A stretch of DNA of 64,000 nucleotides from a virus (IMGVR_UViG_3300016476_000987); one strand, 5' to 3'. Shown: positions 1-64,000, counted from the stretch's first letter. The notes: generated by a model not told the origin, from the letters alone. A program made the numbers and translations.

Positions 1-2
1 AT

Positions 3-632
3 ATTGCTATATGTATGGCAGTTCAATCATTAAATGTAAAAATAAAGCATACAAATCTATTGTGCCATCAATATATATTAGGAGAAAAGTTTTTTACTGT
101 TCACTACACTAACGGTAAAAGGATGTATTTTTCAGATTATATTATAAAACACTACTACAATAACAAACACAATTATAGAAAAATAATTCTAAATTATATT
201 GTAGATTCTTATGGTAATAATTATCCCAACACTTGGAATTTTGATAATGGCATAACACCCAGATGGTACTCTCATACAACAAATCATGAAAACTGGGAGC
301 ACTACGGTCATCTTACTAGATCTAACTATAATGTAGCAACTCAAAATCCTTTTGGTAAAAACTCAATTAATAAACTAGTAATATATAAAACTTTATTTGA
401 TATAGAGATTGAGAGTGAAAAAAACACATTACTTAGTTATATAGATAGTTTAAATTCAAACGGTACTATGTTCTTGTTTTATGAAGAAGAAAACGATAGC
501 ATAAATAATATCATACAGTTTTTATTCTCTAAAAATTTAAAAGTCTGTAAAGGATTGACTGATATAAACTATATTATACCTAGTAATGATATAAATAATG
601 AACAAGGCATTGTAATTCAAATTAAAAAATAA
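3..632 (+). CDS. 5'-truncated ORF, probably the C-terminal part of a glycan-modification protein
   Basis: Frame is open from position 3 (ATT GCT ATA TGT ATG), so the true start is probably outside the window. Its stop overlaps the start of the glycosyltransferase gene. No diagnostic motif; the call rests on context. Confidence 0.35.
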   Translation: MAICMAVQSLNVKIKHTNLLCHQYILGEKFFTVHYTNGKRMYFSDYIIKHYYNNKHNYRKIILNYIVDSYGNNYPNTWNFDNGITPRWYSHTTNHENWEHYGHLTRSNYNVATQNPFGKNSINKLVIYKTLFDIEIESEKNTLLSYIDSLNSNGTMFLFYEEENDSINNIIQFLFSKNLKVCKGLTDINYIIPSNDINNEQGIVIQIKK

Positions 633-2308
633 TGAATAAAAATATTACAATAGTCACTGGTTTATGGGACTTGGGAAGACATGGTTTATCTGAGTCATTT
701 AAGAGGAGCTTTACTGACTACAAACACAGGTTTTTTGAGTTATTAAAGTCTGATGTACAAATGTGCATATGGATACCAAAAAGCTTAGAGGAAGAGGTGT
801 TGAAAATAAGAGAAAATAAGCCTACTAAAATATATTACAAAGAATTAAAAGATTTTGAAAGCTGGAATCCTTTTTTCAAAGAAATACAAGAAATAAGGAA
901 AAACGAAAAATGGAAATCCCAAGTGGGGTGGTTGTACGAGTCTCCCCAGGCTAATCTTGAATACTACAATCCTATGATGTTTACCAAGATGTTTATGGTA
1001 AACGATTCTGCTATACTAAATCCTTTTAATTCAGAATACTTTTTTTGGATAGATGGAGGAATTACAAATACTGTTCATAAAGGATATTTTCAACATGATA
1101 AAGTTTTTGATAATTTAGAAAATTATATTAAAAGTATAGATGATAAGCTTATACAAATTTCATATCCTTATGTAGGATCTGAAGAAGTTCACGGGTTTGA
1201 AAGAGCTGCGTTTGCCAAATATTGTGAAGTAGATTATGTAGATCTTATATCTAGAGGCGGATTTTTTGGAGGAAAAAAAGACTTAATACATGAAATAAAC
1301 TCTCTATATTATGAAGTGATGAAAGACACTTTAGAGAGCGGGTATATGGGCGCAGACGAGTGTTTGTTTACTATATTAGGATATAAGTACTCTGATAAAA
1401 TTCATAGATATAAAATAGACGGAAATGGTCTGATATGGCCTTTTTTTGAGACTTTGAAAGATTTTACTGAAGTAAAGAAACAGCATATTAAAAAAGAGGA
1501 TTCTTCTATTGGGTTATACGTTATAACTTTTAATAGTCCAAAACAATTTAGTACTCTCATAGAATCTATGTTGTCTTATGATAGGTCTTTTCTTGATAAA
1601 ACTAAAAAAATACTCTTAGATAACTCTACGGATCTAAGTACTTCGGAGGAGTATATTAGATTGTGTAAACAATATGATTTTGAGCATATAAAAAAAGACA
1701 ACATAGGCATTTGCGGAGGTAGGCAATATATAGCGGAAGATGCGGAAAATAGAGATTTAGATTATTACTTTTTCTTTGAAGATGACATGTTTTTTTATCC
1801 AGGAGAAGGAGAAGTTTGTAAAAATGGATTTAATAGATATGTTGAAAGTTTGTATGATAAAGTACTAAGTATTATAAAAAAAGAGAAGTTTGATTTCCTA
1901 AAATTATGTTACACTGAGTTTTTTGGAGATAATGGAACTCAATGGGCTTGGTATAATGTACCTCAAAATGTAAGAGACCAATATTGGCCTGAATATCCTA
2001 AATTGCCGGAAAAAGGGACAGATCCTAATGCCCCTAGAACTTTATTTAAGAATATAAAGACGCATAAAGGATTATCTTATGTAAATGGGGACATATATTA
2101 TAGTAATTGGCCTCAGATAGTATCTAAAGAAGGTAATAAAAAGATGTTCTTAGATACCAAATTTGCTCGTCCTTTTGAGCAGACTTGGATGAGTTTTATG
2201 TATCAAGAGACTAAAAAAGGTGTTATTAACCCAGGGCTGTTGTTATTGTCTCCTACTGAGCATAATAGATTTGATCATTATGCCTCAGAAATAAGAAGGG
2301 AAAATTGA
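632..2308 (+). CDS. Two-domain glycosyltransferase: HtrL/WlaTC-like N-terminal domain plus GT-A/GT2-like C-terminal domain
   Basis: N-terminal ITIVTGLWDLGR, YFFWIDGG, RGGFFGG and MGADECLF resemble the HtrL/YibB family. Second half has IGLYVITFNSP, ILLDNSTD, NIGICGGRQ and the DxD-like FFEDDM. Confidence 0.7.
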   Translation: MNKNITIVTGLWDLGRHGLSESFKRSFTDYKHRFFELLKSDVQMCIWIPKSLEEEVLKIRENKPTKIYYKELKDFESWNPFFKEIQEIRKNEKWKSQVGWLYESPQANLEYYNPMMFTKMFMVNDSAILNPFNSEYFFWIDGGITNTVHKGYFQHDKVFDNLENYIKSIDDKLIQISYPYVGSEEVHGFERAAFAKYCEVDYVDLISRGGFFGGKKDLIHEINSLYYEVMKDTLESGYMGADECLFTILGYKYSDKIHRYKIDGNGLIWPFFETLKDFTEVKKQHIKKEDSSIGLYVITFNSPKQFSTLIESMLSYDRSFLDKTKKILLDNSTDLSTSEEYIRLCKQYDFEHIKKDNIGICGGRQYIAEDAENRDLDYYFFFEDDMFFYPGEGEVCKNGFNRYVESLYDKVLSIIKKEKFDFLKLCYTEFFGDNGTQWAWYNVPQNVRDQYWPEYPKLPEKGTDPNAPRTLFKNIKTHKGLSYVNGDIYYSNWPQIVSKEGNKKMFLDTKFARPFEQTWMSFMYQETKKGVINPGLLLLSPTEHNRFDHYASEIRREN

Positions 2309-2316
2309 TATTTATA
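2308..2316 (+). promoter_or_regulatory. Putative late promoter ATATTTATA
   Basis: Recurrent intergenic motif, 4 nt before ATG 2321. Confidence 0.6.
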
Positions 2317-2320
2317 AGAA

Positions 2321-3181
2321 ATGAACTATACTATAAAAATTACTGGTGGGTCGGCTGAAGGGCCTTTCAATGTATATTACGATTCGATAAATTCCAGCAA
2401 CCTTTTAGCTTCTTCAGTTAGTAGACAGTCTTTATTAGACGGGCTTGACGTATATGACGTTCCTTTAGGAGTGTCTTCCATATTGATAGAAAATCTTGAT
2501 CCAGATTGTTTAAATGTTAGTTCATACGTGTTTCCGTCTCCTACTCCAACACCTACTTTAACTGCTACACCTACTTTAACTGCTACACCTACGCTAACAC
2601 TTACTGCCACTGCTACTGTACCTAGTACCCCGACTTTGACTGCTACTCCGACTTTAACAGTTACTGGGACTCCTACTTCTACGCCTACGCTTACAGCATC
2701 TACTCCACAACCTATCGTCTATTTTGATACAGCTTATTCAGGGTTTGACTCAGAGTGCTCAAATGGATCTGGTAGAGGCTATTCTAGACTTACAGGGCCT
2801 GTTGGTACTATAGTACAGCTTACTATGAATCTGACGCATTATATATCTAGTATAGAGCCTTCTTACTTTAAAGCTTGTATATCCGGAGAAACCTATGAGA
2901 CTATCCTGCCATCTGTAAACCCTTCTTTAGGTACTCAACTATTAAGCCCATATACATTTACTTATACAGCTCCTTCTTTGCTGACTACGGCAACAAGTAC
3001 TACGGTAACTATACCTGCTTCGGGATATATAGATTTAGTGGTTATCTATAGAACTAATAATCTTGGAGGAGGGTTCTCTGATGGCCGAGCTACCTTAACA
3101 GTTACTGCTTTAAATGGCACTCCGGTATCCGGAGACTCTATTTTTGCTCTCTATTCTTGTACTAATTTAGGAGACTGTTAA
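2321..3181 (+). CDS. Pro/Thr-rich (mucin-like linker) probable virion protein
   Basis: Central PSPTPTPTLTATPTLTATPT low-complexity tract flanked by beta-rich domains; preceded by the late motif. Confidence 0.5.
   Translation: MNYTIKITGGSAEGPFNVYYDSINSSNLLASSVSRQSLLDGLDVYDVPLGVSSILIENLDPDCLNVSSYVFPSPTPTPTLTATPTLTATPTLTLTATATVPSTPTLTATPTLTVTGTPTSTPTLTASTPQPIVYFDTAYSGFDSECSNGSGRGYSRLTGPVGTIVQLTMNLTHYISSIEPSYFKACISGETYETILPSVNPSLGTQLLSPYTFTYTAPSLLTTATSTTVTIPASGYIDLVVIYRTNNLGGGFSDGRATLTVTALNGTPVSGDSIFALYSCTNLGDC
2539..2710 (+). repeat. Degenerate 18-bp tandem repeat encoding PTLTAT units
   Basis: acctactttaactgctac occurs twice exactly in tandem, followed by diverged copies. Confidence 0.7.
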
Positions 3182-3192
3182 AAGAATAAACT

Positions 3193-3492
3193 ATGCCTAC
3201 ATACGAAAATTTTAAGCTATCCTTCAAAAACGAACACTTAATTATGGAACAAAACATAAAGTGTTCTATCAAGGACTATGAAATGAACTACACCTATAAT
3301 CCGTCTATATATGCGTCCGGAAGTGAAGAAAATATGTTGGCTTTTGCTTCCGGGTCAGATTTCACTCCTTATGCTACTATGGTAGGGATTTATAATGATT
3401 ATAATCAATTATTAGCTGTAGCTAAGTTATCACAACCGCTACCTATTTCTCCCGATACTGATACTAATATATTAATTAGAATAGACGTATAA
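3193..3492 (+). CDS. Small probable virion structural protein (tail-collar/baseplate-like C-terminal motif)
   Basis: PYATMVGIYNDYNQLLAVAKLSQPLP resembles the GLY-x(4)-L-x-A motif of tail-collar fibre-type proteins. Confidence 0.45.
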   Translation: MPTYENFKLSFKNEHLIMEQNIKCSIKDYEMNYTYNPSIYASGSEENMLAFASGSDFTPYATMVGIYNDYNQLLAVAKLSQPLPISPDTDTNILIRIDV

Positions 3493-3887
3493 TGATTAAA
3501 TTGTTAGATATACTATTAGAAGAAATAAAAGATATTCAATATAATCTTCCTAACTTTGAAAATGAGTGGGAAGAGGCTGTAAGGTACCCAGAATTTGTAG
3601 ATATGGGGAAAGAAGGGTGGATAAAAAAGGCCGGGGAAGGGTACTCAATCAAATATAGCCAAATTAAAAAAGTGCTAGGAAATGTAGATCTTAATTTTGA
3701 ATCTCTTGAAAAACCTAAAAAAGAAAGATTTTTAAAATCTTTTTCTGCCGGAAAAGTAGAGATGCCAATTGTGGTTAAGTTTTCAAATAAAGATTATGAT
3801 CTTGTAGCAGGAAATACGAGACTTGCCGGTTTAGTAAATAATAACATAGATCCTAAAATTTGGATTGTCGATTTGTCAAAAAAGTAA
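3492..3887 (+). CDS. ParB/Sulfiredoxin-like domain protein with MIKLLDILLEE leader
   Basis: MPIVVKF...YDLVAGNTRLAGL matches the ParB-N/Srx core (P-I-V-V...L-x-x-G-x-x-R). Confidence 0.6.
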   Translation: MIKLLDILLEEIKDIQYNLPNFENEWEEAVRYPEFVDMGKEGWIKKAGEGYSIKYSQIKKVLGNVDLNFESLEKPKKERFLKSFSAGKVEMPIVVKFSNKDYDLVAGNTRLAGLVNNNIDPKIWIVDLSKK

Positions 3888-3889
3888 TT

Positions 3890-4327
3890 ATGAGCAATTG
3901 GTTATATGAAGAAGTAGAAATAGATTCCGTAGAAAAACTTCCTGAAGGGGTTGTTGCTTTTGTGTATAGAATAACTCGTATTTCCGATGGTAAGTTTTAT
4001 ATCGGAAAAAAGAGCTTGTATTCAGAAAGAACAAAAGCGCTTACCAAAAAAGAACTCTCTGAGCAGACAGATAAAAGGAAGTCTAAAAAGAAGAAAGTAG
4101 TATCAGAAAGCGATTGGAAGACTTATTACGGCTCTGACATTGCTTTGAAAGAGGAAGTTAAGAAGAATGGTGCGGACGGCTTTAAAAGGGAGATTATAAA
4201 GCTTTGCTACAACAAAAAACAGGCTTCTTATCACGAAGTTAGACAGCAAATCCTGCATAATTGCCTAGAATCCGATAATTGTTGGAACGGGCAGATTCTT
4301 GGTAAGTTTTGGAGAAAAGACGTGTAG
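3890..4327 (+). CDS. GIY-YIG-like endonuclease (Seg-like)
   Basis: AFVYRITRISDGKFYIGKK, then SDWKTYYGS and REIIKLC. The ATG at 3890 is more plausible than the track's TTG at 3860. Confidence 0.65.
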   Translation: MSNWLYEEVEIDSVEKLPEGVVAFVYRITRISDGKFYIGKKSLYSERTKALTKKELSEQTDKRKSKKKKVVSESDWKTYYGSDIALKEEVKKNGADGFKREIIKLCYNKKQASYHEVRQQILHNCLESDNCWNGQILGKFWRKDV

Positions 4328-4339
4328 TTCCTATATTTG
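4308..4339 (+). promoter_or_regulatory. Bacteroidota-type housekeeping promoter (-33 TTTG / -7 TAnnTTTG)
   Basis: TTTG 4308-4311, 20-nt spacer, TATATTTG 4332-4339, 4 nt before primase ATG 4344; matches the established TTTG-N19-21-TAnnTTTG consensus. Confidence 0.7.
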
Positions 4340-4343
4340 TGGT

Positions 4344-5285
4344 ATGGAAACCATACTGTCGGGACTGCTTGACCAGGTTTTAGGACCTGGCGAAAATGCT
4401 TCAAAATCGAATAGGAAATACTTCTGTCCTTTTCCAGGATGCTCTTCTGTTTTTAAGAATAAGAAGAAGTTAGAGGTAGATGTTGTCACAAACTCAGAAG
4501 GGCAGAATAAATGGGCATGCTGGGTGTGCGGGAACAAAGGATTGACAATCAGAAGTTTATTCAAAAAAATAGGCGTACCTAAGCATATATATGACAGCCT
4601 AGATGCTTTCTCTATTAAATCCGGAGCTCCTACATCAGACGGCCTGACTTTTTGCACAGGCCTTCCTCCTGATTACAAATTCCTTTTGCATGCCAAACCA
4701 ACTGATATTTTGGCTAAACACGCTGCTCTCTATCTCAAAAAGAGAGGAATAACTAAGCAAGACATCATAAAGTACCAAATAGGATACTGCGAAGACGGGC
4801 CCTATGCAGAAAGAGTGATTATTCCTTCTTATGATAGCACTGGAGCCGTAAACTACTTTGTAGGTAGATCTTTTGACCCTGAAGTTAAGTTTAAGTATAA
4901 GTACCCTGAGAACTCTAGAGATATCATTCCTTTTGAGATGTTTGTGAACTGGGATGTTCCTATTGTACTCTGTGAGGGAGTTTTTGACATGATTGCTATA
5001 AAAAGGAATGTTATTCCTTTATTAGGCAAGACAATTACTCCTACTCTCATGAAAAAATTAACAACTTCTAATATAAAGAAGGTGTATATTGCACTCGATA
5101 ATGACGCTATCAGGATGGCATTACAGCATTGTGAGACGTTGTTATCAATGGGAAAAAAGGTCTTTTTAGTCAGTACAGAGGAAAAAGACGCATCTGAAAT
5201 GGGATTTCACTCTTTTTTAAACCAAATACAACAAACTCCGGAACTAACGCCGGAAAAATTGCTAAAACTCAAAATTTCACTCTAA
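4344..5285 (+). CDS. DNA primase (Zn finger plus TOPRIM)
   Basis: CPFPGC...WACWVC Zn finger, YLKKRGI, RVIIPSYD, YFVGRS, KYKYP, TOPRIM CEGVFD and LDNDA. Start reassigned to ATG 4344. Confidence 0.88.
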   Translation: METILSGLLDQVLGPGENASKSNRKYFCPFPGCSSVFKNKKKLEVDVVTNSEGQNKWACWVCGNKGLTIRSLFKKIGVPKHIYDSLDAFSIKSGAPTSDGLTFCTGLPPDYKFLLHAKPTDILAKHAALYLKKRGITKQDIIKYQIGYCEDGPYAERVIIPSYDSTGAVNYFVGRSFDPEVKFKYKYPENSRDIIPFEMFVNWDVPIVLCEGVFDMIAIKRNVIPLLGKTITPTLMKKLTTSNIKKVYIALDNDAIRMALQHCETLLSMGKKVFLVSTEEKDASEMGFHSFLNQIQQTPELTPEKLLKLKISL

Positions 5286-5833
5286 TGGAACAAACGACAG
5301 AATTCGTCATTAAGCTTGACCAGACTCAGTACAAGACTCCAGACATCACTAAAAAAGGAGCTATTACAGCAGCCTCAAAAATCTACTCCGCTATTATGGA
5401 TGATAGAGAGTCAGCTGTACAAGTAGCAGAGATGTTTAAGTTTGTAGAGGAAACTCAAAAGCAGCTTAAAGAGCTCACAGACGATAATGGAAAGAATAGT
5501 TTTACGGATTTGGTAAGGGAGGAAATTCTCAGTAACTCAGACAATGGGAAGTCTTATACTACCAAATACGGTAATAAGTTTGAGCTTATGGAGGCTGCCG
5601 GTAAGTTTGATTTTTCTGCTTGTGGAGATCCTATTTGGAATGATTTGAATGCTCAAATCGAAAATCTCAAAGTAGCTATGAAAGAAAGGGAGAGTTTTTT
5701 GAAATCTCTCAAAGGTATGACAAAGATGGATATCGTTAATCCTATGACAGCAGAAGTGTATCAGGGAGTTGAATTATACCCTCCTATTAAATCTTCTACT
5801 TCAACTTTCAAACAAACGATGATCAACGGCTAA
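5285..5833 (+). CDS. Hypothetical protein, translationally coupled to primase
   Basis: TAATG overlap with the primase stop; 182 aa; no function recognised. Confidence 0.6.
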   Translation: MEQTTEFVIKLDQTQYKTPDITKKGAITAASKIYSAIMDDRESAVQVAEMFKFVEETQKQLKELTDDNGKNSFTDLVREEILSNSDNGKSYTTKYGNKFELMEAAGKFDFSACGDPIWNDLNAQIENLKVAMKERESFLKSLKGMTKMDIVNPMTAEVYQGVELYPPIKSSTSTFKQTMING

Positions 5834-5839
5834 TATCTG

Positions 5840-5848
5840 ATATTTATA
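5840..5848 (+). promoter_or_regulatory. Putative late promoter ATATTTATA, overlapping an 11-bp inverted repeat
   Basis: Motif 5840-5848; stem 5844-5854 / 5860-5870 includes the A of the ATG. Confidence 0.65.
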
Positions 5849-5869
5849 TAGGTATTTATTACCTATATA

Positions 5870-8026
5870 ATGGAAAGATCATATCCTTGTTATTATCCTG
5901 GAGAGTTTTCTCCTCCTACAAAATACCACTTAAACACGCTCCACTGGTTACTTTCTAAACCGGAGATACATCGTGTTAATGTAGTTCTTGGTGCTGATCA
6001 ATCTGGACAGCTATCTCAAGAACAAAAGGCTAAGTTATGGGAGATGTTGCTTAGGTCTAATTTTGCCCCTCAAGCGGGTATAATTAAATCTAAGCAACAT
6101 GGTCCCATTTCTGAGATATATGAAGCCTTTAATAAAGATAAGAACCTTCCTGCTTATTTAGCAATAGACGAGAAAGGTAGCCGGAATAAAAAACTTCAAG
6201 AGAAGTTTGAAAATTTCCCATACTTCGGCATTCAAATAATACCTTCTCAGTTTCACAAGTCTTCTAAAAATTTATGGACCGCAGCTCAAAACAACGATTT
6301 TGAGGGCGTAAAACAGGAGTTGCCTGGGGATTTCTCAGACGACATGGTAGAGTCTTATATGGAGATTCTTAGGCCTAAAAAACAGGATCCTGAGGCTCCT
6401 AATGAGCAGTCTCCTCTTGTTGATTATAAGAGCCGGTATATGTCGATGTTTAACGATGGGTTCTGGAAGTCTGTATTCCAACCTATGTCTGATGAGGCAC
6501 TTAATGAAGGGGTTATAAAAGATGATATAAAAAAGAAAGCTTTAGAGAAATTTAAAAAAGAAAATCCCAATTTAACAGAAGATCAGATAAAAAGTTACAT
6601 CGACTCTTTTGAAAAAAACATGGAAAAGCCTATTGTAAAAAAGAAGGATATTTTACAATATAATTGGAATGAATTAGAACAGCTTGTAGACGGTAACTTT
6701 GGAACTCAAAATATATCTAAACCCAAATCGGAAGATATAGTAGATTTTAAGGGTTCTGAGGATGTAGTGTATAATGACAATGGATTATTAATATTACTAG
6801 GAGATATTAGAGAAAAATGCATTAGGTATGGTCAAAAATATAGATGGTGTATTTCTAGGCCTGATACTAACAATATGTTCTATTCTTATCGGATGAGAAT
6901 GAACGAGCCTGTATTTTATTTTATATTTGACGAAGATAAAATAGAAAAAGATCCTAATGATAAGTATCATGCTATGGTAATATATGTAAATAACCAAGGA
7001 GAATATACAGTAGCAGATTCCACTAATTCTGGAGATGAAGAAATGTCTTGGGAAGAAATAGTAAAAGTACAACCGAAACTTAAAGATTTAAAAAATTTAA
7101 TAAAACATATACCTCTTACAGCTCAAGAAAAAGCTGATTATAAAAAATATAAAGAAGAAGTAGACGATGAAACATATGAAAAGTTTACTTATGATGAAAA
7201 ATATAAATATATTCAATTTGGCCATGATTTAACAGAAACTCAAGTAAGAAATACTCCAAAAAACCTTATATCTAGATATGTAGCAACAGGGGTAGCCAAA
7301 GACTTTCCTAAAGATATAGAAAAGACTCTTTCTGGGTCTGATCAAAAGTTACTATTTAAAAATAGAAAAACATTTATGGAAAGAGCATTTTCTGACGAGG
7401 ATGAAGACACTATCACTAAATTAACTATATTAAGGTTCTATCCGGAAAAAAAGATAGACACTTTAAAAACAAAGTTTAATTTAAATTTAATTAATAGTAA
7501 ATTAACTACTTTACCTGATAATTTAGAAGTAGGAGGAAGTCTAAGTTTAGCTCAGAGTAAAATAACCACTTTGCCTAATAACTTAAAAGTAGGTGGAAAT
7601 TTAGATTTAAATAATAGTAAAATAACTGAATTACCTAATAACTTAAAAGTAGGGGGAGATTTATACTTAAATGAAACTGAAATAACTATTTTACCTGATA
7701 ATTTAGAAGTAGGAAGAAGTTTAAATTTAAGTAATAGTGAAATAACTACTTTACCTGATAATTTAGAAGTAGGAGGAAGTTTAAATTTATATAATACTAA
7801 AATAACTAATTTGCCTAATAACTTAAAAGTAGGTGGAAATTTAAACTTAAGTGATACTAAAATAACTAATTTGCCCGATAATTTAGAAGTAGGAGGAAGT
7901 TTAGATTTAAATAATACTAAAATAACTAATTTGCCCGATAATTTAGAAGTAGGAGGAAAAATATTTGTTAATAAAGGACAATTAGAAAAAGTACCTAAAA
8001 AATTTGAAAATAAAATAGAATTATAA
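5870..8026 (+). CDS. Three-domain protein: degenerate HIGH-type nucleotidyltransferase-like N-terminus, middle WCIS-motif domain, C-terminal 20-aa LRR-like repeats
   Basis: YPGEFSPPTKYH resembles the (F/Y)-x-G-x-F-x-P-x-H/T-x-G-H signature of cytidylyltransferase-like folds but lacks the Gly. Middle KCIRYGQKYRWCIS. C-terminal (LPDNLEVGGSLxLxxTKIT)n. Confidence 0.6.
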   Translation: MERSYPCYYPGEFSPPTKYHLNTLHWLLSKPEIHRVNVVLGADQSGQLSQEQKAKLWEMLLRSNFAPQAGIIKSKQHGPISEIYEAFNKDKNLPAYLAIDEKGSRNKKLQEKFENFPYFGIQIIPSQFHKSSKNLWTAAQNNDFEGVKQELPGDFSDDMVESYMEILRPKKQDPEAPNEQSPLVDYKSRYMSMFNDGFWKSVFQPMSDEALNEGVIKDDIKKKALEKFKKENPNLTEDQIKSYIDSFEKNMEKPIVKKKDILQYNWNELEQLVDGNFGTQNISKPKSEDIVDFKGSEDVVYNDNGLLILLGDIREKCIRYGQKYRWCISRPDTNNMFYSYRMRMNEPVFYFIFDEDKIEKDPNDKYHAMVIYVNNQGEYTVADSTNSGDEEMSWEEIVKVQPKLKDLKNLIKHIPLTAQEKADYKKYKEEVDDETYEKFTYDEKYKYIQFGHDLTETQVRNTPKNLISRYVATGVAKDFPKDIEKTLSGSDQKLLFKNRKTFMERAFSDEDEDTITKLTILRFYPEKKIDTLKTKFNLNLINSKLTTLPDNLEVGGSLSLAQSKITTLPNNLKVGGNLDLNNSKITELPNNLKVGGDLYLNETEITILPDNLEVGRSLNLSNSEITTLPDNLEVGGSLNLYNTKITNLPNNLKVGGNLNLSDTKITNLPDNLEVGGSLDLNNTKITNLPDNLEVGGKIFVNKGQLEKVPKKFENKIEL
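7501..7960 (+). repeat. About 7.7 tandem 60-bp coding repeats (LRR-like)
   Basis: Exact 60-nt period; two subtypes, cctgataatttagaagtaggaggaagt (PDNLEVGGS) and cctaataacttaaaagtaggtggaaat (PNNLKVGGN). Confidence 0.95.
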
Positions 8027-8056
8027 TAATATAATTAACTAAAAATATACAATATC

Positions 8057-8428
8057 ATGAACGAATTCGGATTATTTATAGGAACTCTACTACAATCTAG
8101 GACTCAAGCCCATATATTTCATTGGCAAGTAATGGGCCCTAGCGCAGATGCTAAACACAGGGCATTTGAAGCTTACTATGATGAAATAGTAGACATTCTT
8201 GATGAATTAGTAGAATCTTATCAAGGTAGGTATGGTGTCTATAAAGGATATCAAATGCCTAATCCTTTAAGAGAAGATGCAAATTATGTTCAATACTTCG
8301 AAGCTCTCTGCAAATTTGTAGAAGGCGTAAGAAAGACCATTCCCCAGGACTCCTATATTCAGAATCAAGTAGATGAAGTAGTGACTCTTATAGAAAAAAC
8401 TAAGTATAAACTTATAAACCTAGGATAA
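8057..8428 (+). CDS. Ferritin/Dps-like four-helix protein (DUF5856-like)
   Basis: TQAHIFHWQ...AKHRAFEAYYDEI...DELVESYQG has the H/E/D spacing of Dps-like ferroxidase helices. Confidence 0.7.
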   Translation: MNEFGLFIGTLLQSRTQAHIFHWQVMGPSADAKHRAFEAYYDEIVDILDELVESYQGRYGVYKGYQMPNPLREDANYVQYFEALCKFVEGVRKTIPQDSYIQNQVDEVVTLIEKTKYKLINLG

Positions 8429-9012
8429 TGAATTTTATTAGCATTCTAAAAGATCTGTCTGAAGATTGCGACTGCAATCTGTCTGAAGGCATGAAATACC
8501 ATAAGGATAATAATATCCCGTTAACTGAGAACATATATCGTCCTTCTTCTAAGAAATACTTTGAACTATTTGAAGAAGCAAGGCAGTTGCATAAACAAGG
8601 AAAATTACAACTGACCGAAGATGAAACTAAAATACTTGAAAATACAGATCTGGGAAAATTTGGTATTTACAACGGTATTCGTGTGCCCTTAGATTTCCCT
8701 ATGAGCGAAGAACAGCTTTTAGAAGTTAAGCACCAAGGTAAAGATGTACAACTGAATAAGCCTAAACGAGGCGGTAGTAAAAAATTCTACGTGTACGTGC
8801 GTAAGCCTGGGGGAGGAGTAAAGAAAGTGTCTTTTGGAGATACTACCGGCCTAAAAGCAAAAATAAATAACCCTAAAGCCAGGAAGTCGTTTGCAGCTAG
8901 GCATAAATGCGCTCAGAATAAAGACAGAACTAGTGCCGGATACTGGGCCTGTAGACTTCCTAGATATGCAAGTATGCTTGGATTAAAATCTAATTTTGGA
9001 GGGTATTGGTAA
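8428..9012 (+). CDS. Conserved phage protein, probable head protein (C-terminus DUF6321-like)
   Basis: KKFYVYVRKP...VKKVSFG...ARKSFAARHKC...AGYWACR; leader MNFISILKDLSE. Confidence 0.5.
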   Translation: MNFISILKDLSEDCDCNLSEGMKYHKDNNIPLTENIYRPSSKKYFELFEEARQLHKQGKLQLTEDETKILENTDLGKFGIYNGIRVPLDFPMSEEQLLEVKHQGKDVQLNKPKRGGSKKFYVYVRKPGGGVKKVSFGDTTGLKAKINNPKARKSFAARHKCAQNKDRTSAGYWACRLPRYASMLGLKSNFGGYW

Positions 9013-9269
9013 TGAATCCATATACAGAAAAGTATGTAAACGGATGGTTTTATAGGACTTTTACAGAAGATACGGCCAAAGCAGAAATGGTTTGGCATAG
9101 AGATAGAGAAGACAGGATAATAGAGCCTGTAGAGGCTACTGATTGGTTGTTTCAAATAGAAAATGAATTGCCGGTTCCGATAGAAGGACAATTATTTGTA
9201 TCTATGGGAGCTTGGCATAGGGCGATTAAAGGAACAGGGGAGTTAAAAATAAGAATAAAAAAATTATGA
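9012..9269 (+). CDS. Small cupin-like protein
   Basis: WHRDREDR...WLFQIENELP...WHRAIKG fits the two His-containing cupin motifs. Start ATG 9012 overlaps the upstream TAA. Confidence 0.5.
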   Translation: MNPYTEKYVNGWFYRTFTEDTAKAEMVWHRDREDRIIEPVEATDWLFQIENELPVPIEGQLFVSMGAWHRAIKGTGELKIRIKKL

Positions 9270-10009
9270 GAAACGACAGAGTATTGCTATCTCACTTACT
9301 TATAGAATCTATAGTAGAAGAGTATCATGTTGATGAAGGAATTAGAGATATGGCAAAAAAAGGAGCAGCTGTACTTGGTATAGGAGCAGCCGCAGCTTTA
9401 GGCATCAAAAAAGCCAGCGATAATTACTTTAATAAATCAGCAGATGCTGATAAGGTTTATAGTATTAAAGATGAAAAAGTAATGCCTCATAATATAATAG
9501 CGTTGAGAACTTCTTTTAAAGAGTCTAGGTATGATCCAAATGCAGTATCTCCTAGAGGCGCTAAAGGACTAACTCAGCTAATGCCTTCTGCTATTGAAGA
9601 CTATGCAAAATCAATAGGAAAAGATGTAGAAGATATAAATCCAATGGATATAAAAACTTCTATAGATATACAGATAAAAACAATGAAAGATCTATATAAT
9701 TCTAGTTTTATAAAAAAAGAAAATCAAAGCGAGGTAGTAAGACTTGCTAAGACTTTAGCAGCATATAATTGGGGAAGAGGCAATCTGTCTAGATTTTTAA
9801 GTAAATTAAAAGAAGAAGGAAAAGTTGATATATACAACTCATTAGATTGGGTAAAACAATTACCTCTTGAGACATCTGATTATATAAATAAAATACTATT
9901 AAAAAAAGATCCTAAATTTGAAAAAGAGTTCGAAAAAGCAATAAAATCCGACAAAAATAAAAAAATAGTAAGTATTTACAATAATTTAAAAAATCCATTT
10001 GGTAATTAA
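9266..10009 (+). CDS. Lytic transglycosylase (SLT family)
   Basis: KESRYDPNAVSPRGAKGLTQLMP (catalytic ES, GLxQ) and LAAYNWG (AYNxG). Confidence 0.9.
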   Translation: MRNDRVLLSHLLIESIVEEYHVDEGIRDMAKKGAAVLGIGAAAALGIKKASDNYFNKSADADKVYSIKDEKVMPHNIIALRTSFKESRYDPNAVSPRGAKGLTQLMPSAIEDYAKSIGKDVEDINPMDIKTSIDIQIKTMKDLYNSSFIKKENQSEVVRLAKTLAAYNWGRGNLSRFLSKLKEEGKVDIYNSLDWVKQLPLETSDYINKILLKKDPKFEKEFEKAIKSDKNKKIVSIYNNLKNPFGN

Positions 10010-10019
10010 ATATAAAGTT

Positions 10020-10595
10020 ATGGGAGAAACATTATTAAAAAAAGAATTTAGCGAAAGAGATGTTCAGAGACTAAGAAACATTGTTACCAAAAAACACGGA
10101 GAGGCTACCGGTATTCAAATAGGATATCTTAAACAAGAAGAAGAGCGCCTAGAAGGTGATGTATGGGAAGAGAATGATAAGACCTGGACCATAAAGAACG
10201 GAATAAAGCAAACAGTTACTAAGCTAGATTCTATAAAAAAAGCAATTAGAATGCCTTTTTTGTGTCCTAGTTGTTCTAGTCCAATGAAAAGCGGTCTAGA
10301 TAAAAGAATGTACCCTCTTCATGGAATGTGTTCTGGTTGTGTTGTAAAGATGGAATCTGAGTTAAAGTTAGAAGGTAAGTATGATGATTATGCTAAAAAT
10401 ATGGTTACTAAAAACATAATCACTCATATAGAAGAGGCCGAACAATATATTGAAGAGTTTATGGAAAGTAGTAATGATACCTATGTTACCGAACAAGGAG
10501 ATATAGAAGATTGGGACGGAGGATTAGATAAAGATAAAGTAGTAAATAAATGGAGAGAAGAGCTACAAGAGATGAAAAAAGCTTTGGAAAGTTAG
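10020..10595 (+). CDS. Hypothetical Zn-finger protein
   Basis: CPSC...CSGC pair. ATG 10020 preferred over the track's TTG/GTG-type start at 9999. Confidence 0.55.
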   Translation: MGETLLKKEFSERDVQRLRNIVTKKHGEATGIQIGYLKQEEERLEGDVWEENDKTWTIKNGIKQTVTKLDSIKKAIRMPFLCPSCSSPMKSGLDKRMYPLHGMCSGCVVKMESELKLEGKYDDYAKNMVTKNIITHIEEAEQYIEEFMESSNDTYVTEQGDIEDWDGGLDKDKVVNKWREELQEMKKALES

Positions 10596-10604
10596 ATATT
10601 TATA
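10596..10604 (+). promoter_or_regulatory. Putative late promoter ATATTTATA
   Basis: Intergenic, 12 nt before ATG 10617. Confidence 0.6.
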
Positions 10605-10616
10605 AAAAACATATTA

Positions 10617-11183
10617 ATGAAATTCTTACAATTAATAAAAGAAGGAAAAGAAGAAAAGCCTTCTAAAGGATTATCAAAAAAACAAAAGTCTGCTGTAGTT
10701 AAAAAAGCTAAGGCAGGTAAAGATATTGGTAAAAAAGGCAAAGGATTTGAGAAAGTAGCAGCAAAAGCCGCTAAGCAATATGGCTCTAAAGAAGCCGGAG
10801 AGCGTGTAGCAGCAGCTGCTATGTGGAAAAACCTACAGAGAGAAGGTGCTGGCATGGATCATGAAGTATCTATGGCAGTTAATAGCTTAAAATCTATTAT
10901 GCAGTCTGTATCTATCCTAATGGAAAAATTAGGAGGCCAAGAAAGAAACATTCCAGGCTGGATTCAAGACCATATTACCAACGCTGAAAATTATATAGAT
11001 CAGGCTGCTCAGGGATTTCATGAAATAGAGAGTCAAGATTTAGATGAAAAGAAACTTACCGGAGCGGAAAAAAGAAAAAAAGAAGATATAATAAAATCCA
11101 TAGCCAAAAAAGAAGGAGGCAAAAGTAAATTGCAGCCAAAAGACTATGCTATAGCTACTTCTCAAGCAATTAAATCTGCATAA
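10617..11183 (+). CDS. Basic probable internal head protein
   Basis: Leader MKFLQLIKE-G; Lys-rich segments separated by L-x-(x)-E sites; DHEVSMA...PGWIQDHIT module. Confidence 0.5.
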   Translation: MKFLQLIKEGKEEKPSKGLSKKQKSAVVKKAKAGKDIGKKGKGFEKVAAKAAKQYGSKEAGERVAAAAMWKNLQREGAGMDHEVSMAVNSLKSIMQSVSILMEKLGGQERNIPGWIQDHITNAENYIDQAAQGFHEIESQDLDEKKLTGAEKRKKEDIIKSIAKKEGGKSKLQPKDYAIATSQAIKSA

Positions 11184-11184
11184 T

Positions 11185-11826
11185 ATGAAACTTATTTCTT
11201 TATTATCTCTCATACTAAAAGAGGCGAAATCTGAGCGTACTAAAACCGGGTATAAAGTACCAGGCAAGTACTTAACAAAAGATAAAGGGGATATGAAAGA
11301 CGAAATAGAGAGGGTGAGAAACTTAAGTTCTGATGATCCTTCTGCATACGGCAAATGGAAAGCAGATTATGCGGATAAATCTAAGACTAAAAAATATAAG
11401 ACTAAAAAATCTGCTGCTACTAAAGCTTACGAAAAGATGTTTGGTAAAAAAGAAGAATCTTTTATAAGCTATTTAGAAGCTGGGGGACAAAAAATACCGG
11501 GAAATATTACTCTATACAATCCTCAATTATCTTACTTAAAAGAAAAAGGTGTGAAAGAGTCAACGGATGGAAGAGAATTATTTTTTCCTATAAGCTTGGT
11601 CCAGGAACTAAGAAATGATGCCAGGGTTTCAGAATTTAAAAAAGGATTTATAGATACTTATCCGGATAGAGATGATTACATAGCTTCTCATGTATTATCT
11701 AGAATTAAAGATAAGTTAGAAAAAGAAGTAAGAGAAGTAAAAGTAAATGGAGTTGTTAAATATAGAGCCTTACAAGGAGAATTAACTCGTAATGGTACAT
11801 TTAGATTTGATGTACGTAAAAAATAA
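11185..11826 (+). CDS. Basic probable internal head protein
   Basis: Leader MKLISLLSLILKE-A; Lys-rich. Confidence 0.45.
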   Translation: MKLISLLSLILKEAKSERTKTGYKVPGKYLTKDKGDMKDEIERVRNLSSDDPSAYGKWKADYADKSKTKKYKTKKSAATKAYEKMFGKKEESFISYLEAGGQKIPGNITLYNPQLSYLKEKGVKESTDGRELFFPISLVQELRNDARVSEFKKGFIDTYPDRDDYIASHVLSRIKDKLEKEVREVKVNGVVKYRALQGELTRNGTFRFDVRKK

Positions 11827-11829
11827 AAA

Positions 11830-12114
11830 ATGAAACTACAAGATATACTAAAGGATATAATAAAAGAAGGATTTTCAGCCTCAGTAGAGAAGGCTTTAGC
11901 TAGTAAAGCAAAAGCTAGTGGAGTGTCTAAATCTATCATAAAAGCAGTATATCGAAAAGGTCTCGCAGCATGGAAAGGAGGGCACAGACCAGGAGTTCCG
12001 CAACACCAATGGGCTATGGGTAGAGTAAATTCCTTTTTAACAGGAAAAGGAGGAGCTAGAAAAGCAGATGCAAAACTATGGAAAAACGCTAAAAAATCAA
12101 AAAAGAAAAAATAA
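11830..12114 (+). CDS. Small basic protein (DUF5824-like)
   Basis: VYRKGLAAWKGGHRPG...WAMGRVNSF; leader MKLQDILKDIIKE-G. Confidence 0.55.
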   Translation: MKLQDILKDIIKEGFSASVEKALASKAKASGVSKSIIKAVYRKGLAAWKGGHRPGVPQHQWAMGRVNSFLTGKGGARKADAKLWKNAKKSKKKK

Positions 12115-12117
12115 CGG

Positions 12118-12729
12118 ATGGAAACAGAAATCATAGTCGCTCTAATAACGGCTGTATTAACTTCGATTGTAGGACCCATAGCAGTGCATTATGCAAAACA
12201 AATTAATGATAGTAGAAAAAAGAAAGAAGACCCTCTAACAGAATCTTTAAAAGTTAATCAAATAATTAACGAAAAATTAGATGTAGTTAGAAAAGAATAT
12301 AATGCAGATAGAACTTGGATGCTTCAATTTCATAATGGAGGACATTTTTATCCTACCGGTAAATCCATACAAAAATTTAGTATGGTATACGAAATGCTGA
12401 ACCCATCTGTAGTTCCCTGTCAAAGCCAATTTCAAAGCATACCAGTTAGCTTATTTAGTAATGCAATAAATAAGTTATTAGAAGGCAGCATCATTGAAGT
12501 GCCAGATGCTTCAGACGAAGATGCCAGGTTTGAAGGCATAACCTCTGTCATAACCGGTGCTGGTGTAGAAAGCACATACATATTCCCCATATTTAATATA
12601 AAGGGAGAGTTTGTAGGTATAGTAGGAATTGACTACGTAGAGAATAAAACGGCTTTATCTACAGAGCAAGTAAAAAGTATTAGTTTAGAGACTAGCACCA
12701 TAGGAGGTGTCTTAAACAATTATTTATAA
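12118..12729 (+). CDS. Single-TM protein with GAF-like domain; candidate T4 T-like holin
   Basis: N-terminal hydrophobic IIVALITAVLTSIVGPIAV, then ADRTWMLQFHNGG...FSMVYE...YIFPIFNIKGEFVGIVGIDY (GAF-like). Confidence 0.5.
   Translation: METEIIVALITAVLTSIVGPIAVHYAKQINDSRKKKEDPLTESLKVNQIINEKLDVVRKEYNADRTWMLQFHNGGHFYPTGKSIQKFSMVYEMLNPSVVPCQSQFQSIPVSLFSNAINKLLEGSIIEVPDASDEDARFEGITSVITGAGVESTYIFPIFNIKGEFVGIVGIDYVENKTALSTEQVKSISLETSTIGGVLNNYL
12721..12728 (+). promoter_or_regulatory. Putative late promoter variant TATTTATA
   Basis: Overlaps the upstream stop; 3 nt before ATG 12732. Confidence 0.4.
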
Positions 12730-12731
12730 TT

Positions 12732-13016
12732 ATGATAAAATTAATAGATCTTCTTAAAGAAGAATATGGAGGAGGAGACTATGTTCTTCCTAAAAGCCAC
12801 AAAGCAGGACTAAGAGTTCCTAAAGGCGGATCTTGCTGTGCTAATTGCGAATATTGGAAAGAAGGGAAAGACGGTAAGACCGGAAAATGTACTAATGAAT
12901 ATTACATTAAATGGGCCGGTACTGCCTCTATACCTTATGCACCAGATGAATATTGTACTGATTGGTGGGAGCCCAAAAAAGAGCAATCACCTGAAACCGA
13001 GGAGGAAAAACAATAA
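12732..13016 (+). CDS. Small Cys-rich protein with MIKLIDLLKEE leader
   Basis: GSCCANCEYW...GKC...YCTDWW, five or more Cys. Confidence 0.55.
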   Translation: MIKLIDLLKEEYGGGDYVLPKSHKAGLRVPKGGSCCANCEYWKEGKDGKTGKCTNEYYIKWAGTASIPYAPDEYCTDWWEPKKEQSPETEEEKQ

Positions 13017-13018
13017 TA

Positions 13019-13582
13019 ATGAAACCTAATTATTACCATATTTTTAAGACTAAACTCTATGAACAAGAGGTTAGGACTGAGATAGAATCTGAATCTATAT
13101 TAGAAAAAATTCTTAGAAAGTCTAAGAAAGTAACTGATGTGTTGACTAGACTTCTTACATCTCAAAAAAAATTTAATGAAAAAGCAAAAGACGAGATTAG
13201 AGAGATAGTTACTGATATTAGATTTATGTCTTATAAGCCTACTACTTTTAGAATTGTAGTAAAAAATGGTAATTATTTTGATTTAAAATATGATCCCACT
13301 CCTCTGAATATTAAATACCCAGAGGATTTTGATGTAAAAGATTCTTTTGTTTTAACGATTCTCGGTAAAAAATATAATCTAGCTAACCAATCAGAATTAG
13401 AACAAGCGCTGGATTATATCAATATTTTATTAAGTAGTAAGCCTGTGATTAAAACAGGAGAGGAATCTCCCGAAGGAGAGACTCCTGAGACTCCTGCTGA
13501 GCCTACCCCAGGAGCAGAAGGAGGAGAAGAGACTCCGCCTCCGCCAGAAGGAGAAGAAGAAACCCCAGAAGAACCTAAATAA
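13019..13582 (+). CDS. Hypothetical protein with acidic Pro/Glu-rich tail
   Basis: 187 aa; C-terminal GEESPEGETPETPAEPTP... Confidence 0.55.
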   Translation: MKPNYYHIFKTKLYEQEVRTEIESESILEKILRKSKKVTDVLTRLLTSQKKFNEKAKDEIREIVTDIRFMSYKPTTFRIVVKNGNYFDLKYDPTPLNIKYPEDFDVKDSFVLTILGKKYNLANQSELEQALDYINILLSSKPVIKTGEESPEGETPETPAEPTPGAEGGEETPPPPEGEEETPEEPK

Positions 13583-13584
13583 TC

Positions 13585-14019
13585 ATGGATTTAAGTAAGT
13601 ATCAAAACATATCAAAACAGGTACCGGTATCAGGCAATAATATATTGCCCTATCTTATGGATTTAGCTCAATATATGGAATCTATAGGAATTAAGGTAAA
13701 TCCTTTACCTAAAGTAGTGGTATCCTCAGATAATACATACCAAACTGATCCTTTTGGTAAAACAGCTTATTATATGCCCCATCAAAAAGTAATTGTTTTA
13801 TACACTGCGGGTAGGCATATAAAAGACGTTCTTAGAAGTTTTGCTCATGAAATGATTCATCATAGTCAAAATTTAACAGGAATGATGAGTTCTACTAATG
13901 AAAATGCATTAGAAGATCCTAGATATGCCCAAAATGATCCTAAACTAAGAAAATTAGAAGAGGATGCTTATTTAAGAGGCAACATGTCTTTCCGTTCATG
14001 GGAAGACCAATATAAATAA
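13585..14019 (+). CDS. Zincin-like metallopeptidase domain protein
   Basis: LRSFAHEMIHH (HExxH) with downstream LEEDAYLRG (third-ligand Glu candidate). Confidence 0.65.
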   Translation: MDLSKYQNISKQVPVSGNNILPYLMDLAQYMESIGIKVNPLPKVVVSSDNTYQTDPFGKTAYYMPHQKVIVLYTAGRHIKDVLRSFAHEMIHHSQNLTGMMSSTNENALEDPRYAQNDPKLRKLEEDAYLRGNMSFRSWEDQYK

Positions 14020-14024
14020 CAAGT

Positions 14025-15602
14025 ATGTCAGAACAAAAAAACATAAAAGAAGTAATTAGGCAAGAATATGTAAAGTGTGCAAAAGATCCAGTATACTTCT
14101 TGAAGCGTTATGTATTTATTCAAACAAGCAAAGGAAGAGTTTTATTTAGCCCATATCAGTTTCAAGACAAGTTATTACACTTACTAAATAAACACGATAG
14201 GGTTATTATATTAAAGTCTAGACAGCTGGGCATAACTACGTTATCGGCTGCTTATGCTTTATGGTTAATGATATTTCATAAAGACCAATCTATTCTTGCT
14301 CTAGCCCCAACTCAAGAAAAAGCCAGGAACATTGTGGATAAAGTTCGCTTTGCATACGCAGAGTTGCCGTCTTGGCTAAAAATAGAGGCTGTAGAGAACC
14401 ATAAATTAAGTTTGTGGCTGGCTAATGGTTCAAAGATTAAAGCGGCTTCAGGGGCCTCAGAAAGCGCCAGGGGCTATACTGCTAATATATTAATCCTTGA
14501 TGAGGCTGCATTTATAGAAAACGCAGAGGAGCTTTGGGGATCTGCACAACAGACTTTGGCTACCGGCGGTAAAGCTATCCTATTGTCTACTCCTAATGGT
14601 TTAGAAGCCTTCTTCCATAAAATGTGGTCAGACGCAGAAATGGGAGAAAATAACTTTGTCCCTATAAAACTTAGATGGGATGTGCATCCTGATAGAACTC
14701 AAAAATGGAGGGATGACCAGGACAAAGAGCTAGGTAAAAAGATGGCTGCGCAGGAATGCGATTGCTCTTTTCTTAGTTCGGGGGATACTTACTTTGAGTC
14801 AGATGACATAGAGTACTATTCTGAGCATTTAGAAGAGCCTATAGAGATGAGAGGGCATCAAAGAGATTACTGGATATGGGAATACCCGGAAGTAGGTAGA
14901 AATTACATGGTAATAGTGGATACGGCTAGAGGAGATGGATCAGATTACTCTACTATGCAAGTCTTAGACGTGTATTCTGGAGCTCAAGTAGCTGAATATA
15001 GAGGATCTGTGGATAGTAAACAACTCTCAAAATTAGCAATATCTATCTGTTTAGAGTATAATAGTGCTTTATTAATAGTAGAAAATACTGGATTAGGCCA
15101 CTCTACTATGAGTGATATTCTAGACATAGGATATAATAACATATACTATTCTCCAAAAGGAGATACTTTGAATGTATCTCAATACATGACTCAATTCTAT
15201 GAGTACGATACTTCAAAAATGACTCCTGGATTTACTACCTCAACTAAAACAAGGCCGGAGATACTTCTGGCTATGAGAGGGTATGTAAAAGACCATCTAA
15301 TAAAGATACGTTCCATAAGAACTCACAACGAAATGAGAACTTTTATATGGAAAAATGGTAAACCTCAAGCACAAACTGGGTATAATGATGATCTAATTAT
15401 GCCTTATGCCATAGGGTTGTATCTAAGAGATAGCGCCATACAGTATAGATCTCAGGGAGTAGATATGCAAAAAGCAGTTTTAAATGGGATTAGTAGACAG
15501 TCTGGCTATTCTACTTCTCCTAGTCTGCCTAGTAACTTTGTTAATCCCTATCAATTTAACATTAATGGACAAAATGAAGATATTAGTTGGTTAGTGAGGT
15601 AA
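14025..15602 (+). CDS. terL: Terminase large subunit (T4 gp17-like)
   Basis: KSRQLGITT (Walker A), ILILDEAAF (Walker B), STPNG, nuclease VDTARGDGSDYS and NDDLIM. Confidence 0.96.
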   Translation: MSEQKNIKEVIRQEYVKCAKDPVYFLKRYVFIQTSKGRVLFSPYQFQDKLLHLLNKHDRVIILKSRQLGITTLSAAYALWLMIFHKDQSILALAPTQEKARNIVDKVRFAYAELPSWLKIEAVENHKLSLWLANGSKIKAASGASESARGYTANILILDEAAFIENAEELWGSAQQTLATGGKAILLSTPNGLEAFFHKMWSDAEMGENNFVPIKLRWDVHPDRTQKWRDDQDKELGKKMAAQECDCSFLSSGDTYFESDDIEYYSEHLEEPIEMRGHQRDYWIWEYPEVGRNYMVIVDTARGDGSDYSTMQVLDVYSGAQVAEYRGSVDSKQLSKLAISICLEYNSALLIVENTGLGHSTMSDILDIGYNNIYYSPKGDTLNVSQYMTQFYEYDTSKMTPGFTTSTKTRPEILLAMRGYVKDHLIKIRSIRTHNEMRTFIWKNGKPQAQTGYNDDLIMPYAIGLYLRDSAIQYRSQGVDMQKAVLNGISRQSGYSTSPSLPSNFVNPYQFNINGQNEDISWLVR

Positions 15603-15607
15603 TTTAT

Positions 15608-15616
15608 ATATTTATA
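15608..15616 (+). promoter_or_regulatory. Putative late promoter ATATTTATA
   Basis: 9 nt before ATG 15626 of the homing endonuclease. Confidence 0.55.
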
Positions 15617-15625
15617 TATATAATA

Positions 15626-16357
15626 ATGGCTTATTTATATAGACATATTAGACTTGACACGAAAACTCCCTTTTATATAGGGATAGGCTCTGATGAAAAC
15701 TATACTAGAGCTTACGACAAAAGGAGTAGAAATAGACACTGGAGTAGTATAGTTAAAAAAGCAAATTATGAAGTTGAGATAGTACTTGATAATTTAAGTT
15801 GGGAAGAGGCTTGTGATAAAGAAATAGAGTTTATAAAACTATATGGTAGAAAGGATTTAAATGAAGGATGCTTATGTAATATGACTAATGGAGGTGATGG
15901 GATGTTGGGAGTTAGGCCATCCGATGAAAAAATAAAAAGATTTGTTGATTCAATAAGGAGAGAAGTTATTCAATACGATATGCAAGGTAATATTATAAGA
16001 GAATATGAATCAGCTTCTCAAGCAAAAAAAATAACAGGAATTAGTGAATCTCAAATAACATCTAATTGTAAAGGACATAAAGGTAAAAAGAGTGCTGGCG
16101 GATTTATTTGGAGATATAAAGACCCTAAAGAATGGTTCAGCCCTATATATAGTAATCATAAAAATGCTCATTGCCATAACCAGAAACATCAAAAAAAGGT
16201 ATTGCAATATGATATAGATGGGAATTTAATAGCCGAATATAGATCTATACGATATGCGGAGGAACAAACTAAAGTAGCCAGGGCTACTATAATAGCATGT
16301 TGTAAAGGAAAATATAAACATGCTGGCGGGTTTATTTGGAAATTTAAAATACAATAA
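15626..16357 (+). mobile_element. Free-standing homing endonuclease: GIY-YIG-like catalytic domain plus two NUMOD1-like HTH domains
   Basis: YLYRHIR...PFYIGIG...RAY...R, E...IEFIKLYG, CNMTNGGDG; two V-x-QYD-x-x-GN-x-I-x-EY-x-S...GGFIW repeats; inserted between terL and portal. Start reassigned to ATG 15626. Confidence 0.85.
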
Positions 16358-16367
16358 TTAATTAGTA

Positions 16368-18224
16368 ATGAGTAAAGTAGATAGATCGCTTTTTCCTAGA
16401 CTTAAAAGACTATTTTCGACTGATGTTATTCTGAGGAACGTGGGAGGAAAACAACTAAGAGTCATGGATGTAGAGAGGATCCAGTCTTTTGGAAGTTTAC
16501 AGACCAATAGTTTAGTAGACAGATTTACGAGGCTACACAAAGCCGGACAGAGGATGCAATTTAATCCTACTCTAAACTATCAAACTTTAAGATTACAATT
16601 ATATGCTGACTATGAGGCTATGGATACCGATGGTATTATAGCTTCTGTATTAGATATACTATCTGAAGAGACTACTTTAAAAGGAGAGACTAATGAAGTT
16701 TTGACAATTAGAAGTACTAATGAAAATATACAAAAAATTCTTTATAACTTATTTTATGATGTATTAAACGTAGAATTTAATCTACCGATGTGGATTAGAT
16801 CTATGTGTAAATACGGTGACTTTTTTCTAAAATTAGACATAGCTGAGAAGTTCGGTGTGTATATGGCTCGACCTCTTTCTGTGTATGATATGATTAGAGA
16901 GGAAGGACAAGACCCTAATAATCCCTCTTATATAAGATTCATATACGATCCTGTTGCAGTAGCAGGAGGAACCACCGCTACAAAAAGCAAAGAATACTTT
17001 GAAAATTTTGAAATAGCACATTTTAGATTACTTACAGACACTAATTATTTACCTTTTGGTAGAAGTTATATTGAACCGGCTCGTAAATATTTTAAGCAAT
17101 ACACTCTTATGATGGATGCTATGCTCCTTCATAGAATTATGAGAGCCCCGGAAAAGAGAATTTTCTATATAAATGTAGGTAATATTCCTCCGAATGAAGT
17201 AGATGCTTTCGTTCAAAAGACTGTAACTACTATGAAAAAAACCCCGTTTATGGACCAACAAACGGGGGATTACAACCTAAAATTCAATCTCCAAAACATG
17301 CTAGAGGATTTTTATATCCCTGTTCGTCCTGGAGATAACACTACTAAGATTGATACTGCTAAAGGACTAGAATATGCCGGTATTGAAGACGTTGAATTTT
17401 TGAGAGACCTTATGTTAGGTTCTTTAAAAGTGCCTAAATCCTTTTTAAACTATTCTGATGAGCTAAACGGTAAGTCTACTATAAGTGCTTTAGACGTTAG
17501 ATTTAGTAGAACAGTAGAAAGAATTCAAAGAATAGTCCTCAGTGAGCTTGAAAAGATTGCTTTGATACATTTATATGTTCAAGGATACGAAGATGCTGAT
17601 CTTGTAAATTTTAAACTTGGTCTAAACAATCCTTCAATTATTTATGAGCAAGAAAAAATTGCTCTATTAAAGGAAAAAGTAGACTTAGCAGCTAGCATCT
17701 CAGAGAAGAAGCTATTTTCTTCTGATTGGATAGCAGATAAGCTATTCCAAATGAGCGAAGATCAGCTCAATGAACAAAGAGAGTTGGTTGTAGAGGACGT
17801 AAAAAGAACTTTTAGATACAACCAGATTGAAAATGAAGGAAACGATCCTGCTCTTTCTGGAGAATCGTTTGGTACTCCTCATGACTTAGCTTCTATATAC
17901 AATAGAAACGCTAAGAAAGAACAAGAAACTCCAGACGGATATGATGAAAAAGAGAAAAATCCTATAGGAAGACCTAAAGAGAAGGCATCCATATATAAAA
18001 CAGACGACTCTTCTTTTGGTGCAGATCCGCTAGGAGCTAGAGGAATGAAGGATATAAATGCAAGTAAAGATAGTCTAACTTACAAAAATAAACCTAGAGC
18101 TTTCGCTTTAGAATCTATGAAAGGTTTAGAAGAAATGAAAAAGAAAAAAATAGTGCTTTTTGAACAAAAAACTCATGAGTCCGGGTTGTTAGACGAAAAA
18201 AACATTATTAACGAAGATATTTAA
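16368..18224 (+). CDS. gp20: Portal protein (T4 gp20-like)
   Basis: RSMCKYGDFF, HRIMRAPEKRIFYINVGNIPP, LEDFYIPVR, LKVPKSFL; follows terL. Confidence 0.95.
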   Translation: MSKVDRSLFPRLKRLFSTDVILRNVGGKQLRVMDVERIQSFGSLQTNSLVDRFTRLHKAGQRMQFNPTLNYQTLRLQLYADYEAMDTDGIIASVLDILSEETTLKGETNEVLTIRSTNENIQKILYNLFYDVLNVEFNLPMWIRSMCKYGDFFLKLDIAEKFGVYMARPLSVYDMIREEGQDPNNPSYIRFIYDPVAVAGGTTATKSKEYFENFEIAHFRLLTDTNYLPFGRSYIEPARKYFKQYTLMMDAMLLHRIMRAPEKRIFYINVGNIPPNEVDAFVQKTVTTMKKTPFMDQQTGDYNLKFNLQNMLEDFYIPVRPGDNTTKIDTAKGLEYAGIEDVEFLRDLMLGSLKVPKSFLNYSDELNGKSTISALDVRFSRTVERIQRIVLSELEKIALIHLYVQGYEDADLVNFKLGLNNPSIIYEQEKIALLKEKVDLAASISEKKLFSSDWIADKLFQMSEDQLNEQRELVVEDVKRTFRYNQIENEGNDPALSGESFGTPHDLASIYNRNAKKEQETPDGYDEKEKNPIGRPKEKASIYKTDDSSFGADPLGARGMKDINASKDSLTYKNKPRAFALESMKGLEEMKKKKIVLFEQKTHESGLLDEKNIINEDI

Positions 18225-18226
18225 CA

Positions 18227-18235
18227 ATATTTATA
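18227..18235 (+). promoter_or_regulatory. Putative late promoter ATATTTATA
   Basis: 16 nt before ATG 18252. Confidence 0.6.
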
Positions 18236-18251
18236 ATCGATCTAGATCAAA

Positions 18252-19097
18252 ATGAAGCTGAAACATAATAAGCTGAGAAACCCTGCAATTTTATTTGAAT
18301 TGCTTGTAAGACAGATTACTACAGACACTCTAAATAATAGAGAATCTAAGTCCGTAGATATTCTAAAGAGGCATTATAATAACACTCAAATTGCTAAAGA
18401 ATTTAAGATTTATAAGACTCTTTATGAGTCAAAAAATCTTAGCGAAGCTAAGGCTTCTATTCTTATAAATGCAGCTATTCAAGCGCATTCTAAACTAAAT
18501 AAGACTACTCTTAGAAAGGCTAAATATGATTTAATAGCTGATATAAAAGAAAATTACAATCTAGAGGAGTTTTTTAAATCTAAAGTAAACAACTATAAGA
18601 CGTTAGCGTCTATTTACATGTTATTTGAAGCGGTAAATTCCGATATAACTGATCCGGAGGTCGAATCTAAATACAGATTTACCATTATGGAAAGTATATG
18701 CGAAAGCCCTAACAAAAATGTAAAAGACAGTTTATTAGAAGAGTATAACTCTTATGATAAAGGAACTAGGTCTCTTGTGTATAAGCTGTTAATTCAAAAG
18801 TTTAATGACAAATATTCTGATTTAGATGACAATCAAAAAGGCTTATTAAAAGAATATATAACAAACATATCTACTTCGGATAGTTTGAGGGAGTATGTAA
18901 ATACTCAAATCAATACAGTAAAAAAAGACATTAAAAAACAAGCAGCGTCTTTAAAAGACGAAGCTAGAAAAGTCAAACTTAATGAGGTTTGTAACTTCAT
19001 AGAGGAAATCCCTGATAATAAACAAGTTTGCGAAAAAGATATACACAATCTCCTTTACTATTACGAGTTATTAAAGGAATTTAGACAAATAAAGTAA
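18252..19097 (+). CDS. Helical head-morphogenesis-region protein
   Basis: Directly downstream of portal; MKLKHNKLRNPAILFELLVRQIT; function not recognised. Confidence 0.5.
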   Translation: MKLKHNKLRNPAILFELLVRQITTDTLNNRESKSVDILKRHYNNTQIAKEFKIYKTLYESKNLSEAKASILINAAIQAHSKLNKTTLRKAKYDLIADIKENYNLEEFFKSKVNNYKTLASIYMLFEAVNSDITDPEVESKYRFTIMESICESPNKNVKDSLLEEYNSYDKGTRSLVYKLLIQKFNDKYSDLDDNQKGLLKEYITNISTSDSLREYVNTQINTVKKDIKKQAASLKDEARKVKLNEVCNFIEEIPDNKQVCEKDIHNLLYYYELLKEFRQIK

Positions 19098-19099
19098 TT

Positions 19100-20671
19100 A
19101 TGTCTTTTAATTTTTATAATTCTATTATTGAAGCAGATACTCAAAAAACCTCTGGGGACTCTGATTATTATATAATGTTTTTGTACAAACAAAAAGGCAA
19201 GCCTACTGAACAAATAGAGATACTAAAAACCCTAACACCAGAACAAGCCAGTAAAATAAAAGATATTGGAAAATTAGGAAAAACTTATTATACGTATACT
19301 ATAGGTCCCGCAAAAAAAAATAAAGAAAAACAAGGCGCTTCTTATACTACATACAATGTAAGCCCTGATAAAACACACCACATTTTAGATAAAAAATTAT
19401 ACAAAGTTATCTATAATAAAAAAGATTTAAATAAAATTTATTTTTTACATACAACAGAGCAAAAGTATAACGAATTATTATCTCAAATATCTTCTAAAAA
19501 GATAGACAAATCTACAATAAAAATAGAAGAAATTAATTTTGAGGACCTTGTAAAAAAAATAAAAAATGAGCCTGTTGGAGAAGATGTTGACTATCTGAAA
19601 TCCCATGCAGATATACAGGATTTAATAAATAAAGAAGCCGGATTAGCGGCAGCAGAAAAAAGAAATACAGCAGTAAAAAAAGAAAAAGAGAAAGCTCCAG
19701 ATTCTATTGATTATGTACAAAAATCTATAGAATTATATGGAGATTTTGATAAAAATATACTAAATCAAGCTGCTAATTTTTTATTTGATAGAAAAAACAT
19801 AAGTCTATTAGATAAAATAATAGATTATCATATAAAATATAACACTCCCACTAGATCAGAGACTGAAAGAAAAGACGATTACAACAGTAGATTACGATCT
19901 ATAGAAATACTAATAGATAGGCTAAATAAAGAGATTAAAGAGGCTAAAGTTAAAGAAGCTGTAATAAAAAGATTTATATTCTTATATGTTATACAAAAAC
20001 ACCCAAAAAGAATTAGTGTAGTTGATAAAATAATAGATGTTTATTCTGGGAAAACTAAAAGCGATTTTAAAAAAGGTATAAAAGGATATACAAAAAAAGA
20101 TTCTGTCAAAGACAAAACCAAAGACGAAAAACCTGTCAAAGACAAAATCAAAGACAAAGTGTCTTCGATATCTCCGGATGAAAAAAAATCTGAGCGTCCA
20201 AACTATTTTGTGTATAGGTTAGATTTAGATGGAAACGAAGTTAAGAAAAGAGAATACATTAGCCCAGAAGAAGTAGAAAGTAGGCTTGCTGCTGCTAAAA
20301 AAAATGAGGAAGAGTACATAAAAGACAAAAAAGAATTTCAAAAATGGTTTAACTGGAAAGGTACTGGAGAAATGCAGAAACCTAATATAAAATCTCCGGA
20401 AAAATATGGAGATATAAGAATAGAAAAAATAGACCAAGTATCAGAAATGTCAGCTACCGGTACTGGAGCTGCTGTTTCTCCTGGGGAAGGAGAGGGGGTA
20501 GCAACTAAATATGCTTTTGCTGGTCCGGGCGGTACAAAAGCAAAAAGAAAAAAAAGTATCGTTCAAAGTGATTCGACAAAAATCATAAAAGCTGATGAAA
20601 GTTATCGAATAAAAAATGACGCAAAGTCGATTTTTTGGGAATCAGTTCGATGGTTAATTAATAATAAATAA
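19100..20671 (+). CDS. Large Lys-rich probable internal head/core protein
   Basis: Leader ...IIE-A; low complexity; short conserved-looking C-terminal EMSATGTG...TKYAF motif. Confidence 0.45.
   Translation: MSFNFYNSIIEADTQKTSGDSDYYIMFLYKQKGKPTEQIEILKTLTPEQASKIKDIGKLGKTYYTYTIGPAKKNKEKQGASYTTYNVSPDKTHHILDKKLYKVIYNKKDLNKIYFLHTTEQKYNELLSQISSKKIDKSTIKIEEINFEDLVKKIKNEPVGEDVDYLKSHADIQDLINKEAGLAAAEKRNTAVKKEKEKAPDSIDYVQKSIELYGDFDKNILNQAANFLFDRKNISLLDKIIDYHIKYNTPTRSETERKDDYNSRLRSIEILIDRLNKEIKEAKVKEAVIKRFIFLYVIQKHPKRISVVDKIIDVYSGKTKSDFKKGIKGYTKKDSVKDKTKDEKPVKDKIKDKVSSISPDEKKSERPNYFVYRLDLDGNEVKKREYISPEEVESRLAAAKKNEEEYIKDKKEFQKWFNWKGTGEMQKPNIKSPEKYGDIRIEKIDQVSEMSATGTGAAVSPGEGEGVATKYAFAGPGGTKAKRKKSIVQSDSTKIIKADESYRIKNDAKSIFWESVRWLINNK
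20103..20158 (+). repeat. 30-bp tandem duplication in coding sequence
   Basis: ctgtcaaagacaaaaccaaagacgaaaaac followed by ctgtcaaagacaaaatcaaagacaaa. Confidence 0.75.
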
Positions 20672-20678
20672 TTAGAAC

Positions 20679-20687
20679 ATATTTATA
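20679..20687 (+). promoter_or_regulatory. Putative late promoter ATATTTATA
   Basis: 3 nt before ATG 20691. Confidence 0.6.
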
Positions 20688-20690
20688 GAC

Positions 20691-23282
20691 ATGACAACGC
20701 AAAATTTATATCAGAAGACTCTAAACGAAGAAATGAGCCCTAGCCAATTTCTGTGGCATGTGCGTAGAGATCCTCAATATAGCTCTATTATTACTAATAC
20801 TATGTCTTTTGAAGACACAATTAATTGTCTAAAGACAAAAGGATTTATATGGGAAGCCAAAGATCAAAGCTCTAATATAAAACCTATGGATTTTTTAGGC
20901 AGTTTTAAAAAATTAACAGAAGCTGCTACTAAAAAGCAAAAGCTAAAAGGAGGAAAAGGCGACAAACTTACTCCCGACCAGGTAAATTATTTCGAGTTTA
21001 CTAAAGGTTGGAAGCATGAGTTGGAGCATACTGATGATATAGATAAAGCTAAAGAGATTGCTTTAGATCATCTTGCTGAAGATCCTATGTATTACACTAG
21101 GCTTCAAATGGTTCAATTTGAAAAAAGTAAAAAAGAAAGGTCTGATTTGCCTATTGATATAAGCAAGAAAAAAGCGTCTGTAAAAGACGAAAAAAATCAG
21201 ATGACTCCTATAAAAAAAGCTAAAAAAGAAAAGCCTAATGTCTCTGATTCCGGAAAGCAAGAGAAAGCTAGGAGTAAAAATGCCGGATTTAAAAAAATGA
21301 AAGGCGGTTCCGGAGAAATGAAATCTCTAAAAGAATCTTTATCTGAGCAATCCGATGAAGATGATTTATTTGGAGATATTGATGTATCTAAATACAAAAA
21401 TGTTATAGATAAGTCTAAAGAACAAAAAAAAAGTAAAGACCCCGCCCCTCCGACAACGACAAGAGGAAAAGACATAGAAACTGCAAGTGCAGCTAAGCCT
21501 AAAGATAAAAAAGCAGATAAACCAAGTATCTCAAGTACCTCAAGTACACCAAAAGAAAAAAAAGATTTAGCTAGTCTAAAAGGAAATTTTGCACTAACTA
21601 CACTAGATAACAGAAGTACAAATGTTTTGGCAGATGCTGTAAGATATAAAAATTTAGTAAACTTATTAAAAAATGAAGATGACCCTACTAATAAATACAA
21701 AAGGTATTTGTCAATAACTCCTTTAGATAAAAATGCAGAAAAAATAGTAAAAGGATACGAAAAAGTAAGAGAGAAAGAAAAACAAGAAAGAATAAAAGCA
21801 GGAGAGGTGCAGGCAGCTATAAGAAGAGGAGAAAAGCCTGTACAAAAGACTAAACAGGCTCCTAAAGTAGATGCTAATAAAATAAAAAAAGAAAAGCCTA
21901 CTACCTATGAAGGAGATCCATATGAGGTGGACTTTTATTCAGATGGAAAAGTAATAAAAAATAAAAATAATACAATCGGATCTAAAATACTATCTAAAAT
22001 TATAGGAGTACCGGAAGAGGCAATAGAGGTAGGAAAAACATATTCTGTAAAAAAGAATATTAAATCCGACAATTTTAAAAATTACTATGTTTATAGTGGA
22101 GGTGATATAGAAGTAAAAGTAGTTAAAAAAATAAATAAAACAGTTTCTCCACAAAAAGTAAAAAGAGAAGAAGATAAAAAAGCCATAGAAAAAATAAAGA
22201 CAGCAATAGAAGATATTGATAATAATCTTCATTATTTCTATAATAAAAACACTAAAGATTTAGCATCATTTTCTGATTTATCTTACGGTCAAGAGTTTGC
22301 TAGAAATAATAGTGGATATGAATATTTAGGATTAGGCACTACGGCTGCTAGTAGGTTAAAAAAAGAAATAAGCGGTTTAATATCTGAAGAAAAGCAGCAA
22401 TCAAAAATTAACGGCATAGAGGTAGTATTTAATATCCAAGATCCTGAGAACTTAAGTGCTATTGAACAAGTAAGAAATACAATTAGTGGCGCTAAATTCA
22501 ATAAAGATAAAAAAGAATTAACTCTTAATATGTCCGGTAAAGGAGATTTAGTCTTTACTGCTGACGCTTCTGGCAAGCCTGTGGGAGTCTATTTTTCTCA
22601 AGGAAAACAATCTGGGGTTTCTAATAAAGTAGTAGACTCTGCTATTAAAGATTCTTTAGATAAAATACTCAAAAAATACTATCCTAAACCTCAAGACCTA
22701 GAAAAGAGTGTTGATAAAGATAAAATATTAGAAGATTACATTCGTAAAATAATCAGAAAGACTCTTAAAGAAGGAGACGAAGGCCCTTTTATAGGATCTA
22801 GCGGTCCTGAAGTTGTAAAAAAAAAGTTAATTGACTATATGCAAAGATATAGTCCTGATTGGAATACGGATCCTAGCCCTAAGCAAAGGGCTGTAGGAGC
22901 CGAATATCAAGGGATTATTGCAAAGTTAGTAGCCGAATTAAACGATCAAGAGCCTGGGCTAGGTACTAGTATTTATAAACAATACACTGGTAAAGTTCTT
23001 AGGGGCGATCAAGCAGATCAAGCTACGCCTCCTCCTCAAACTTTAGCATATGATCCTGCTAAGTTAGTAAGCAGAGGAGGAAGAATAGCTGAAAACGACT
23101 CTTTACCTTCTGAGGACGAAATTGTTAGAGATGCTAAAAGATATAATGATCCTAAATCTCAAGAGTTTAAAAACGCACTTAAAAATCTTCAGGCGCTAAT
23201 CCAAGATTATGGAGAAAAAGGAAAAGATCTGCCTAAAAAAGTTTTAGATGCCTTAAGACAAATGAGCGATATAAATAAATAA
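20691..23282 (+). CDS. Large multi-segment probable head/core protein containing a DUF5661-like domain
   Basis: KGWKHELEHTDDIDKAKEIALDHLAEDPMYYT (DUF5661-like); many L/I-x-E sites; immediately upstream of the prohead protease. Confidence 0.55.
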   Translation: MTTQNLYQKTLNEEMSPSQFLWHVRRDPQYSSIITNTMSFEDTINCLKTKGFIWEAKDQSSNIKPMDFLGSFKKLTEAATKKQKLKGGKGDKLTPDQVNYFEFTKGWKHELEHTDDIDKAKEIALDHLAEDPMYYTRLQMVQFEKSKKERSDLPIDISKKKASVKDEKNQMTPIKKAKKEKPNVSDSGKQEKARSKNAGFKKMKGGSGEMKSLKESLSEQSDEDDLFGDIDVSKYKNVIDKSKEQKKSKDPAPPTTTRGKDIETASAAKPKDKKADKPSISSTSSTPKEKKDLASLKGNFALTTLDNRSTNVLADAVRYKNLVNLLKNEDDPTNKYKRYLSITPLDKNAEKIVKGYEKVREKEKQERIKAGEVQAAIRRGEKPVQKTKQAPKVDANKIKKEKPTTYEGDPYEVDFYSDGKVIKNKNNTIGSKILSKIIGVPEEAIEVGKTYSVKKNIKSDNFKNYYVYSGGDIEVKVVKKINKTVSPQKVKREEDKKAIEKIKTAIEDIDNNLHYFYNKNTKDLASFSDLSYGQEFARNNSGYEYLGLGTTAASRLKKEISGLISEEKQQSKINGIEVVFNIQDPENLSAIEQVRNTISGAKFNKDKKELTLNMSGKGDLVFTADASGKPVGVYFSQGKQSGVSNKVVDSAIKDSLDKILKKYYPKPQDLEKSVDKDKILEDYIRKIIRKTLKEGDEGPFIGSSGPEVVKKKLIDYMQRYSPDWNTDPSPKQRAVGAEYQGIIAKLVAELNDQEPGLGTSIYKQYTGKVLRGDQADQATPPPQTLAYDPAKLVSRGGRIAENDSLPSEDEIVRDAKRYNDPKSQEFKNALKNLQALIQDYGEKGKDLPKKVLDALRQMSDINK

Positions 23283-23285
23283 AAA

Positions 23286-23900
23286 ATGAAATTATTAGAA
23301 TATTATCCTTTATCTCTAAAACAGTCTCTGCTAGAATCTATGCAGCCGGGAAGGCCTATGATTATTCCTGGAGTAGTTCTTCAAAGGGCTAATTCTAAAA
23401 ATAGGAACGGAAGGATATATCCTATGGAAGTTCTAAGAAGAGAAATAGATAAATATATAGAGACTTTTGTAGATCAAAATAGAGCATTAGGAGAATTAGA
23501 CCATTCTCAAGAGAATGTAGTAAATCTAAAAAATGTATCTCATAAAATCAATAAGATTTATTGGGATGGTAATGATGTTTGTGGAGATGTTGAAATATTA
23601 GACGATCCTGAATTTCCTGCCGGTAGAATTGCTGCCGGACTTCTTCGTAGAAAGATTCCTGTGGGAATAAGCTCCAGAGGTATGGGAAGCGTATCAGAAG
23701 GTAAAGACGGTACCTCAATGGTTAATGACGATTTTAATTTATTAACCTTTGATTTAGTATCTTTTGAAAGTACACAAGGGTCAAATATGATGATAAAAGA
23801 AGGAACAGAGATGTTAATTTCTAATCCTTACAAACGAGTTGACGATATTATAAGGGAACTTATATGCAATAATGCAGGATATTGCCCTTGTGATATATAA
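23286..23900 (+). CDS. gp21: Prohead core protease (T4 gp21-like)
   Basis: NRNGRIYP, ALGELDHS (His), GISSRGMGS (Ser), FDLVS. Confidence 0.95.
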   Translation: MKLLEYYPLSLKQSLLESMQPGRPMIIPGVVLQRANSKNRNGRIYPMEVLRREIDKYIETFVDQNRALGELDHSQENVVNLKNVSHKINKIYWDGNDVCGDVEILDDPEFPAGRIAAGLLRRKIPVGISSRGMGSVSEGKDGTSMVNDDFNLLTFDLVSFESTQGSNMMIKEGTEMLISNPYKRVDDIIRELICNNAGYCPCDI

Positions 23901-23950
23901 ATAACTCTAAAAAATAGTTGTGTATATTAATTTTTTTTATTATTAGTTGC

Positions 23951-23959
23951 ATATTTATT
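23951..23959 (+). promoter_or_regulatory. Putative late promoter ATATTTATT for the scaffold-capsid operon
   Basis: Motif variant within the 170-nt intergenic region, inside inverted repeat 23946-23974. Confidence 0.55.
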
Positions 23960-24071
23960 ATAGAAATACGCAACAAATACTCTTTTTTCTTATAAAGAGT
24001 CGTTCAATATAATCAGTATTACTCCTCTCTAATAGGCGTAAATCCAAAAAAAAATTTAAGGAGACTAAAAA

Positions 24072-25082
24072 ATGAAAACAGATTTGCTCAAAGAAGCAAT
24101 CGCTGATGCGGATGCTATTAAACAATTGGCTATTGAAAACGCCAAGGCTTCGTTAAACGAATCTTTTGATTCCAAAATTAAATCCATGCTTGCTGCAAAA
24201 CTACAAGAAGAAGCTGGTATGGAAGATGAGGAACTAGAAGAAACTTATGACGATACCGATGAAGCTATGGATAAGGATGATGAAAAGTCCATGGACGAAA
24301 AAAGAGAAGAAGTTGATCAAGAAGACACTGATGAGTCTTTTGACATCGATGCTATTCTCGCTGAAATGGAAGGCGGAGAAGATGACGAAGATATGAAGCA
24401 TGAAGCTCGTAAGACAGCATCTGCTGATGATGATGATGAGATGGAAGAGCCCAAAGCTCCTAAACGTAAAAGATCGTCTGAAGATGATGACACGGATGAG
24501 CCTAAAGCTCCTAAAGGTAAAAAATCTTCCGCTGACGATGATGACGAAGAAAGCGGAGAAGATCAAATGGAAGAAACCATCGATCTTGATGCTTTGATCG
24601 CTGAAATGATGGGAGAAGCCGAAGAAGATGTGGACAACAAAGACGAGGCTTACAATGATGATGATATGATGGATGAAGGAGATTACATGGATAACGAAGA
24701 TGAAGTTAAAGAAATGAAAGAAGAACTTTATGAAATCAAGCGTCAAGCCAAGCAATTAGCTGCTAAAGTTAATGAAACCAACCTCATCAACGCTAAGCTT
24801 CTTTATCTGAACAAAGTTCTTCGTAATCACACTCTTTCTGAGCAACAGAAGATTAAAGTTGTAGCTGCTTTCGACAAAGCTAGCTCTGTTAAAGAAGCTA
24901 AAATTGTATACGAATCGTTAAATGAAGCTTTGAATATTAAAGTTCAGAATACCAAGACCAGTCTGAAGGAATCTTTAGGCTTTGCTTCTAAGGCTAGCGG
25001 TACTTCTACCAAGCGTGAAATTATCTCTGAGTCTTTTGCAGACAAAGAAAGATGGCAAAAGCTGGCAAACATTAGAAAATAA
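24072..25082 (+). CDS. Prohead scaffold/core protein (T4 gp22-like)
   Basis: Between protease and MCP; very acidic middle with coiled-coil ends; internal 17-aa duplication EPKAPK...DDD (24447 and 24498). Confidence 0.85.
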   Translation: MKTDLLKEAIADADAIKQLAIENAKASLNESFDSKIKSMLAAKLQEEAGMEDEELEETYDDTDEAMDKDDEKSMDEKREEVDQEDTDESFDIDAILAEMEGGEDDEDMKHEARKTASADDDDEMEEPKAPKRKRSSEDDDTDEPKAPKGKKSSADDDDEESGEDQMEETIDLDALIAEMMGEAEEDVDNKDEAYNDDDMMDEGDYMDNEDEVKEMKEELYEIKRQAKQLAAKVNETNLINAKLLYLNKVLRNHTLSEQQKIKVVAAFDKASSVKEAKIVYESLNEALNIKVQNTKTSLKESLGFASKASGTSTKREIISESFADKERWQKLANIRK

Positions 25083-25109
25083 CAACAAAAAACAAAAATT
25101 AGAATTAAA

Positions 25110-26759
25110 ATGAACGTACAATCTCTATTAGAATCCTCTAATCCGTACGCTTCTATGATGACCGAGGCTCAGCGCCTGGTTAAGAAGTGGGGTGAAACGG
25201 GACTTCTCGAAGGTAAAGACCTCGAAAAGACCCAATACGGTAAAGAAAGGATGGCAATCATCCTCGAAAACCAAGCTAAGCAGCTTTTAGTTGAACAATC
25301 CCAAACCGGTACTGGCGGTACTTTTACTGCTGGTCAAGGTGAGCAGTGGGCTGGTGTAGCTCTTCCGCTCGTTCGTAAGATCTTTGCTGAGATCTCTTCG
25401 AAAGAGTTCGTTAGCGTACAGCCGATGACCCTCCCTGCTGGTCTGGTGTTCTTCCTTGAGTTCAAGTATGGTAACAACCAACCCGAAGGCATGGCCGGTG
25501 GTGCTCGTTTCCCGGCTGGTAGCAGCATGTATGGTACCACTAACGTTAAGGACGTAGATCCGACTGGTGGTCTTTATGGTGCTGGCCGTTTTGGCTACTC
25601 CATCAACGAAGCTTCTGCTACGACCATCTTCCAAATCACGACTGCATCGTATGCTGACGTTAACTTTAACAGCCTGTACAGCGCTTCTGTAGCTGCTGAC
25701 AAGATGCGTAAGTTTAGCGTAACTGCTTCTACGACTGCTCTGTCCGGTATGGATACGAATGGTGTTCGTGCTTTCGCTATCACTGGTAGTGGTTTCAACG
25801 AATCCAATACTTTTGCTGAGTTTACTTCCTACGATCCCGTATCGAATGTGCTTTCTTTCGTAGTAAGTGCTTCCGGTGGCGTAGCTACTAGCTCTAGCAT
25901 CTCTGGTACGACTTATTTCCAGAAGCAGCCTACCGATAACAATCGTGGTGACTTCGAAGATACGACTACTCGTCCTCTGACTGGCTCTGCTGCTATTCCG
26001 GAAGTAAACGTAGAAATGCGTTCCGAGCCCGTGGTTGCTAAAACCAGAAAACTGAAAGCTAAATGGACTCCTGAATTCAGCCAAGACCTGAATGCATACC
26101 AGTCTCTGGATGCTGAGGCTGAACTGACCTCTACGCTTTCTGAGTATATCTCTCTGGAAATCGACCTGGAAATCATCGATATGCTTATCGAGAACTCCAA
26201 CACTACGGAATACTGGTCTGCTCAGTCCAATGTATTCTTTACTAAGGCTAATGGTAGCGGTAGCTGGAGCACTCTTGCTGCTGGTTCCGGTGGCTACTAC
26301 AACACGCAAGGTCAGTGGTTCGCAACTCTCGGTACTAAGATCCAGAGCGTTGCTCGTACCATCCACAAGAAGACTCTCCGTGGCCAAGCTAACGTACTCA
26401 TGTGCGGACCTTCTGTAGCAACGATCATCGAATCTATCCCCGGCTATGCCGCTGATACCGATGGTAGCAAAGAAGAGTTTGCAATGGGCTCTCACAAGGC
26501 TGGTCAACTGAATAGCCGTTACAAAGTGTATGTTAACCCGTACATGAATGAGAATATCATTCTGATGGCCTTCAAAGGTAGCCAATTCCTTGAGACTGGT
26601 GCTGCTTTCTGCCCTTATATTCCTCTGATCATGACTCCTCTGCTGTACGATCCTGAGACTTTCACTCCGAGGAAAGGCCTTATGACTCGTTACGCTAAGA
26701 AAATTCTGCGTCCGGAATTCTTCGGTACTGTAGAAGTAGCAGACATTGATAAAGTGTAA
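25110..26759 (+). CDS. gp23: Major capsid protein (T4 gp23-like)
   Basis: VSVQPMTLPAGLVFFL, AKTRKLKAKWT, LSEYISLEIDLEI, FCPYIPL, GLMTRYAK. Confidence 0.97.
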   Translation: MNVQSLLESSNPYASMMTEAQRLVKKWGETGLLEGKDLEKTQYGKERMAIILENQAKQLLVEQSQTGTGGTFTAGQGEQWAGVALPLVRKIFAEISSKEFVSVQPMTLPAGLVFFLEFKYGNNQPEGMAGGARFPAGSSMYGTTNVKDVDPTGGLYGAGRFGYSINEASATTIFQITTASYADVNFNSLYSASVAADKMRKFSVTASTTALSGMDTNGVRAFAITGSGFNESNTFAEFTSYDPVSNVLSFVVSASGGVATSSSISGTTYFQKQPTDNNRGDFEDTTTRPLTGSAAIPEVNVEMRSEPVVAKTRKLKAKWTPEFSQDLNAYQSLDAEAELTSTLSEYISLEIDLEIIDMLIENSNTTEYWSAQSNVFFTKANGSGSWSTLAAGSGGYYNTQGQWFATLGTKIQSVARTIHKKTLRGQANVLMCGPSVATIIESIPGYAADTDGSKEEFAMGSHKAGQLNSRYKVYVNPYMNENIILMAFKGSQFLETGAAFCPYIPLIMTPLLYDPETFTPRKGLMTRYAKKILRPEFFGTVEVADIDKV

Positions 26760-26784
26760 GTTAGGTGTAGGTCAAATATAAATT

Positions 26785-26810
26785 AGCCGGGACTTGTTCC
26801 CGGCTTTTTT
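26785..26810 (+). terminator. Rho-independent terminator after MCP
   Basis: AGCCGGGA-CTTGT-TCCCGGCT followed by a T run. Confidence 0.9.
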
Positions 26811-26842
26811 ATTTATTAACACACTCCAAGTAGATCTGTAAG

Positions 26843-26851
26843 ATATTTATA
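26843..26851 (+). promoter_or_regulatory. Putative late promoter ATATTTATA
   Basis: After the terminator, 14 nt before phoH ATG. Confidence 0.6.
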
Positions 26852-26865
26852 TCAAACTCTTATGT

Positions 26866-27534
26866 ATGATTGATGGATCTGAAGGTAAAAGAAAACCGAA
26901 AAACCCGATTAAGTTTTTAGTACAGCTAAACGAAGAACAGAAACAAGCAAAACAAACAATTTTAGACAGCAAGGTAACAGTAATAAAAGGACAAGCCGGA
27001 TCAGGAAAATCATTAGTTGCAGCACAAGTAGCGTTAGATTTATTATTTAAAAAAGAAGTTGAAAAGATCATACTCTCAAGGCCTGCTGTAAATGCTGGGG
27101 AAGAAATAGGGTTTATGCCTGGAGACAAAGACGCTAAATTAGCCCCTTATACCGCCACTATTTTTGATCAAATGTATAGAATGTATAGTAAAGATAAGAT
27201 AGATAAAGAGATTGCAGAAGGCCATATAGAAGTCATCCCAGTTGGATTTATGAGAGGCCGTAATTTTACAGATTGTTGTGTAGTTATAGATGAAGCACAA
27301 AATGTAACTCAATCACAAACTCAATTATTATTAGGAAGGTTATGTCAAGGATCTAAAATAATTTTTTGTGGAGATACCTCGCAAATAGACTTAAAAGACA
27401 AAAGACAGTCTGGATTTGACTTTATGTGTAAACATTTAAAAGATGTAAATGGTTTTTCAGTAGTAACTTTAAAGACAAATCATAGAGATCCTATAGTAGA
27501 GGAGATTCTTAAAATATATCATGACTTTATGTAA
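26866..27534 (+). CDS. phoH: PhoH-family ATPase
   Basis: GQAGSGKS (Walker A), FMRGRNF, IDEAQN, GDTSQID, NHRDPIV. Confidence 0.95.
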   Translation: MIDGSEGKRKPKNPIKFLVQLNEEQKQAKQTILDSKVTVIKGQAGSGKSLVAAQVALDLLFKKEVEKIILSRPAVNAGEEIGFMPGDKDAKLAPYTATIFDQMYRMYSKDKIDKEIAEGHIEVIPVGFMRGRNFTDCCVVIDEAQNVTQSQTQLLLGRLCQGSKIIFCGDTSQIDLKDKRQSGFDFMCKHLKDVNGFSVVTLKTNHRDPIVEEILKIYHDFM

Positions 27535-27539
27535 GTTTG

Positions 27540-27548
27540 ATATTTATA
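27540..27548 (+). promoter_or_regulatory. Putative late promoter ATATTTATA
   Basis: 17 nt before ATG 27566. Confidence 0.6.
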
Positions 27549-27565
27549 TTTAGTAAAATACTATA

Positions 27566-28732
27566 ATGGCAGGCCAAGTAGAAATACCATATTATGACGC
27601 TAGCGTCCCTTTATTGCCAGTATCCGGTAATACTCCCTTCGGATATTATGATAATGATCCTATTTTCGTTAGCGATGCACAAAAGTTTGTGCGATTCGCA
27701 GCAAGAAGATTAGGATATCCCATAATGGAGATAGAGTTACAGGATATAAACTTCTATGCTGCCTTAGAAGATGCAGTAACCGTTTATGGTAAAGAATTAT
27801 ATGAGTATAAAATAAGAGAAAATTACCTAAGTATAGAAGGAAATACTACCGGAAGTACTTTAAATAACACTCTTATACAGCCTAGCTTTGGTAATATTAT
27901 AAGAATAGCTAAAGATTATGGATCTGAAGTAGGAAGTGGCGGTAATGTGCCTTACTATACAGGATCTATTAACATGATTGCTAATCAACAGAATTACGAT
28001 TTAGATGCTTGGGCTAGTCAATCTCTTAATTTAGCAGCAGGGGACCGTATAGAAGTCAAAAAAATATTTTATGAGGCCCCTCCGGCTATCATTAGGTACT
28101 TTGATCCGTATGCCGGTACTGGTACAGGATTACAATCCTTAATGGAAACGTTCGGCTTTGGTCAATTTTCTCCGGGTATTAATTTTATGTTAATGCCTGT
28201 GTACTTTGACGTATTAAAAATACAAGCTATAGAATTTAATGATCAAATCAGAAAGTCAGCTTATAGCTTTGAATTAGTTAATAATAAATTGAGAATACTT
28301 CCTATTCCTACTTTTGATAGGCCTTTGTTCTTTACTTATATAAAAGTATCTGAGAGAGATTCTGTTATTAGAAATACTAATCAAAACCTTGTTACTAATA
28401 TAAGCAATGTTCCGTTCCTTAATCCAGTATATTCTCAGATAAACGCTGTATTTAGAAAGTGGATATTTGATTATGCTATGTCTATAGTAAAAGAAACACT
28501 AGGGAACATAAGAGCAACGTATCAAAATATACCTATTCCAGGCTCAGAAACAACTCTTAATGGTCAGACTTTAATAGACCAAGCTAATAATGAAAAGCAA
28601 ACTTTGATAGACCAGCTTAGGGCTACTTTAGATGATACTTCTCGTCAAAAACAGATGGAGAAAAGAGCCATGGAAGCTGAGCAATTAAAGTTAACCTTGA
28701 ATAACTTCCCAATGCCTATATATATACTATAA
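27566..28732 (+). CDS. Neck protein (T4 gp13-like)
   Basis: RRLGYPIMEIELQD, WIFDYAMSIVKETLGNIR, TTLNGQTL; position after MCP and phoH. Confidence 0.8.
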   Translation: MAGQVEIPYYDASVPLLPVSGNTPFGYYDNDPIFVSDAQKFVRFAARRLGYPIMEIELQDINFYAALEDAVTVYGKELYEYKIRENYLSIEGNTTGSTLNNTLIQPSFGNIIRIAKDYGSEVGSGGNVPYYTGSINMIANQQNYDLDAWASQSLNLAAGDRIEVKKIFYEAPPAIIRYFDPYAGTGTGLQSLMETFGFGQFSPGINFMLMPVYFDVLKIQAIEFNDQIRKSAYSFELVNNKLRILPIPTFDRPLFFTYIKVSERDSVIRNTNQNLVTNISNVPFLNPVYSQINAVFRKWIFDYAMSIVKETLGNIRATYQNIPIPGSETTLNGQTLIDQANNEKQTLIDQLRATLDDTSRQKQMEKRAMEAEQLKLTLNNFPMPIYIL

Positions 28733-29130
28733 TGATTAAGTTAGTTGACATATTATTAGAGGGTAGATTCAAAAAATATAAAAAAAAGGAAACTATAAAA
28801 AAGACTTATCACACTTATGCGTGTGATTTTGTAATAAAGTTTCTAAAAAGAGTTAATAGAACTCAAGCTACCGAAAGAATTCGTGGAATAAAAACTGTAA
28901 CAATCGTTCAAACTTTGACGGATCTTAATCTAGAAAAGTTCAATACAACTTCTGTTGAGTATGATTTTGAATTGGTTAGGATTAAGTTTGTTACTAATAG
29001 AGACCCAAATACCCACATGAAATTCATCCAAAAAGCTTTAATAAAGTCAGATCCAGAGAACGGAATTGATAACATTATCGGCATAGTGGGGGCTAGTCCT
29101 AGAATAGATACACTAAAAAAAGTAGATTAA
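28732..29130 (+). CDS. Hypothetical protein with MIKLVDILLEG leader
   Basis: TAATG-coupled ORF in the neck operon. Confidence 0.55.
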   Translation: MIKLVDILLEGRFKKYKKKETIKKTYHTYACDFVIKFLKRVNRTQATERIRGIKTVTIVQTLTDLNLEKFNTTSVEYDFELVRIKFVTNRDPNTHMKFIQKALIKSDPENGIDNIIGIVGASPRIDTLKKVD

Positions 29131-29618
29131 TGGCACTTTTTGGAGGTCCTAGAGCAAGAAGTTTTTTTAGACACCATAATAGGCAGTTATTAAATAGAAT
29201 AATTGCTCAAGAAGTGCTGTATTATAAGTTCTCTCTTAAAGAAACAGCTGTTAATTTATATGGAGAGGCTAAAAATAAAATGTATTATCAACCTATTTTG
29301 CTCACTTGTCTAGTAGAAGCACAAGAGCAGGTGTCTGAAGATGCTGAATATGGTAAAGGTAGAAATCAACAAATCAGTTTTAGGTTTCTAAGAGATGATT
29401 TAATAGATTTAAATCTGTATCCTGAGGCTGGAGATATAATAGTTTGGCAAGAATCTTATTATGAAGTTGATTTAGTAACAGAAAATCAAAGAGTAATGGG
29501 TAAAAATCCTGAGTACTCTCTTCAATCGGATCTAGAAAAGTACGGAGAGTCCTGGTCTATGATATGTAGAGCCCATTTAACTGGGGTTAACAAACTTAAT
29601 ATAATAAAAAGTACTTAA
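29130..29618 (+). CDS. Neck/head-closure protein (T4 gp14-like)
   Basis: NLYGEAKNK, FLRDDL, PEAGDIIVW..YYEV; follows the gp13-like gene. Confidence 0.7.
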   Translation: MALFGGPRARSFFRHHNRQLLNRIIAQEVLYYKFSLKETAVNLYGEAKNKMYYQPILLTCLVEAQEQVSEDAEYGKGRNQQISFRFLRDDLIDLNLYPEAGDIIVWQESYYEVDLVTENQRVMGKNPEYSLQSDLEKYGESWSMICRAHLTGVNKLNIIKST

Positions 29619-29620
29619 CA

Positions 29621-30874
29621 GTGGCTATTAGAAAATCTGTCATCAGAAATAGGCCTAGAACCGAGGCTGAAAACATAGATGAATCTATACCTGTCTTTAC
29701 AGAAGGGGCCTCTAAAGGGCCTCTTAATGACTATAAGAGAGGTAATGACACTAGTGTTAGGGGAGAAGAGATAAAATCTATATCCGTAGGCTTAGAAGAT
29801 ATAGATGAAGCAGTCATGTATTACTTCAAAGAAGTTATTAAACCTTATGTTATTAATGAAGGGACTACTTATAGTGTACCGGTAGTATATGCAGACCCAG
29901 AAAGATGGAAGTCTGCTCAAAGAGACGGGGGGATTAGAGATAAAGAAGGTAAAATATTGTTTCCTGTTATTACCATAAAGAGAGAAAATATGGAAAAGAA
30001 CAGGAACATTACAAATAAACTTGACGGTAATAGATCTAATATATATCAGGTATATGAGAAAAGGTATTCTAGAAAAAATCAATACGATAACTTTTCTGTA
30101 CTGACAAATAGAGCTCCGGTAAAAGAATTTTACAATATAGTAGTTCCAGATTATTATACTATAACTTATAGTTGTGCTATCTATGTGTCTTATATGTCTG
30201 ATTTAAATAAGCTTATAGAGTCTATAGGATATAGAGCTGATTCTTATTGGGGACTTCCTAATAGATTTTTATTTAAAGCCGCTATTAATAACTTTCCAAT
30301 TACTAGTCAAGTAACAGATGGAGAAGATAGAAAGATAATATCTACTTTTAGTCTAACTATTAATGGGTATTTAACGCCTGATAATATAGATAAGTTTCTT
30401 TCTTCAGAAGCTCTAAAATCTAGAAACAAGACTCATATAGTATTTACTATGGAGGCTGTTAGTGGAGATCTAGAAACCTATCAAGTAAGTACTAAAAAGC
30501 AAACTTCTGTTGCCGCTACTTCTTTTGTACCAGAAGGAGTAAATGTAGTTAATAATTCCTACACTATTACAACTGTAGGGGACGCTATAGTGAACTACCT
30601 AAACACTAATAAGTCACTAAAAGCAGACTACGCTACTGGGAATTCAGCTTATTTTATTAGTTCGTCCTTCCTAACAGCTCCAATATCTTCTAGCTTGCCT
30701 CCTACTTCTATTATAGATTTTAGATTTTTTGCAAACGGTGTATATGTGCCTCAAGAACATCTTGTATCTTTTGAGGCTTCTGGCAGCGGTCTTCTTTTAA
30801 CTGTAAACACAGGATCCCTAGGATATGGATTTGATAGTCAAGACGAAATAATAGCAGTGGGTAAATTTTCTTAA
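29621..30874 (+). CDS. Tail completion/sheath stabiliser (T4 gp15-like) with C-terminal extension
   Basis: VPVVYADPERW, KILFPVITIKR, PDYYTITY, FSLTINGYL; GTG start. Confidence 0.75.
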   Translation: MAIRKSVIRNRPRTEAENIDESIPVFTEGASKGPLNDYKRGNDTSVRGEEIKSISVGLEDIDEAVMYYFKEVIKPYVINEGTTYSVPVVYADPERWKSAQRDGGIRDKEGKILFPVITIKRENMEKNRNITNKLDGNRSNIYQVYEKRYSRKNQYDNFSVLTNRAPVKEFYNIVVPDYYTITYSCAIYVSYMSDLNKLIESIGYRADSYWGLPNRFLFKAAINNFPITSQVTDGEDRKIISTFSLTINGYLTPDNIDKFLSSEALKSRNKTHIVFTMEAVSGDLETYQVSTKKQTSVAATSFVPEGVNVVNNSYTITTVGDAIVNYLNTNKSLKADYATGNSAYFISSSFLTAPISSSLPPTSIIDFRFFANGVYVPQEHLVSFEASGSGLLLTVNTGSLGYGFDSQDEIIAVGKFS

Positions 30875-30875
30875 C

Positions 30876-31136
30876 ATGGCATTAATTAGATTTAAACAAA
30901 TAGAAAGATTAGTACCTGGAGATCTTACAATATCAGGGTCTTTGTCGGTATATGGAAATGCTACATTTGTGCAAACATCTTCTATTCCAGCTTTAATTGT
31001 CTCAGGAACTCAAGAAATAGTTAAATCTGATATTACTGCTACTACCTATAGCGCCTCTCTTGAAATACAAAATCTTGGTACTTGGGCAGATACAGGAAGT
31101 AACCAAACTATTGATTTGGGAGACGAGTCCTACTGA
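30876..31136 (+). CDS. Small probable virion protein
   Basis: ISGSL motifs shared with the fibre proteins; lies between tail completion and the fibre gene. Confidence 0.5.
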   Translation: MALIRFKQIERLVPGDLTISGSLSVYGNATFVQTSSIPALIVSGTQEIVKSDITATTYSASLEIQNLGTWADTGSNQTIDLGDESY

Positions 31137-31144
31137 TATTTATA
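31136..31144 (+). promoter_or_regulatory. Putative late promoter ATATTTATA
   Basis: 56 nt before giant fibre ATG 31201. Confidence 0.6.
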
Positions 31145-31200
31145 CATAGCTACATAGCTTAATTAAGGGTTGTTAGTACATACTAAATAAATCTAGACAC

Positions 31201-34200
31201 ATGTCTAATAATCAAATATTAAAACTGCGCAGAAGTGCAGTTCCTGGAAAAGTACCGTCTACTTCTTCTTTAGATTTTGGAGAGCTCGCTTTAAATACTC
31301 ATGATGGGTATGTATTTATAAAAAAATCCGGCTCAAGAGGAGAAGAAATTGTAGTTGTTGGCGCAGGGTCTTCCGGTAGTTTTTCCGGTTCTTTTTTTGG
31401 TACTTCTAGTTGGGCTATAAATTCTCTAACTGCTTCTTATGCTCCTGCATATCTTCCTCTTGTAGGAGGAACAATCAATGGTAATCTTACTATAAATGGT
31501 ACAGCTTCTATATCATTTTTAAATGTATTATATGAAACTGCTTCTGTTATTTACTCCTCTGGTTCTAATCAATTTGGGGACGCTTCTGATGATGTGCAGA
31601 CCTTATACGGCTCTGTTATAATTCCGACCGGTAGTCTACTAGTCACAGGCTCTATAACCTCTACAAACGGCTTTTCCGGGTCTTTACATGGCACTTCTAG
31701 TTGGGCCAACGACTCGATATCTTCGTCTTATGCGTTATCTGCTTCTCAAGCTCAAAATACAGTAAGCTCTTCTTACGCTGCAACTGCCTCTAATATATTA
31801 GGAGGCGCTACTAATTATATTCCATTATGGAATACAAATAACTCTTTAAGTAGCAGTATACTATATCAAAGTAGTAGTAATATTGGAATAGGAACTACTT
31901 TCCCATTAGCTACTTTAGAAGTATCAGGTTCAGGTAAATTTACAAATGGGTTACAAGTAACGAGCTCGATAAATATATCTAATTCTGGATTAAATGTAAA
32001 TTCAATAAGTCTATTAAATAGTCGAAATCTTGGAATTGATTTAAATTCAGACGGGTATTTTAATATTGGTAAAATTATAAACGGTATTTCGCTTGGTAGC
32101 GGAAAAGCTGGTTTATATAGTTATATAGGGGATCCAAATGGAGGAGAAGGGATTGGGTTCTTTACAGGAGATGGATTTAGTGTAAAAGAAATAGTAACTA
32201 TACGCAGCAGCGGTACTGTAGGAATAGGTATTAATTCTCCAGGATCATCATTAATTGTAGGATCAGCTGGCCGTATAGGTCTTAATGATTCAACAAACTC
32301 TAATCAAGGAACTCTACAAATGTCTTCTAATGGATTAGAAGTGTATGTAGGAGACTCTAAATATATTACGTTAGGTACTAACAGTATTGAAAGAGTTCGA
32401 ATAGATTCTTCAGGCAATGTCGGTATTGGTGTTTTAAATCCTAGCAATAAACTTGAGGTTAGTGGAAGTGCTTTTATATCTGGATCTCTTACTGTTACTC
32501 AAGGAATAACAGGGTCATTATTAGGCACAGCTAGTTGGGCTAATAATGCAATTAGTTCTTCTTATGCTGCTACTGCTTCTAATATATTAGGAGGAGTTGC
32601 TACTTATATACCATTTTTTAACACTAATACTACGCTAGGTCCTAGTACTATGTTTCAAGTTAGTAATAGCTTTAGTACTACTAGTATTGCTATAAATGAA
32701 ACAAATATTACTTCTGATAACCCGGAAGCCCTCTATGTATTTCAGACTCATCCGACTTCTATAAATGTTATTACCGGTAAAGGAAATTTAAATAACTATC
32801 TTCAGTTAAACATACAAAATACTAATCAGGGTATTAGTGCCTCTTCTGACGTAGTTGCTACTGCAAATAATGGCACTGAAACTGACTTGTATGTTAATAT
32901 GGGTATTAACAGTGAAAATTTTCTTAATAACGGAAATGGAGTAGGGTCAGCAAATGATGCTTACCTATATGCAACCGGTAAAAATTTTCACATAGGGAAT
33001 GCAAAATCTAATCAACATCTAGGTTTTTTTGTAGGAGGATTTAACGTAGAAGCCAATAATAAATTACAACTCAATCCTAATAACCAGCATCAAATGTCTG
33101 GTTCTTTAGACGTAAGTGGCAGTTTGAATGTCAATGCAGGAGTTACAGCCTCTTTATACGGTACAGCAAGTTGGGCTGAGAACTCTATATCTTCGTCTTA
33201 TGCTCTTACAGCCTCTCATGCATTAAATGTACCGGAAACCGCTTCTTATGCAGTAAGCGCCTCAATATCAGATCTTGCTATTACTGCTTCTTATATACTG
33301 AATGCCGAAAGCTCTTCTTATGCTCTTACAGCTTCTTATGCTGGTAATGTTCCTGAGACTGCCTCTTATTCTCTTGAAGCTCTTAGTTCTTCTTATGCTC
33401 TTACATCCTCTTATGCTAATAATGTACCTGATACAGCATCCTATGCATTACAAGCACTAAGCTCTTCTTATCCATTTACGGTTACAGGAAGCAGTATATT
33501 ATCTTATAACACTTCTAATGTAAACATAGAAGATGGCATTTATATAGGAAATACAGCAGGAGCAGAGGCATTTAATACCTATGGATCAATATATCTAGGA
33601 TATGCAGCAGGTTATAATGCTGATAATGCGTACACTTCTAATTATATCGGGTATAGGGCTGGAGATTCTGCAAATAGATCTGATGCTTCTAATTTTATAG
33701 GATTGTTTGCCGGATACCAAGCAAGTGCTTCTTACACATCCAATTTTATAGGTCAAGAGGCAGGGTATCAAACATTGGGGGCATATAATAGTAACTTTAT
33801 AGGATATAGAGCTGGTTACCAAGTTACAAATGCTGCTAATTCTAATTTTATAGGATTTCAATCGGGAAGAGGCGCTATAAATAGTAATTACTCTAACTTT
33901 ATAGGGGTAAATGCCGGATTAAACGCTGTTAGTGCTTCTTTTAGTAACATAATAGGGTATCTCGCAGGATCAAATTCAACAGGAGTAGGAATAGGCCGCA
34001 ATAATATAATAATAGGAAATCTTGTAACATTAGCAGATAATAGAAAGGATTCTATAAACATAGGAGGGCTAATCTTTGGTACAGGATCTTACTCTGGATT
34101 TTCTTTATTTTCAGGATCGGCTAACGGTAGGATAGGTGTTAACCAGCCTTTTCCTATATTTAGCTTAGATGTTTCTGGCTCAGGAAGATTTACTGATGGA

Positions 34201-37200
34201 CTTACAGTAACAGGATCATTGATTGCTTCTTCGATTACTAGCTCACTTCAAGGGACCTCTAGTTGGGCTAGTAATGCTATTAGCTCATCTTATTCTTTAA
34301 GTGCATCTCAAGCACAAAATGCAGTTAGCTCTTCTTATCCATTTAGAGCAACGGGTAGTACTATAGCCTCTTTTAATGCAGCTGCTAATATAAGCAATAA
34401 TAACAACATTGCTATAGGATTTGAAGCTGGCCTTAATGTGTCAGGAAGTCTAAATTATGCAAATATTTTTTTAGGAAGCTCTGCTGGTTATGAGGCTAGG
34501 GTGCAAGAATCTGTCTTTATTGGGAGTCGTGCTGGTCTTTTAGCTGGCGCATCTAATAACTCGATAATGATAGGTACACAAACAGGAGAAGGAGCTAACA
34601 ATGCAGTGTCTTCTACGTTTGTTGGATACTACGCAGGTAACGCAGCCGCTAGAGTAATAAATGGTACTTTCATTGGAGCTTTTGCTGGAAACTCTGCTAT
34701 AAGTTCTAGTAGAAGTACTTTTATAGGAGGCTCAGCTGGTAGTAATGCTTCTTTTTCTAGTCATTCTATTTTCATAGGATACTCCGCAGGAGCTTCAGCA
34801 GTTAGTTCGTCTTTTTCTACTTTAATTGGGTATCAAGCAGGATATACAGCAGTAGGTGCTGGGATTAGATCTAATAATATTATCATTGGTACTAATATCA
34901 CATTAGCAGCGGAAAGACAAGATAGTATCAATATAGGCGGATTAATATTTGGTACAGGCTCCTATTCTACAACAACAGGAAACCCATTCTCTGGCTCAGC
35001 TAATGGTCGTATAGGTATAAATCAACCGCTTCCTATATACAGTCTAGACGTATCCGGATCAGGTAGATATACAAATGGATTAGAAGTAACAAGTTCTTTA
35101 ATAGCTCCAAATATTACTGGTTCATTGTTAGGTACCGCTAGTTGGGCTAGTAATGCTATTAGCTCATCTTATGCCTTATCTTCTTCTGTAGCAGTCAATG
35201 CAAATACAGCTTCTTACATTTTAAACGCTGTCAGTTCTTCTTATGCTTTATCAGCATCTAATGCAGTAACTTCTAGTTACATATTAAATGCTGTTAGTGC
35301 CTCACAAGCACAAAATGCTGTTAGCTCTTCTTATCCTATAGCAATATCAGGTAGTACTATATTCTCACGTATATCTTCTGATAACACTGGTTTTTCTACT
35401 ACTCAAGGTATTTTTTTAGGATTGGGAGCTGGAAATGGGGCAACATCTGCCGTCGGCTCTATATTTTTAGGAAGTAATTCAGGGCGTATTGCGAGAAACT
35501 CTACAAGTTGCATTTTTATAGGAGTTGAAGCAGGGACAGGTATGGGATACAATACCTCTACTGATAGCACTGTATTAATAGGATCGACCGCAGGTTATTT
35601 TGCTGAAAACCCCCGCAGATCAAATTTTATAGGACTAGATGCAGGATCTTATGCTCATAATGCTAGAAATTCTAATTTTATAGGAGAGAGAGCCGGTAGA
35701 GCTGCTGCTAATGCGTCTTATTCTACTTTTATAGGGTATAGAGCTGGTATAAACGACACAGGAAATACTGCTAATTCAGTCGGAAGAAATAATATAATAA
35801 TAGGTACTAATATTACTCTTCCGGTAAATACTATAGACAGTATTAATTTAGGGGGATTAATTTTTGGTACAGGGTCTTACTACAATAATAATGAATTTAC
35901 TCAGCCATTCTCGGGTTCAGCTAATGGCAGAATAGGAATAAACCAACCTACTCCAATATTTAACCTGGATGTGTCGGGTTCTGGTAGATATACGAACGGT
36001 CTTACAGTAACTGGGTCTCTAATAGTAAAAGACTTTTTAAAAGTAGATGGTCTTTTATCTGGAAGTCTAATACCTTCTGGTAGCGAATTATACGACTTAG
36101 GTAGCGATTCAAATAGATTTAGATCTTTATACTTAGCCGGGACTACTATACATTTAGGAAATATTAAACTAGAAGAGACTAATGGTACTTTAATAATAAT
36201 TCCTGATTCCGGATCTGGTCTTACCGAGACTTCTTTTTCTGGTTCGTTTACGGGATCTTTTAGCGGCACCTCTTCTTGGGCTGCTAATGCTATTTCTGCC
36301 TCTCAATCTGAAAATGCAGTTAGCTCTTCTTATGCTTTATTAGCAACCACAGCGTCCTATTCTTTAGATTCTGATAAATTAGATGGTAAAGACAGCACTA
36401 CTTTTGCTACTACAGGTTCAAATATTTTTATAGGAAATGAAATAATAACAGGCAGCTTAAATATATCAGGTAGTGAGACTGTAAAAGGGTTTATTCGATT
36501 AGATCCATCAATAACAAATATTGATAATTCTATATCAGCTTCTTACATTTATGTAAGCGGATCTACTAATGATTTGTATTTTACTCAAAATAGTAATGGG
36601 TATAATAATACAACTCGTTTACGTTGGTTAGAAGGTAACTTATATACGGGATTATTAAATGGAGGATTAATTAGTGTAGTAACAGGATCTACTACTTTTA
36701 ATTTAAGTAGTGGCAGTGGTATAATAGTTAATTTAAATGCAAGTTTAAATGATAATCCATATCCCACAATCAGCTATGTTAACTGGAATACTTACACAAA
36801 TGTTCCACTGACTTATCTCACTTCTTCTATTCAAACCTACATAGGAATTGACAGTAGCGGTAATATTACTCAACAAACTACTCCATTTGTTAACGGTGAA
36901 TACAATAATAAAATTCTGATAGGTACAGTATTACACCAAAACAAATCTACAATAAATGCTAGTATCACATATCCTAATGTAGCTTATGGATACAAACAAA
37001 GGACTTACGATTTTATTAAAGCTTTTGGTCCTTTAAAACTTTCTGGATATACTATAATTCCCTCTGGGTCTCTTGGGTTAACTATAGGAAGCGGAACCGC
37101 ATGGGCTGAAGGTAGAAATTATCAGACAGATCCAAACAGCCCTTCTTATATTATAGATCCAGGCACTACAGTATCAAAAATATTTAGATATTATCAGAGT

Positions 37201-40200
37201 GGCTCAGAGTTTGTTCAAGACACAAATGGAGGATTAGGGTATACTACTATAGATCCAACCTTATTTAACCCAGGAGGATCAGGAAGCTTACAGTCTATCC
37301 CTGGATCGGGTGTAAATAGAAACTGGTCTATACAGAGAGTATTCTGGTACCCTAACTCAGCTACTAAAGGTATTGTTGTTTATTATGGAAACGCTTCTTA
37401 CGATACAGCTACTGATGCTATAGCTAACTTACCTTACGAGCCATTCATAGAAGTAGAAAATACAAAACAAAATGCTGTATATTTAGGAGCCCTTATTCTA
37501 AAAACAACAGCTAATTGGTCAGATCCTACAACTTATAATATACTCTCAGCCGGTTTATTTAGAAATGTTGGAGGCTCAGGAGGAGGAGGGTCTGCTATAA
37601 CTACTAGATTAGTAGATTTGTCTGATGTAGCAGTTTCTGGGCCTACCGGTGGTCAAGCTTTAGTGTATAATGCTGCTACTCTTAAATGGCAAAATACTTC
37701 TTATATAAGCGCTTCCATTTCAGGAAATGCCCTTACAGCCACTTCAGCATCTTATGCTGCGACAGCTTCTTATGTATTAAATGCACAAACAGCCAGCTAT
37801 GTTCTTAATGCAGTAAGCTCATCTTATTCGTTGTCTAGCTCTCAAGCACAGAGTAGCGTGTCTTCTTCTTATGCTTTAAACTCAACTAGTGCCTCTCAAG
37901 CTCAAAATGCCGTAAATGCTTCTACAGCTTCTTTGGCTCTTACAAACATACTTACGGCTTCAGCGGCAGGATCTACTATAACTTTTACTAAAGGAGATAA
38001 TACTACTTTTAATGTTACTTTAACTACTGCGACTGCCGATACATCTTCTTATGTTAGTTCAGCTAACGTAGACGGCCCATTAGGTAAAAATAGCATATTA
38101 AGCTCTTCTTACGCAATTAGTGCCTCTCAAGCTCAAAATGCCGTAAGTGCATCTTATGTATTAAACGCAATTAGCGCATCACAAGCTCAAAATGCGGTAA
38201 CAGCCAGTTATGTTCTTAATGCTGTTAGTTCTTCATATGCATTATCTGCTTCACAAGCTCAGAATGCGGTGACATCAAGTTATATACTAAACGCAGTAAG
38301 TTCTTCTTATTCTCTAAGTTCTAGCTATTCATTAAATTCTACAAATGCTTCTTTTGCTACACAGGCAAGTACTGCTTCTTATGTATTAAATGCTATAAGC
38401 GCATCACAAGCCCAGAACGCTGTAACAGCTAGTTATATATTGAATGCGGTAAGCTCCTCTTATGCCTTATCAGCATCTCAAGCTCAAAATGCCGTATCTT
38501 CTTCTTTTGCTACAAGAGCAATTACTGCGTCTTATGCAGATAATTTAACTGTTGCAGGCACTCTCACAGCTCAAACATTAGTAGTTCAAACAGTAACATC
38601 TTCTATAGATTTTGTTACTGGTTCTAGCAGATTTGGAACATTACTTACAAACACTCATCAGTTTACTGGTAGCGTAAGTATGACTGGGTCTCTGACCGTA
38701 GTAGGTAATGGAATTACCGGATCTTTATTCGGTACTTCTAGCTGGGCTAACAACGCTATTAGCGCATCTCAAGCTGTAACAGCTAGTTATATATTGAATG
38801 CTGTTAGTTCTTCTTATGCTTTATCTGCTTCTCAAGCTCAAAATGCTGCAACAGCTAGCTACGTTCTTAATGCAGTAAGCTCTTCTTATGCTTTATCTGC
38901 TTCCCAGGCACAGAATGCTGCAACAGCTAGCTATATTCTTAACGCAATTAGTGCCTCTCAAGCTCAGAATGCAGTAACAGCTAGCTACGTTCTTAATGCA
39001 GTAAGCTCTTCTCAAGCTCAAAATGCTGTTACAGCATCTTATGTATTAAATGCTATTAGTGCTTCGTACGCTTTATCTGCATCTCAAGCTCAAAATACTG
39101 TAAGTGCTTCATACGCACTATCGTCTTCTCAAGCACAGAATGCTGTATCTTCTGATACATCAATTAGGGTTAATGGTACTACTGGGCAGCTTATATCTAA
39201 GGACGATAGAATTATAGAACCTAATAGTATTTCTACTGCGTCTCTACAATTTGGGTTTACTTCTTGGAACAATAATAACGCTGGCCCTTATGCAGACTAT
39301 TTGCATATGAGGTCTTATATTGACTCTTCCGGAGGTAGTGATAACTTAGTTGCCTTTAACAAGAATGCCATAGGAATGAGATTATGGCAACAAACTTACA
39401 ACTCTGCTAGTCCGTATGCTACATATAGAGATGTTGCTTTAGTATCTGGAAGTACGGATAACTATGTTCCTTTGTGGACAAGTAGCACTCAATTAATTAA
39501 TAGTGCTATATATCAGAGCGGTAGTAGTATTGGTATAGGTACTACTTCTCCTGCTGCTTCTTTACATGTGTATAGAGGTTTAGCTGGAACTATTACTGCT
39601 GATAGAACTACTCCGTTAGATGTGCTTGTTCTGGAATCAGAAAATACGACCCAACAGGAATTTGACGGGTTTGGACAATCTATCGTTTTTAGAGGATCGA
39701 CATATAATGATAGCGCTCAAAGAACTTTAGGAAGAGTTACACATCAAATTAATGATAATTCTACTAATACTACTAGAGGCACTTCTTTGAATATTCAACT
39801 TTCTACAGGATCTATTGGAAATACTTTAGCTTCTAGATTGTATATTGATTATAGTGGTAATGTAGGTGTAGGAACCACAAGTCCTTATAATTATAGTACT
39901 TGGAATTTTACTACTTTAAACGGTAATGGAGGAAGCGGTATTGTATTTAGAAATAATAATGTAGATACTACTCAATTATATGGTTTTTCAGGAGGAACTG
40001 ATTTATTATCTACTGGCTATTTTCAACTATATACCGGTGGGTCTGTTAGAATGTATGTAGGTACTACGGGAAACGTAGGCATAGGAACTACTTCTCCATC
40101 TGCTCCTTTAATGTTTGGCAAAGCAGTATATGGAGCTCCTTCGAGTGAAGATTTCTACCGTATTAAATTTGAAGATGTAGGAGGTATTCACAATGATGTC

Positions 40201-40725
40201 GGTATAGGACAGCCTGCTGCTGGTGCTTTAGGGTTTAATTGCGTAGCTTCTACTGGGTATATTTCTTTTAATGAAGGAACTAACAATGAAAGAGTTAGGA
40301 TAACAGGAGGTAATGTTGGTATTGGTACTACGACTCCTAATGCTAAACTAGACGTTAACGGTAATGCAATAGTTACCGGCTCTCTTACAGTATCCAGCAC
40401 CTTCACTTTAGATGCTACTTTAACCGACTATGCAACCGTAGCCTCATCTGTTGTAGGTTCAAACAATTTATTTACTCAAGCAACCGGCTCATATACTTCA
40501 GCCTTCTTCAAATATACCGTAACAAGTGGTAGTAGCACTAGAGCAGGAGAAGTAGTAGCTGCTTGGAACGGTGCTAGTGTGCAGTTCTATGATAACTCAA
40601 CAGTTGATATTGGAAGTACTACAGCAGTAACTTCCTCTGTGTCTATTGTAACAGGTAATGTACAATTTAATATTCAAACTAATACTTCTGGTTGGAGAAT
40701 AAAATCACTGGCCACATTCATTTAA
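31201..40725 (+). CDS. Giant modular tail fibre/adhesin (3174 aa)
   Basis: N-terminal LKLRRSAVPGKVP...GELALNTHDG anchor-type motif; about 10 G(N/R)(V/I)G(I/V)xxxxP modules; IGxxAG repeat blocks; Ser/Ala-rich repeats. Confidence 0.85.
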   Translation: MSNNQILKLRRSAVPGKVPSTSSLDFGELALNTHDGYVFIKKSGSRGEEIVVVGAGSSGSFSGSFFGTSSWAINSLTASYAPAYLPLVGGTINGNLTINGTASISFLNVLYETASVIYSSGSNQFGDASDDVQTLYGSVIIPTGSLLVTGSITSTNGFSGSLHGTSSWANDSISSSYALSASQAQNTVSSSYAATASNILGGATNYIPLWNTNNSLSSSILYQSSSNIGIGTTFPLATLEVSGSGKFTNGLQVTSSINISNSGLNVNSISLLNSRNLGIDLNSDGYFNIGKIINGISLGSGKAGLYSYIGDPNGGEGIGFFTGDGFSVKEIVTIRSSGTVGIGINSPGSSLIVGSAGRIGLNDSTNSNQGTLQMSSNGLEVYVGDSKYITLGTNSIERVRIDSSGNVGIGVLNPSNKLEVSGSAFISGSLTVTQGITGSLLGTASWANNAISSSYAATASNILGGVATYIPFFNTNTTLGPSTMFQVSNSFSTTSIAINETNITSDNPEALYVFQTHPTSINVITGKGNLNNYLQLNIQNTNQGISASSDVVATANNGTETDLYVNMGINSENFLNNGNGVGSANDAYLYATGKNFHIGNAKSNQHLGFFVGGFNVEANNKLQLNPNNQHQMSGSLDVSGSLNVNAGVTASLYGTASWAENSISSSYALTASHALNVPETASYAVSASISDLAITASYILNAESSSYALTASYAGNVPETASYSLEALSSSYALTSSYANNVPDTASYALQALSSSYPFTVTGSSILSYNTSNVNIEDGIYIGNTAGAEAFNTYGSIYLGYAAGYNADNAYTSNYIGYRAGDSANRSDASNFIGLFAGYQASASYTSNFIGQEAGYQTLGAYNSNFIGYRAGYQVTNAANSNFIGFQSGRGAINSNYSNFIGVNAGLNAVSASFSNIIGYLAGSNSTGVGIGRNNIIIGNLVTLADNRKDSINIGGLIFGTGSYSGFSLFSGSANGRIGVNQPFPIFSLDVSGSGRFTDGLTVTGSLIASSITSSLQGTSSWASNAISSSYSLSASQAQNAVSSSYPFRATGSTIASFNAAANISNNNNIAIGFEAGLNVSGSLNYANIFLGSSAGYEARVQESVFIGSRAGLLAGASNNSIMIGTQTGEGANNAVSSTFVGYYAGNAAARVINGTFIGAFAGNSAISSSRSTFIGGSAGSNASFSSHSIFIGYSAGASAVSSSFSTLIGYQAGYTAVGAGIRSNNIIIGTNITLAAERQDSINIGGLIFGTGSYSTTTGNPFSGSANGRIGINQPLPIYSLDVSGSGRYTNGLEVTSSLIAPNITGSLLGTASWASNAISSSYALSSSVAVNANTASYILNAVSSSYALSASNAVTSSYILNAVSASQAQNAVSSSYPIAISGSTIFSRISSDNTGFSTTQGIFLGLGAGNGATSAVGSIFLGSNSGRIARNSTSCIFIGVEAGTGMGYNTSTDSTVLIGSTAGYFAENPRRSNFIGLDAGSYAHNARNSNFIGERAGRAAANASYSTFIGYRAGINDTGNTANSVGRNNIIIGTNITLPVNTIDSINLGGLIFGTGSYYNNNEFTQPFSGSANGRIGINQPTPIFNLDVSGSGRYTNGLTVTGSLIVKDFLKVDGLLSGSLIPSGSELYDLGSDSNRFRSLYLAGTTIHLGNIKLEETNGTLIIIPDSGSGLTETSFSGSFTGSFSGTSSWAANAISASQSENAVSSSYALLATTASYSLDSDKLDGKDSTTFATTGSNIFIGNEIITGSLNISGSETVKGFIRLDPSITNIDNSISASYIYVSGSTNDLYFTQNSNGYNNTTRLRWLEGNLYTGLLNGGLISVVTGSTTFNLSSGSGIIVNLNASLNDNPYPTISYVNWNTYTNVPLTYLTSSIQTYIGIDSSGNITQQTTPFVNGEYNNKILIGTVLHQNKSTINASITYPNVAYGYKQRTYDFIKAFGPLKLSGYTIIPSGSLGLTIGSGTAWAEGRNYQTDPNSPSYIIDPGTTVSKIFRYYQSGSEFVQDTNGGLGYTTIDPTLFNPGGSGSLQSIPGSGVNRNWSIQRVFWYPNSATKGIVVYYGNASYDTATDAIANLPYEPFIEVENTKQNAVYLGALILKTTANWSDPTTYNILSAGLFRNVGGSGGGGSAITTRLVDLSDVAVSGPTGGQALVYNAATLKWQNTSYISASISGNALTATSASYAATASYVLNAQTASYVLNAVSSSYSLSSSQAQSSVSSSYALNSTSASQAQNAVNASTASLALTNILTASAAGSTITFTKGDNTTFNVTLTTATADTSSYVSSANVDGPLGKNSILSSSYAISASQAQNAVSASYVLNAISASQAQNAVTASYVLNAVSSSYALSASQAQNAVTSSYILNAVSSSYSLSSSYSLNSTNASFATQASTASYVLNAISASQAQNAVTASYILNAVSSSYALSASQAQNAVSSSFATRAITASYADNLTVAGTLTAQTLVVQTVTSSIDFVTGSSRFGTLLTNTHQFTGSVSMTGSLTVVGNGITGSLFGTSSWANNAISASQAVTASYILNAVSSSYALSASQAQNAATASYVLNAVSSSYALSASQAQNAATASYILNAISASQAQNAVTASYVLNAVSSSQAQNAVTASYVLNAISASYALSASQAQNTVSASYALSSSQAQNAVSSDTSIRVNGTTGQLISKDDRIIEPNSISTASLQFGFTSWNNNNAGPYADYLHMRSYIDSSGGSDNLVAFNKNAIGMRLWQQTYNSASPYATYRDVALVSGSTDNYVPLWTSSTQLINSAIYQSGSSIGIGTTSPAASLHVYRGLAGTITADRTTPLDVLVLESENTTQQEFDGFGQSIVFRGSTYNDSAQRTLGRVTHQINDNSTNTTRGTSLNIQLSTGSIGNTLASRLYIDYSGNVGVGTTSPYNYSTWNFTTLNGNGGSGIVFRNNNVDTTQLYGFSGGTDLLSTGYFQLYTGGSVRMYVGTTGNVGIGTTSPSAPLMFGKAVYGAPSSEDFYRIKFEDVGGIHNDVGIGQPAAGALGFNCVASTGYISFNEGTNNERVRITGGNVGIGTTTPNAKLDVNGNAIVTGSLTVSSTFTLDATLTDYATVASSVVGSNNLFTQATGSYTSAFFKYTVTSGSSTRAGEVVAAWNGASVQFYDNSTVDIGSTTAVTSSVSIVTGNVQFNIQTNTSGWRIKSLATFI
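33460..36021 (+). repeat. Three diverged copies of a ~230-260-aa module (about 33460-34224, 34327-35100, 35323-36021)
   Basis: Each copy runs SSSYP...(S-x-F-IG-x-x-AG)n...NNIIIG...DSINIGGLIFGTGSY...FSGSANGRIG(V/I)NQP...LDVSGSGR(F/Y)T. Confidence 0.85.
37740..39150 (+). repeat. Array of SASQAQNAV / TASY(V/I)LNA / SSSYAL repeats
   Basis: Dozens of 5-9-aa blocks; exact DNA duplicates such as a 37-mer at 38850 and 38977 and a 29-mer at 37887 and 38118. Confidence 0.9.
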
Positions 40726-40746
40726 CAAACAAATAAAAAAAACAAA

Positions 40747-41097
40747 ATGACAGACATTAATTATTTCTGGACAATTAATCCTCTTGAGTGTTATCCTATT
40801 AGCGATGTAGGAGCAGATTTTGTATTCACTGCTCATTGGCAGCTACACGCTCAAACAGGATCCTATTCTGCTCAAGCTATAGGCACTCAAGCTTTTGAAG
40901 GTACTCCTGCCGGAGGAGATTTTATTCCTTTTGAAGACTTGACTCTTGAAATGGTACAGGGTTGGGTAGAAAGTGCTATGGGAGAAGAAAAAGTAGCTCA
41001 ACTAAAAGAAAGTCTAGCTAAAAATATAGAAAACCAAATTAATCCTCCGGTAGTAACCTTACAATCTCCCTGGCTAAATACTTCCGGATCAATTTAA
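40747..41097 (+). CDS. Small fibre-associated protein, probable assembly chaperone or tip protein
   Basis: Follows the fibre gene; YFWTI..LECYP...AHW...FIPFEDLT...VQGWV motif typical of small genes next to fibres. Confidence 0.55.
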   Translation: MTDINYFWTINPLECYPISDVGADFVFTAHWQLHAQTGSYSAQAIGTQAFEGTPAGGDFIPFEDLTLEMVQGWVESAMGEEKVAQLKESLAKNIENQINPPVVTLQSPWLNTSGSI

Positions 41098-41108
41098 AAT
41101 AGCAGTAT

Positions 41109-41282
41109 ATGTATAGAATAGAAATGGAATTTCTACCAAAACTTGGTACTATCTGGGTGACTAAAATAAATCTAGAAGATCCTATTTATGAATATGATAA
41201 TGAAGCGGATGCTTTAGCTAAATTAAAAGAACTAGAAGCATCAGATTCATCAGGTCGTAAGTATAGAGTTGTACCTTGTTAA
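41109..41282 (+). CDS. 57-aa ORF missing from the ORF track
   Basis: ATG 41109 to TAA 41282: MYRIEMEFLPKLGTIWVTKINLEDPIYEYDNEADALAKLKELEASDSSGRKYRVVPC; fills the gap exactly. Confidence 0.7.
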   Translation: MYRIEMEFLPKLGTIWVTKINLEDPIYEYDNEADALAKLKELEASDSSGRKYRVVPC

Positions 41283-41290
41283 TATTTATA
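41282..41290 (+). promoter_or_regulatory. Putative late promoter ATATTTATA
   Basis: 42 nt before second fibre ATG 41333. Confidence 0.6.
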
Positions 41291-41332
41291 TTAAACCCCC
41301 TCCTAGGGATAGTGAACTAGGAATAGAATACA

Positions 41333-44300
41333 ATGGCTAATGAATTTATCGCCAGGTTAGGGCTTATAGCTCTAGACAATTCAGCAATTAGTGGATCCTT
41401 AACTGTAACAAATGGTATTACCAGTTCCTTATTTGGAACAGCGTCTTGGTCAACAAACGCACTAACATCTTCATTTGTTCCTGGATATATTAGTGGTAGC
41501 GGTACTACAAATTATATATCTAAGTTCACCGCAGGAGGGATAATAGGGCCATCTCAAATATTCGATAATGGCACTAGTGTAGGAATTGGGACAACTAGTC
41601 CTGCGGGGCGTTTACATATAAAACAAACAGCTTCAGAAATTCCTTTCATATTAGATAATAGCAATGGTACAAGCGGCTCTTTTACTCAATATAGAGTAAA
41701 CGCATCTACTGGCTGGGAAGTGGGTATGGCTGGTAGTGGGGATTCCTATAAGTGGTTTTTTTCATATGGCACATTTAGTTCTACAAACTCTAAGTTTACT
41801 ATAACAAATACCGGAGATATTGGAGTAGGTACTATAGCGCCTCAATATAAACTGCATGTAGTAGGAGGTCACGTAAAACTTCCTAATAACTATAAATTAT
41901 ATTTTGGAGATGTCGCTGAAAATTTAGGATTTCAAATAGGTAGTGATGGTGCTAGTAATAACATGGTTATATCACAAGCCAACAATGCTACACTACAAAT
42001 AAGCACCGCAGGTTCTTCCGGCCATATTAGATTTACTCCCAATTCTTCAGAATCAGTAAGATTTACTGGTGGAGGAAATGTAGGTATTGGCACGACTACT
42101 CCTGAACAAAAACTAGTAGTATCAAATGCAGGAGCAGAAGGATTAGAATTTATTCCTGCCCCATCAGCTAATTCAAACCAAATACAGTCTTATAATCGTT
42201 CTACTAGTGCATATAACTCATTAGTATTAAGAGCATTAGAGTATAACGTACAAGTAGGAACTACTCCTGCTTTGTATGTAAGTGCAAGTGGTAATGTTGG
42301 TATAGGAGGTACAACTCCTAATAGAAAGCTAGAAGTAATTACAGGAAACGGTACAACAAATGGTATAAGACTTACTTACGGAAACAACGTTACTACTGAA
42401 GGATTAGACATAACGTATCTAAATAACGGATTTACGACAGCTAGCTTTGATAGTTTGTATAATTCTAATTCTGCAATTATGCAGTTTAGAATGAAAACAG
42501 CGTCTACTCCAGTCACAGCTATGACAATATTAGGTAGTGGCAATATTGGAATTGGCACTACAGCCCCAGGAGCTACTCTTGATGTCTATACTACAGGAGA
42601 TCCTACTGCTTTTTTCAGAGCAGCAGGAGATTTTAATGTCAATTTTAGAGGATCAACTCTAGGAAACACACAACTTTTTTCGATTAGAAATAATAATACT
42701 TCTGTTGTACATCTAAATACACAGAACTCTGCTAGATTGGCGCTAGGGGTATCAGCAGCTACGGGTTCAGGAACTGTTGTAGAGCACGTAACAATAAATT
42801 CTAGCGGTAATGTAGGTATAGGAACTACTTCTCCTGCCTCTAAATTAGATGTTAACGGTAAAATATCAGCTGGAGGTGCTACTGAAACATTAAATGGACT
42901 TAGTGCAATAAACAGTTCTAGTTTACAAGCTACTGTTTATTCTTATAATTATAATCCCTCAGGATGGTCTATATATTCAGCACAAGGGATTAATTATTTT
43001 TCTGGTAGTGTAGGCATAGGCACTACTTCCCCACTAACTAAACTTCACATAAGTAGTCCATCTAACGATGTTGGAGTAAGATTAACCAATACTACCGCAG
43101 CAAAATCATTTCTATCTTATGTAGATACTTCAGGTAATTACATTATATATGACGCAAATGTTGATAATAATAGGCTTACTATTAATTCAGCAGGGACTGC
43201 CTCTTTTAGCGGTAATGTTAGTATTGGTACCACAAATGCTGATTCAACAGCTCTTAGAATTGTGCCAGTTTCTACCGACACTATACAAAGAACCTTACAT
43301 ATAGGGTATAATGGTTCTATGTCTAGTGGAACTCATGGTTCTCTAATTACTTTTGGTAATACAACCCCTTCTACTGCTCAATTAGCTAGAATAGGTGCTT
43401 TCTATGAAGGAGGAACCTATATGGGAAGCTTGAGGTTTTATACCAACACTGATACAGAAGGAGCAAGTCCTTCTGAAAGAATGAGAATAACCGCCGGAGG
43501 TAATGTAGGTATAGGAACTACTTCTCCAAACGCCAAGTTAGACGTTAATGGTAATGCTATAGTAAGCGGATCTTTTACTGTTGTAACAGGAAGCGCTGTA
43601 GAGTTGCAAGTAACTAATACTGGAGTAAGGATAGGTAATGCTACCACCGATAATCACCCTGTTACTGGTAGTCTAAATGTTACAGGATCTGCTACTTTAG
43701 CAGGAACTTTTACTCAAACTCCTTTTAAAAGCATAATAATTAGATCTCTTAGTGCTTCTGCTACTCAAGCAAGAGAGTTTGAAATACTTAGAGGTATTAC
43801 AGATTTTAATGACTGGTCTGAGACTGGGGTTGTTGAGATAGAGGTGCATGAGCAACAGTGGGGTAGAGGCCTTAAAAAGACTTATTCTTTCTCTTACGGG
43901 TACTTTGACGCAGCTGAATTTAAGTTAGTAGAGATGATAGGGTCTCCGTCATCTAATAACTTTCAGCTTAGAATGGGAAGTAAAACTCTTATATCCGGAG
44001 AAGTGTACTATTATCCGGTATATGCTCAAGTAAGAAACTACGGTATTGTAGACATTATAATCAAGACCAGGCGTAATATTACTACTAATTCTGTTAGTAC
44101 AACTAATGGAGATTTATATGTAAATACAGCTCCTACAGCAAGCAACATATCAGATTTCACTGCTGATAACACTGTTACTTTAAATAATGCAGCCAGTAAT
44201 TTGGATTTTACTGGTTCATTTGGCGTATCTAATACAATAACTGCTCCTAATATTACTTCTACCACAACACTAAATGCTAATGGCACTAGTGCAACTTTTA

Positions 44301-46498
44301 ATACTTCAAATACCTATATAAATTCAGATAATATTGTTGTAGGAAATAACTCAACAGATGTAGTAGGTATTGCGGCAAATACAATGTATTTTCCAGGTAA
44401 CGGCAGAGTAGCAATTGGCACAACCACTCCTCAAAGACTTTTAGACGTGTATAATCAAGGTACGTCTGGAATAGTAGCGAGTTTTGGGGCTCAAGTATCA
44501 AATACAAATTTCTCAGGAATATCTTTTGGGTATGTAGAAGCAGCAAATACATCATATAGAAAATCTGCTCTTGTATTTGAAAGATCAGAAACTCATGGAG
44601 GAGGCTCTAACGCAAGTGGTAAGATACATTTTTTATTAAATAACAATGGTGCTTCATCTGCTACTGCATTAACAGATGCTGTAGTAACGATAGATTCTGT
44701 AGGAACTACAGTAGGTTCAGCCCGAGTGGGGATTGGGACTAGATTTCCGACCGCTTCTTTGCACATTAGCGGTAGTGTTTCTACCGATAATTTAATGAGA
44801 GTGCAAAGTTCTACTGGGACTGAGTACTTTTTTATTAGCGCTAGCGGAAATATAGGCGCAGGCACTACATCTCCTTCAGCTGCTCTACATATAGCAAGAA
44901 CAGCCGCAGACGGAGCTTCTATAAGACTACAAACAACAAACTCTACAGCTAATGGGTCAATACAATGGGCAAACAGTGCTAATAGTATAATAGCTCTAAT
45001 AGGATCAAACTACAATGTTAGTGATTCTGCTGGGGGGTTAGAATTTATTGCTGGCGGTACTACTACAAGAATGTTTATTAGTTCTAGTGGTAATGTAGGT
45101 ATAGGTACTACAACACCAGTAGACAAACTAGAAATAGAGGGTAATATTAGAATCAGAACAGGTAATAGTTTAACTCTTAGAAATGCTACCAACGATTCTA
45201 CAGCAGCAATTTATAATGCAGGAGGTAGCGCATCTTCTAATATTTATTTAGCTGTAGGACCTAGTCCTACAATGACAATAGGATCTAATGTAGGTATAGG
45301 TACTACAAGTCCTTCTTATAAATTAGATGTTGCTGGTAATTTTAGGGCTGTTTCTGGAGTTGAGTCTTTAACTTTATTTCAAACTAGTGGGTGGGCTACT
45401 AATTATTTAAAATCAGATTTAACTACTAGTGCTGTAGCTCATATTTTTGGAAAAGCCAACACTACTAACAACTCAGCAACGTTAAGGTATTACCATGCAG
45501 GTGATGGAAGTACTTCTAATTACGTAGGATTAGGGTTTTATGGTAATGATGATATACTAAGAGTATACGCTAACGGTAATGTAACAGCTACTTCTTTTGT
45601 AGGTACTGCTAGTTGGGCTAATAATGCTACGAGTTCTTCTTATGCTTTAACTGCGTCCTATGCATTAACTTCTGCCGGTGGAGGAGGGTCTTCTTTCCCA
45701 TATACGGGTAATGCTTTAATAAGCGGTTCTTTAATTCTTACGGGTAGTTTTTCTATGCAGAGTGGTAGTATAGATATAAAACCATATACTTCAGGAGGCG
45801 TTATTCTTACAGGAGATGCTTCTGAATGGTCTAATTCTGCAAACTATACTCACCCTCAAATAAGATTAAGGGATTATAGAACAGGTATAACTTTTGTAAA
45901 TAATACAGAAGTACATATAGTTTCAAATACAAAAGCAATAGTAGCGGCTAAAACAGTATCAGCGATTCCGAGATTTATTTTAGCTTCCGACACACAATTA
46001 CAATGGTCTAGTGCAGAGACTAACGGGTTCACTCTTGATACAGGAATAAGAAGATTAAGTGCTGGAGTATTAGAAGTGACTAGTTCAATAGTTGCACAAT
46101 CGTTTACAGGCTCTTTACAAGGTACTTCTTCTTGGGCTGTATCTGCTTCTTGGGCTCCCTCTGCGGGTGGTAGCGCACCTACGGCAGTTACGTTCAATAG
46201 AGTAACAGGAAACTACACATTCGTATTATCTGATGCTGGTAAAACAGTAGAAGTTAGCGCAAGTGCAGCAGGCACGTATAATTTAACAGTACCTCCAGCT
46301 TCTACTACTAACTTTGCAGATGGAACATTTATAGATGTAATACTATATGGGACTGGGTCTATCCAATTTGTAACAGGTTCTGGAGTTACATTCAGAAGTG
46401 CAAACAACTGGACTAAACTTGGCACCAGGTATGGAGCAGCTACTTTAATAAACATAGCTGGAGATGAGTGGTATTTGATTGGTAACTTAAACGCATAA
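41333..46498 (+). CDS. Second modular tail fibre (1721 aa)
   Basis: About 14 GxVGIGTTxP-delimited modules; C-terminal YTFVLSDAGKTV...TVPP...GTGSIQF...EWYLIGNL beta domain typical of fibre ends. Confidence 0.85.
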   Translation: MANEFIARLGLIALDNSAISGSLTVTNGITSSLFGTASWSTNALTSSFVPGYISGSGTTNYISKFTAGGIIGPSQIFDNGTSVGIGTTSPAGRLHIKQTASEIPFILDNSNGTSGSFTQYRVNASTGWEVGMAGSGDSYKWFFSYGTFSSTNSKFTITNTGDIGVGTIAPQYKLHVVGGHVKLPNNYKLYFGDVAENLGFQIGSDGASNNMVISQANNATLQISTAGSSGHIRFTPNSSESVRFTGGGNVGIGTTTPEQKLVVSNAGAEGLEFIPAPSANSNQIQSYNRSTSAYNSLVLRALEYNVQVGTTPALYVSASGNVGIGGTTPNRKLEVITGNGTTNGIRLTYGNNVTTEGLDITYLNNGFTTASFDSLYNSNSAIMQFRMKTASTPVTAMTILGSGNIGIGTTAPGATLDVYTTGDPTAFFRAAGDFNVNFRGSTLGNTQLFSIRNNNTSVVHLNTQNSARLALGVSAATGSGTVVEHVTINSSGNVGIGTTSPASKLDVNGKISAGGATETLNGLSAINSSSLQATVYSYNYNPSGWSIYSAQGINYFSGSVGIGTTSPLTKLHISSPSNDVGVRLTNTTAAKSFLSYVDTSGNYIIYDANVDNNRLTINSAGTASFSGNVSIGTTNADSTALRIVPVSTDTIQRTLHIGYNGSMSSGTHGSLITFGNTTPSTAQLARIGAFYEGGTYMGSLRFYTNTDTEGASPSERMRITAGGNVGIGTTSPNAKLDVNGNAIVSGSFTVVTGSAVELQVTNTGVRIGNATTDNHPVTGSLNVTGSATLAGTFTQTPFKSIIIRSLSASATQAREFEILRGITDFNDWSETGVVEIEVHEQQWGRGLKKTYSFSYGYFDAAEFKLVEMIGSPSSNNFQLRMGSKTLISGEVYYYPVYAQVRNYGIVDIIIKTRRNITTNSVSTTNGDLYVNTAPTASNISDFTADNTVTLNNAASNLDFTGSFGVSNTITAPNITSTTTLNANGTSATFNTSNTYINSDNIVVGNNSTDVVGIAANTMYFPGNGRVAIGTTTPQRLLDVYNQGTSGIVASFGAQVSNTNFSGISFGYVEAANTSYRKSALVFERSETHGGGSNASGKIHFLLNNNGASSATALTDAVVTIDSVGTTVGSARVGIGTRFPTASLHISGSVSTDNLMRVQSSTGTEYFFISASGNIGAGTTSPSAALHIARTAADGASIRLQTTNSTANGSIQWANSANSIIALIGSNYNVSDSAGGLEFIAGGTTTRMFISSSGNVGIGTTTPVDKLEIEGNIRIRTGNSLTLRNATNDSTAAIYNAGGSASSNIYLAVGPSPTMTIGSNVGIGTTSPSYKLDVAGNFRAVSGVESLTLFQTSGWATNYLKSDLTTSAVAHIFGKANTTNNSATLRYYHAGDGSTSNYVGLGFYGNDDILRVYANGNVTATSFVGTASWANNATSSSYALTASYALTSAGGGGSSFPYTGNALISGSLILTGSFSMQSGSIDIKPYTSGGVILTGDASEWSNSANYTHPQIRLRDYRTGITFVNNTEVHIVSNTKAIVAAKTVSAIPRFILASDTQLQWSSAETNGFTLDTGIRRLSAGVLEVTSSIVAQSFTGSLQGTSSWAVSASWAPSAGGSAPTAVTFNRVTGNYTFVLSDAGKTVEVSASAAGTYNLTVPPASTTNFADGTFIDVILYGTGSIQFVTGSGVTFRSANNWTKLGTRYGAATLINIAGDEWYLIGNLNA

Positions 46499-46502
46499 TG
46501 TT

Positions 46503-47180
46503 ATGAGTATATTTGGAACTAGAGATAGTGGCGTTAAAGTAATAAATAATGGATTAGGTTTGTGGTTTGATGCTGCTCAAACAGTATCTTATCCACGAAC
46601 CGGCAGAACCTGGACGGATAGAGCTAGCGGAGCTGTTTGTACTATTGGAGGATCTTATGCTTATTACACTGGGAATGGAGGATACTTTGCAGATTTTGGA
46701 AACTTTGATACCACATTTCCAATAACATCAAGCTACAGCGCAACCGGTCTTTCGGGATTGACAATGCAGGCAGTTGTGTATTTTGCAAGAGGTCAGTATG
46801 AACAGGCAACATTATTAGGGTCAACAAACAGTGGAGGTAATGATTTTAAATTAACTCCTACAGGAATTGTCTCTGATGGTGGAGGTAGAAGTGCTTTTAC
46901 AACTTTACCTCAAAATGTGTGGTATTTCATATCATGTACAAGAGACGTAGCATCTCTTTCATTATCAGTTAGAATTAATAATGGAGCAAGAACAACAAAC
47001 ACTTATGCTTCTTTAGGAAATGTGAATTTCACTGATGGGTGGATGATTTCAGCAAACAGAACCGGAGGAGTTGTCTTGCTTGACCCCAGAGTAGCGACAA
47101 TCCTTTTTTATACAAGAACTCTATCAGTAGATGAAGAAGTACAAAATTTTAACGCACTAAGAATAAGATACGGACTATGA
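46503..47180 (+). CDS. Concanavalin A-like lectin/LamG domain protein
   Basis: GLGLWFDAA..SYP.TG.TWTD, WYFISCTR, LFYTRTLS.DEEVQNFNA. Confidence 0.75.
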   Translation: MSIFGTRDSGVKVINNGLGLWFDAAQTVSYPRTGRTWTDRASGAVCTIGGSYAYYTGNGGYFADFGNFDTTFPITSSYSATGLSGLTMQAVVYFARGQYEQATLLGSTNSGGNDFKLTPTGIVSDGGGRSAFTTLPQNVWYFISCTRDVASLSLSVRINNGARTTNTYASLGNVNFTDGWMISANRTGGVVLLDPRVATILFYTRTLSVDEEVQNFNALRIRYGL

Positions 47181-47728
47181 CAGATATTAAGAAAATATTT
47201 GATGAAGCTCTTCCTCCTGTCCTTCCTCCTGAGGAATTTAAATTATGGGCTTATGAAAAATCTTTCAGAGAAATACTAGATAATTGTGATAGAGAAGACT
47301 GGCTTTTGTGGTTATTAAGCAAAAGATTAGGAATAAATAGTCGATTGTTTATATACATAAAAGCAAAATTAGCAGATATTATTAGAGATATACTGAATTC
47401 TGAAGATCTATACTCGGCAGTTGATGCGGGTATTCTGTACGGATTAGAGACCATAAGTTATGAAGAATATCTACAAAGCAGACAAATAAGTGAAGCATAT
47501 CAAAAAACCTTGTCTTTAAATGCTCTTACGTATCACGAACCCGATTATATAAGATATACTATACAATCTATGGCATCTAAATGGATATACGATGATCAAG
47601 GCTATTCCATGTATAGGTCTGCTATAGAATTATTAAATGAAGTAGATCCTAACTACCCCATATTTGATATTACAATAAAACCTATGATGCTAAATATTAT
47701 AAGAGACAATACAACACAATTAAATTAA
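47177..47728 (+). CDS. Hypothetical helical protein
   Basis: ATGA overlap with the lectin gene; CDREDWLLWLL motif; function unknown. Confidence 0.55.
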   Translation: MTDIKKIFDEALPPVLPPEEFKLWAYEKSFREILDNCDREDWLLWLLSKRLGINSRLFIYIKAKLADIIRDILNSEDLYSAVDAGILYGLETISYEEYLQSRQISEAYQKTLSLNALTYHEPDYIRYTIQSMASKWIYDDQGYSMYRSAIELLNEVDPNYPIFDITIKPMMLNIIRDNTTQLN

Positions 47729-47733
47729 TAGAG

Positions 47734-48069
47734 ATGGCAGTAAAAGTAACCGGATTTTTTCAAAATCCAAAAGATGGATTAATATACCAAAGTCCTATAT
47801 TAGGCCTAGTTCCTCATTTATACTACCCTGGAGAGATGTCTTTAGAAGTTAGAATTATTCCTAGCGGCAGTATGCTTGCTAATGGAGGCCTTTCTTTTAA
47901 TAATATACCTGTAAGTTTATTTAATAGTTCTAGCATTAGCAATTCATATAATGCTATGATTTACGCATTAGAAGGGTATGTTATTACAAACCTAAGCGGA
48001 TCTACTCCAATAAATGCACAATCAACTTTCCAAAGGTGGGATCCAATAAGTGGTAGTAATATTTTGTAA
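47734..48069 (+). CDS. Hypothetical protein
   Basis: 111-aa ORF in operon context. Confidence 0.55.
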   Translation: MAVKVTGFFQNPKDGLIYQSPILGLVPHLYYPGEMSLEVRIIPSGSMLANGGLSFNNIPVSLFNSSSISNSYNAMIYALEGYVITNLSGSTPINAQSTFQRWDPISGSNIL

Positions 48070-48098
48070 AAATTTTTTACTTTTTGTAATACTTTTAT

Positions 48099-48107
48099 AT
48101 ATTTATA
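48099..48107 (+). promoter_or_regulatory. Putative late promoter ATATTTATA
   Basis: 18 nt before ATG 48126. Confidence 0.55.
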
Positions 48108-48125
48108 TATATAAAAACAGAAAAT

Positions 48126-48431
48126 ATGGTATACGTTGTTGTATTAGCAGGGGCTTTGGTTGCAGCAGTAGTGTTGTACGCCATTTTCGTTCCCAAAGAA
48201 GATTCCATCTTGGAACCAAAAGAAGAAACTCCAGGCGGATTTGTGCCTACTCAGCCTGATCCGGAACCTGCAAAAGACGAAGTAGCGGAAGTTCAGTCTT
48301 ATAATTTTGAGACTACTGCTGATTTAGCTGCTGAGACCGCAGTTGTTACTCCGGAGCCTACTCCTTTTCCTGAAGAAAAAGTAAAAGTAGTTAAGAAAAA
48401 AACAACTTCTAAAAAGACAAAGAGTGAATAA
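48126..48431 (+). CDS. Small N-terminally membrane-anchored protein
   Basis: MVYVVVLAGALVAAVVLYAIFV TM segment, then an acidic/Pro-rich region and a Lys-rich tail. Confidence 0.6.
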   Translation: MVYVVVLAGALVAAVVLYAIFVPKEDSILEPKEETPGGFVPTQPDPEPAKDEVAEVQSYNFETTADLAAETAVVTPEPTPFPEEKVKVVKKKTTSKKTKSE

Positions 48432-48657
48432 ATTAGTAGAAATTGCATCTGCTTGGATAGCTGCTGCAAATCCTACGGAAGAACAAAAACAAAAAGCAGA
48501 AGCAAGGATAGCAATTTGTAATACTTGTGAATATAGTAGATATGCAGCACTAACAGATATTCATTATTGCGGAGAGTGTGGATGTCCTTTAAAGAAAAAG
48601 ATATTCTCTCCCTTGCCCCCCGAAGAAGCATGTCCTAAAAAGTATTGGAAAGTATAA
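48424..48657 (+). CDS. Small Cys-rich metal-binding protein (DUF6171-like)
   Basis: RIAICNTC...CGECGCPL...CPKKYW. Confidence 0.65.
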   Translation: MNKLVEIASAWIAAANPTEEQKQKAEARIAICNTCEYSRYAALTDIHYCGECGCPLKKKIFSPLPPEEACPKKYWKV

Positions 48658-48668
48658 AAACAGTTATT

Positions 48669-48935
48669 ATGGAAAAGAAACTAACAGAAGAAGAACTTAC
48701 AGAACTTAGAGAACTTAATTCTAGTTACACTAAGCTCCTGTCTAGTCTAGGAGAAGTAGAACTAATTCTTTCTGATCTTGAAAGTCAAGTAGAAAGAGTT
48801 AAAGCCGAGAAACAAGGATTGTTTAGCGACTATAAAACTATCAGAGAAAAGAGCGATACTCTGTACGCTAAACTATCAGAACAGTACGGCTCCGGTAAAA
48901 TTGACATAGAAACAGGTATTATTCATTCTGACTAA
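48669..48935 (+). CDS. Small coiled-coil protein
   Basis: Heptad-rich; ends KYG-like QYGSGKIDIETG. ATG 48669 preferred. Confidence 0.6.
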   Translation: MEKKLTEEELTELRELNSSYTKLLSSLGEVELILSDLESQVERVKAEKQGLFSDYKTIREKSDTLYAKLSEQYGSGKIDIETGIIHSD

Positions 48936-48968
48936 GTCTTTTCTATGTTGTTTTGATAAAAAGTTTTG

Positions 48969-48977
48969 ATATTTATT
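48969..48977 (+). promoter_or_regulatory. Putative late promoter ATATTTATT for the sheath gene
   Basis: 38 nt before ATG 49016, nested in inverted repeats. Confidence 0.55.
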
Positions 48978-49015
48978 GTTGTATCAAGATTTATTATTTT
49001 CAAACAACATAAAAA

Positions 49016-51670
49016 ATGACAGAACAAATCTTATCTGCTGGTGTATATACCAGTGAAAATGATCAGTCGTTCTACAGTCAGGGCGGTGCTACTACCGGCT
49101 TAGCCGTTATAGGCCCTACTGAGAAAGGTGCTGCATTCATTCCAACTGACGTAACCAGTTATTCACAATTTACCGCTCTCTTTGGATCCGATTCCAAAGC
49201 CAGCTATACTGCTCAAACAGTATACAACTATCTCCAGGCAGGAAATAGTGTTAAAATCACTAGAGTATTAGGTAACGGAGGATGGCAGTACAACTCTACA
49301 AAACAGTTGGCTGCTATCCTCTCTCCTGCATCTGCCGGATCTGCCGGTACAGCTGCTTCTGCTTCTTATTCTACGTCCTCTTTTGTAACCAGTGCTAGTC
49401 TCTCTCTTACTCTAGCCGGATATTCCGGAAGGAAGGTTACTTTCTTAGGAGGTATAGGATATAGCGCTTACGGCGCATTTGAGAGCGAAACGATTAAATA
49501 CTTTGAAACAAGCGCTTCCTCCGCTGCTAACGTACAAAGCTTTGTAGAAGCTGTTTCTAGAGCCACTTCTTATACTTTAGTTACCGGATCTTACTCTGGC
49601 ACGGCTGCTACTTTTACTTTGACTGCTACTACTGTAGGCACTTCCGGTAATTCTTATCAGTTTGGTCCTACTTTTGCCGTATACGATTTTCCTTCTAGCG
49701 TAGGTACTGTAACTTTTGGTGGAGGATCTGCTGCAATAGCTGCTGGATCTGCTACTATAGCTGCTGTACTTTATCCTACGCAGAATGATAACGTAAATGT
49801 AGCTCTTAATGGAATCAAAGCTACCGGCTCTTTCCAAACATTTAATATTCCTCTTCCTGGTATTTACAGCAAAGCAGGATTTTCGGCTTCCATGAATCCG
49901 ACTTCTGATTTGTATATTACTAAAGTACTCGGAACTAGCCCCTCTAGTGAAAAAGGATCTGTGTTCCCTTATTTAATCTTTGGTAACAGCCTGACTGCTA
50001 GTGTAAACTTCAGTACTTCTATTACTACTTCTGTAGTGTATACTACGGCTACTTGTACTTTTACTAGCTCTAACTCTAGCGGATACGACCATGCTAGTAC
50101 TCCTTGGGTACTTTCTGATGGTGGTGTAAGAATTTTGAAGTTCCATCATCGTTCTGATGGCTTTAAATCTAACAGAGATGTTAAAGTAGCTATAGCTAAT
50201 ATTAAGAAAGGGTCCGATGCTACGTCTTATTCTACATTTGATGTTCAAGTTAGAGCTTGGAATGATTTAGACAGAGCTCCTTCTATTATAGAACAATATA
50301 CAGGCGTTACTTTGAATCCTGAGGCTCCTAATTATATCGCTAAAGTTATTGGTGATGTATATTTGACTTATGATGAGCTTCAAGGTAAAGTAATCCAAAA
50401 CGGTGATTTCCCTAACGTATCTAATTACATTAGAGTAGAAGTTTCTGCTCCGGTATCTACGGGTACTTTACAAGCCCAGGTAGTTCCTAACGGCTACGAA
50501 GCTGTTTATGAAACTATCGCAGGATTTAGTACTTACAGACTCCCGGCTGCTGTAGCTATCAATAGTAACAGCTCTTCTCTTACTTATTCTGGATTCGATT
50601 ATTCTAATGCAGATAACCTTAATTACCTGAATCCGATTCCTTTTGAAGCAGTGGTGGGTAATAATACTGCGTTTACTCTTCCGGCTAATGACAATAAGTT
50701 CGTACTTCCCTTCCAAGGTGGTAACGATGGTATGAACTATGTTAATATTAAGAAGGTAGGTGCTGACATTGCTACTGACGGTACTAACGTATTCGGATTT
50801 GATCTGTCTAGCGCTGGTGCTGCTGGATATGTATCCTACAAAAAGGCTCTGGATATACTTAGCAACAACGAAGAGTATAAGTTTGATCTTATGGTTCTTC
50901 CTGGTGTAATAGAGCAGTATCATGGTGCTGTAACATCTTATGCTCAAAGTACTGCTGAAGAGCGTACGGACTGCGTATATCTTCGTGACCTTGCCGGTGT
51001 TAATACTCCTATAGCCGCTGCTATTAACGTAGCTGCTGGGCTTGATAGTAGCTATAGCGCTGTTTACTATCCCTGGGTTAAAGTTAAGGATCTTGGAAGC
51101 TCTAAGGACATCTTAGTACCGCCTTCCGTAGTAGTTCCTGAGGCTTATGCTTATAGTGATAGTGTATCTGCTGAGTGGTTTGCTCCTGCTGGTCTTAACA
51201 GAGGTATTCTTGGTGTAATTGACACTAGAGTTAGACTGTCTAAGCCGGAGAGAGATGCTCTTTATCAAGCTAGGATTAACCCGATTGCTAAGTTCCCAAA
51301 TACTGGCGTAGTTATCTGGGGTCAAAAGACTCTGCAAGTTCGTGATACGGCTCTTAACCGGATCAATGTTCGCAGATTGCTGATCGCTCTTCGTGAGTAT
51401 ATTAGTGATGTTGCTAAGTTCTTCGTATTTGAAAACAATACGGTAGAGACTAGAAACAAGCTGGTAAACCAGATAGTTCCTTACATGGAGACAGTACAAG
51501 CTCGTCAGGGATTGTATGCCTTCAGAGTACAGATAGATGAGAATCTAAACACCAATGATGTAATAGATCGTAATCAGCTGGTAGGTAAAATCTACGTATC
51601 TCCGGCAAAATCGATTGAATTCATTCTGTTGGAATTTAATATCACGTCTACCGGGGCTATTTTTCAATAA
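49016..51670 (+). CDS. gp18: Contractile tail sheath protein (T4 gp18-like) with large insertion
   Basis: LSAGVYTSEND, WFAPAGLNRG, WGQKTLQ, RINVRRLL, SIEFILLEF. Confidence 0.95.
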   Translation: MTEQILSAGVYTSENDQSFYSQGGATTGLAVIGPTEKGAAFIPTDVTSYSQFTALFGSDSKASYTAQTVYNYLQAGNSVKITRVLGNGGWQYNSTKQLAAILSPASAGSAGTAASASYSTSSFVTSASLSLTLAGYSGRKVTFLGGIGYSAYGAFESETIKYFETSASSAANVQSFVEAVSRATSYTLVTGSYSGTAATFTLTATTVGTSGNSYQFGPTFAVYDFPSSVGTVTFGGGSAAIAAGSATIAAVLYPTQNDNVNVALNGIKATGSFQTFNIPLPGIYSKAGFSASMNPTSDLYITKVLGTSPSSEKGSVFPYLIFGNSLTASVNFSTSITTSVVYTTATCTFTSSNSSGYDHASTPWVLSDGGVRILKFHHRSDGFKSNRDVKVAIANIKKGSDATSYSTFDVQVRAWNDLDRAPSIIEQYTGVTLNPEAPNYIAKVIGDVYLTYDELQGKVIQNGDFPNVSNYIRVEVSAPVSTGTLQAQVVPNGYEAVYETIAGFSTYRLPAAVAINSNSSSLTYSGFDYSNADNLNYLNPIPFEAVVGNNTAFTLPANDNKFVLPFQGGNDGMNYVNIKKVGADIATDGTNVFGFDLSSAGAAGYVSYKKALDILSNNEEYKFDLMVLPGVIEQYHGAVTSYAQSTAEERTDCVYLRDLAGVNTPIAAAINVAAGLDSSYSAVYYPWVKVKDLGSSKDILVPPSVVVPEAYAYSDSVSAEWFAPAGLNRGILGVIDTRVRLSKPERDALYQARINPIAKFPNTGVVIWGQKTLQVRDTALNRINVRRLLIALREYISDVAKFFVFENNTVETRNKLVNQIVPYMETVQARQGLYAFRVQIDENLNTNDVIDRNQLVGKIYVSPAKSIEFILLEFNITSTGAIFQ

Positions 51671-51674
51671 CTCA

Positions 51675-51683
51675 ATATTTATT
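51675..51683 (+). promoter_or_regulatory. Putative late promoter ATATTTATT
   Basis: 21 nt before tube ATG 51705. Confidence 0.55.
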
Positions 51684-51704
51684 AATAGATAAAAAGAATA
51701 TAAG

Positions 51705-52193
51705 ATGCCCATACTTTCTACAGACCAAATGCTAGGCCAGGCCTTTGAACCGATCCTTCAGCATAGGTTTATAATGTCAATAGACGGAATTCCTTCCTAC
51801 CTCATCAAAAAGATCAGCGGTATCGGATTTGATGACGGAGAAGTAATTATCGATCACATAAACTCCTACATTAAATTTAGGCAAAAGCGTAGGTGGAATG
51901 ATATAACTCTCAGCCTATACAATCCGGTTAGTCCTAGTGGTGCTCAAGCTGTAATGGAATGGGCCCGTCTAGGTTACGAGACCGTTACCGGTAGAGCCGG
52001 ATATGGTGACTTTTACTGGAAAGACATTACTTTCAATGCTATTGATGGCGTAGGTAACACAGTTAATGAGTGGGTAATTAAAAAAGCCTTCATTAAAAAT
52101 GTATCTAACTTCGGAGATTGGGATTGGTCTGCTAGTGAATACACTACTATCGAAATGACTTTAGGAAATTCTGGAATGATCCTGAACTACTAA
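51705..52193 (+). CDS. gp19: Tail tube protein (T4 gp19-like)
   Basis: FEPILQHRFIM, WNDITLSLYNPV, VMEWAR, YWKDITF, DWDWS; follows sheath. Confidence 0.92.
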   Translation: MPILSTDQMLGQAFEPILQHRFIMSIDGIPSYLIKKISGIGFDDGEVIIDHINSYIKFRQKRRWNDITLSLYNPVSPSGAQAVMEWARLGYETVTGRAGYGDFYWKDITFNAIDGVGNTVNEWVIKKAFIKNVSNFGDWDWSASEYTTIEMTLGNSGMILNY

Positions 52194-52217
52194 TAACTTC
52201 CTACTCTGTCAAACAAA

Positions 52218-52246
52218 GTCCCTGCTCTCAAGGCAGGGATTTTTTT
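52218..52246 (+). terminator. Rho-independent terminator after tail tube
   Basis: GTCCCTGC-TCTCAAG-GCAGGGAT then TTTTTT. Confidence 0.85.
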
Positions 52247-52250
52247 ATTC

Positions 52251-52259
52251 ATATTTATA
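52251..52259 (+). promoter_or_regulatory. Putative late promoter ATATTTATA
   Basis: After the terminator, 5 nt before ATG 52265. Confidence 0.6.
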
Positions 52260-52264
52260 TAAAA

Positions 52265-52879
52265 ATGAGTAGTTATAATATAAAATATGATGATAAGTCT
52301 TTGATCTTCATAGATCACGTAAAAAAAGAATGTAAAAAGCATAAAGTTACATGTAGCCTCAGAAATGCTAAAAATGTTAGAGTAGATGTTGGAATGTTAG
52401 CATCCGGATACTTCGATGAAACTACTCCTATTTTAGTATGTTCTATGAATAGAATAGATGCTATTGAGATATTAGTTCATGAGTACTGTCATTTAACTCA
52501 ATGGGTAGAACAGATTCCCATATGGAAAGAATGCGAAAAAAGCATTCCTAAGTTCTTTGGATGGTTACAAGGGGACAGAATAAAGAATGTTAAAAAGCAT
52601 ATGGAGAATTGTAGAGAATTGGAACTAGATAATGAGAAGAGATCTGTAAATATGATAAAACAATTTGAGCTTAATATAGATATTAACCAGTATATTAAGA
52701 AGGCAAATGCTTATGTCTATTTCTACACTTATATGTTGACGACTAGGAGATGGGCTAAAAAGAAAAATAGTCCATACAGTAATGTTTCATTAATAGAATC
52801 CATGCCAAATTATTTTGTAGAAGACTATAGTATTATTCCTAAAAATATAGAAAGAGTGTTTATTGATCAAAAAATCTAA
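52265..52879 (+). CDS. Zincin-like (HExxH) metallopeptidase domain protein
   Basis: ILVHEYCHLTQW plus downstream ELELDNEKR. Confidence 0.6.
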   Translation: MSSYNIKYDDKSLIFIDHVKKECKKHKVTCSLRNAKNVRVDVGMLASGYFDETTPILVCSMNRIDAIEILVHEYCHLTQWVEQIPIWKECEKSIPKFFGWLQGDRIKNVKKHMENCRELELDNEKRSVNMIKQFELNIDINQYIKKANAYVYFYTYMLTTRRWAKKKNSPYSNVSLIESMPNYFVEDYSIIPKNIERVFIDQKI

Positions 52880-52887
52880 TATTTATA
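52879..52887 (+). promoter_or_regulatory. Putative late promoter ATATTTATA
   Basis: 18 nt before ATG 52906. Confidence 0.6.
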
Positions 52888-52905
52888 TCATATAATACGA
52901 TAATT

Positions 52906-55900
52906 ATGTCACAAGTTAAAAAATTAGATAACCTAATTAATAAAGTTATTGAAGAAGAGCTGACTGCTTATAATAAAATAAAAGAACAAAGTCAAGAAGA
53001 GTTTATTACTTCTGACGGAACTTCAAAGACCCTCACTACCCAACAAAAAGACAGAATTAGAAAAGCTAAACCTGGCACTTCCATTTCTTATAGAAAAGCG
53101 GGGTCTACTCCATCTACTACAATGGAAGAAGGAGAAATAGAACAAGAAGATCCTGAGGAAGCTCCTGCACCTTCCGCAGCTGATATTGCCGGTAAAATGT
53201 CTGAAATTTTAGACAAATTGAATAATATGTCTGAAATGAAGGATGATCCAAAATATGAAAAGCATGCTGCTAAAGCTGCTAAGTATATGGAAGCTGCTAA
53301 ATCTGCCTTAGAAGGTCTTACTAATTATGAGACCATGCTAGAAGAAAAAGATAAGCAAAAACAAGAAAAAGAAGCAACTGGCTTATTAAATCTTATTAGA
53401 AGGGCCTTAAATAAACTCATAAAAGACAAAACAACAGTAGAAAAGATAATGAATAAAATGCCAGTAGCTAAGGCTTTAGAATTACTAACCGCTACTGGAA
53501 AAAATGTCGATGAACAAAAAGTTGCAAAAGCCATGCTGAATGTGGCTCTTAAAGAGTCTTTTTTAAATCAATCCACTACATATACAAATATAAATGAGGA
53601 AGATGGCACCTCAAGTAGAAGGCAAAAATCTCTCGATAAATATAGAGAACTAGCAGATAAGTATATGAAAGATGACTCCATTTCAAAAGCAGATAAAAAT
53701 GCTTTTAAAGATATGTCTTTTATTGATAAACAAAAGGTTATTTTTAGATACGGAAATACACTAAAACCAAGTACTAAAACTGATACTAAAGACGATTCCG
53801 AAAAAAAAGAAGAGCCTAAAGTAGACGCTGATATTGACACCACTGGTAGCAAGGCTAAAATTGAAAAAGCAGTTTCTGCTGTCGCAGGTTCTTCTGCTAA
53901 AATTCCTGTAACAATAAAAGATCTTAACAAATTTAAACCAGAAATATCAAAATATGCTGATGAAATAGTAGTAGACTTAACTAGTAAAGGCAAAGAAATT
54001 TTTTATACTTTAGGAATAGATAATTCAAAATTTATTTTTAATAAAAAGAAAGGAGCCTTTACATCAGCTACAGGAGAAAAAGGAACTAAACGTAAAAACA
54101 AAATATCAGACGTACTATCTAAAGAAGAGATTGGCACTATAATAAAAGCATTATCCTCAAAAGTAAATAATACTCCCGTTAGCGCTGAGATTAAAAACAA
54201 GGCAAAAGAGGCTATTTCTAAATTAAAGATGTATATATACGGCACGTATTTTTCATTATCTGAGGTGCCGGAACAGGAATTTGATCAATTTTTAAAATCA
54301 ATTGATATAGTATCTAGTGTATCTGATAAAAAAGGTCTAGAGAGATTATCTACGCCAGAGTATGTTAAATTACTCGGAAAGATAAGTAAAGAAGACGAAG
54401 AGAAATACTTAACGGGAAAAGAAAAAAATATTCCTATATATGAAGAAGAATTATCTCGATATCAAATAGATCTTGCCGATTATAAATACAGGATGTCTAT
54501 TTACGAAAAAAAGATGGATTCTTATAATGAAAAGATAAAAGCTCACCCAGAGTGGAAAAGTACTTTAAAAAAACCTTTACCTCCTAGTAATCCAGCTACT
54601 CCAAAAATTTTGACGAACCCGAAGTATTCTGGTTTAATAAAAAATCTAGAAAAAAATGCAGAAAACTATGTTAAAGAAAAACAACCAGAGATTTTAAAAT
54701 ACGAAAAAGAGCTTGATCAGTATGTGAAAGATTATAATGAATATGAGAAAAGATTAGAAAAAGCAACGAAAGCCCATAAACAAAAAAGGGCGATTTTTAT
54801 GAAAAATCTAGCTGCTTATAATACAGAAATAGAAAAAATAAAAAAACTAGCTGGAGGTAATAAAGAAGTAGAAAAAGAAGAAATTAAAAAAAGAAATTTA
54901 AAAGAACCTTCGACTCCTTTTCTTGATCAAAGCTCTTTGAATAAACCAAAATTCCCGGAGGAACCAAAAATTAAAGACTATTCTAGTTTAATTAGTAATT
55001 TCAATAGAATTAATCCTTTTACAAAAGAAAAAGTAAAATTAATTGCTAGTAGAAAAGAAAAAGACAAAGAGGGACTTATTAAAGGCAGAGACACGGGATT
55101 AGAAGAATTTTCTAGCTCTGACAAAGATCTATTTGTAGAGTATTTAAAAGATCTAGGTAAAAAAATGTATGAAGAATCTAGAAAATTTTATACAGAATTT
55201 ACAAATAAGATAGATCCATTAATAAACATTGCTAGTTTATTTATTAAATACAAAAATTCAAAATCTACTTCAGACGAATTTAAAAAAACAGCTTCTAGAT
55301 TATTAGACAGTACTGTAGTAGATATAAAAAAGATCCTAGCAGATATGCAAGACGAGGGATATAATATAAATTCGTATTTAAATAAATTAAAAAGAACAAC
55401 AGATGATGCTAAAACTGCTTCTTCAAAACTAGATGCTCCAGAAGAAGAAAAAGTAAAAGGATCCTATTCCTATAAAAAACTAGAATTCGAAAAGGAGATG
55501 TCTAAATATCAAAAAGATCTTGATAAATACAAAAAGGATAAGGCTGCATATGAAGACTATTTTGAACAAATCAAAAAAGATCCGGATCTTAAAAATACGC
55601 TAGAACAACCGCCCCTTCCAGAAAAGCCAACTCCTCCGAAAGCTCCGGAAAATCCAAGGTATGTATCATTAATGAAAGATTTAGAAAATAACTATTTTAC
55701 AAAAGATGAATTGGACGCTCCTAAAGAGAAAAAGAAGTATATAGCTATCGAAAAGATATTAAAAATGGGGGAAAAACTGTTTATCACAGATAAGGATAAA
55801 GAAGATAATCCCTACATCGAAAGAGATAGGACAGAGAAAATGAAGTTTATCACTAATAAACTAAATCAGTTAAACTACAAAAAAGTAGCAGGTTTAGAGT

Positions 55901-56034
55901 TAAAAGGAGATAAAGAAAGGAATCTTTCCAGGGAAGAAAAAATACTTCTGTTATACAAAAGAAAATTTGGAGAAAACGCACCTTTAACAGAGCAATTTAA
56001 TATGTTTATAGATTCTCTGCTTTTAGCTGCCTAA
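52906..56034 (+). CDS. Large Lys/Glu-rich probable internal head or ejection protein (1042 aa)
   Basis: Leader KLDNLINKVIEEE; several L/I-x-E sites; three Tyr-heptad plus Pro-rich units. Confidence 0.45.
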   Translation: MSQVKKLDNLINKVIEEELTAYNKIKEQSQEEFITSDGTSKTLTTQQKDRIRKAKPGTSISYRKAGSTPSTTMEEGEIEQEDPEEAPAPSAADIAGKMSEILDKLNNMSEMKDDPKYEKHAAKAAKYMEAAKSALEGLTNYETMLEEKDKQKQEKEATGLLNLIRRALNKLIKDKTTVEKIMNKMPVAKALELLTATGKNVDEQKVAKAMLNVALKESFLNQSTTYTNINEEDGTSSRRQKSLDKYRELADKYMKDDSISKADKNAFKDMSFIDKQKVIFRYGNTLKPSTKTDTKDDSEKKEEPKVDADIDTTGSKAKIEKAVSAVAGSSAKIPVTIKDLNKFKPEISKYADEIVVDLTSKGKEIFYTLGIDNSKFIFNKKKGAFTSATGEKGTKRKNKISDVLSKEEIGTIIKALSSKVNNTPVSAEIKNKAKEAISKLKMYIYGTYFSLSEVPEQEFDQFLKSIDIVSSVSDKKGLERLSTPEYVKLLGKISKEDEEKYLTGKEKNIPIYEEELSRYQIDLADYKYRMSIYEKKMDSYNEKIKAHPEWKSTLKKPLPPSNPATPKILTNPKYSGLIKNLEKNAENYVKEKQPEILKYEKELDQYVKDYNEYEKRLEKATKAHKQKRAIFMKNLAAYNTEIEKIKKLAGGNKEVEKEEIKKRNLKEPSTPFLDQSSLNKPKFPEEPKIKDYSSLISNFNRINPFTKEKVKLIASRKEKDKEGLIKGRDTGLEEFSSSDKDLFVEYLKDLGKKMYEESRKFYTEFTNKIDPLINIASLFIKYKNSKSTSDEFKKTASRLLDSTVVDIKKILADMQDEGYNINSYLNKLKRTTDDAKTASSKLDAPEEEKVKGSYSYKKLEFEKEMSKYQKDLDKYKKDKAAYEDYFEQIKKDPDLKNTLEQPPLPEKPTPPKAPENPRYVSLMKDLENNYFTKDELDAPKEKKKYIAIEKILKMGEKLFITDKDKEDNPYIERDRTEKMKFITNKLNQLNYKKVAGLELKGDKERNLSREEKILLLYKRKFGENAPLTEQFNMFIDSLLLAA

Positions 56035-56054
56035 ATCACTTTTTAGAAAGTACA

Positions 56055-56086
56055 GCCCTCTACCTTAAAAAAGTAGAGGGTTTTTT
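56055..56086 (+). terminator. Rho-independent terminator
   Basis: CCCTCTAC-CTTAAAAAA-GTAGAGGG then TTTTTT. Confidence 0.8.
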
Positions 56087-56107
56087 ATTTTAAAATGTAG
56101 AATCTAT

Positions 56108-56116
56108 ATATTTATA
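56108..56116 (+). promoter_or_regulatory. Putative late promoter ATATTTATA
   Basis: 17 nt before ATG 56134. Confidence 0.6.
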
Positions 56117-56133
56117 TATACAAAACATTGTTT

Positions 56134-56904
56134 ATGGCAGAGACTCAACCGTTTAAAGTTCCAACTCAACCGTTAGATTTACCAACACAAGGTCTATTAT
56201 ATCCGGAAGGACACCCTCTTGCGTCTGGGATTATCGAACTTAATATGCCTACGGCATATCACGAAGACATCCTAACTAATCAGAACTACATTAGTAAGGG
56301 AATGGTTATTGATAAGTTCTTACAGGCTATTATAGCCACTAAAGTAGATTATGATGATCTATTTTTAGGAGACAAAAACGCTATTCTAGTAGCTTCCAGG
56401 ATCCTAGCGTACGGTTCTACTTATTCTTTTAAGTATACAGACGTAACTAGCCGAGAGCAAGAGGAGGTTACTGTAGATCTATCTGATCTTAAAAATAAAG
56501 AAGTAGATTGGTCTCTATTTAAAGATCGTAAAAATGAATTTGATTTTACCTTACCTCTAACTAAACGTTTAATTACCTTCAAACTCCTTACTCATAAAGA
56601 TGAGACTATGGTTGACGGAGAAATTAAAGGTCTGAAAAAGATTAATAAAGATATGTCTGGGGACATTACAGTAAGGTTAGCTCATCAAATTATTGCTGTA
56701 GATGGTAATACTGATAGAAAAACAATCAGAGATTTTATAAAGGCTATGCCTATGAGAGACTCCCAAGAACTCAGAAGGTATATGGTTTCTATTAGTCCGG
56801 ATATTGATATGAAGTTTAGCTTTACTAGATCTAATGGAGAGGTAGTGGAGGGCCTCACTATCCCAATGACTGTTGACTTTTTTTGGCCTAACCTCGGCGT
56901 ATAG
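56134..56904 (+). CDS. Baseplate hub assembly / tail chaperone protein (T4 gp26-like)
   Basis: LDLPTQGLLYP, EDILTNQN, GDKNAILVASRILAYG, ITFKLLT.KDE, ends FFWP; upstream of tape measure. Confidence 0.8.
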   Translation: MAETQPFKVPTQPLDLPTQGLLYPEGHPLASGIIELNMPTAYHEDILTNQNYISKGMVIDKFLQAIIATKVDYDDLFLGDKNAILVASRILAYGSTYSFKYTDVTSREQEEVTVDLSDLKNKEVDWSLFKDRKNEFDFTLPLTKRLITFKLLTHKDETMVDGEIKGLKKINKDMSGDITVRLAHQIIAVDGNTDRKTIRDFIKAMPMRDSQELRRYMVSISPDIDMKFSFTRSNGEVVEGLTIPMTVDFFWPNLGV

Positions 56905-57154
56905 AAATATGGTGTTTGATGAAGTTCTATGGTTATCCATGAACTCAGAAGGAGGTATAAGCTATGCAGATGCATATCATATGCCGGTAGCATACAGAAA
57001 TCTTAACATTAAAAAGATATCCGAAATAAACAAAAAAAGAAACGAAGAAATAGAAAAAGCAAGAGGAAATGGTACTTCTATGGATATGGATAGTTTATCC
57101 AAGCCTAAAATAGATATACCAGACTTTATAACACAAAGAGCCGCTAAAAAATAG
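56873..57154 (+). CDS. Small tail-assembly ORF overlapping the gp26-like C-terminus in the +1 frame (alternative own start ATG 56909)
   Basis: FFGLTSAYRNMVFDEVLWL...YHMPVAYR; overlap contains TTTTTTT 56878-56884. Confidence 0.7.
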   Translation: MTFFGLTSAYRNMVFDEVLWLSMNSEGGISYADAYHMPVAYRNLNIKKISEINKKRNEEIEKARGNGTSMDMDSLSKPKIDIPDFITQRAAKK

Positions 57155-57163
57155 CGGTTTTTT
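57140..57163 (+). terminator. Rho-independent terminator overlapping the stop codon
   Basis: GCCGCTA-AAAAA-TAGCGGT then a T run. Confidence 0.7.
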
Positions 57164-57164
57164 A

Positions 57165-57173
57165 ATATTTATA
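57165..57173 (+). promoter_or_regulatory. Putative late promoter ATATTTATA
   Basis: 17 nt before tape measure ATG. Confidence 0.6.
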
Positions 57174-57190
57174 TCTAAAGAGAAATCTAA

Positions 57191-59461
57191 ATGGCATTAT
57201 CAACAGCTAGTGGAAGTATAGATACTACAGTCCTAGAAAATCAGTTAAATCTTTCTAATGATATACTAAAAATAACTGAGGCAATTAGAAATGAGTCTGC
57301 TGGTATTAAATTAACTTATGCTGTCCAAACAGATTCTTTAGCAGCTCAAGTTAAGCATATGATTCAATATGCTAAAGACGTAAGAAGAATTCTACAAATA
57401 GGAACAGAAACTAAGCATTTACAAGAGGACATTCTTGGTATCAATAATAAACTTGGATTAGAGTATATAAAGCAAGAAACGATTCAAAAAAGAATAAATA
57501 CACAAAATGCTATAAAAAATGAATTGCAAGCTGAATTTGATAGAGCATATGAGAAAGTGCAAGCTGAGAGATCAAAAGGAATGACTGCAAGAGAGGCAAT
57601 GGAGAGCGAAGCCGGTACTTATTTAAAAGCAGTTATGCAGTCACAAAAAGCTAATGAATCTAATTTAATTATTTTAAATAAAATAAATAGTAAATTAGCT
57701 CAGGCAAATAATCAAGTAATTAAAACTACAAGTGCATCAAAAGCATTACAGCAGGCTTTAAGTAACATAAGTAACATTCCGTTAATAGGAAAGTTTTTAG
57801 AAGCTGAAAAAGTATTTGATGCTTTTACTGTATCTAAAATAGCTGGATTTAAAGAATTAAAAAATCAATTTAAATCTATGCTTGATATTCCTATAGTGCG
57901 AGCTGCTTTACTTGCTACTGCTGTTGGATTTGTTATTGATAAACTTAAACAAGCCGCTAAATTAGTTTTAGAAGTAGATAAGAATATAGTAGCAGTTGGT
58001 AATAGTTTGGGAGTTGCTAAAGAGGGAGCTGATTTATTAGTTAGAAGCGTTTATAATACTGAGCAGCCCGTAAATAATTTAAAAGGACTATTAGAGGGAA
58101 TATTCATTACTACCGGTAATATATCAAAAGCAATATTATCATTGCAAGATAGTTTTGGTATAGCAGCAGTTTTTAGTAAAGAAATGGTACAAAGCCAAAT
58201 TCTCTTAACAGAACAGCTTGGATTTAGTAATGAAGAGGCTGCCGGAATACAAAAGTACTTTTATACTTCCGGAGTAAGTGCGAAAGGTGTTTTAGATACT
58301 ATAACAAAAACTAATAAGTATTTTCTAAATAATAGAAAGATTATATCTGAAATTTCTAAAGTAAATAGCGAAATAGCCACTTCCTATAAAAATCAAGTAG
58401 GGGCATTAGCAAATGCTGTAGTTCAGGCTAGTAGATTAGGTATGACTTTAGATGATACCAGGAAAATCTCTGATAGCCTTTTAAACTTTGAAAGTTCAAT
58501 TGAAAATGAATTAAAAGCAGAACTTTTATTGGGTAGGGAATTAAATTATGAAAAAGCACGGTCTTTAGCATTAGATGGTAAGTCGGCGGAAGCTGCTGCT
58601 TTACTAGTAGAACAGACTGGCGGATTAAACAGGTTGAATCAATTAAATGTAATCCAAAGAAAAGCATTAGCTGAATCCATAGGATTATCGGCTGAAGAAC
58701 TAACTAAATTTGCTCAACAAGAGCAAATCATTCAAAGAGCGGGGTTTGATACTTTAGAAAATACTAAAGCTTTGTATGAACAATATAAAGCAACAGGAAA
58801 AGAAAAGCAAGCCCAAGCATTATTAGACTCTGTATCTAAGCAACAAAATGGAGAAATGTTAGCTCAAGATATAGCAAGAATAGATATAAATAAACGATTT
58901 GAGCAATCTATGTTAAAAATAAAAGATGTGTTTGCTACACTACTTGCCGGACCTTTGACAGGTATTTTAGAGGCATTATCAACAGGACTAGAGTTTGTAT
59001 CTCAGTGGAAAGGTCTATTGAAAGGGCTTGTTGTTGTAGCTCTTGCGCTAAAGGCAGCTTTACTTGTTTCAGCCATAGCGTCTGTTATAGCTACTGGAGG
59101 AGCATCATTAGCTGCGGGTTTAATAGTAGGAGGAGCGGCTGGTCTATATGCCCTAGCATCGTCTGATTCTTCCAGTTCAGATACTACTGAAATAAAAGAC
59201 GGAGCTATATCCCCCAAAGGAAGCCTAATGATCAGTACTCCTGAAGGACAAATGTTTAAAACTAGTAAGAACGATTATTTATACGCTACGCCTACTCCTC
59301 CAAATCAAATGCTTTCCGGTAATAACAATGCTCCTAATAACGGAGAAACAAATGCACTACTGAGAGAGATGGTAGCTTTAATGAGATCCGGTGGTGTGGT
59401 TAATATGGATGGTATAAAAGTAGGAGAAGTTATTGGTAGGACCAATATTTCATTTGGATAA
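57191..59461 (+). CDS. Tape measure protein
   Basis: Long helical Ala/Leu/Lys/Glu protein, LLNFESSIENELKAELLLG, late Gly/Ala hydrophobic segment; position between chaperone and baseplate genes. Confidence 0.85.
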   Translation: MALSTASGSIDTTVLENQLNLSNDILKITEAIRNESAGIKLTYAVQTDSLAAQVKHMIQYAKDVRRILQIGTETKHLQEDILGINNKLGLEYIKQETIQKRINTQNAIKNELQAEFDRAYEKVQAERSKGMTAREAMESEAGTYLKAVMQSQKANESNLIILNKINSKLAQANNQVIKTTSASKALQQALSNISNIPLIGKFLEAEKVFDAFTVSKIAGFKELKNQFKSMLDIPIVRAALLATAVGFVIDKLKQAAKLVLEVDKNIVAVGNSLGVAKEGADLLVRSVYNTEQPVNNLKGLLEGIFITTGNISKAILSLQDSFGIAAVFSKEMVQSQILLTEQLGFSNEEAAGIQKYFYTSGVSAKGVLDTITKTNKYFLNNRKIISEISKVNSEIATSYKNQVGALANAVVQASRLGMTLDDTRKISDSLLNFESSIENELKAELLLGRELNYEKARSLALDGKSAEAAALLVEQTGGLNRLNQLNVIQRKALAESIGLSAEELTKFAQQEQIIQRAGFDTLENTKALYEQYKATGKEKQAQALLDSVSKQQNGEMLAQDIARIDINKRFEQSMLKIKDVFATLLAGPLTGILEALSTGLEFVSQWKGLLKGLVVVALALKAALLVSAIASVIATGGASLAAGLIVGGAAGLYALASSDSSSSDTTEIKDGAISPKGSLMISTPEGQMFKTSKNDYLYATPTPPNQMLSGNNNAPNNGETNALLREMVALMRSGGVVNMDGIKVGEVIGRTNISFG

Positions 59462-59462
59462 C

Positions 59463-59471
59463 ATATTTATA
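59463..59471 (+). promoter_or_regulatory. Putative late promoter ATATTTATA
   Basis: 13 nt before ATG 59485. Confidence 0.6.
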
Positions 59472-59484
59472 TTAAACAAATACA

Positions 59485-59712
59485 ATGGCATTAAAAGATC
59501 TTCAATCTAAACTACAAAATCAAGGCCCCGGCAAAAGACCTGGAGATTTTGAATTTAAAGCTAATTCTACTCTGCATAACGTGTCTTCTACTTTTGGTAG
59601 ACCGGGATTTAGTACTTACAAAAGCCTGTATCTAAGAGGACAGAGGCCTGTAAACCCTTCTTTCCTTTTCCCTGAGAAGCCTAAAAAGTATCTTGACAAT
59701 CTTCCTGGATAA
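59485..59712 (+). CDS. Small hypothetical virion-region protein
   Basis: 75 aa, coupled to the next gene by TAATG. Confidence 0.55.
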   Translation: MALKDLQSKLQNQGPGKRPGDFEFKANSTLHNVSSTFGRPGFSTYKSLYLRGQRPVNPSFLFPEKPKKYLDNLPG

Positions 59713-61661
59713 TGCCGTCATTAAAAGACTTAGCCAATACAGTAGCTGATTTTAGATACTATAGCGGTGTAGGGAATTTTACGGCTAGAAATCTTCCTTA
59801 CGGGGAAGAAGAGCCTTTATTTACTACGGCTGTAGGATTTAGATGGAGCCCTTCCAACTTTGATGGAGGAGTGGTTCCTTTTGGTGCTGTAACTAGAGCA
59901 TCGAGAGGAGCTGCTGACCTATTTAGAATAGGTAAATGGCTGAGTAGGGATCCTAAAGGCCCCTTATTTGTCGTAAAACAATCTATACTACAGAGATCTA
60001 ATCCTAATATTGAGTTCCCCAAAGAAGTTAGCATAGGGGATAATAACTTAGGAGTATCTAAAAACTTTGGTCCTACTAGAGTATATAGTCCTCTACCTTT
60101 AATAGCACAAGTAGTGGGATCTGTGGTAGGTACTAAATTCATGAGACATGGGTTCTTACCTCAATTTTCAGATACTACTGCTTATGAGAAGTATGTATAC
60201 GGAAAAGATAAATCTAGTGGAGGTAATGAAAATAGACTTTATGTCCTTTATAATAAACTATCTAATATAGATAGCGAAGAATCTAAAGGAGGGTACGTAT
60301 TGTCTTATAGAGGAGGACCCGGGTCTTTTCTTGGAATAGGTAAAACTGTTATTCCTAGGTACGGAGATACTTTGTTGACTCAACCTACAAATGAAAAAAT
60401 AAGCAATTATTTAGATTTATGGAGTGATGACTATTTAAATTTAGATAATAAATCAGATTTTCTTCCTTTATTATCTAAATTATTATCAAATAAAAACAGC
60501 ACTCAATCATTATTAAAGACGGTAGTACAATATAAATATCCTTTAAGAAATGGCTACGGAAGAGGAGTAGAACAGATAAACAGATATGGAAACGTACTTT
60601 TTGTATCTAGTGCAGATCTTAAAGGATTTACGCCCATTCCTATACAAAATACTGTTACCGCTGAGTACTTATATGGATTTACTTCTACTGATGACATAAA
60701 AACACAGTTTTTAATTGATTCTAGTAAAACAGGTTCCGCAGAAAATACTTTTGTATTAGGGCAGAATCAGGACTATAGAGTCTATAAAAATTTATTACCA
60801 GGAGCCACTACTCTTCCTACTGGAAGCTATCAGTCTCAAAATCTAGAATCTAGAATAGGAGTCTCAAGGGCTAGAAAATCATTTGATAAATCAAATGGAG
60901 TAGCTTCTGAAAAAATAAATAGAGGTACTCACGATAAAGTAAACTATTTATCTCTTTATTCTAGCACCGGGCCAACTCCTACTGATACTTTTGATGTAAA
61001 TGGAAACAAAGTAGAATACACTCCTTCTTATAATGGAGCAGGAGTAAGAGACTTAATTAAGTTTAGAATAAAAATTATTAATAACGATAAAGCTCCTAAT
61101 GGGGTTTATATTGTATTCAGATCTTATATCAATAGTATTAAAAGAACTGTAACTCCTAAATGGAATCCTTACAACTATATTGGAAGAGGAGAATCTTTTT
61201 ATGCATATGATGGATTTACAGAGACAATAAACATGTCTTTTACTGTAGCGGCTTCTAGCAGACTAGAAATGAAGCCTTTATATCAAAAACTAAACTACTT
61301 AATATCCTCTCTTGCTCCTGATTATGCTAGTGACGGTAAAATGAGAGGAAACATAGCAGAGCTGACAGTAGGAAACTTCTTACTATACCAACCTGGGGTT
61401 ATAACCGGACTAGATATGACTATAGATGAAGACTCTAACTGGGAAACAGCGATAGATGAGGATGGGGTAGATAGCGACATGCATCAGCTTCCTCAGCTGA
61501 TTAAATGCAATATGAGCTTTATTCCTATATATAATTTCTTACCTAAAAAAGGATTCCAGTCTCCTTTTATAGGCATAGACAAATTCCCAGGAGTAAAAGA
61601 TAATCAAAGGTGGCTACGTTCTAGTGAAGTTATAAACCAAACTCTTACTACTACACCATGA
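59712..61661 (+). CDS. Baseplate/tail-tube initiator protein (gp48/gp54-like C-terminal domain)
   Basis: VFRSYI...WNPYNYIGRGESFYAYDGF...MSFTV...KLNYL...LTVGNFL tube-fold motif after the tape measure gene. Confidence 0.7.
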   Translation: MPSLKDLANTVADFRYYSGVGNFTARNLPYGEEEPLFTTAVGFRWSPSNFDGGVVPFGAVTRASRGAADLFRIGKWLSRDPKGPLFVVKQSILQRSNPNIEFPKEVSIGDNNLGVSKNFGPTRVYSPLPLIAQVVGSVVGTKFMRHGFLPQFSDTTAYEKYVYGKDKSSGGNENRLYVLYNKLSNIDSEESKGGYVLSYRGGPGSFLGIGKTVIPRYGDTLLTQPTNEKISNYLDLWSDDYLNLDNKSDFLPLLSKLLSNKNSTQSLLKTVVQYKYPLRNGYGRGVEQINRYGNVLFVSSADLKGFTPIPIQNTVTAEYLYGFTSTDDIKTQFLIDSSKTGSAENTFVLGQNQDYRVYKNLLPGATTLPTGSYQSQNLESRIGVSRARKSFDKSNGVASEKINRGTHDKVNYLSLYSSTGPTPTDTFDVNGNKVEYTPSYNGAGVRDLIKFRIKIINNDKAPNGVYIVFRSYINSIKRTVTPKWNPYNYIGRGESFYAYDGFTETINMSFTVAASSRLEMKPLYQKLNYLISSLAPDYASDGKMRGNIAELTVGNFLLYQPGVITGLDMTIDEDSNWETAIDEDGVDSDMHQLPQLIKCNMSFIPIYNFLPKKGFQSPFIGIDKFPGVKDNQRWLRSSEVINQTLTTTP

Positions 61662-61957
61662 GATATACTAACGTTCCCATAGAAAAAGATCCGTCTACCG
61701 GTAGACGATATTATAAGGCGTTAAAATATCCTTTTATTCCTTATAGCGATAGTGATTTGTATATTATAACTAGAGCCGGAGATAGGTTAGATATACTTGC
61801 CGATCATTATTATAATGCTGTAGATGACTATTGGATCATCATGGCAGCAAATGATATTCCTAGAGACAGCCTATACCCTCCTATAGGAATACAACTTAGA
61901 ATACCTATAGATACTTCGTATGTTAGAGAATTGTTTGATAAAATAAACAATTTGTAA
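61658..61957 (+). CDS. LysM-like baseplate wedge protein (gp53-like)
   Basis: GDRLDILADHYY...YWIIMAAN...GIQLRIP. Confidence 0.8.
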   Translation: MRYTNVPIEKDPSTGRRYYKALKYPFIPYSDSDLYIITRAGDRLDILADHYYNAVDDYWIIMAANDIPRDSLYPPIGIQLRIPIDTSYVRELFDKINNL

Positions 61958-61968
61958 AATAAGTTTTA

Positions 61969-64000
61969 ATGTCTATATTTAAGTCTACATTTAAGCAATT
62001 TGTTAAAGATCAAATAACGGCCAGAGAAGATCTACTATCCTCTGAGTCAAGAGATATTAAGTTTCAACAGTACGTGTCTGCCAATCTTCCTTGGGCCAGA
62101 ATGGTATCCTTTGTAGATTATAAACAACCAGGAGATTTTAGACTAGCTCAGAACTATACTTTGTTTGGAGGAACTCTATATAACGAAAGAGATTCTGGAG
62201 GTCAAGCGACTGGTAGAGTAAGTCTTAGATCCGGTATATACGGAAATACTAATATACTAAAAGGATCAGCGTACGGGTCTAGTTTAGGAGATAAAGAATA
62301 TGGTATACGGCCTATGCCAGGAATAGAGTCTATTAATGTCAGATCTTTAGGAGCTTATGGTTCTTTAAGAGAAACCACAATTAAGTATTATGCTTGGGAT
62401 CTTACTCAATTAGAAAATCTAAACATACTGTATATGAAACCGGGATATCCGGTTTTAGTAGAATGGGGATGGTCTTTATATTTAGACAAAAATAGAAGTG
62501 TAAATAAAGATTTTGTATTAATAAATCCTTTTAATTTAGGAGTGACTTTAGACGGTTTATATAAAGAAATAAATAAAAAAACAGGAGACTATAACGGTAA
62601 TTACGATGCAAGTATAGGATTGATAAAGAACTATAGTTACACTCTAATGCCAAATGGAGGTTTTGAGTGTGTTACTACATTAATAAGTATGGGAGAAGTT
62701 ATTGACTCTATAAAAGTCAATAGCATATCTAATAAGCTAGATGTTAAAACTACTAATTCAGATGATGAATTTGTAACTCTTTTGACCCTTATATCTAATT
62801 TTAAATATGAATTAGATACTGATGAAAATATTGTATATAATAAGTACTTTCCATTTAAAAGAGATCAATACATACCAACTAATAGAAATAATTCTAATCC
62901 TGTAAATTTTGTATCTCCAATTAATGAATTACCTTATTCTAAATTTAAAGAAGTATTAGATACAGCAATAGGAGATAAAACTGTATACACGTTTGGAACA
63001 GTAGATGACACAAAGAAACTTCCCGGAGGTGATATTAGGTATACTAAATTCATTTCTTTACCTTTTTTTATACATATATTAAACAATTGTACAAATATAT
63101 TTTTATCTAAAGGTAGCACTTTATCTAGTATAGAAGTACCTCTTGGATTCCCTGAGGACTATGGGAATGGGTATTGTGTGTCTTCTCGTAATGCAATTTC
63201 TATAAATAATGATGTTTGTGTAATATATAATGATTCGGCAGATAAATTTGATAGTAAAAATGGATTTTTTCCTGAAACTTCCCCACACAAACTAACAAAC
63301 ATTTTCTATGACGAATATGTTAATTTAGGTAAATTATCAGGGATATATCTAAATATAGGCAACATTATAAGTACCTATAAACAAATGCATGAATCTAATC
63401 AAGGTTCTGTAGAACTTAGGCCTTTTTTACAAAAAATATTAGATGATGTAGCCTATACGTTAGGATCTATAAATAATTTTGATATTGTAGTTATAGATAA
63501 TAAAGGCATTATAATAGATAAGCATTATGTAGAAGATCCAAATTCTGCTGGGGTTTTAAATAAGTTTGAGCTTAATATAATGGGGACTAGGACTACTGTA
63601 AAAGAACATAAAGTAGTCTCTAAAATATTTGAAGAACAGGCTACTATGATAGCTATAGCTGCTCAAGACAGAGCTAATGTAGCTTCTTTTCAATCTTCTA
63701 CTCAGGTAGCGCTAAATAAAAATATCTATAACAGATTATATCTAAATACTTCTAATAGAGAATCTTTAGATGAATCTGAAAATAGAGATATAATCTATAA
63801 AAATATACAATCACTTTTTTTATTTGCTAAAGAATATATTATTAAAGGAAAAAGACCCGTTTACTCTGATGTAACTTTGACAGCACTAAACACATATTTA
63901 AATCAATTACTAACTGTTGCTGATAAAGCCACCGATTTTAAAGCTATAGTTCCTATTTCTTTAGAAGTAAAAATGGATGGAATATCCGGAATAACTATAG
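61969..64000 (+). CDS. Large baseplate hub protein (gp27-like), 3'-truncated and absent from the ORF track
   Basis: ATG 61969 MSIFKSTFKQFVKDQ... WARMVS ... GIRPMPGIESINV ... GSLRETTI ... LYMKPGYPVLVEWGW; the frame appears to run off the window end. Confidence 0.7.
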   Translation, partial: MSIFKSTFKQFVKDQITAREDLLSSESRDIKFQQYVSANLPWARMVSFVDYKQPGDFRLAQNYTLFGGTLYNERDSGGQATGRVSLRSGIYGNTNILKGSAYGSSLGDKEYGIRPMPGIESINVRSLGAYGSLRETTIKYYAWDLTQLENLNILYMKPGYPVLVEWGWSLYLDKNRSVNKDFVLINPFNLGVTLDGLYKEINKKTGDYNGNYDASIGLIKNYSYTLMPNGGFECVTTLISMGEVIDSIKVNSISNKLDVKTTNSDDEFVTLLTLISNFKYELDTDENIVYNKYFPFKRDQYIPTNRNNSNPVNFVSPINELPYSKFKEVLDTAIGDKTVYTFGTVDDTKKLPGGDIRYTKFISLPFFIHILNNCTNIFLSKGSTLSSIEVPLGFPEDYGNGYCVSSRNAISINNDVCVIYNDSADKFDSKNGFFPETSPHKLTNIFYDEYVNLGKLSGIYLNIGNIISTYKQMHESNQGSVELRPFLQKILDDVAYTLGSINNFDIVVIDNKGIIIDKHYVEDPNSAGVLNKFELNIMGTRTTVKEHKVVSKIFEEQATMIAIAAQDRANVASFQSSTQVALNKNIYNRLYLNTSNRESLDESENRDIIYKNIQSLFLFAKEYIIKGKRPVYSDVTLTALNTYLNQLLTVADKATDFKAIVPISLEVKMDGISGITI

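Follow-up and report, generated by a model that had tools for sequence, protein, structure and literature searches.

The question raised by this locus is why several unrelated genes should begin with the same short peptide. The window, meaning the whole stretch of DNA that was analysed (64,000 nt, IMGVR_UViG_3300016476_000987), belongs to a large uncultured T4-like phage of Bacteroidota. In the first-pass annotation, the peptide was read as a capsid-targeting leader with a consensus different from that of T4 and carried by about a dozen payload proteins. The capsid-targeting sequence (CTS) of T4 is the standard example of how a phage loads preformed proteins for injection, and is documented for a handful of T-even proteins. 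The shared N-terminus is probably this lineage's version of the T4 CTS. A literature search for the leader string, using five variants, found no paper containing any of them, and a search for a virion proteome of the lineage found none.

The decapeptide MIKL[LIV]D[IL]L[LK]E forms the N-terminus of three unrelated genes, 3492, 12732 and 28732 (genes are named by their first position), and looser N-terminal helices ending in hydrophobic-x-Glu are found on five further genes, 8428, 9266, 10617, 11185 and 11830 (Table 1). All seven core N-termini of the first-pass annotation, i.e. those of these genes except 9266, were recovered at the positions given there, and the cargo was rightly called unrelated, the protein bodies having no mutual similarity in an all-against-all BLASTP comparison. 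The tags are 9-14 residues long, occupy the extreme N-terminus and end in LLE, LKE, LLE, IKE, LKE, IKE, LSE and LIE, all of which have the form of the L/I-x-E protease motif. Leu4, Ile/Leu7, Leu8 and Glu10 of the three canonical tags are the determinant positions mapped in T4 IPIII, in which residues 4 and 7 act in targeting and residues 8 and 10 in processing (PMC9026906). The window cargo is basic compared with the products of neighbouring genes (Mann-Whitney P ~4e-4), and the T4 internal proteins are also basic (PMC9026906). The capsid-targeting interpretation fitted every computational test that was run, but two of its parts had to be given up: the consensus has the same 10-residue format as that of T4 (hydrophobic 4 and 7, acidic 6, Leu8, Glu10), and about eight payload genes, not a dozen, are well supported in the window.

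Table 1 Features of the window. The slash follows the terminal Glu of each tag or leader
Feature	Coordinates	Strand	N-terminus	Evidence
Candidate cargo gene, canonical tag, putative ParB/Srx-type body	3492..3887	+	MIKLLDILLE/E	Strict-rule match; AlphaFold2 model
Candidate cargo gene, variant tag, then Cys-x-Cys and conserved domain phrog_7595	8428..9012	+	MNFISILKDLSE/D	pI 9.6
Lytic transglycosylase (SLT) with leader	9266..10009	+	MRNDRVLLSHLLIE/S	Pfam SLT 4e-14; loose-rule match
Candidate cargo gene, basic, Lys-rich	10617..11183	+	MKFLQLIKE/G	pI 9.7
Candidate cargo gene, basic	11185..11826	+	MKLISLLSLILKE/A	pI 9.7
Candidate cargo gene, DUF5824	11830..12114	+	MKLQDILKDIIKE/G	Pfam DUF5824 6e-14; pI 11.4 minus tag
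Candidate cargo gene, Cys-rich, canonical tag, GGG linker	12732..13016	+	MIKLIDLLKE/E	Strict-rule match
Large terminase, homing endonuclease, T4-type portal	14025..18224	+		Pfam Terminase_6N, NUMOD1, Portal_T4
Two large basic proteins (genes 19100 and 20691) between portal and protease	19100..23282	+	MSFNFYNSIIE/A; MTTQNLYQKTLNE/E	Position; pI 9.3-9.4
Prohead protease, Peptidase_S77 (T4 gp21 type)	23286..23900	+		Pfam PF03420 8e-26
Scaffold protein	24072..25082	+	MKTDLLKE/A	Position between protease and capsid protein
Major capsid protein (Gp23 family)	25110..26759	+	MNVQSLLE/S	Pfam Gp23 3e-73, domain from residue 78
Candidate cargo gene, canonical tag, within neck module	28732..29130	+	MIKLVDILLE/G	Strict-rule match; pI 9.9

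The AlphaFold2 model of 3492 (overall pLDDT 90.5) places the tag as a detached helix (residues 1-10, pLDDT ~51) ahead of a well-folded body; the model of 12732 is of low confidence throughout, and in both models residues 4-11/12 are helical with low pLDDT. The body of 3492 contains the conserved segment DLVAGNTRL and gave no Pfam match; the top 50 PDB matches in a fold search were all of the ParB/Noc/sulfiredoxin type and were weak (best E 0.017, probability 0.99, TM ~0.42), and a ParB/Srx fold is predicted for this protein. Hydrophobic-x-E leaders of at least six types were carried by 100 of the 107 single-domain homologues in this domain family, ending 5-14 residues ahead of the domain, and where an extra module is inserted the leader remains at the extreme N-terminus. 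In relatives of 8428 from 43 loci the same body follows different hydrophobic-x-E leaders (MKLSQIRVLIKE, MERLRKLIKE, MNKLKQLISE), and the relative of 11185 in locus L067 begins with MIKLKDILNE. Different tag types are swapped on one cargo domain, i.e. the tag is modular. The homologues of 12732 (n=27) have kept the leader in nearly all cases, with Leu8 at least 90 % conserved. The transglycosylase 9266 matched a PHROG annotated as 'internal virion protein with endolysin domain' (8e-12). A ATATTTATA box is located 20 nt 5' of gene 10617 and an ATTTATA box 10 nt 5' of gene 12732.

The looser assignments had mixed outcomes. The leader-type N-termini described for 9266, the protease (..SLLE/S), the scaffold and the capsid protein are present. 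Those of 19100 and 20691, with I-I-E/A and L-N-E/E near the start, are plausible but weak, and the two proteins are candidate prohead-core or internal head proteins; 20691 contains DUF5661, which in relatives is fused to the 3492-type domain. Two proposals were not supported. The N-terminus of 13019 does not have the helix-plus-hydrophobic-x-Glu pattern and neither do its relatives, and 52906, proposed as payload, encodes 1042 aa and is located in the block of tail genes, 3' of the tail tube gene.

The head module starts at 14025, directly downstream of the main block of tag genes (8428-13016). The presence of a gp21-type protease at 23286 was borne out: it scored 91 bits with the S77 profile against a Pfam cut-off of 27, matched PDB 5jbl (T4 gp21) at 1e-17, and retains the invariant His73 and Ser129/130 that correspond to GELNHP and GVSSRG in T4, and so appears to be active. 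The scaffold has 15 [LIV]-x-E sites, and its N-terminus shares its final five residues (DLLKE) with the tag of 12732. LVE62/QSQ in the capsid protein aligns by BLASTP with LTE65/AEI of T4, which puts L-x-E at the T4 maturation site. The window, phage immuto and the complete relative G001 all have tag genes clustered immediately 5' of the terminase and within the head and neck modules; in G001, a leader gene (MKLLDLLKE) occupies a position near that of 28732.

A pattern scan of IMG/VR for the leader returned at least 142 matches in at least 120 loci. Among the listed matches, 136 of 142 start at the first ATG of their ORF and 140 of 142 begin ORFs of 50 aa or more, and the tagged proteins (n=140) fall into at least 50 unrelated cargo clusters. 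Further genes are shared with the window by 89 of the 120 listed loci, and the tag-bearing contigs are Far-T4-type phages. A narrower pattern matched 23 times in the 120 listed viral loci but 4 times in 185,579 cellular genomes, where 1 match was genuine; the tag thus appears to be restricted to phages and almost absent from cellular genomes. The S77 protease was found in all seven tested tag-bearing contigs that include the head module (5/5 long contigs and 2/2 portal-bearing fragments). Because these all belong to one broad lineage, co-occurrence alone does not prove a functional link, and the association is partly phylogenetic. The tag genes lie in a variable region in which the cargo differs between relatives, and the tagged proteins of relatives include ART-PolyVal (42 bits), Acb1-like and PBECR3 (below its Pfam cut-off) matches, which are predicted domains typical of injected effectors.

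The likeness of the N-termini might be compositional, an AT-rich genome giving N-termini rich in Lys, Ile, Leu and Asn that resemble each other by chance, but this is scarcely credible. The window has 30-40 % G+C, and the looser candidates 13019, 52906 and 18252 either do not exceed chance expectation or fall within conserved domains. A strict rule (M-x-x-hydrophobic-x-[DE]-hydrophobic-hydrophobic-x-E), built only from T4 head-targeted N-termini, nevertheless matched 3 of the 57 N-termini in the window where 0.028 were expected (P ~3e-6); in a DNA-level scan of both strands it matched only 3492, 12732 and 28732, and the reversed-sequence control of the window DNA gave 0 matches. A loose rule, devised after the data had been seen, gave 8 matches against 0.69 expected. 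Such N-termini were absent from every relative of the neighbouring tag-free families 3193, 3860, 8057, 9006 and 12118, and the ORF counts for the IMG/VR matches also speak against chance. By the rule statistics and controls this explanation is refuted for the core set. It is likewise very unlikely that the shared start is a DNA-level cassette joint for recombination or translation initiation that encodes a functionless peptide. The location of the tag genes in a variable region would suit such a joint, but any two of the three canonical tags differ at 7-12 of their 30 nt and by 3-5 synonymous codon changes, and no relationship is seen in the 30 nt upstream, where 19-21 positions differ. Across IMG/VR the codons of the tag vary while its amino acids are fixed, and differing leader types, all ending in hydrophobic-x-E, interchange on one domain; selection is therefore on a property of the peptide and not on a DNA string, and conservation, as judged from these comparisons, acts on the peptide.

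A more serious alternative, although we consider it unlikely, is that the peptide is a docking or recognition tag for another partner, such as a phage modifying enzyme, a chaperone, a hub protein, the membrane or a host protease, and is no capsid address, in which case cleavage would not be needed. Some tagged proteins resemble enzymes of nucleotide metabolism (P-loop kinases, NT5C-type nucleotidases), for which capsid carriage has no obvious rationale, and phage immuto encodes GroEL/GroES. A bulky residue often follows the tag Glu (27 of 121 distinct tags have Ile), where genome-read T4 sites have Ala or Ser, or Asp in Alt if cut after Glu10. These features of cargo and putative cleavage site count against a capsid tag, as do the region after the tag, in which linker-type residues are not enriched, and the position of some tag genes at a distance from the head module (3492 next to the primase gene, immuto 24569 and G001 4514). 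Against a docking tag, Pfam scans of 30 other window genes revealed no candidate modifying enzyme, and the tag lacks the long run of hydrophobic residues expected of a membrane or secretion signal. The rule built on T4 needed no adjustment to work here, and the S77 protease that accompanies the tag in the tested contigs has an expected specificity that matches the final three residues of the tag.

Since the tag matches the T4 head-loading tag, the tagged proteins probably travel inside the capsid and are injected together with the DNA. Under the capsid-targeting reading, the tag would be a short amphipathic helix of ~10 residues, canonically M-I-K-L-[ILV]-D-[IL]-L-x-E, that binds the scaffold core during prohead assembly so that the protein behind it is enclosed. 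The gp21-type (S77) prohead protease would then remove the tag by cutting after the terminal Glu of hydrophobic-x-Glu, and the freed, mostly basic cargo would remain in the head with the DNA and enter the host at infection. Core binding, cleavage after the Glu, presence in the virion and injection are all inferred from sequence. Taken together, the observations suggest that the capsid-targeting system of T4 operates in a new lineage, where a much wider range of cargo would be packaged and cleaved. A wider proposal, which we hold tentatively and put a little short of probable, is that the MIKLIDLLKE-type tag and its interchangeable sister leaders are a lineage-wide label for the whole injected set of abundant freshwater and marine Far-T4 phages, which would comprise dozens to hundreds of enzyme families (ADP-ribosyltransferases, Acb1-like phosphodiesterases, nucleases, kinases and nucleotidases).

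The T4 format is seen almost unchanged across a large uncultured aquatic phage clade, on at least 50 unrelated families, several of them with counter-defence domains. If these readings are right, a simple sequence rule could be used to list the injected proteins of metagenomic phages, the resulting proteins would form a candidate list of early-acting anti-defence or host-takeover effectors in uncultured phages, and foreign proteins could be packaged into Bacteroidota phages by means of the ten residues as a portable tag. Since the tag is also present in Flavobacterium phage immuto, a relative in culture, the idea is open to direct testing.

Three known systems invite comparison. The polyvalent proteins of phages and conjugative elements, reportedly described by Iyer et al. 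in 2017, are thought to enter the host with DNA. They share a domain vocabulary with the tagged cargo (ART-PolyVal, PBECR3, ParB-like domains and SLT-type hydrolases) but are giant multi-domain fusions, whereas in the present phages the domains are encoded one by one in small genes, each with a tag. In the phiKZ-like giant phages, proteins that travel in the head and are ejected lose an N-terminal propeptide to a related protease with cleavage after Glu, as in the ejection or inner-body proteins phiKZ gp175 and SPN3US gp245 (PMC5694885, PMC10052503). The motif there is S/A/G-x-E or A-x-E, the propeptides often exceed 100 residues, and there is no short common decapeptide.

The closest system is that of T4, in which the CTS is found on IPI/IPII/IPIII, Alt and gp24 and is removed by gp21 (Mullaney and Black 1996, reviewed in PMC9026906, PMC5694885, PMC3012670). 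The T4 N-termini (NC_000866) are MKTYQEFIAE in IPII/IPIII, MAKINELLRE in gp24 and MELITELFDE in Alt, and the strict rule matched only five places in the whole T4 genome, namely IPII, IPIII, gp24, Alt and gp61.1. The tag described here, for which packaging is predicted, reads MIKLIDLLKE in place of MKTYQEFIAE. Differences also lie in the host (Bacteroidota), in the several interchangeable leader types, in the near-invariance of the tag across a clade with capsid proteins of only ~45-55 % identity, and in a far larger cargo (at least 50 families) that includes enzymes. In both systems, an N-terminal tag of ~10 residues is found on unrelated, mostly basic proteins that vary between related phages; positions 4, 7 and 8 of the tag are hydrophobic, position 6 is acidic and position 10 is Glu, and the tag ends in the L/I-x-E motif of the co-encoded S77 protease, which recurs on the protease, the scaffold and the capsid protein.

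The window carries 57 plausible genes, all on the + strand, and belongs to a contig of ~184 kb. Its capsid protein shares 54% identity with its counterpart in Flavobacterium phage vB_FspM_immuto (immuto) and 52% with the one in Microcystis phage Mel-JY01, and is less close to those of Rhodothermus phage RM378, Pelagibacter phage HTVC008M and T4. From these capsid relatives and the T4-type set of head and tail genes, the source is assigned to a large 'Far-T4' myovirus. Two homing-endonuclease-type genes are present, a SegE-like GIY-YIG gene (2e-30) at 3860-4327, adjacent to the primase, and, inserted between the terminase and the portal, a NUMOD1/I-HmuI-like gene at 15587-16357. Two giant repeat-rich proteins encoded at 31201-40725 (3174 aa) and 41333-46498 (1721 aa) are paralogues that align along most of their sequence (BLASTP 4e-34) and are probably fibre or decoration proteins.

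Positions of N-terminal leaders, cargo genes, head and tail genes and promoter-like boxes in the window, and of two leader families in immuto
Feature	Genome	Position	Strand	Basis
Canonical decapeptide MIKLLDILLE	window	3492	+	near-identical to the other two
Canonical decapeptide MIKLIDLLKE	window	12732	+	near-identical to the other two
Canonical decapeptide MIKLVDILLE	window	28732	+	near-identical to the other two
Looser amphipathic helices ending hydrophobic-x-Glu	window	11830, 11185, 10617, 8428	+	N-termini
SLT-domain protein, N-terminus MRNDRVLLSHLLIE	window	9266	+	sequence
SLT lytic transglycosylase	window	9266	+	profile match
DUF5824 protein	window	11830	+	Pfam
Cys-rich protein	window	12732	+	sequence
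Primase	window	4299	+	Pfam
Large terminase, T4-type	window	14025	+	Pfam
Portal	window	16368	+	Pfam
Prohead protease, Peptidase_S77	window	23286	+	Pfam
Capsid protein, Gp23	window	25110-26759	+	Pfam
PhoH, tail sheath, tail tube	window		+	Pfam
Box ATATTTATA / (A)TATTTATA, example copies	window	2309, 5841, 10597, 12721, 18228, 20680, 26844, 27541, 31137, 41283, 48100, 52252, 52880, 56109, 57166, 59464	+	
Leader family MENFDLKKFLVEN(K/R)LT, unrelated proteins	immuto	1803, 103806, 117631, 118632, 125241		
Leader family MKKSQL..II.E, unrelated proteins	immuto	102294, 102880, 113188, 123355		

The first-pass annotation had proposed that unrelated proteins of this phage share an N-terminal leader that directs them into the capsid. 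Every N-terminus it quoted was found where it had been placed, and the proteins following the leaders (the cargo) had no mutual similarity in an all-against-all BLASTP. A shared leader on unrelated cargo was thus borne out; the membership of two looser candidates, 13019 and 52906 (genes are named by start coordinate), found no support, the latter being a 1042-aa protein in the tail block. The looser candidates 19100 and 20691, which are basic and lie between portal and protease, are plausible but weak. Short L-x-E segments do open the protease, scaffold and capsid protein, as had been noted and as in T4. The scaffold N-terminus MKTDLLKE (24072-24095) closes with DLLKE, the same five residues that end the MIKLIDLLKE tag (12732-12761), and DLLK is retained at the scaffold start in relatives; the tag may mimic the N-terminal helix of the scaffold protein.

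To avoid circularity, a rule was derived from T4 alone, using the N-termini of IPII and IPIII (MKTYQEFIAE), gp24 (MAKINELLRE) and Alt (MELITELFDE) in NC_000866: M-x-x-hydrophobic-x-[DE]-hydrophobic-hydrophobic-x-E. In both strands and all frames of the whole T4 genome it matched only IPII, IPIII, gp24, Alt and ORF 61.1, and in the window exactly the three MIKL genes. Chance was rejected as an explanation, since 3 of the 57 window N-termini conform to the rule against 0.028 expected (P about 3e-6) and the reversed control gave 0. A looser rule, formulated only after the data had been seen, matched 8 N-termini in the window (0.69 expected), 14 in immuto (3.7) and 12 in a complete 173-kb relative (4.0). 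The uncharacterised product of T4 ORF 61.1 (gp61.1, 54 aa; NC_000866 18966-19130, - strand, next to the primase gene) starts with MKTFKEFIKE, almost identical to the capsid-targeting sequence (CTS) of the internal proteins, and on this resemblance may be an unrecognised head-targeted protein.

Conservation is seen in the peptide but not in its DNA. Between any two of the three canonical tags, 7-12 of 30 nt differ, with 3-5 synonymous codon changes per pair, which led to rejection of a DNA start-linker as the explanation, and 19-21 positions differ in the 30 nt upstream. Linker-type residues were not enriched after the tag (0.29 vs about 0.25), and the argument from them was dropped on that account.

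Leaders and domains are combined in a modular way. The 3492 domain family has more than 240 homologues, of which the best 120 include 107 single-domain members, 100 of them with a leader ending hydrophobic-x-Glu, 5-14 residues ahead of the conserved domain; 12 further members have an extra module between N-terminus and domain, the extreme N-terminus being leader-like in 10. At least six leader types occur on the domain (MIKLIDILKE, MKLIDILLE, MGQLKL..ILKE, MNQLTLAQLIGE, MKHLKLFE and MKKSQL..I.E), and a few members lack one altogether. The pattern recurs in relatives of 8428 and 12732; no such starts were found in any relatives of the untagged neighbours 3193, 3860, 8057, 9006 and 12118. AlphaFold2 models residues 4-11 of the 3492 protein as a low-confidence detached helix followed by a confident domain, and gives the 12732 family a pLDDT of 59.8, too poor for a fold search. 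In the metagenomic relatives P0105, P0113, P0119 and P0133, DUF5661 is fused between the leader and the 3492-type ParB/Srx domain; the same DUF lies at residues 102-140 of the 863-aa protein encoded at 20691-23282, between portal and protease. The two further multi-copy leader families of immuto also end hydrophobic-x-Glu, and the MKKS type recurs on the 3492-type domain in metagenomes. A 144-aa protein just before the terminase (13585-14019; cf. 5870-8026) corresponds in relatives to the C-terminal part of proteins of 560-780 aa with a nucleotidyltransferase motif, GGFKPPT.GH, at the start, several of which begin leader-like (e.g. MSLVNELLKGLLE).

IMG/VR was scanned with a degenerate DNA pattern for M-I-K-[LF]-hydrophobic-D-hydrophobic-[LF]-x-E, which was found at 120 or more loci. 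Among 142 matches listed, 140 stand at the start of an ORF of 50 aa or more and 136 begin at the first in-frame ATG that follows a stop, and the tag-stripped proteins form at least 50 clusters with no detectable similarity between clusters. Across 185,579 bacterial and archaeal species, each represented by a single genome, a narrower pattern gave 4 matches, compared with 23 in the 120 viral loci listed. Of these 4, just one marks a genuine tagged ORF, an Acb1/2H-like protein on the 2.9-kb contig L131 (JAQVTJ010000150.1, binned as Methanobacterium sp.), most likely mis-binned phage DNA. The tag is therefore a phage feature, being nearly absent from cellular genomes and present in viral loci. 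The 120 listed loci, in pieces of at most 15 kb, include homologues of other, untagged window genes in 89 cases, a terminase in 23 and a portal in 17. In the head-proximal region of Mel-JY01, canonical MIKL tags are missing and leader-like starts are few and weak, so that not all of the nearest cultured relatives share the tag. In immuto, whose host is Flavobacterium sp. LMO8, the leader proteins include immuto26A_40 (MIKLIDLLTE|S) and an NT5C-like protein. Full-text searches turned up no paper with any of five leader-string variants, only MKTYQEFIAE of T4 being found, and the Far-T4 paper makes no mention of the protease or internal proteins (PMC4360716).

The main block of tag genes (8428-13016) is directly upstream of the terminase, and 28732 is in the neck module. 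In immuto, 8 of the 14 loose-rule matches fall within 17 kb before the terminase, and the complete relative genome G001 has four tag genes in a row at 99.5-101 kb, with more ahead of the terminase and within the head and neck modules. The box ATATTTATA / (A)TATTTATA, a candidate late or middle promoter of the lineage judging by its placement, has 22 forward copies in the window and precedes 16 start codons, in most cases by 10-30 nt (at most 64), among them those of 10617, 12732 and many head, neck and tail genes. This shared box hints at co-expression of tag and structural genes; it precedes non-structural genes too. The late box of T4, TATAAATA, is found at 14011, ahead of the terminase, and at 23270, ahead of the protease.

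No Pfam or PHROGs family was found for the proteins of 3492, 10617, 11185 and 28732, and the sole Pfam or PHROGs match of 8428 was phrog_7595, a family without assigned function; in the ESM Atlas, 28732 and 8428 gave nothing or virus-only hypothetical clusters. The top 50 PDB matches of the 3492 protein all have the ParB/Srx fold, with a best E of only 0.017. Among the tagged proteins of relatives, an ART-PolyVal ADP-ribosyltransferase exceeds its cut-off with 42 bits, an Acb1-like 2H phosphodiesterase just reaches it with 27.6 bits, and a PBECR3 nuclease-like domain, at 23.9 bits, falls short of the 30 required. Alpha/beta hydrolases, NT5C-type nucleotidases and numerous P-loop kinases also occur. 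The first three are compatible with injected effectors; the kinases and nucleotidases match that idea less obviously. T4 Alt is a packaged ADP-ribosyltransferase. Compared with the remaining 49 proteins of the window, the eight with a tag are clearly more basic (Mann-Whitney P about 4e-4); the internal proteins of T4 are basic too (PMC9026906).

We consider it rather probable that the T4 system of capsid targeting and gp21 processing is at work in this Far-T4 lineage and serves a far larger set of swappable cargo: the tag would bind the core and be cleaved off, and the cargo would reside in the head and be injected. The S77 protease is encoded in all five of the longest tag-bearing contigs (136-181 kb; four at least 94% complete) and in both portal-containing ones of five further tag-bearing fragments, and among the contigs checked none had tag and head module but lacked this protease; this association is confounded by shared ancestry, which counts against the capsid reading. 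So do the often bulky residue after the tag Glu, the metabolic part of the cargo and the distance of some tag genes from the head module. The main rival, in which the tag addresses some other partner, appears unlikely by comparison, and no candidate partner other than the protease was found in the window genes scanned with Pfam.

The window protease aligns with T4 gp21 (PDB 5jbl, 1e-17) and retains the His of GELDH and the Ser of GISSRG. Both residues are invariant across ten relatives, and the two motifs match GELNHP and GVSSRG of T4. By BLASTP, the segment LVE62|QSQ of the window capsid protein aligns with LTE65|AEI of T4 gp23, from which a propeptide of 65 residues is removed (PMC9026906). 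T4 internal proteins enter the core via the CTS, and gp21 strips gp23, gp24, Alt and the internal proteins of their N-terminal propeptides (PMC5694885). Targeting of IPIII depends on residues 4 and 7 and its processing on residues 8 and 10 (PMC9026906), and the conserved hydrophobic residues and Glu of the window tag occupy exactly positions 4, 7, 8 and 10.
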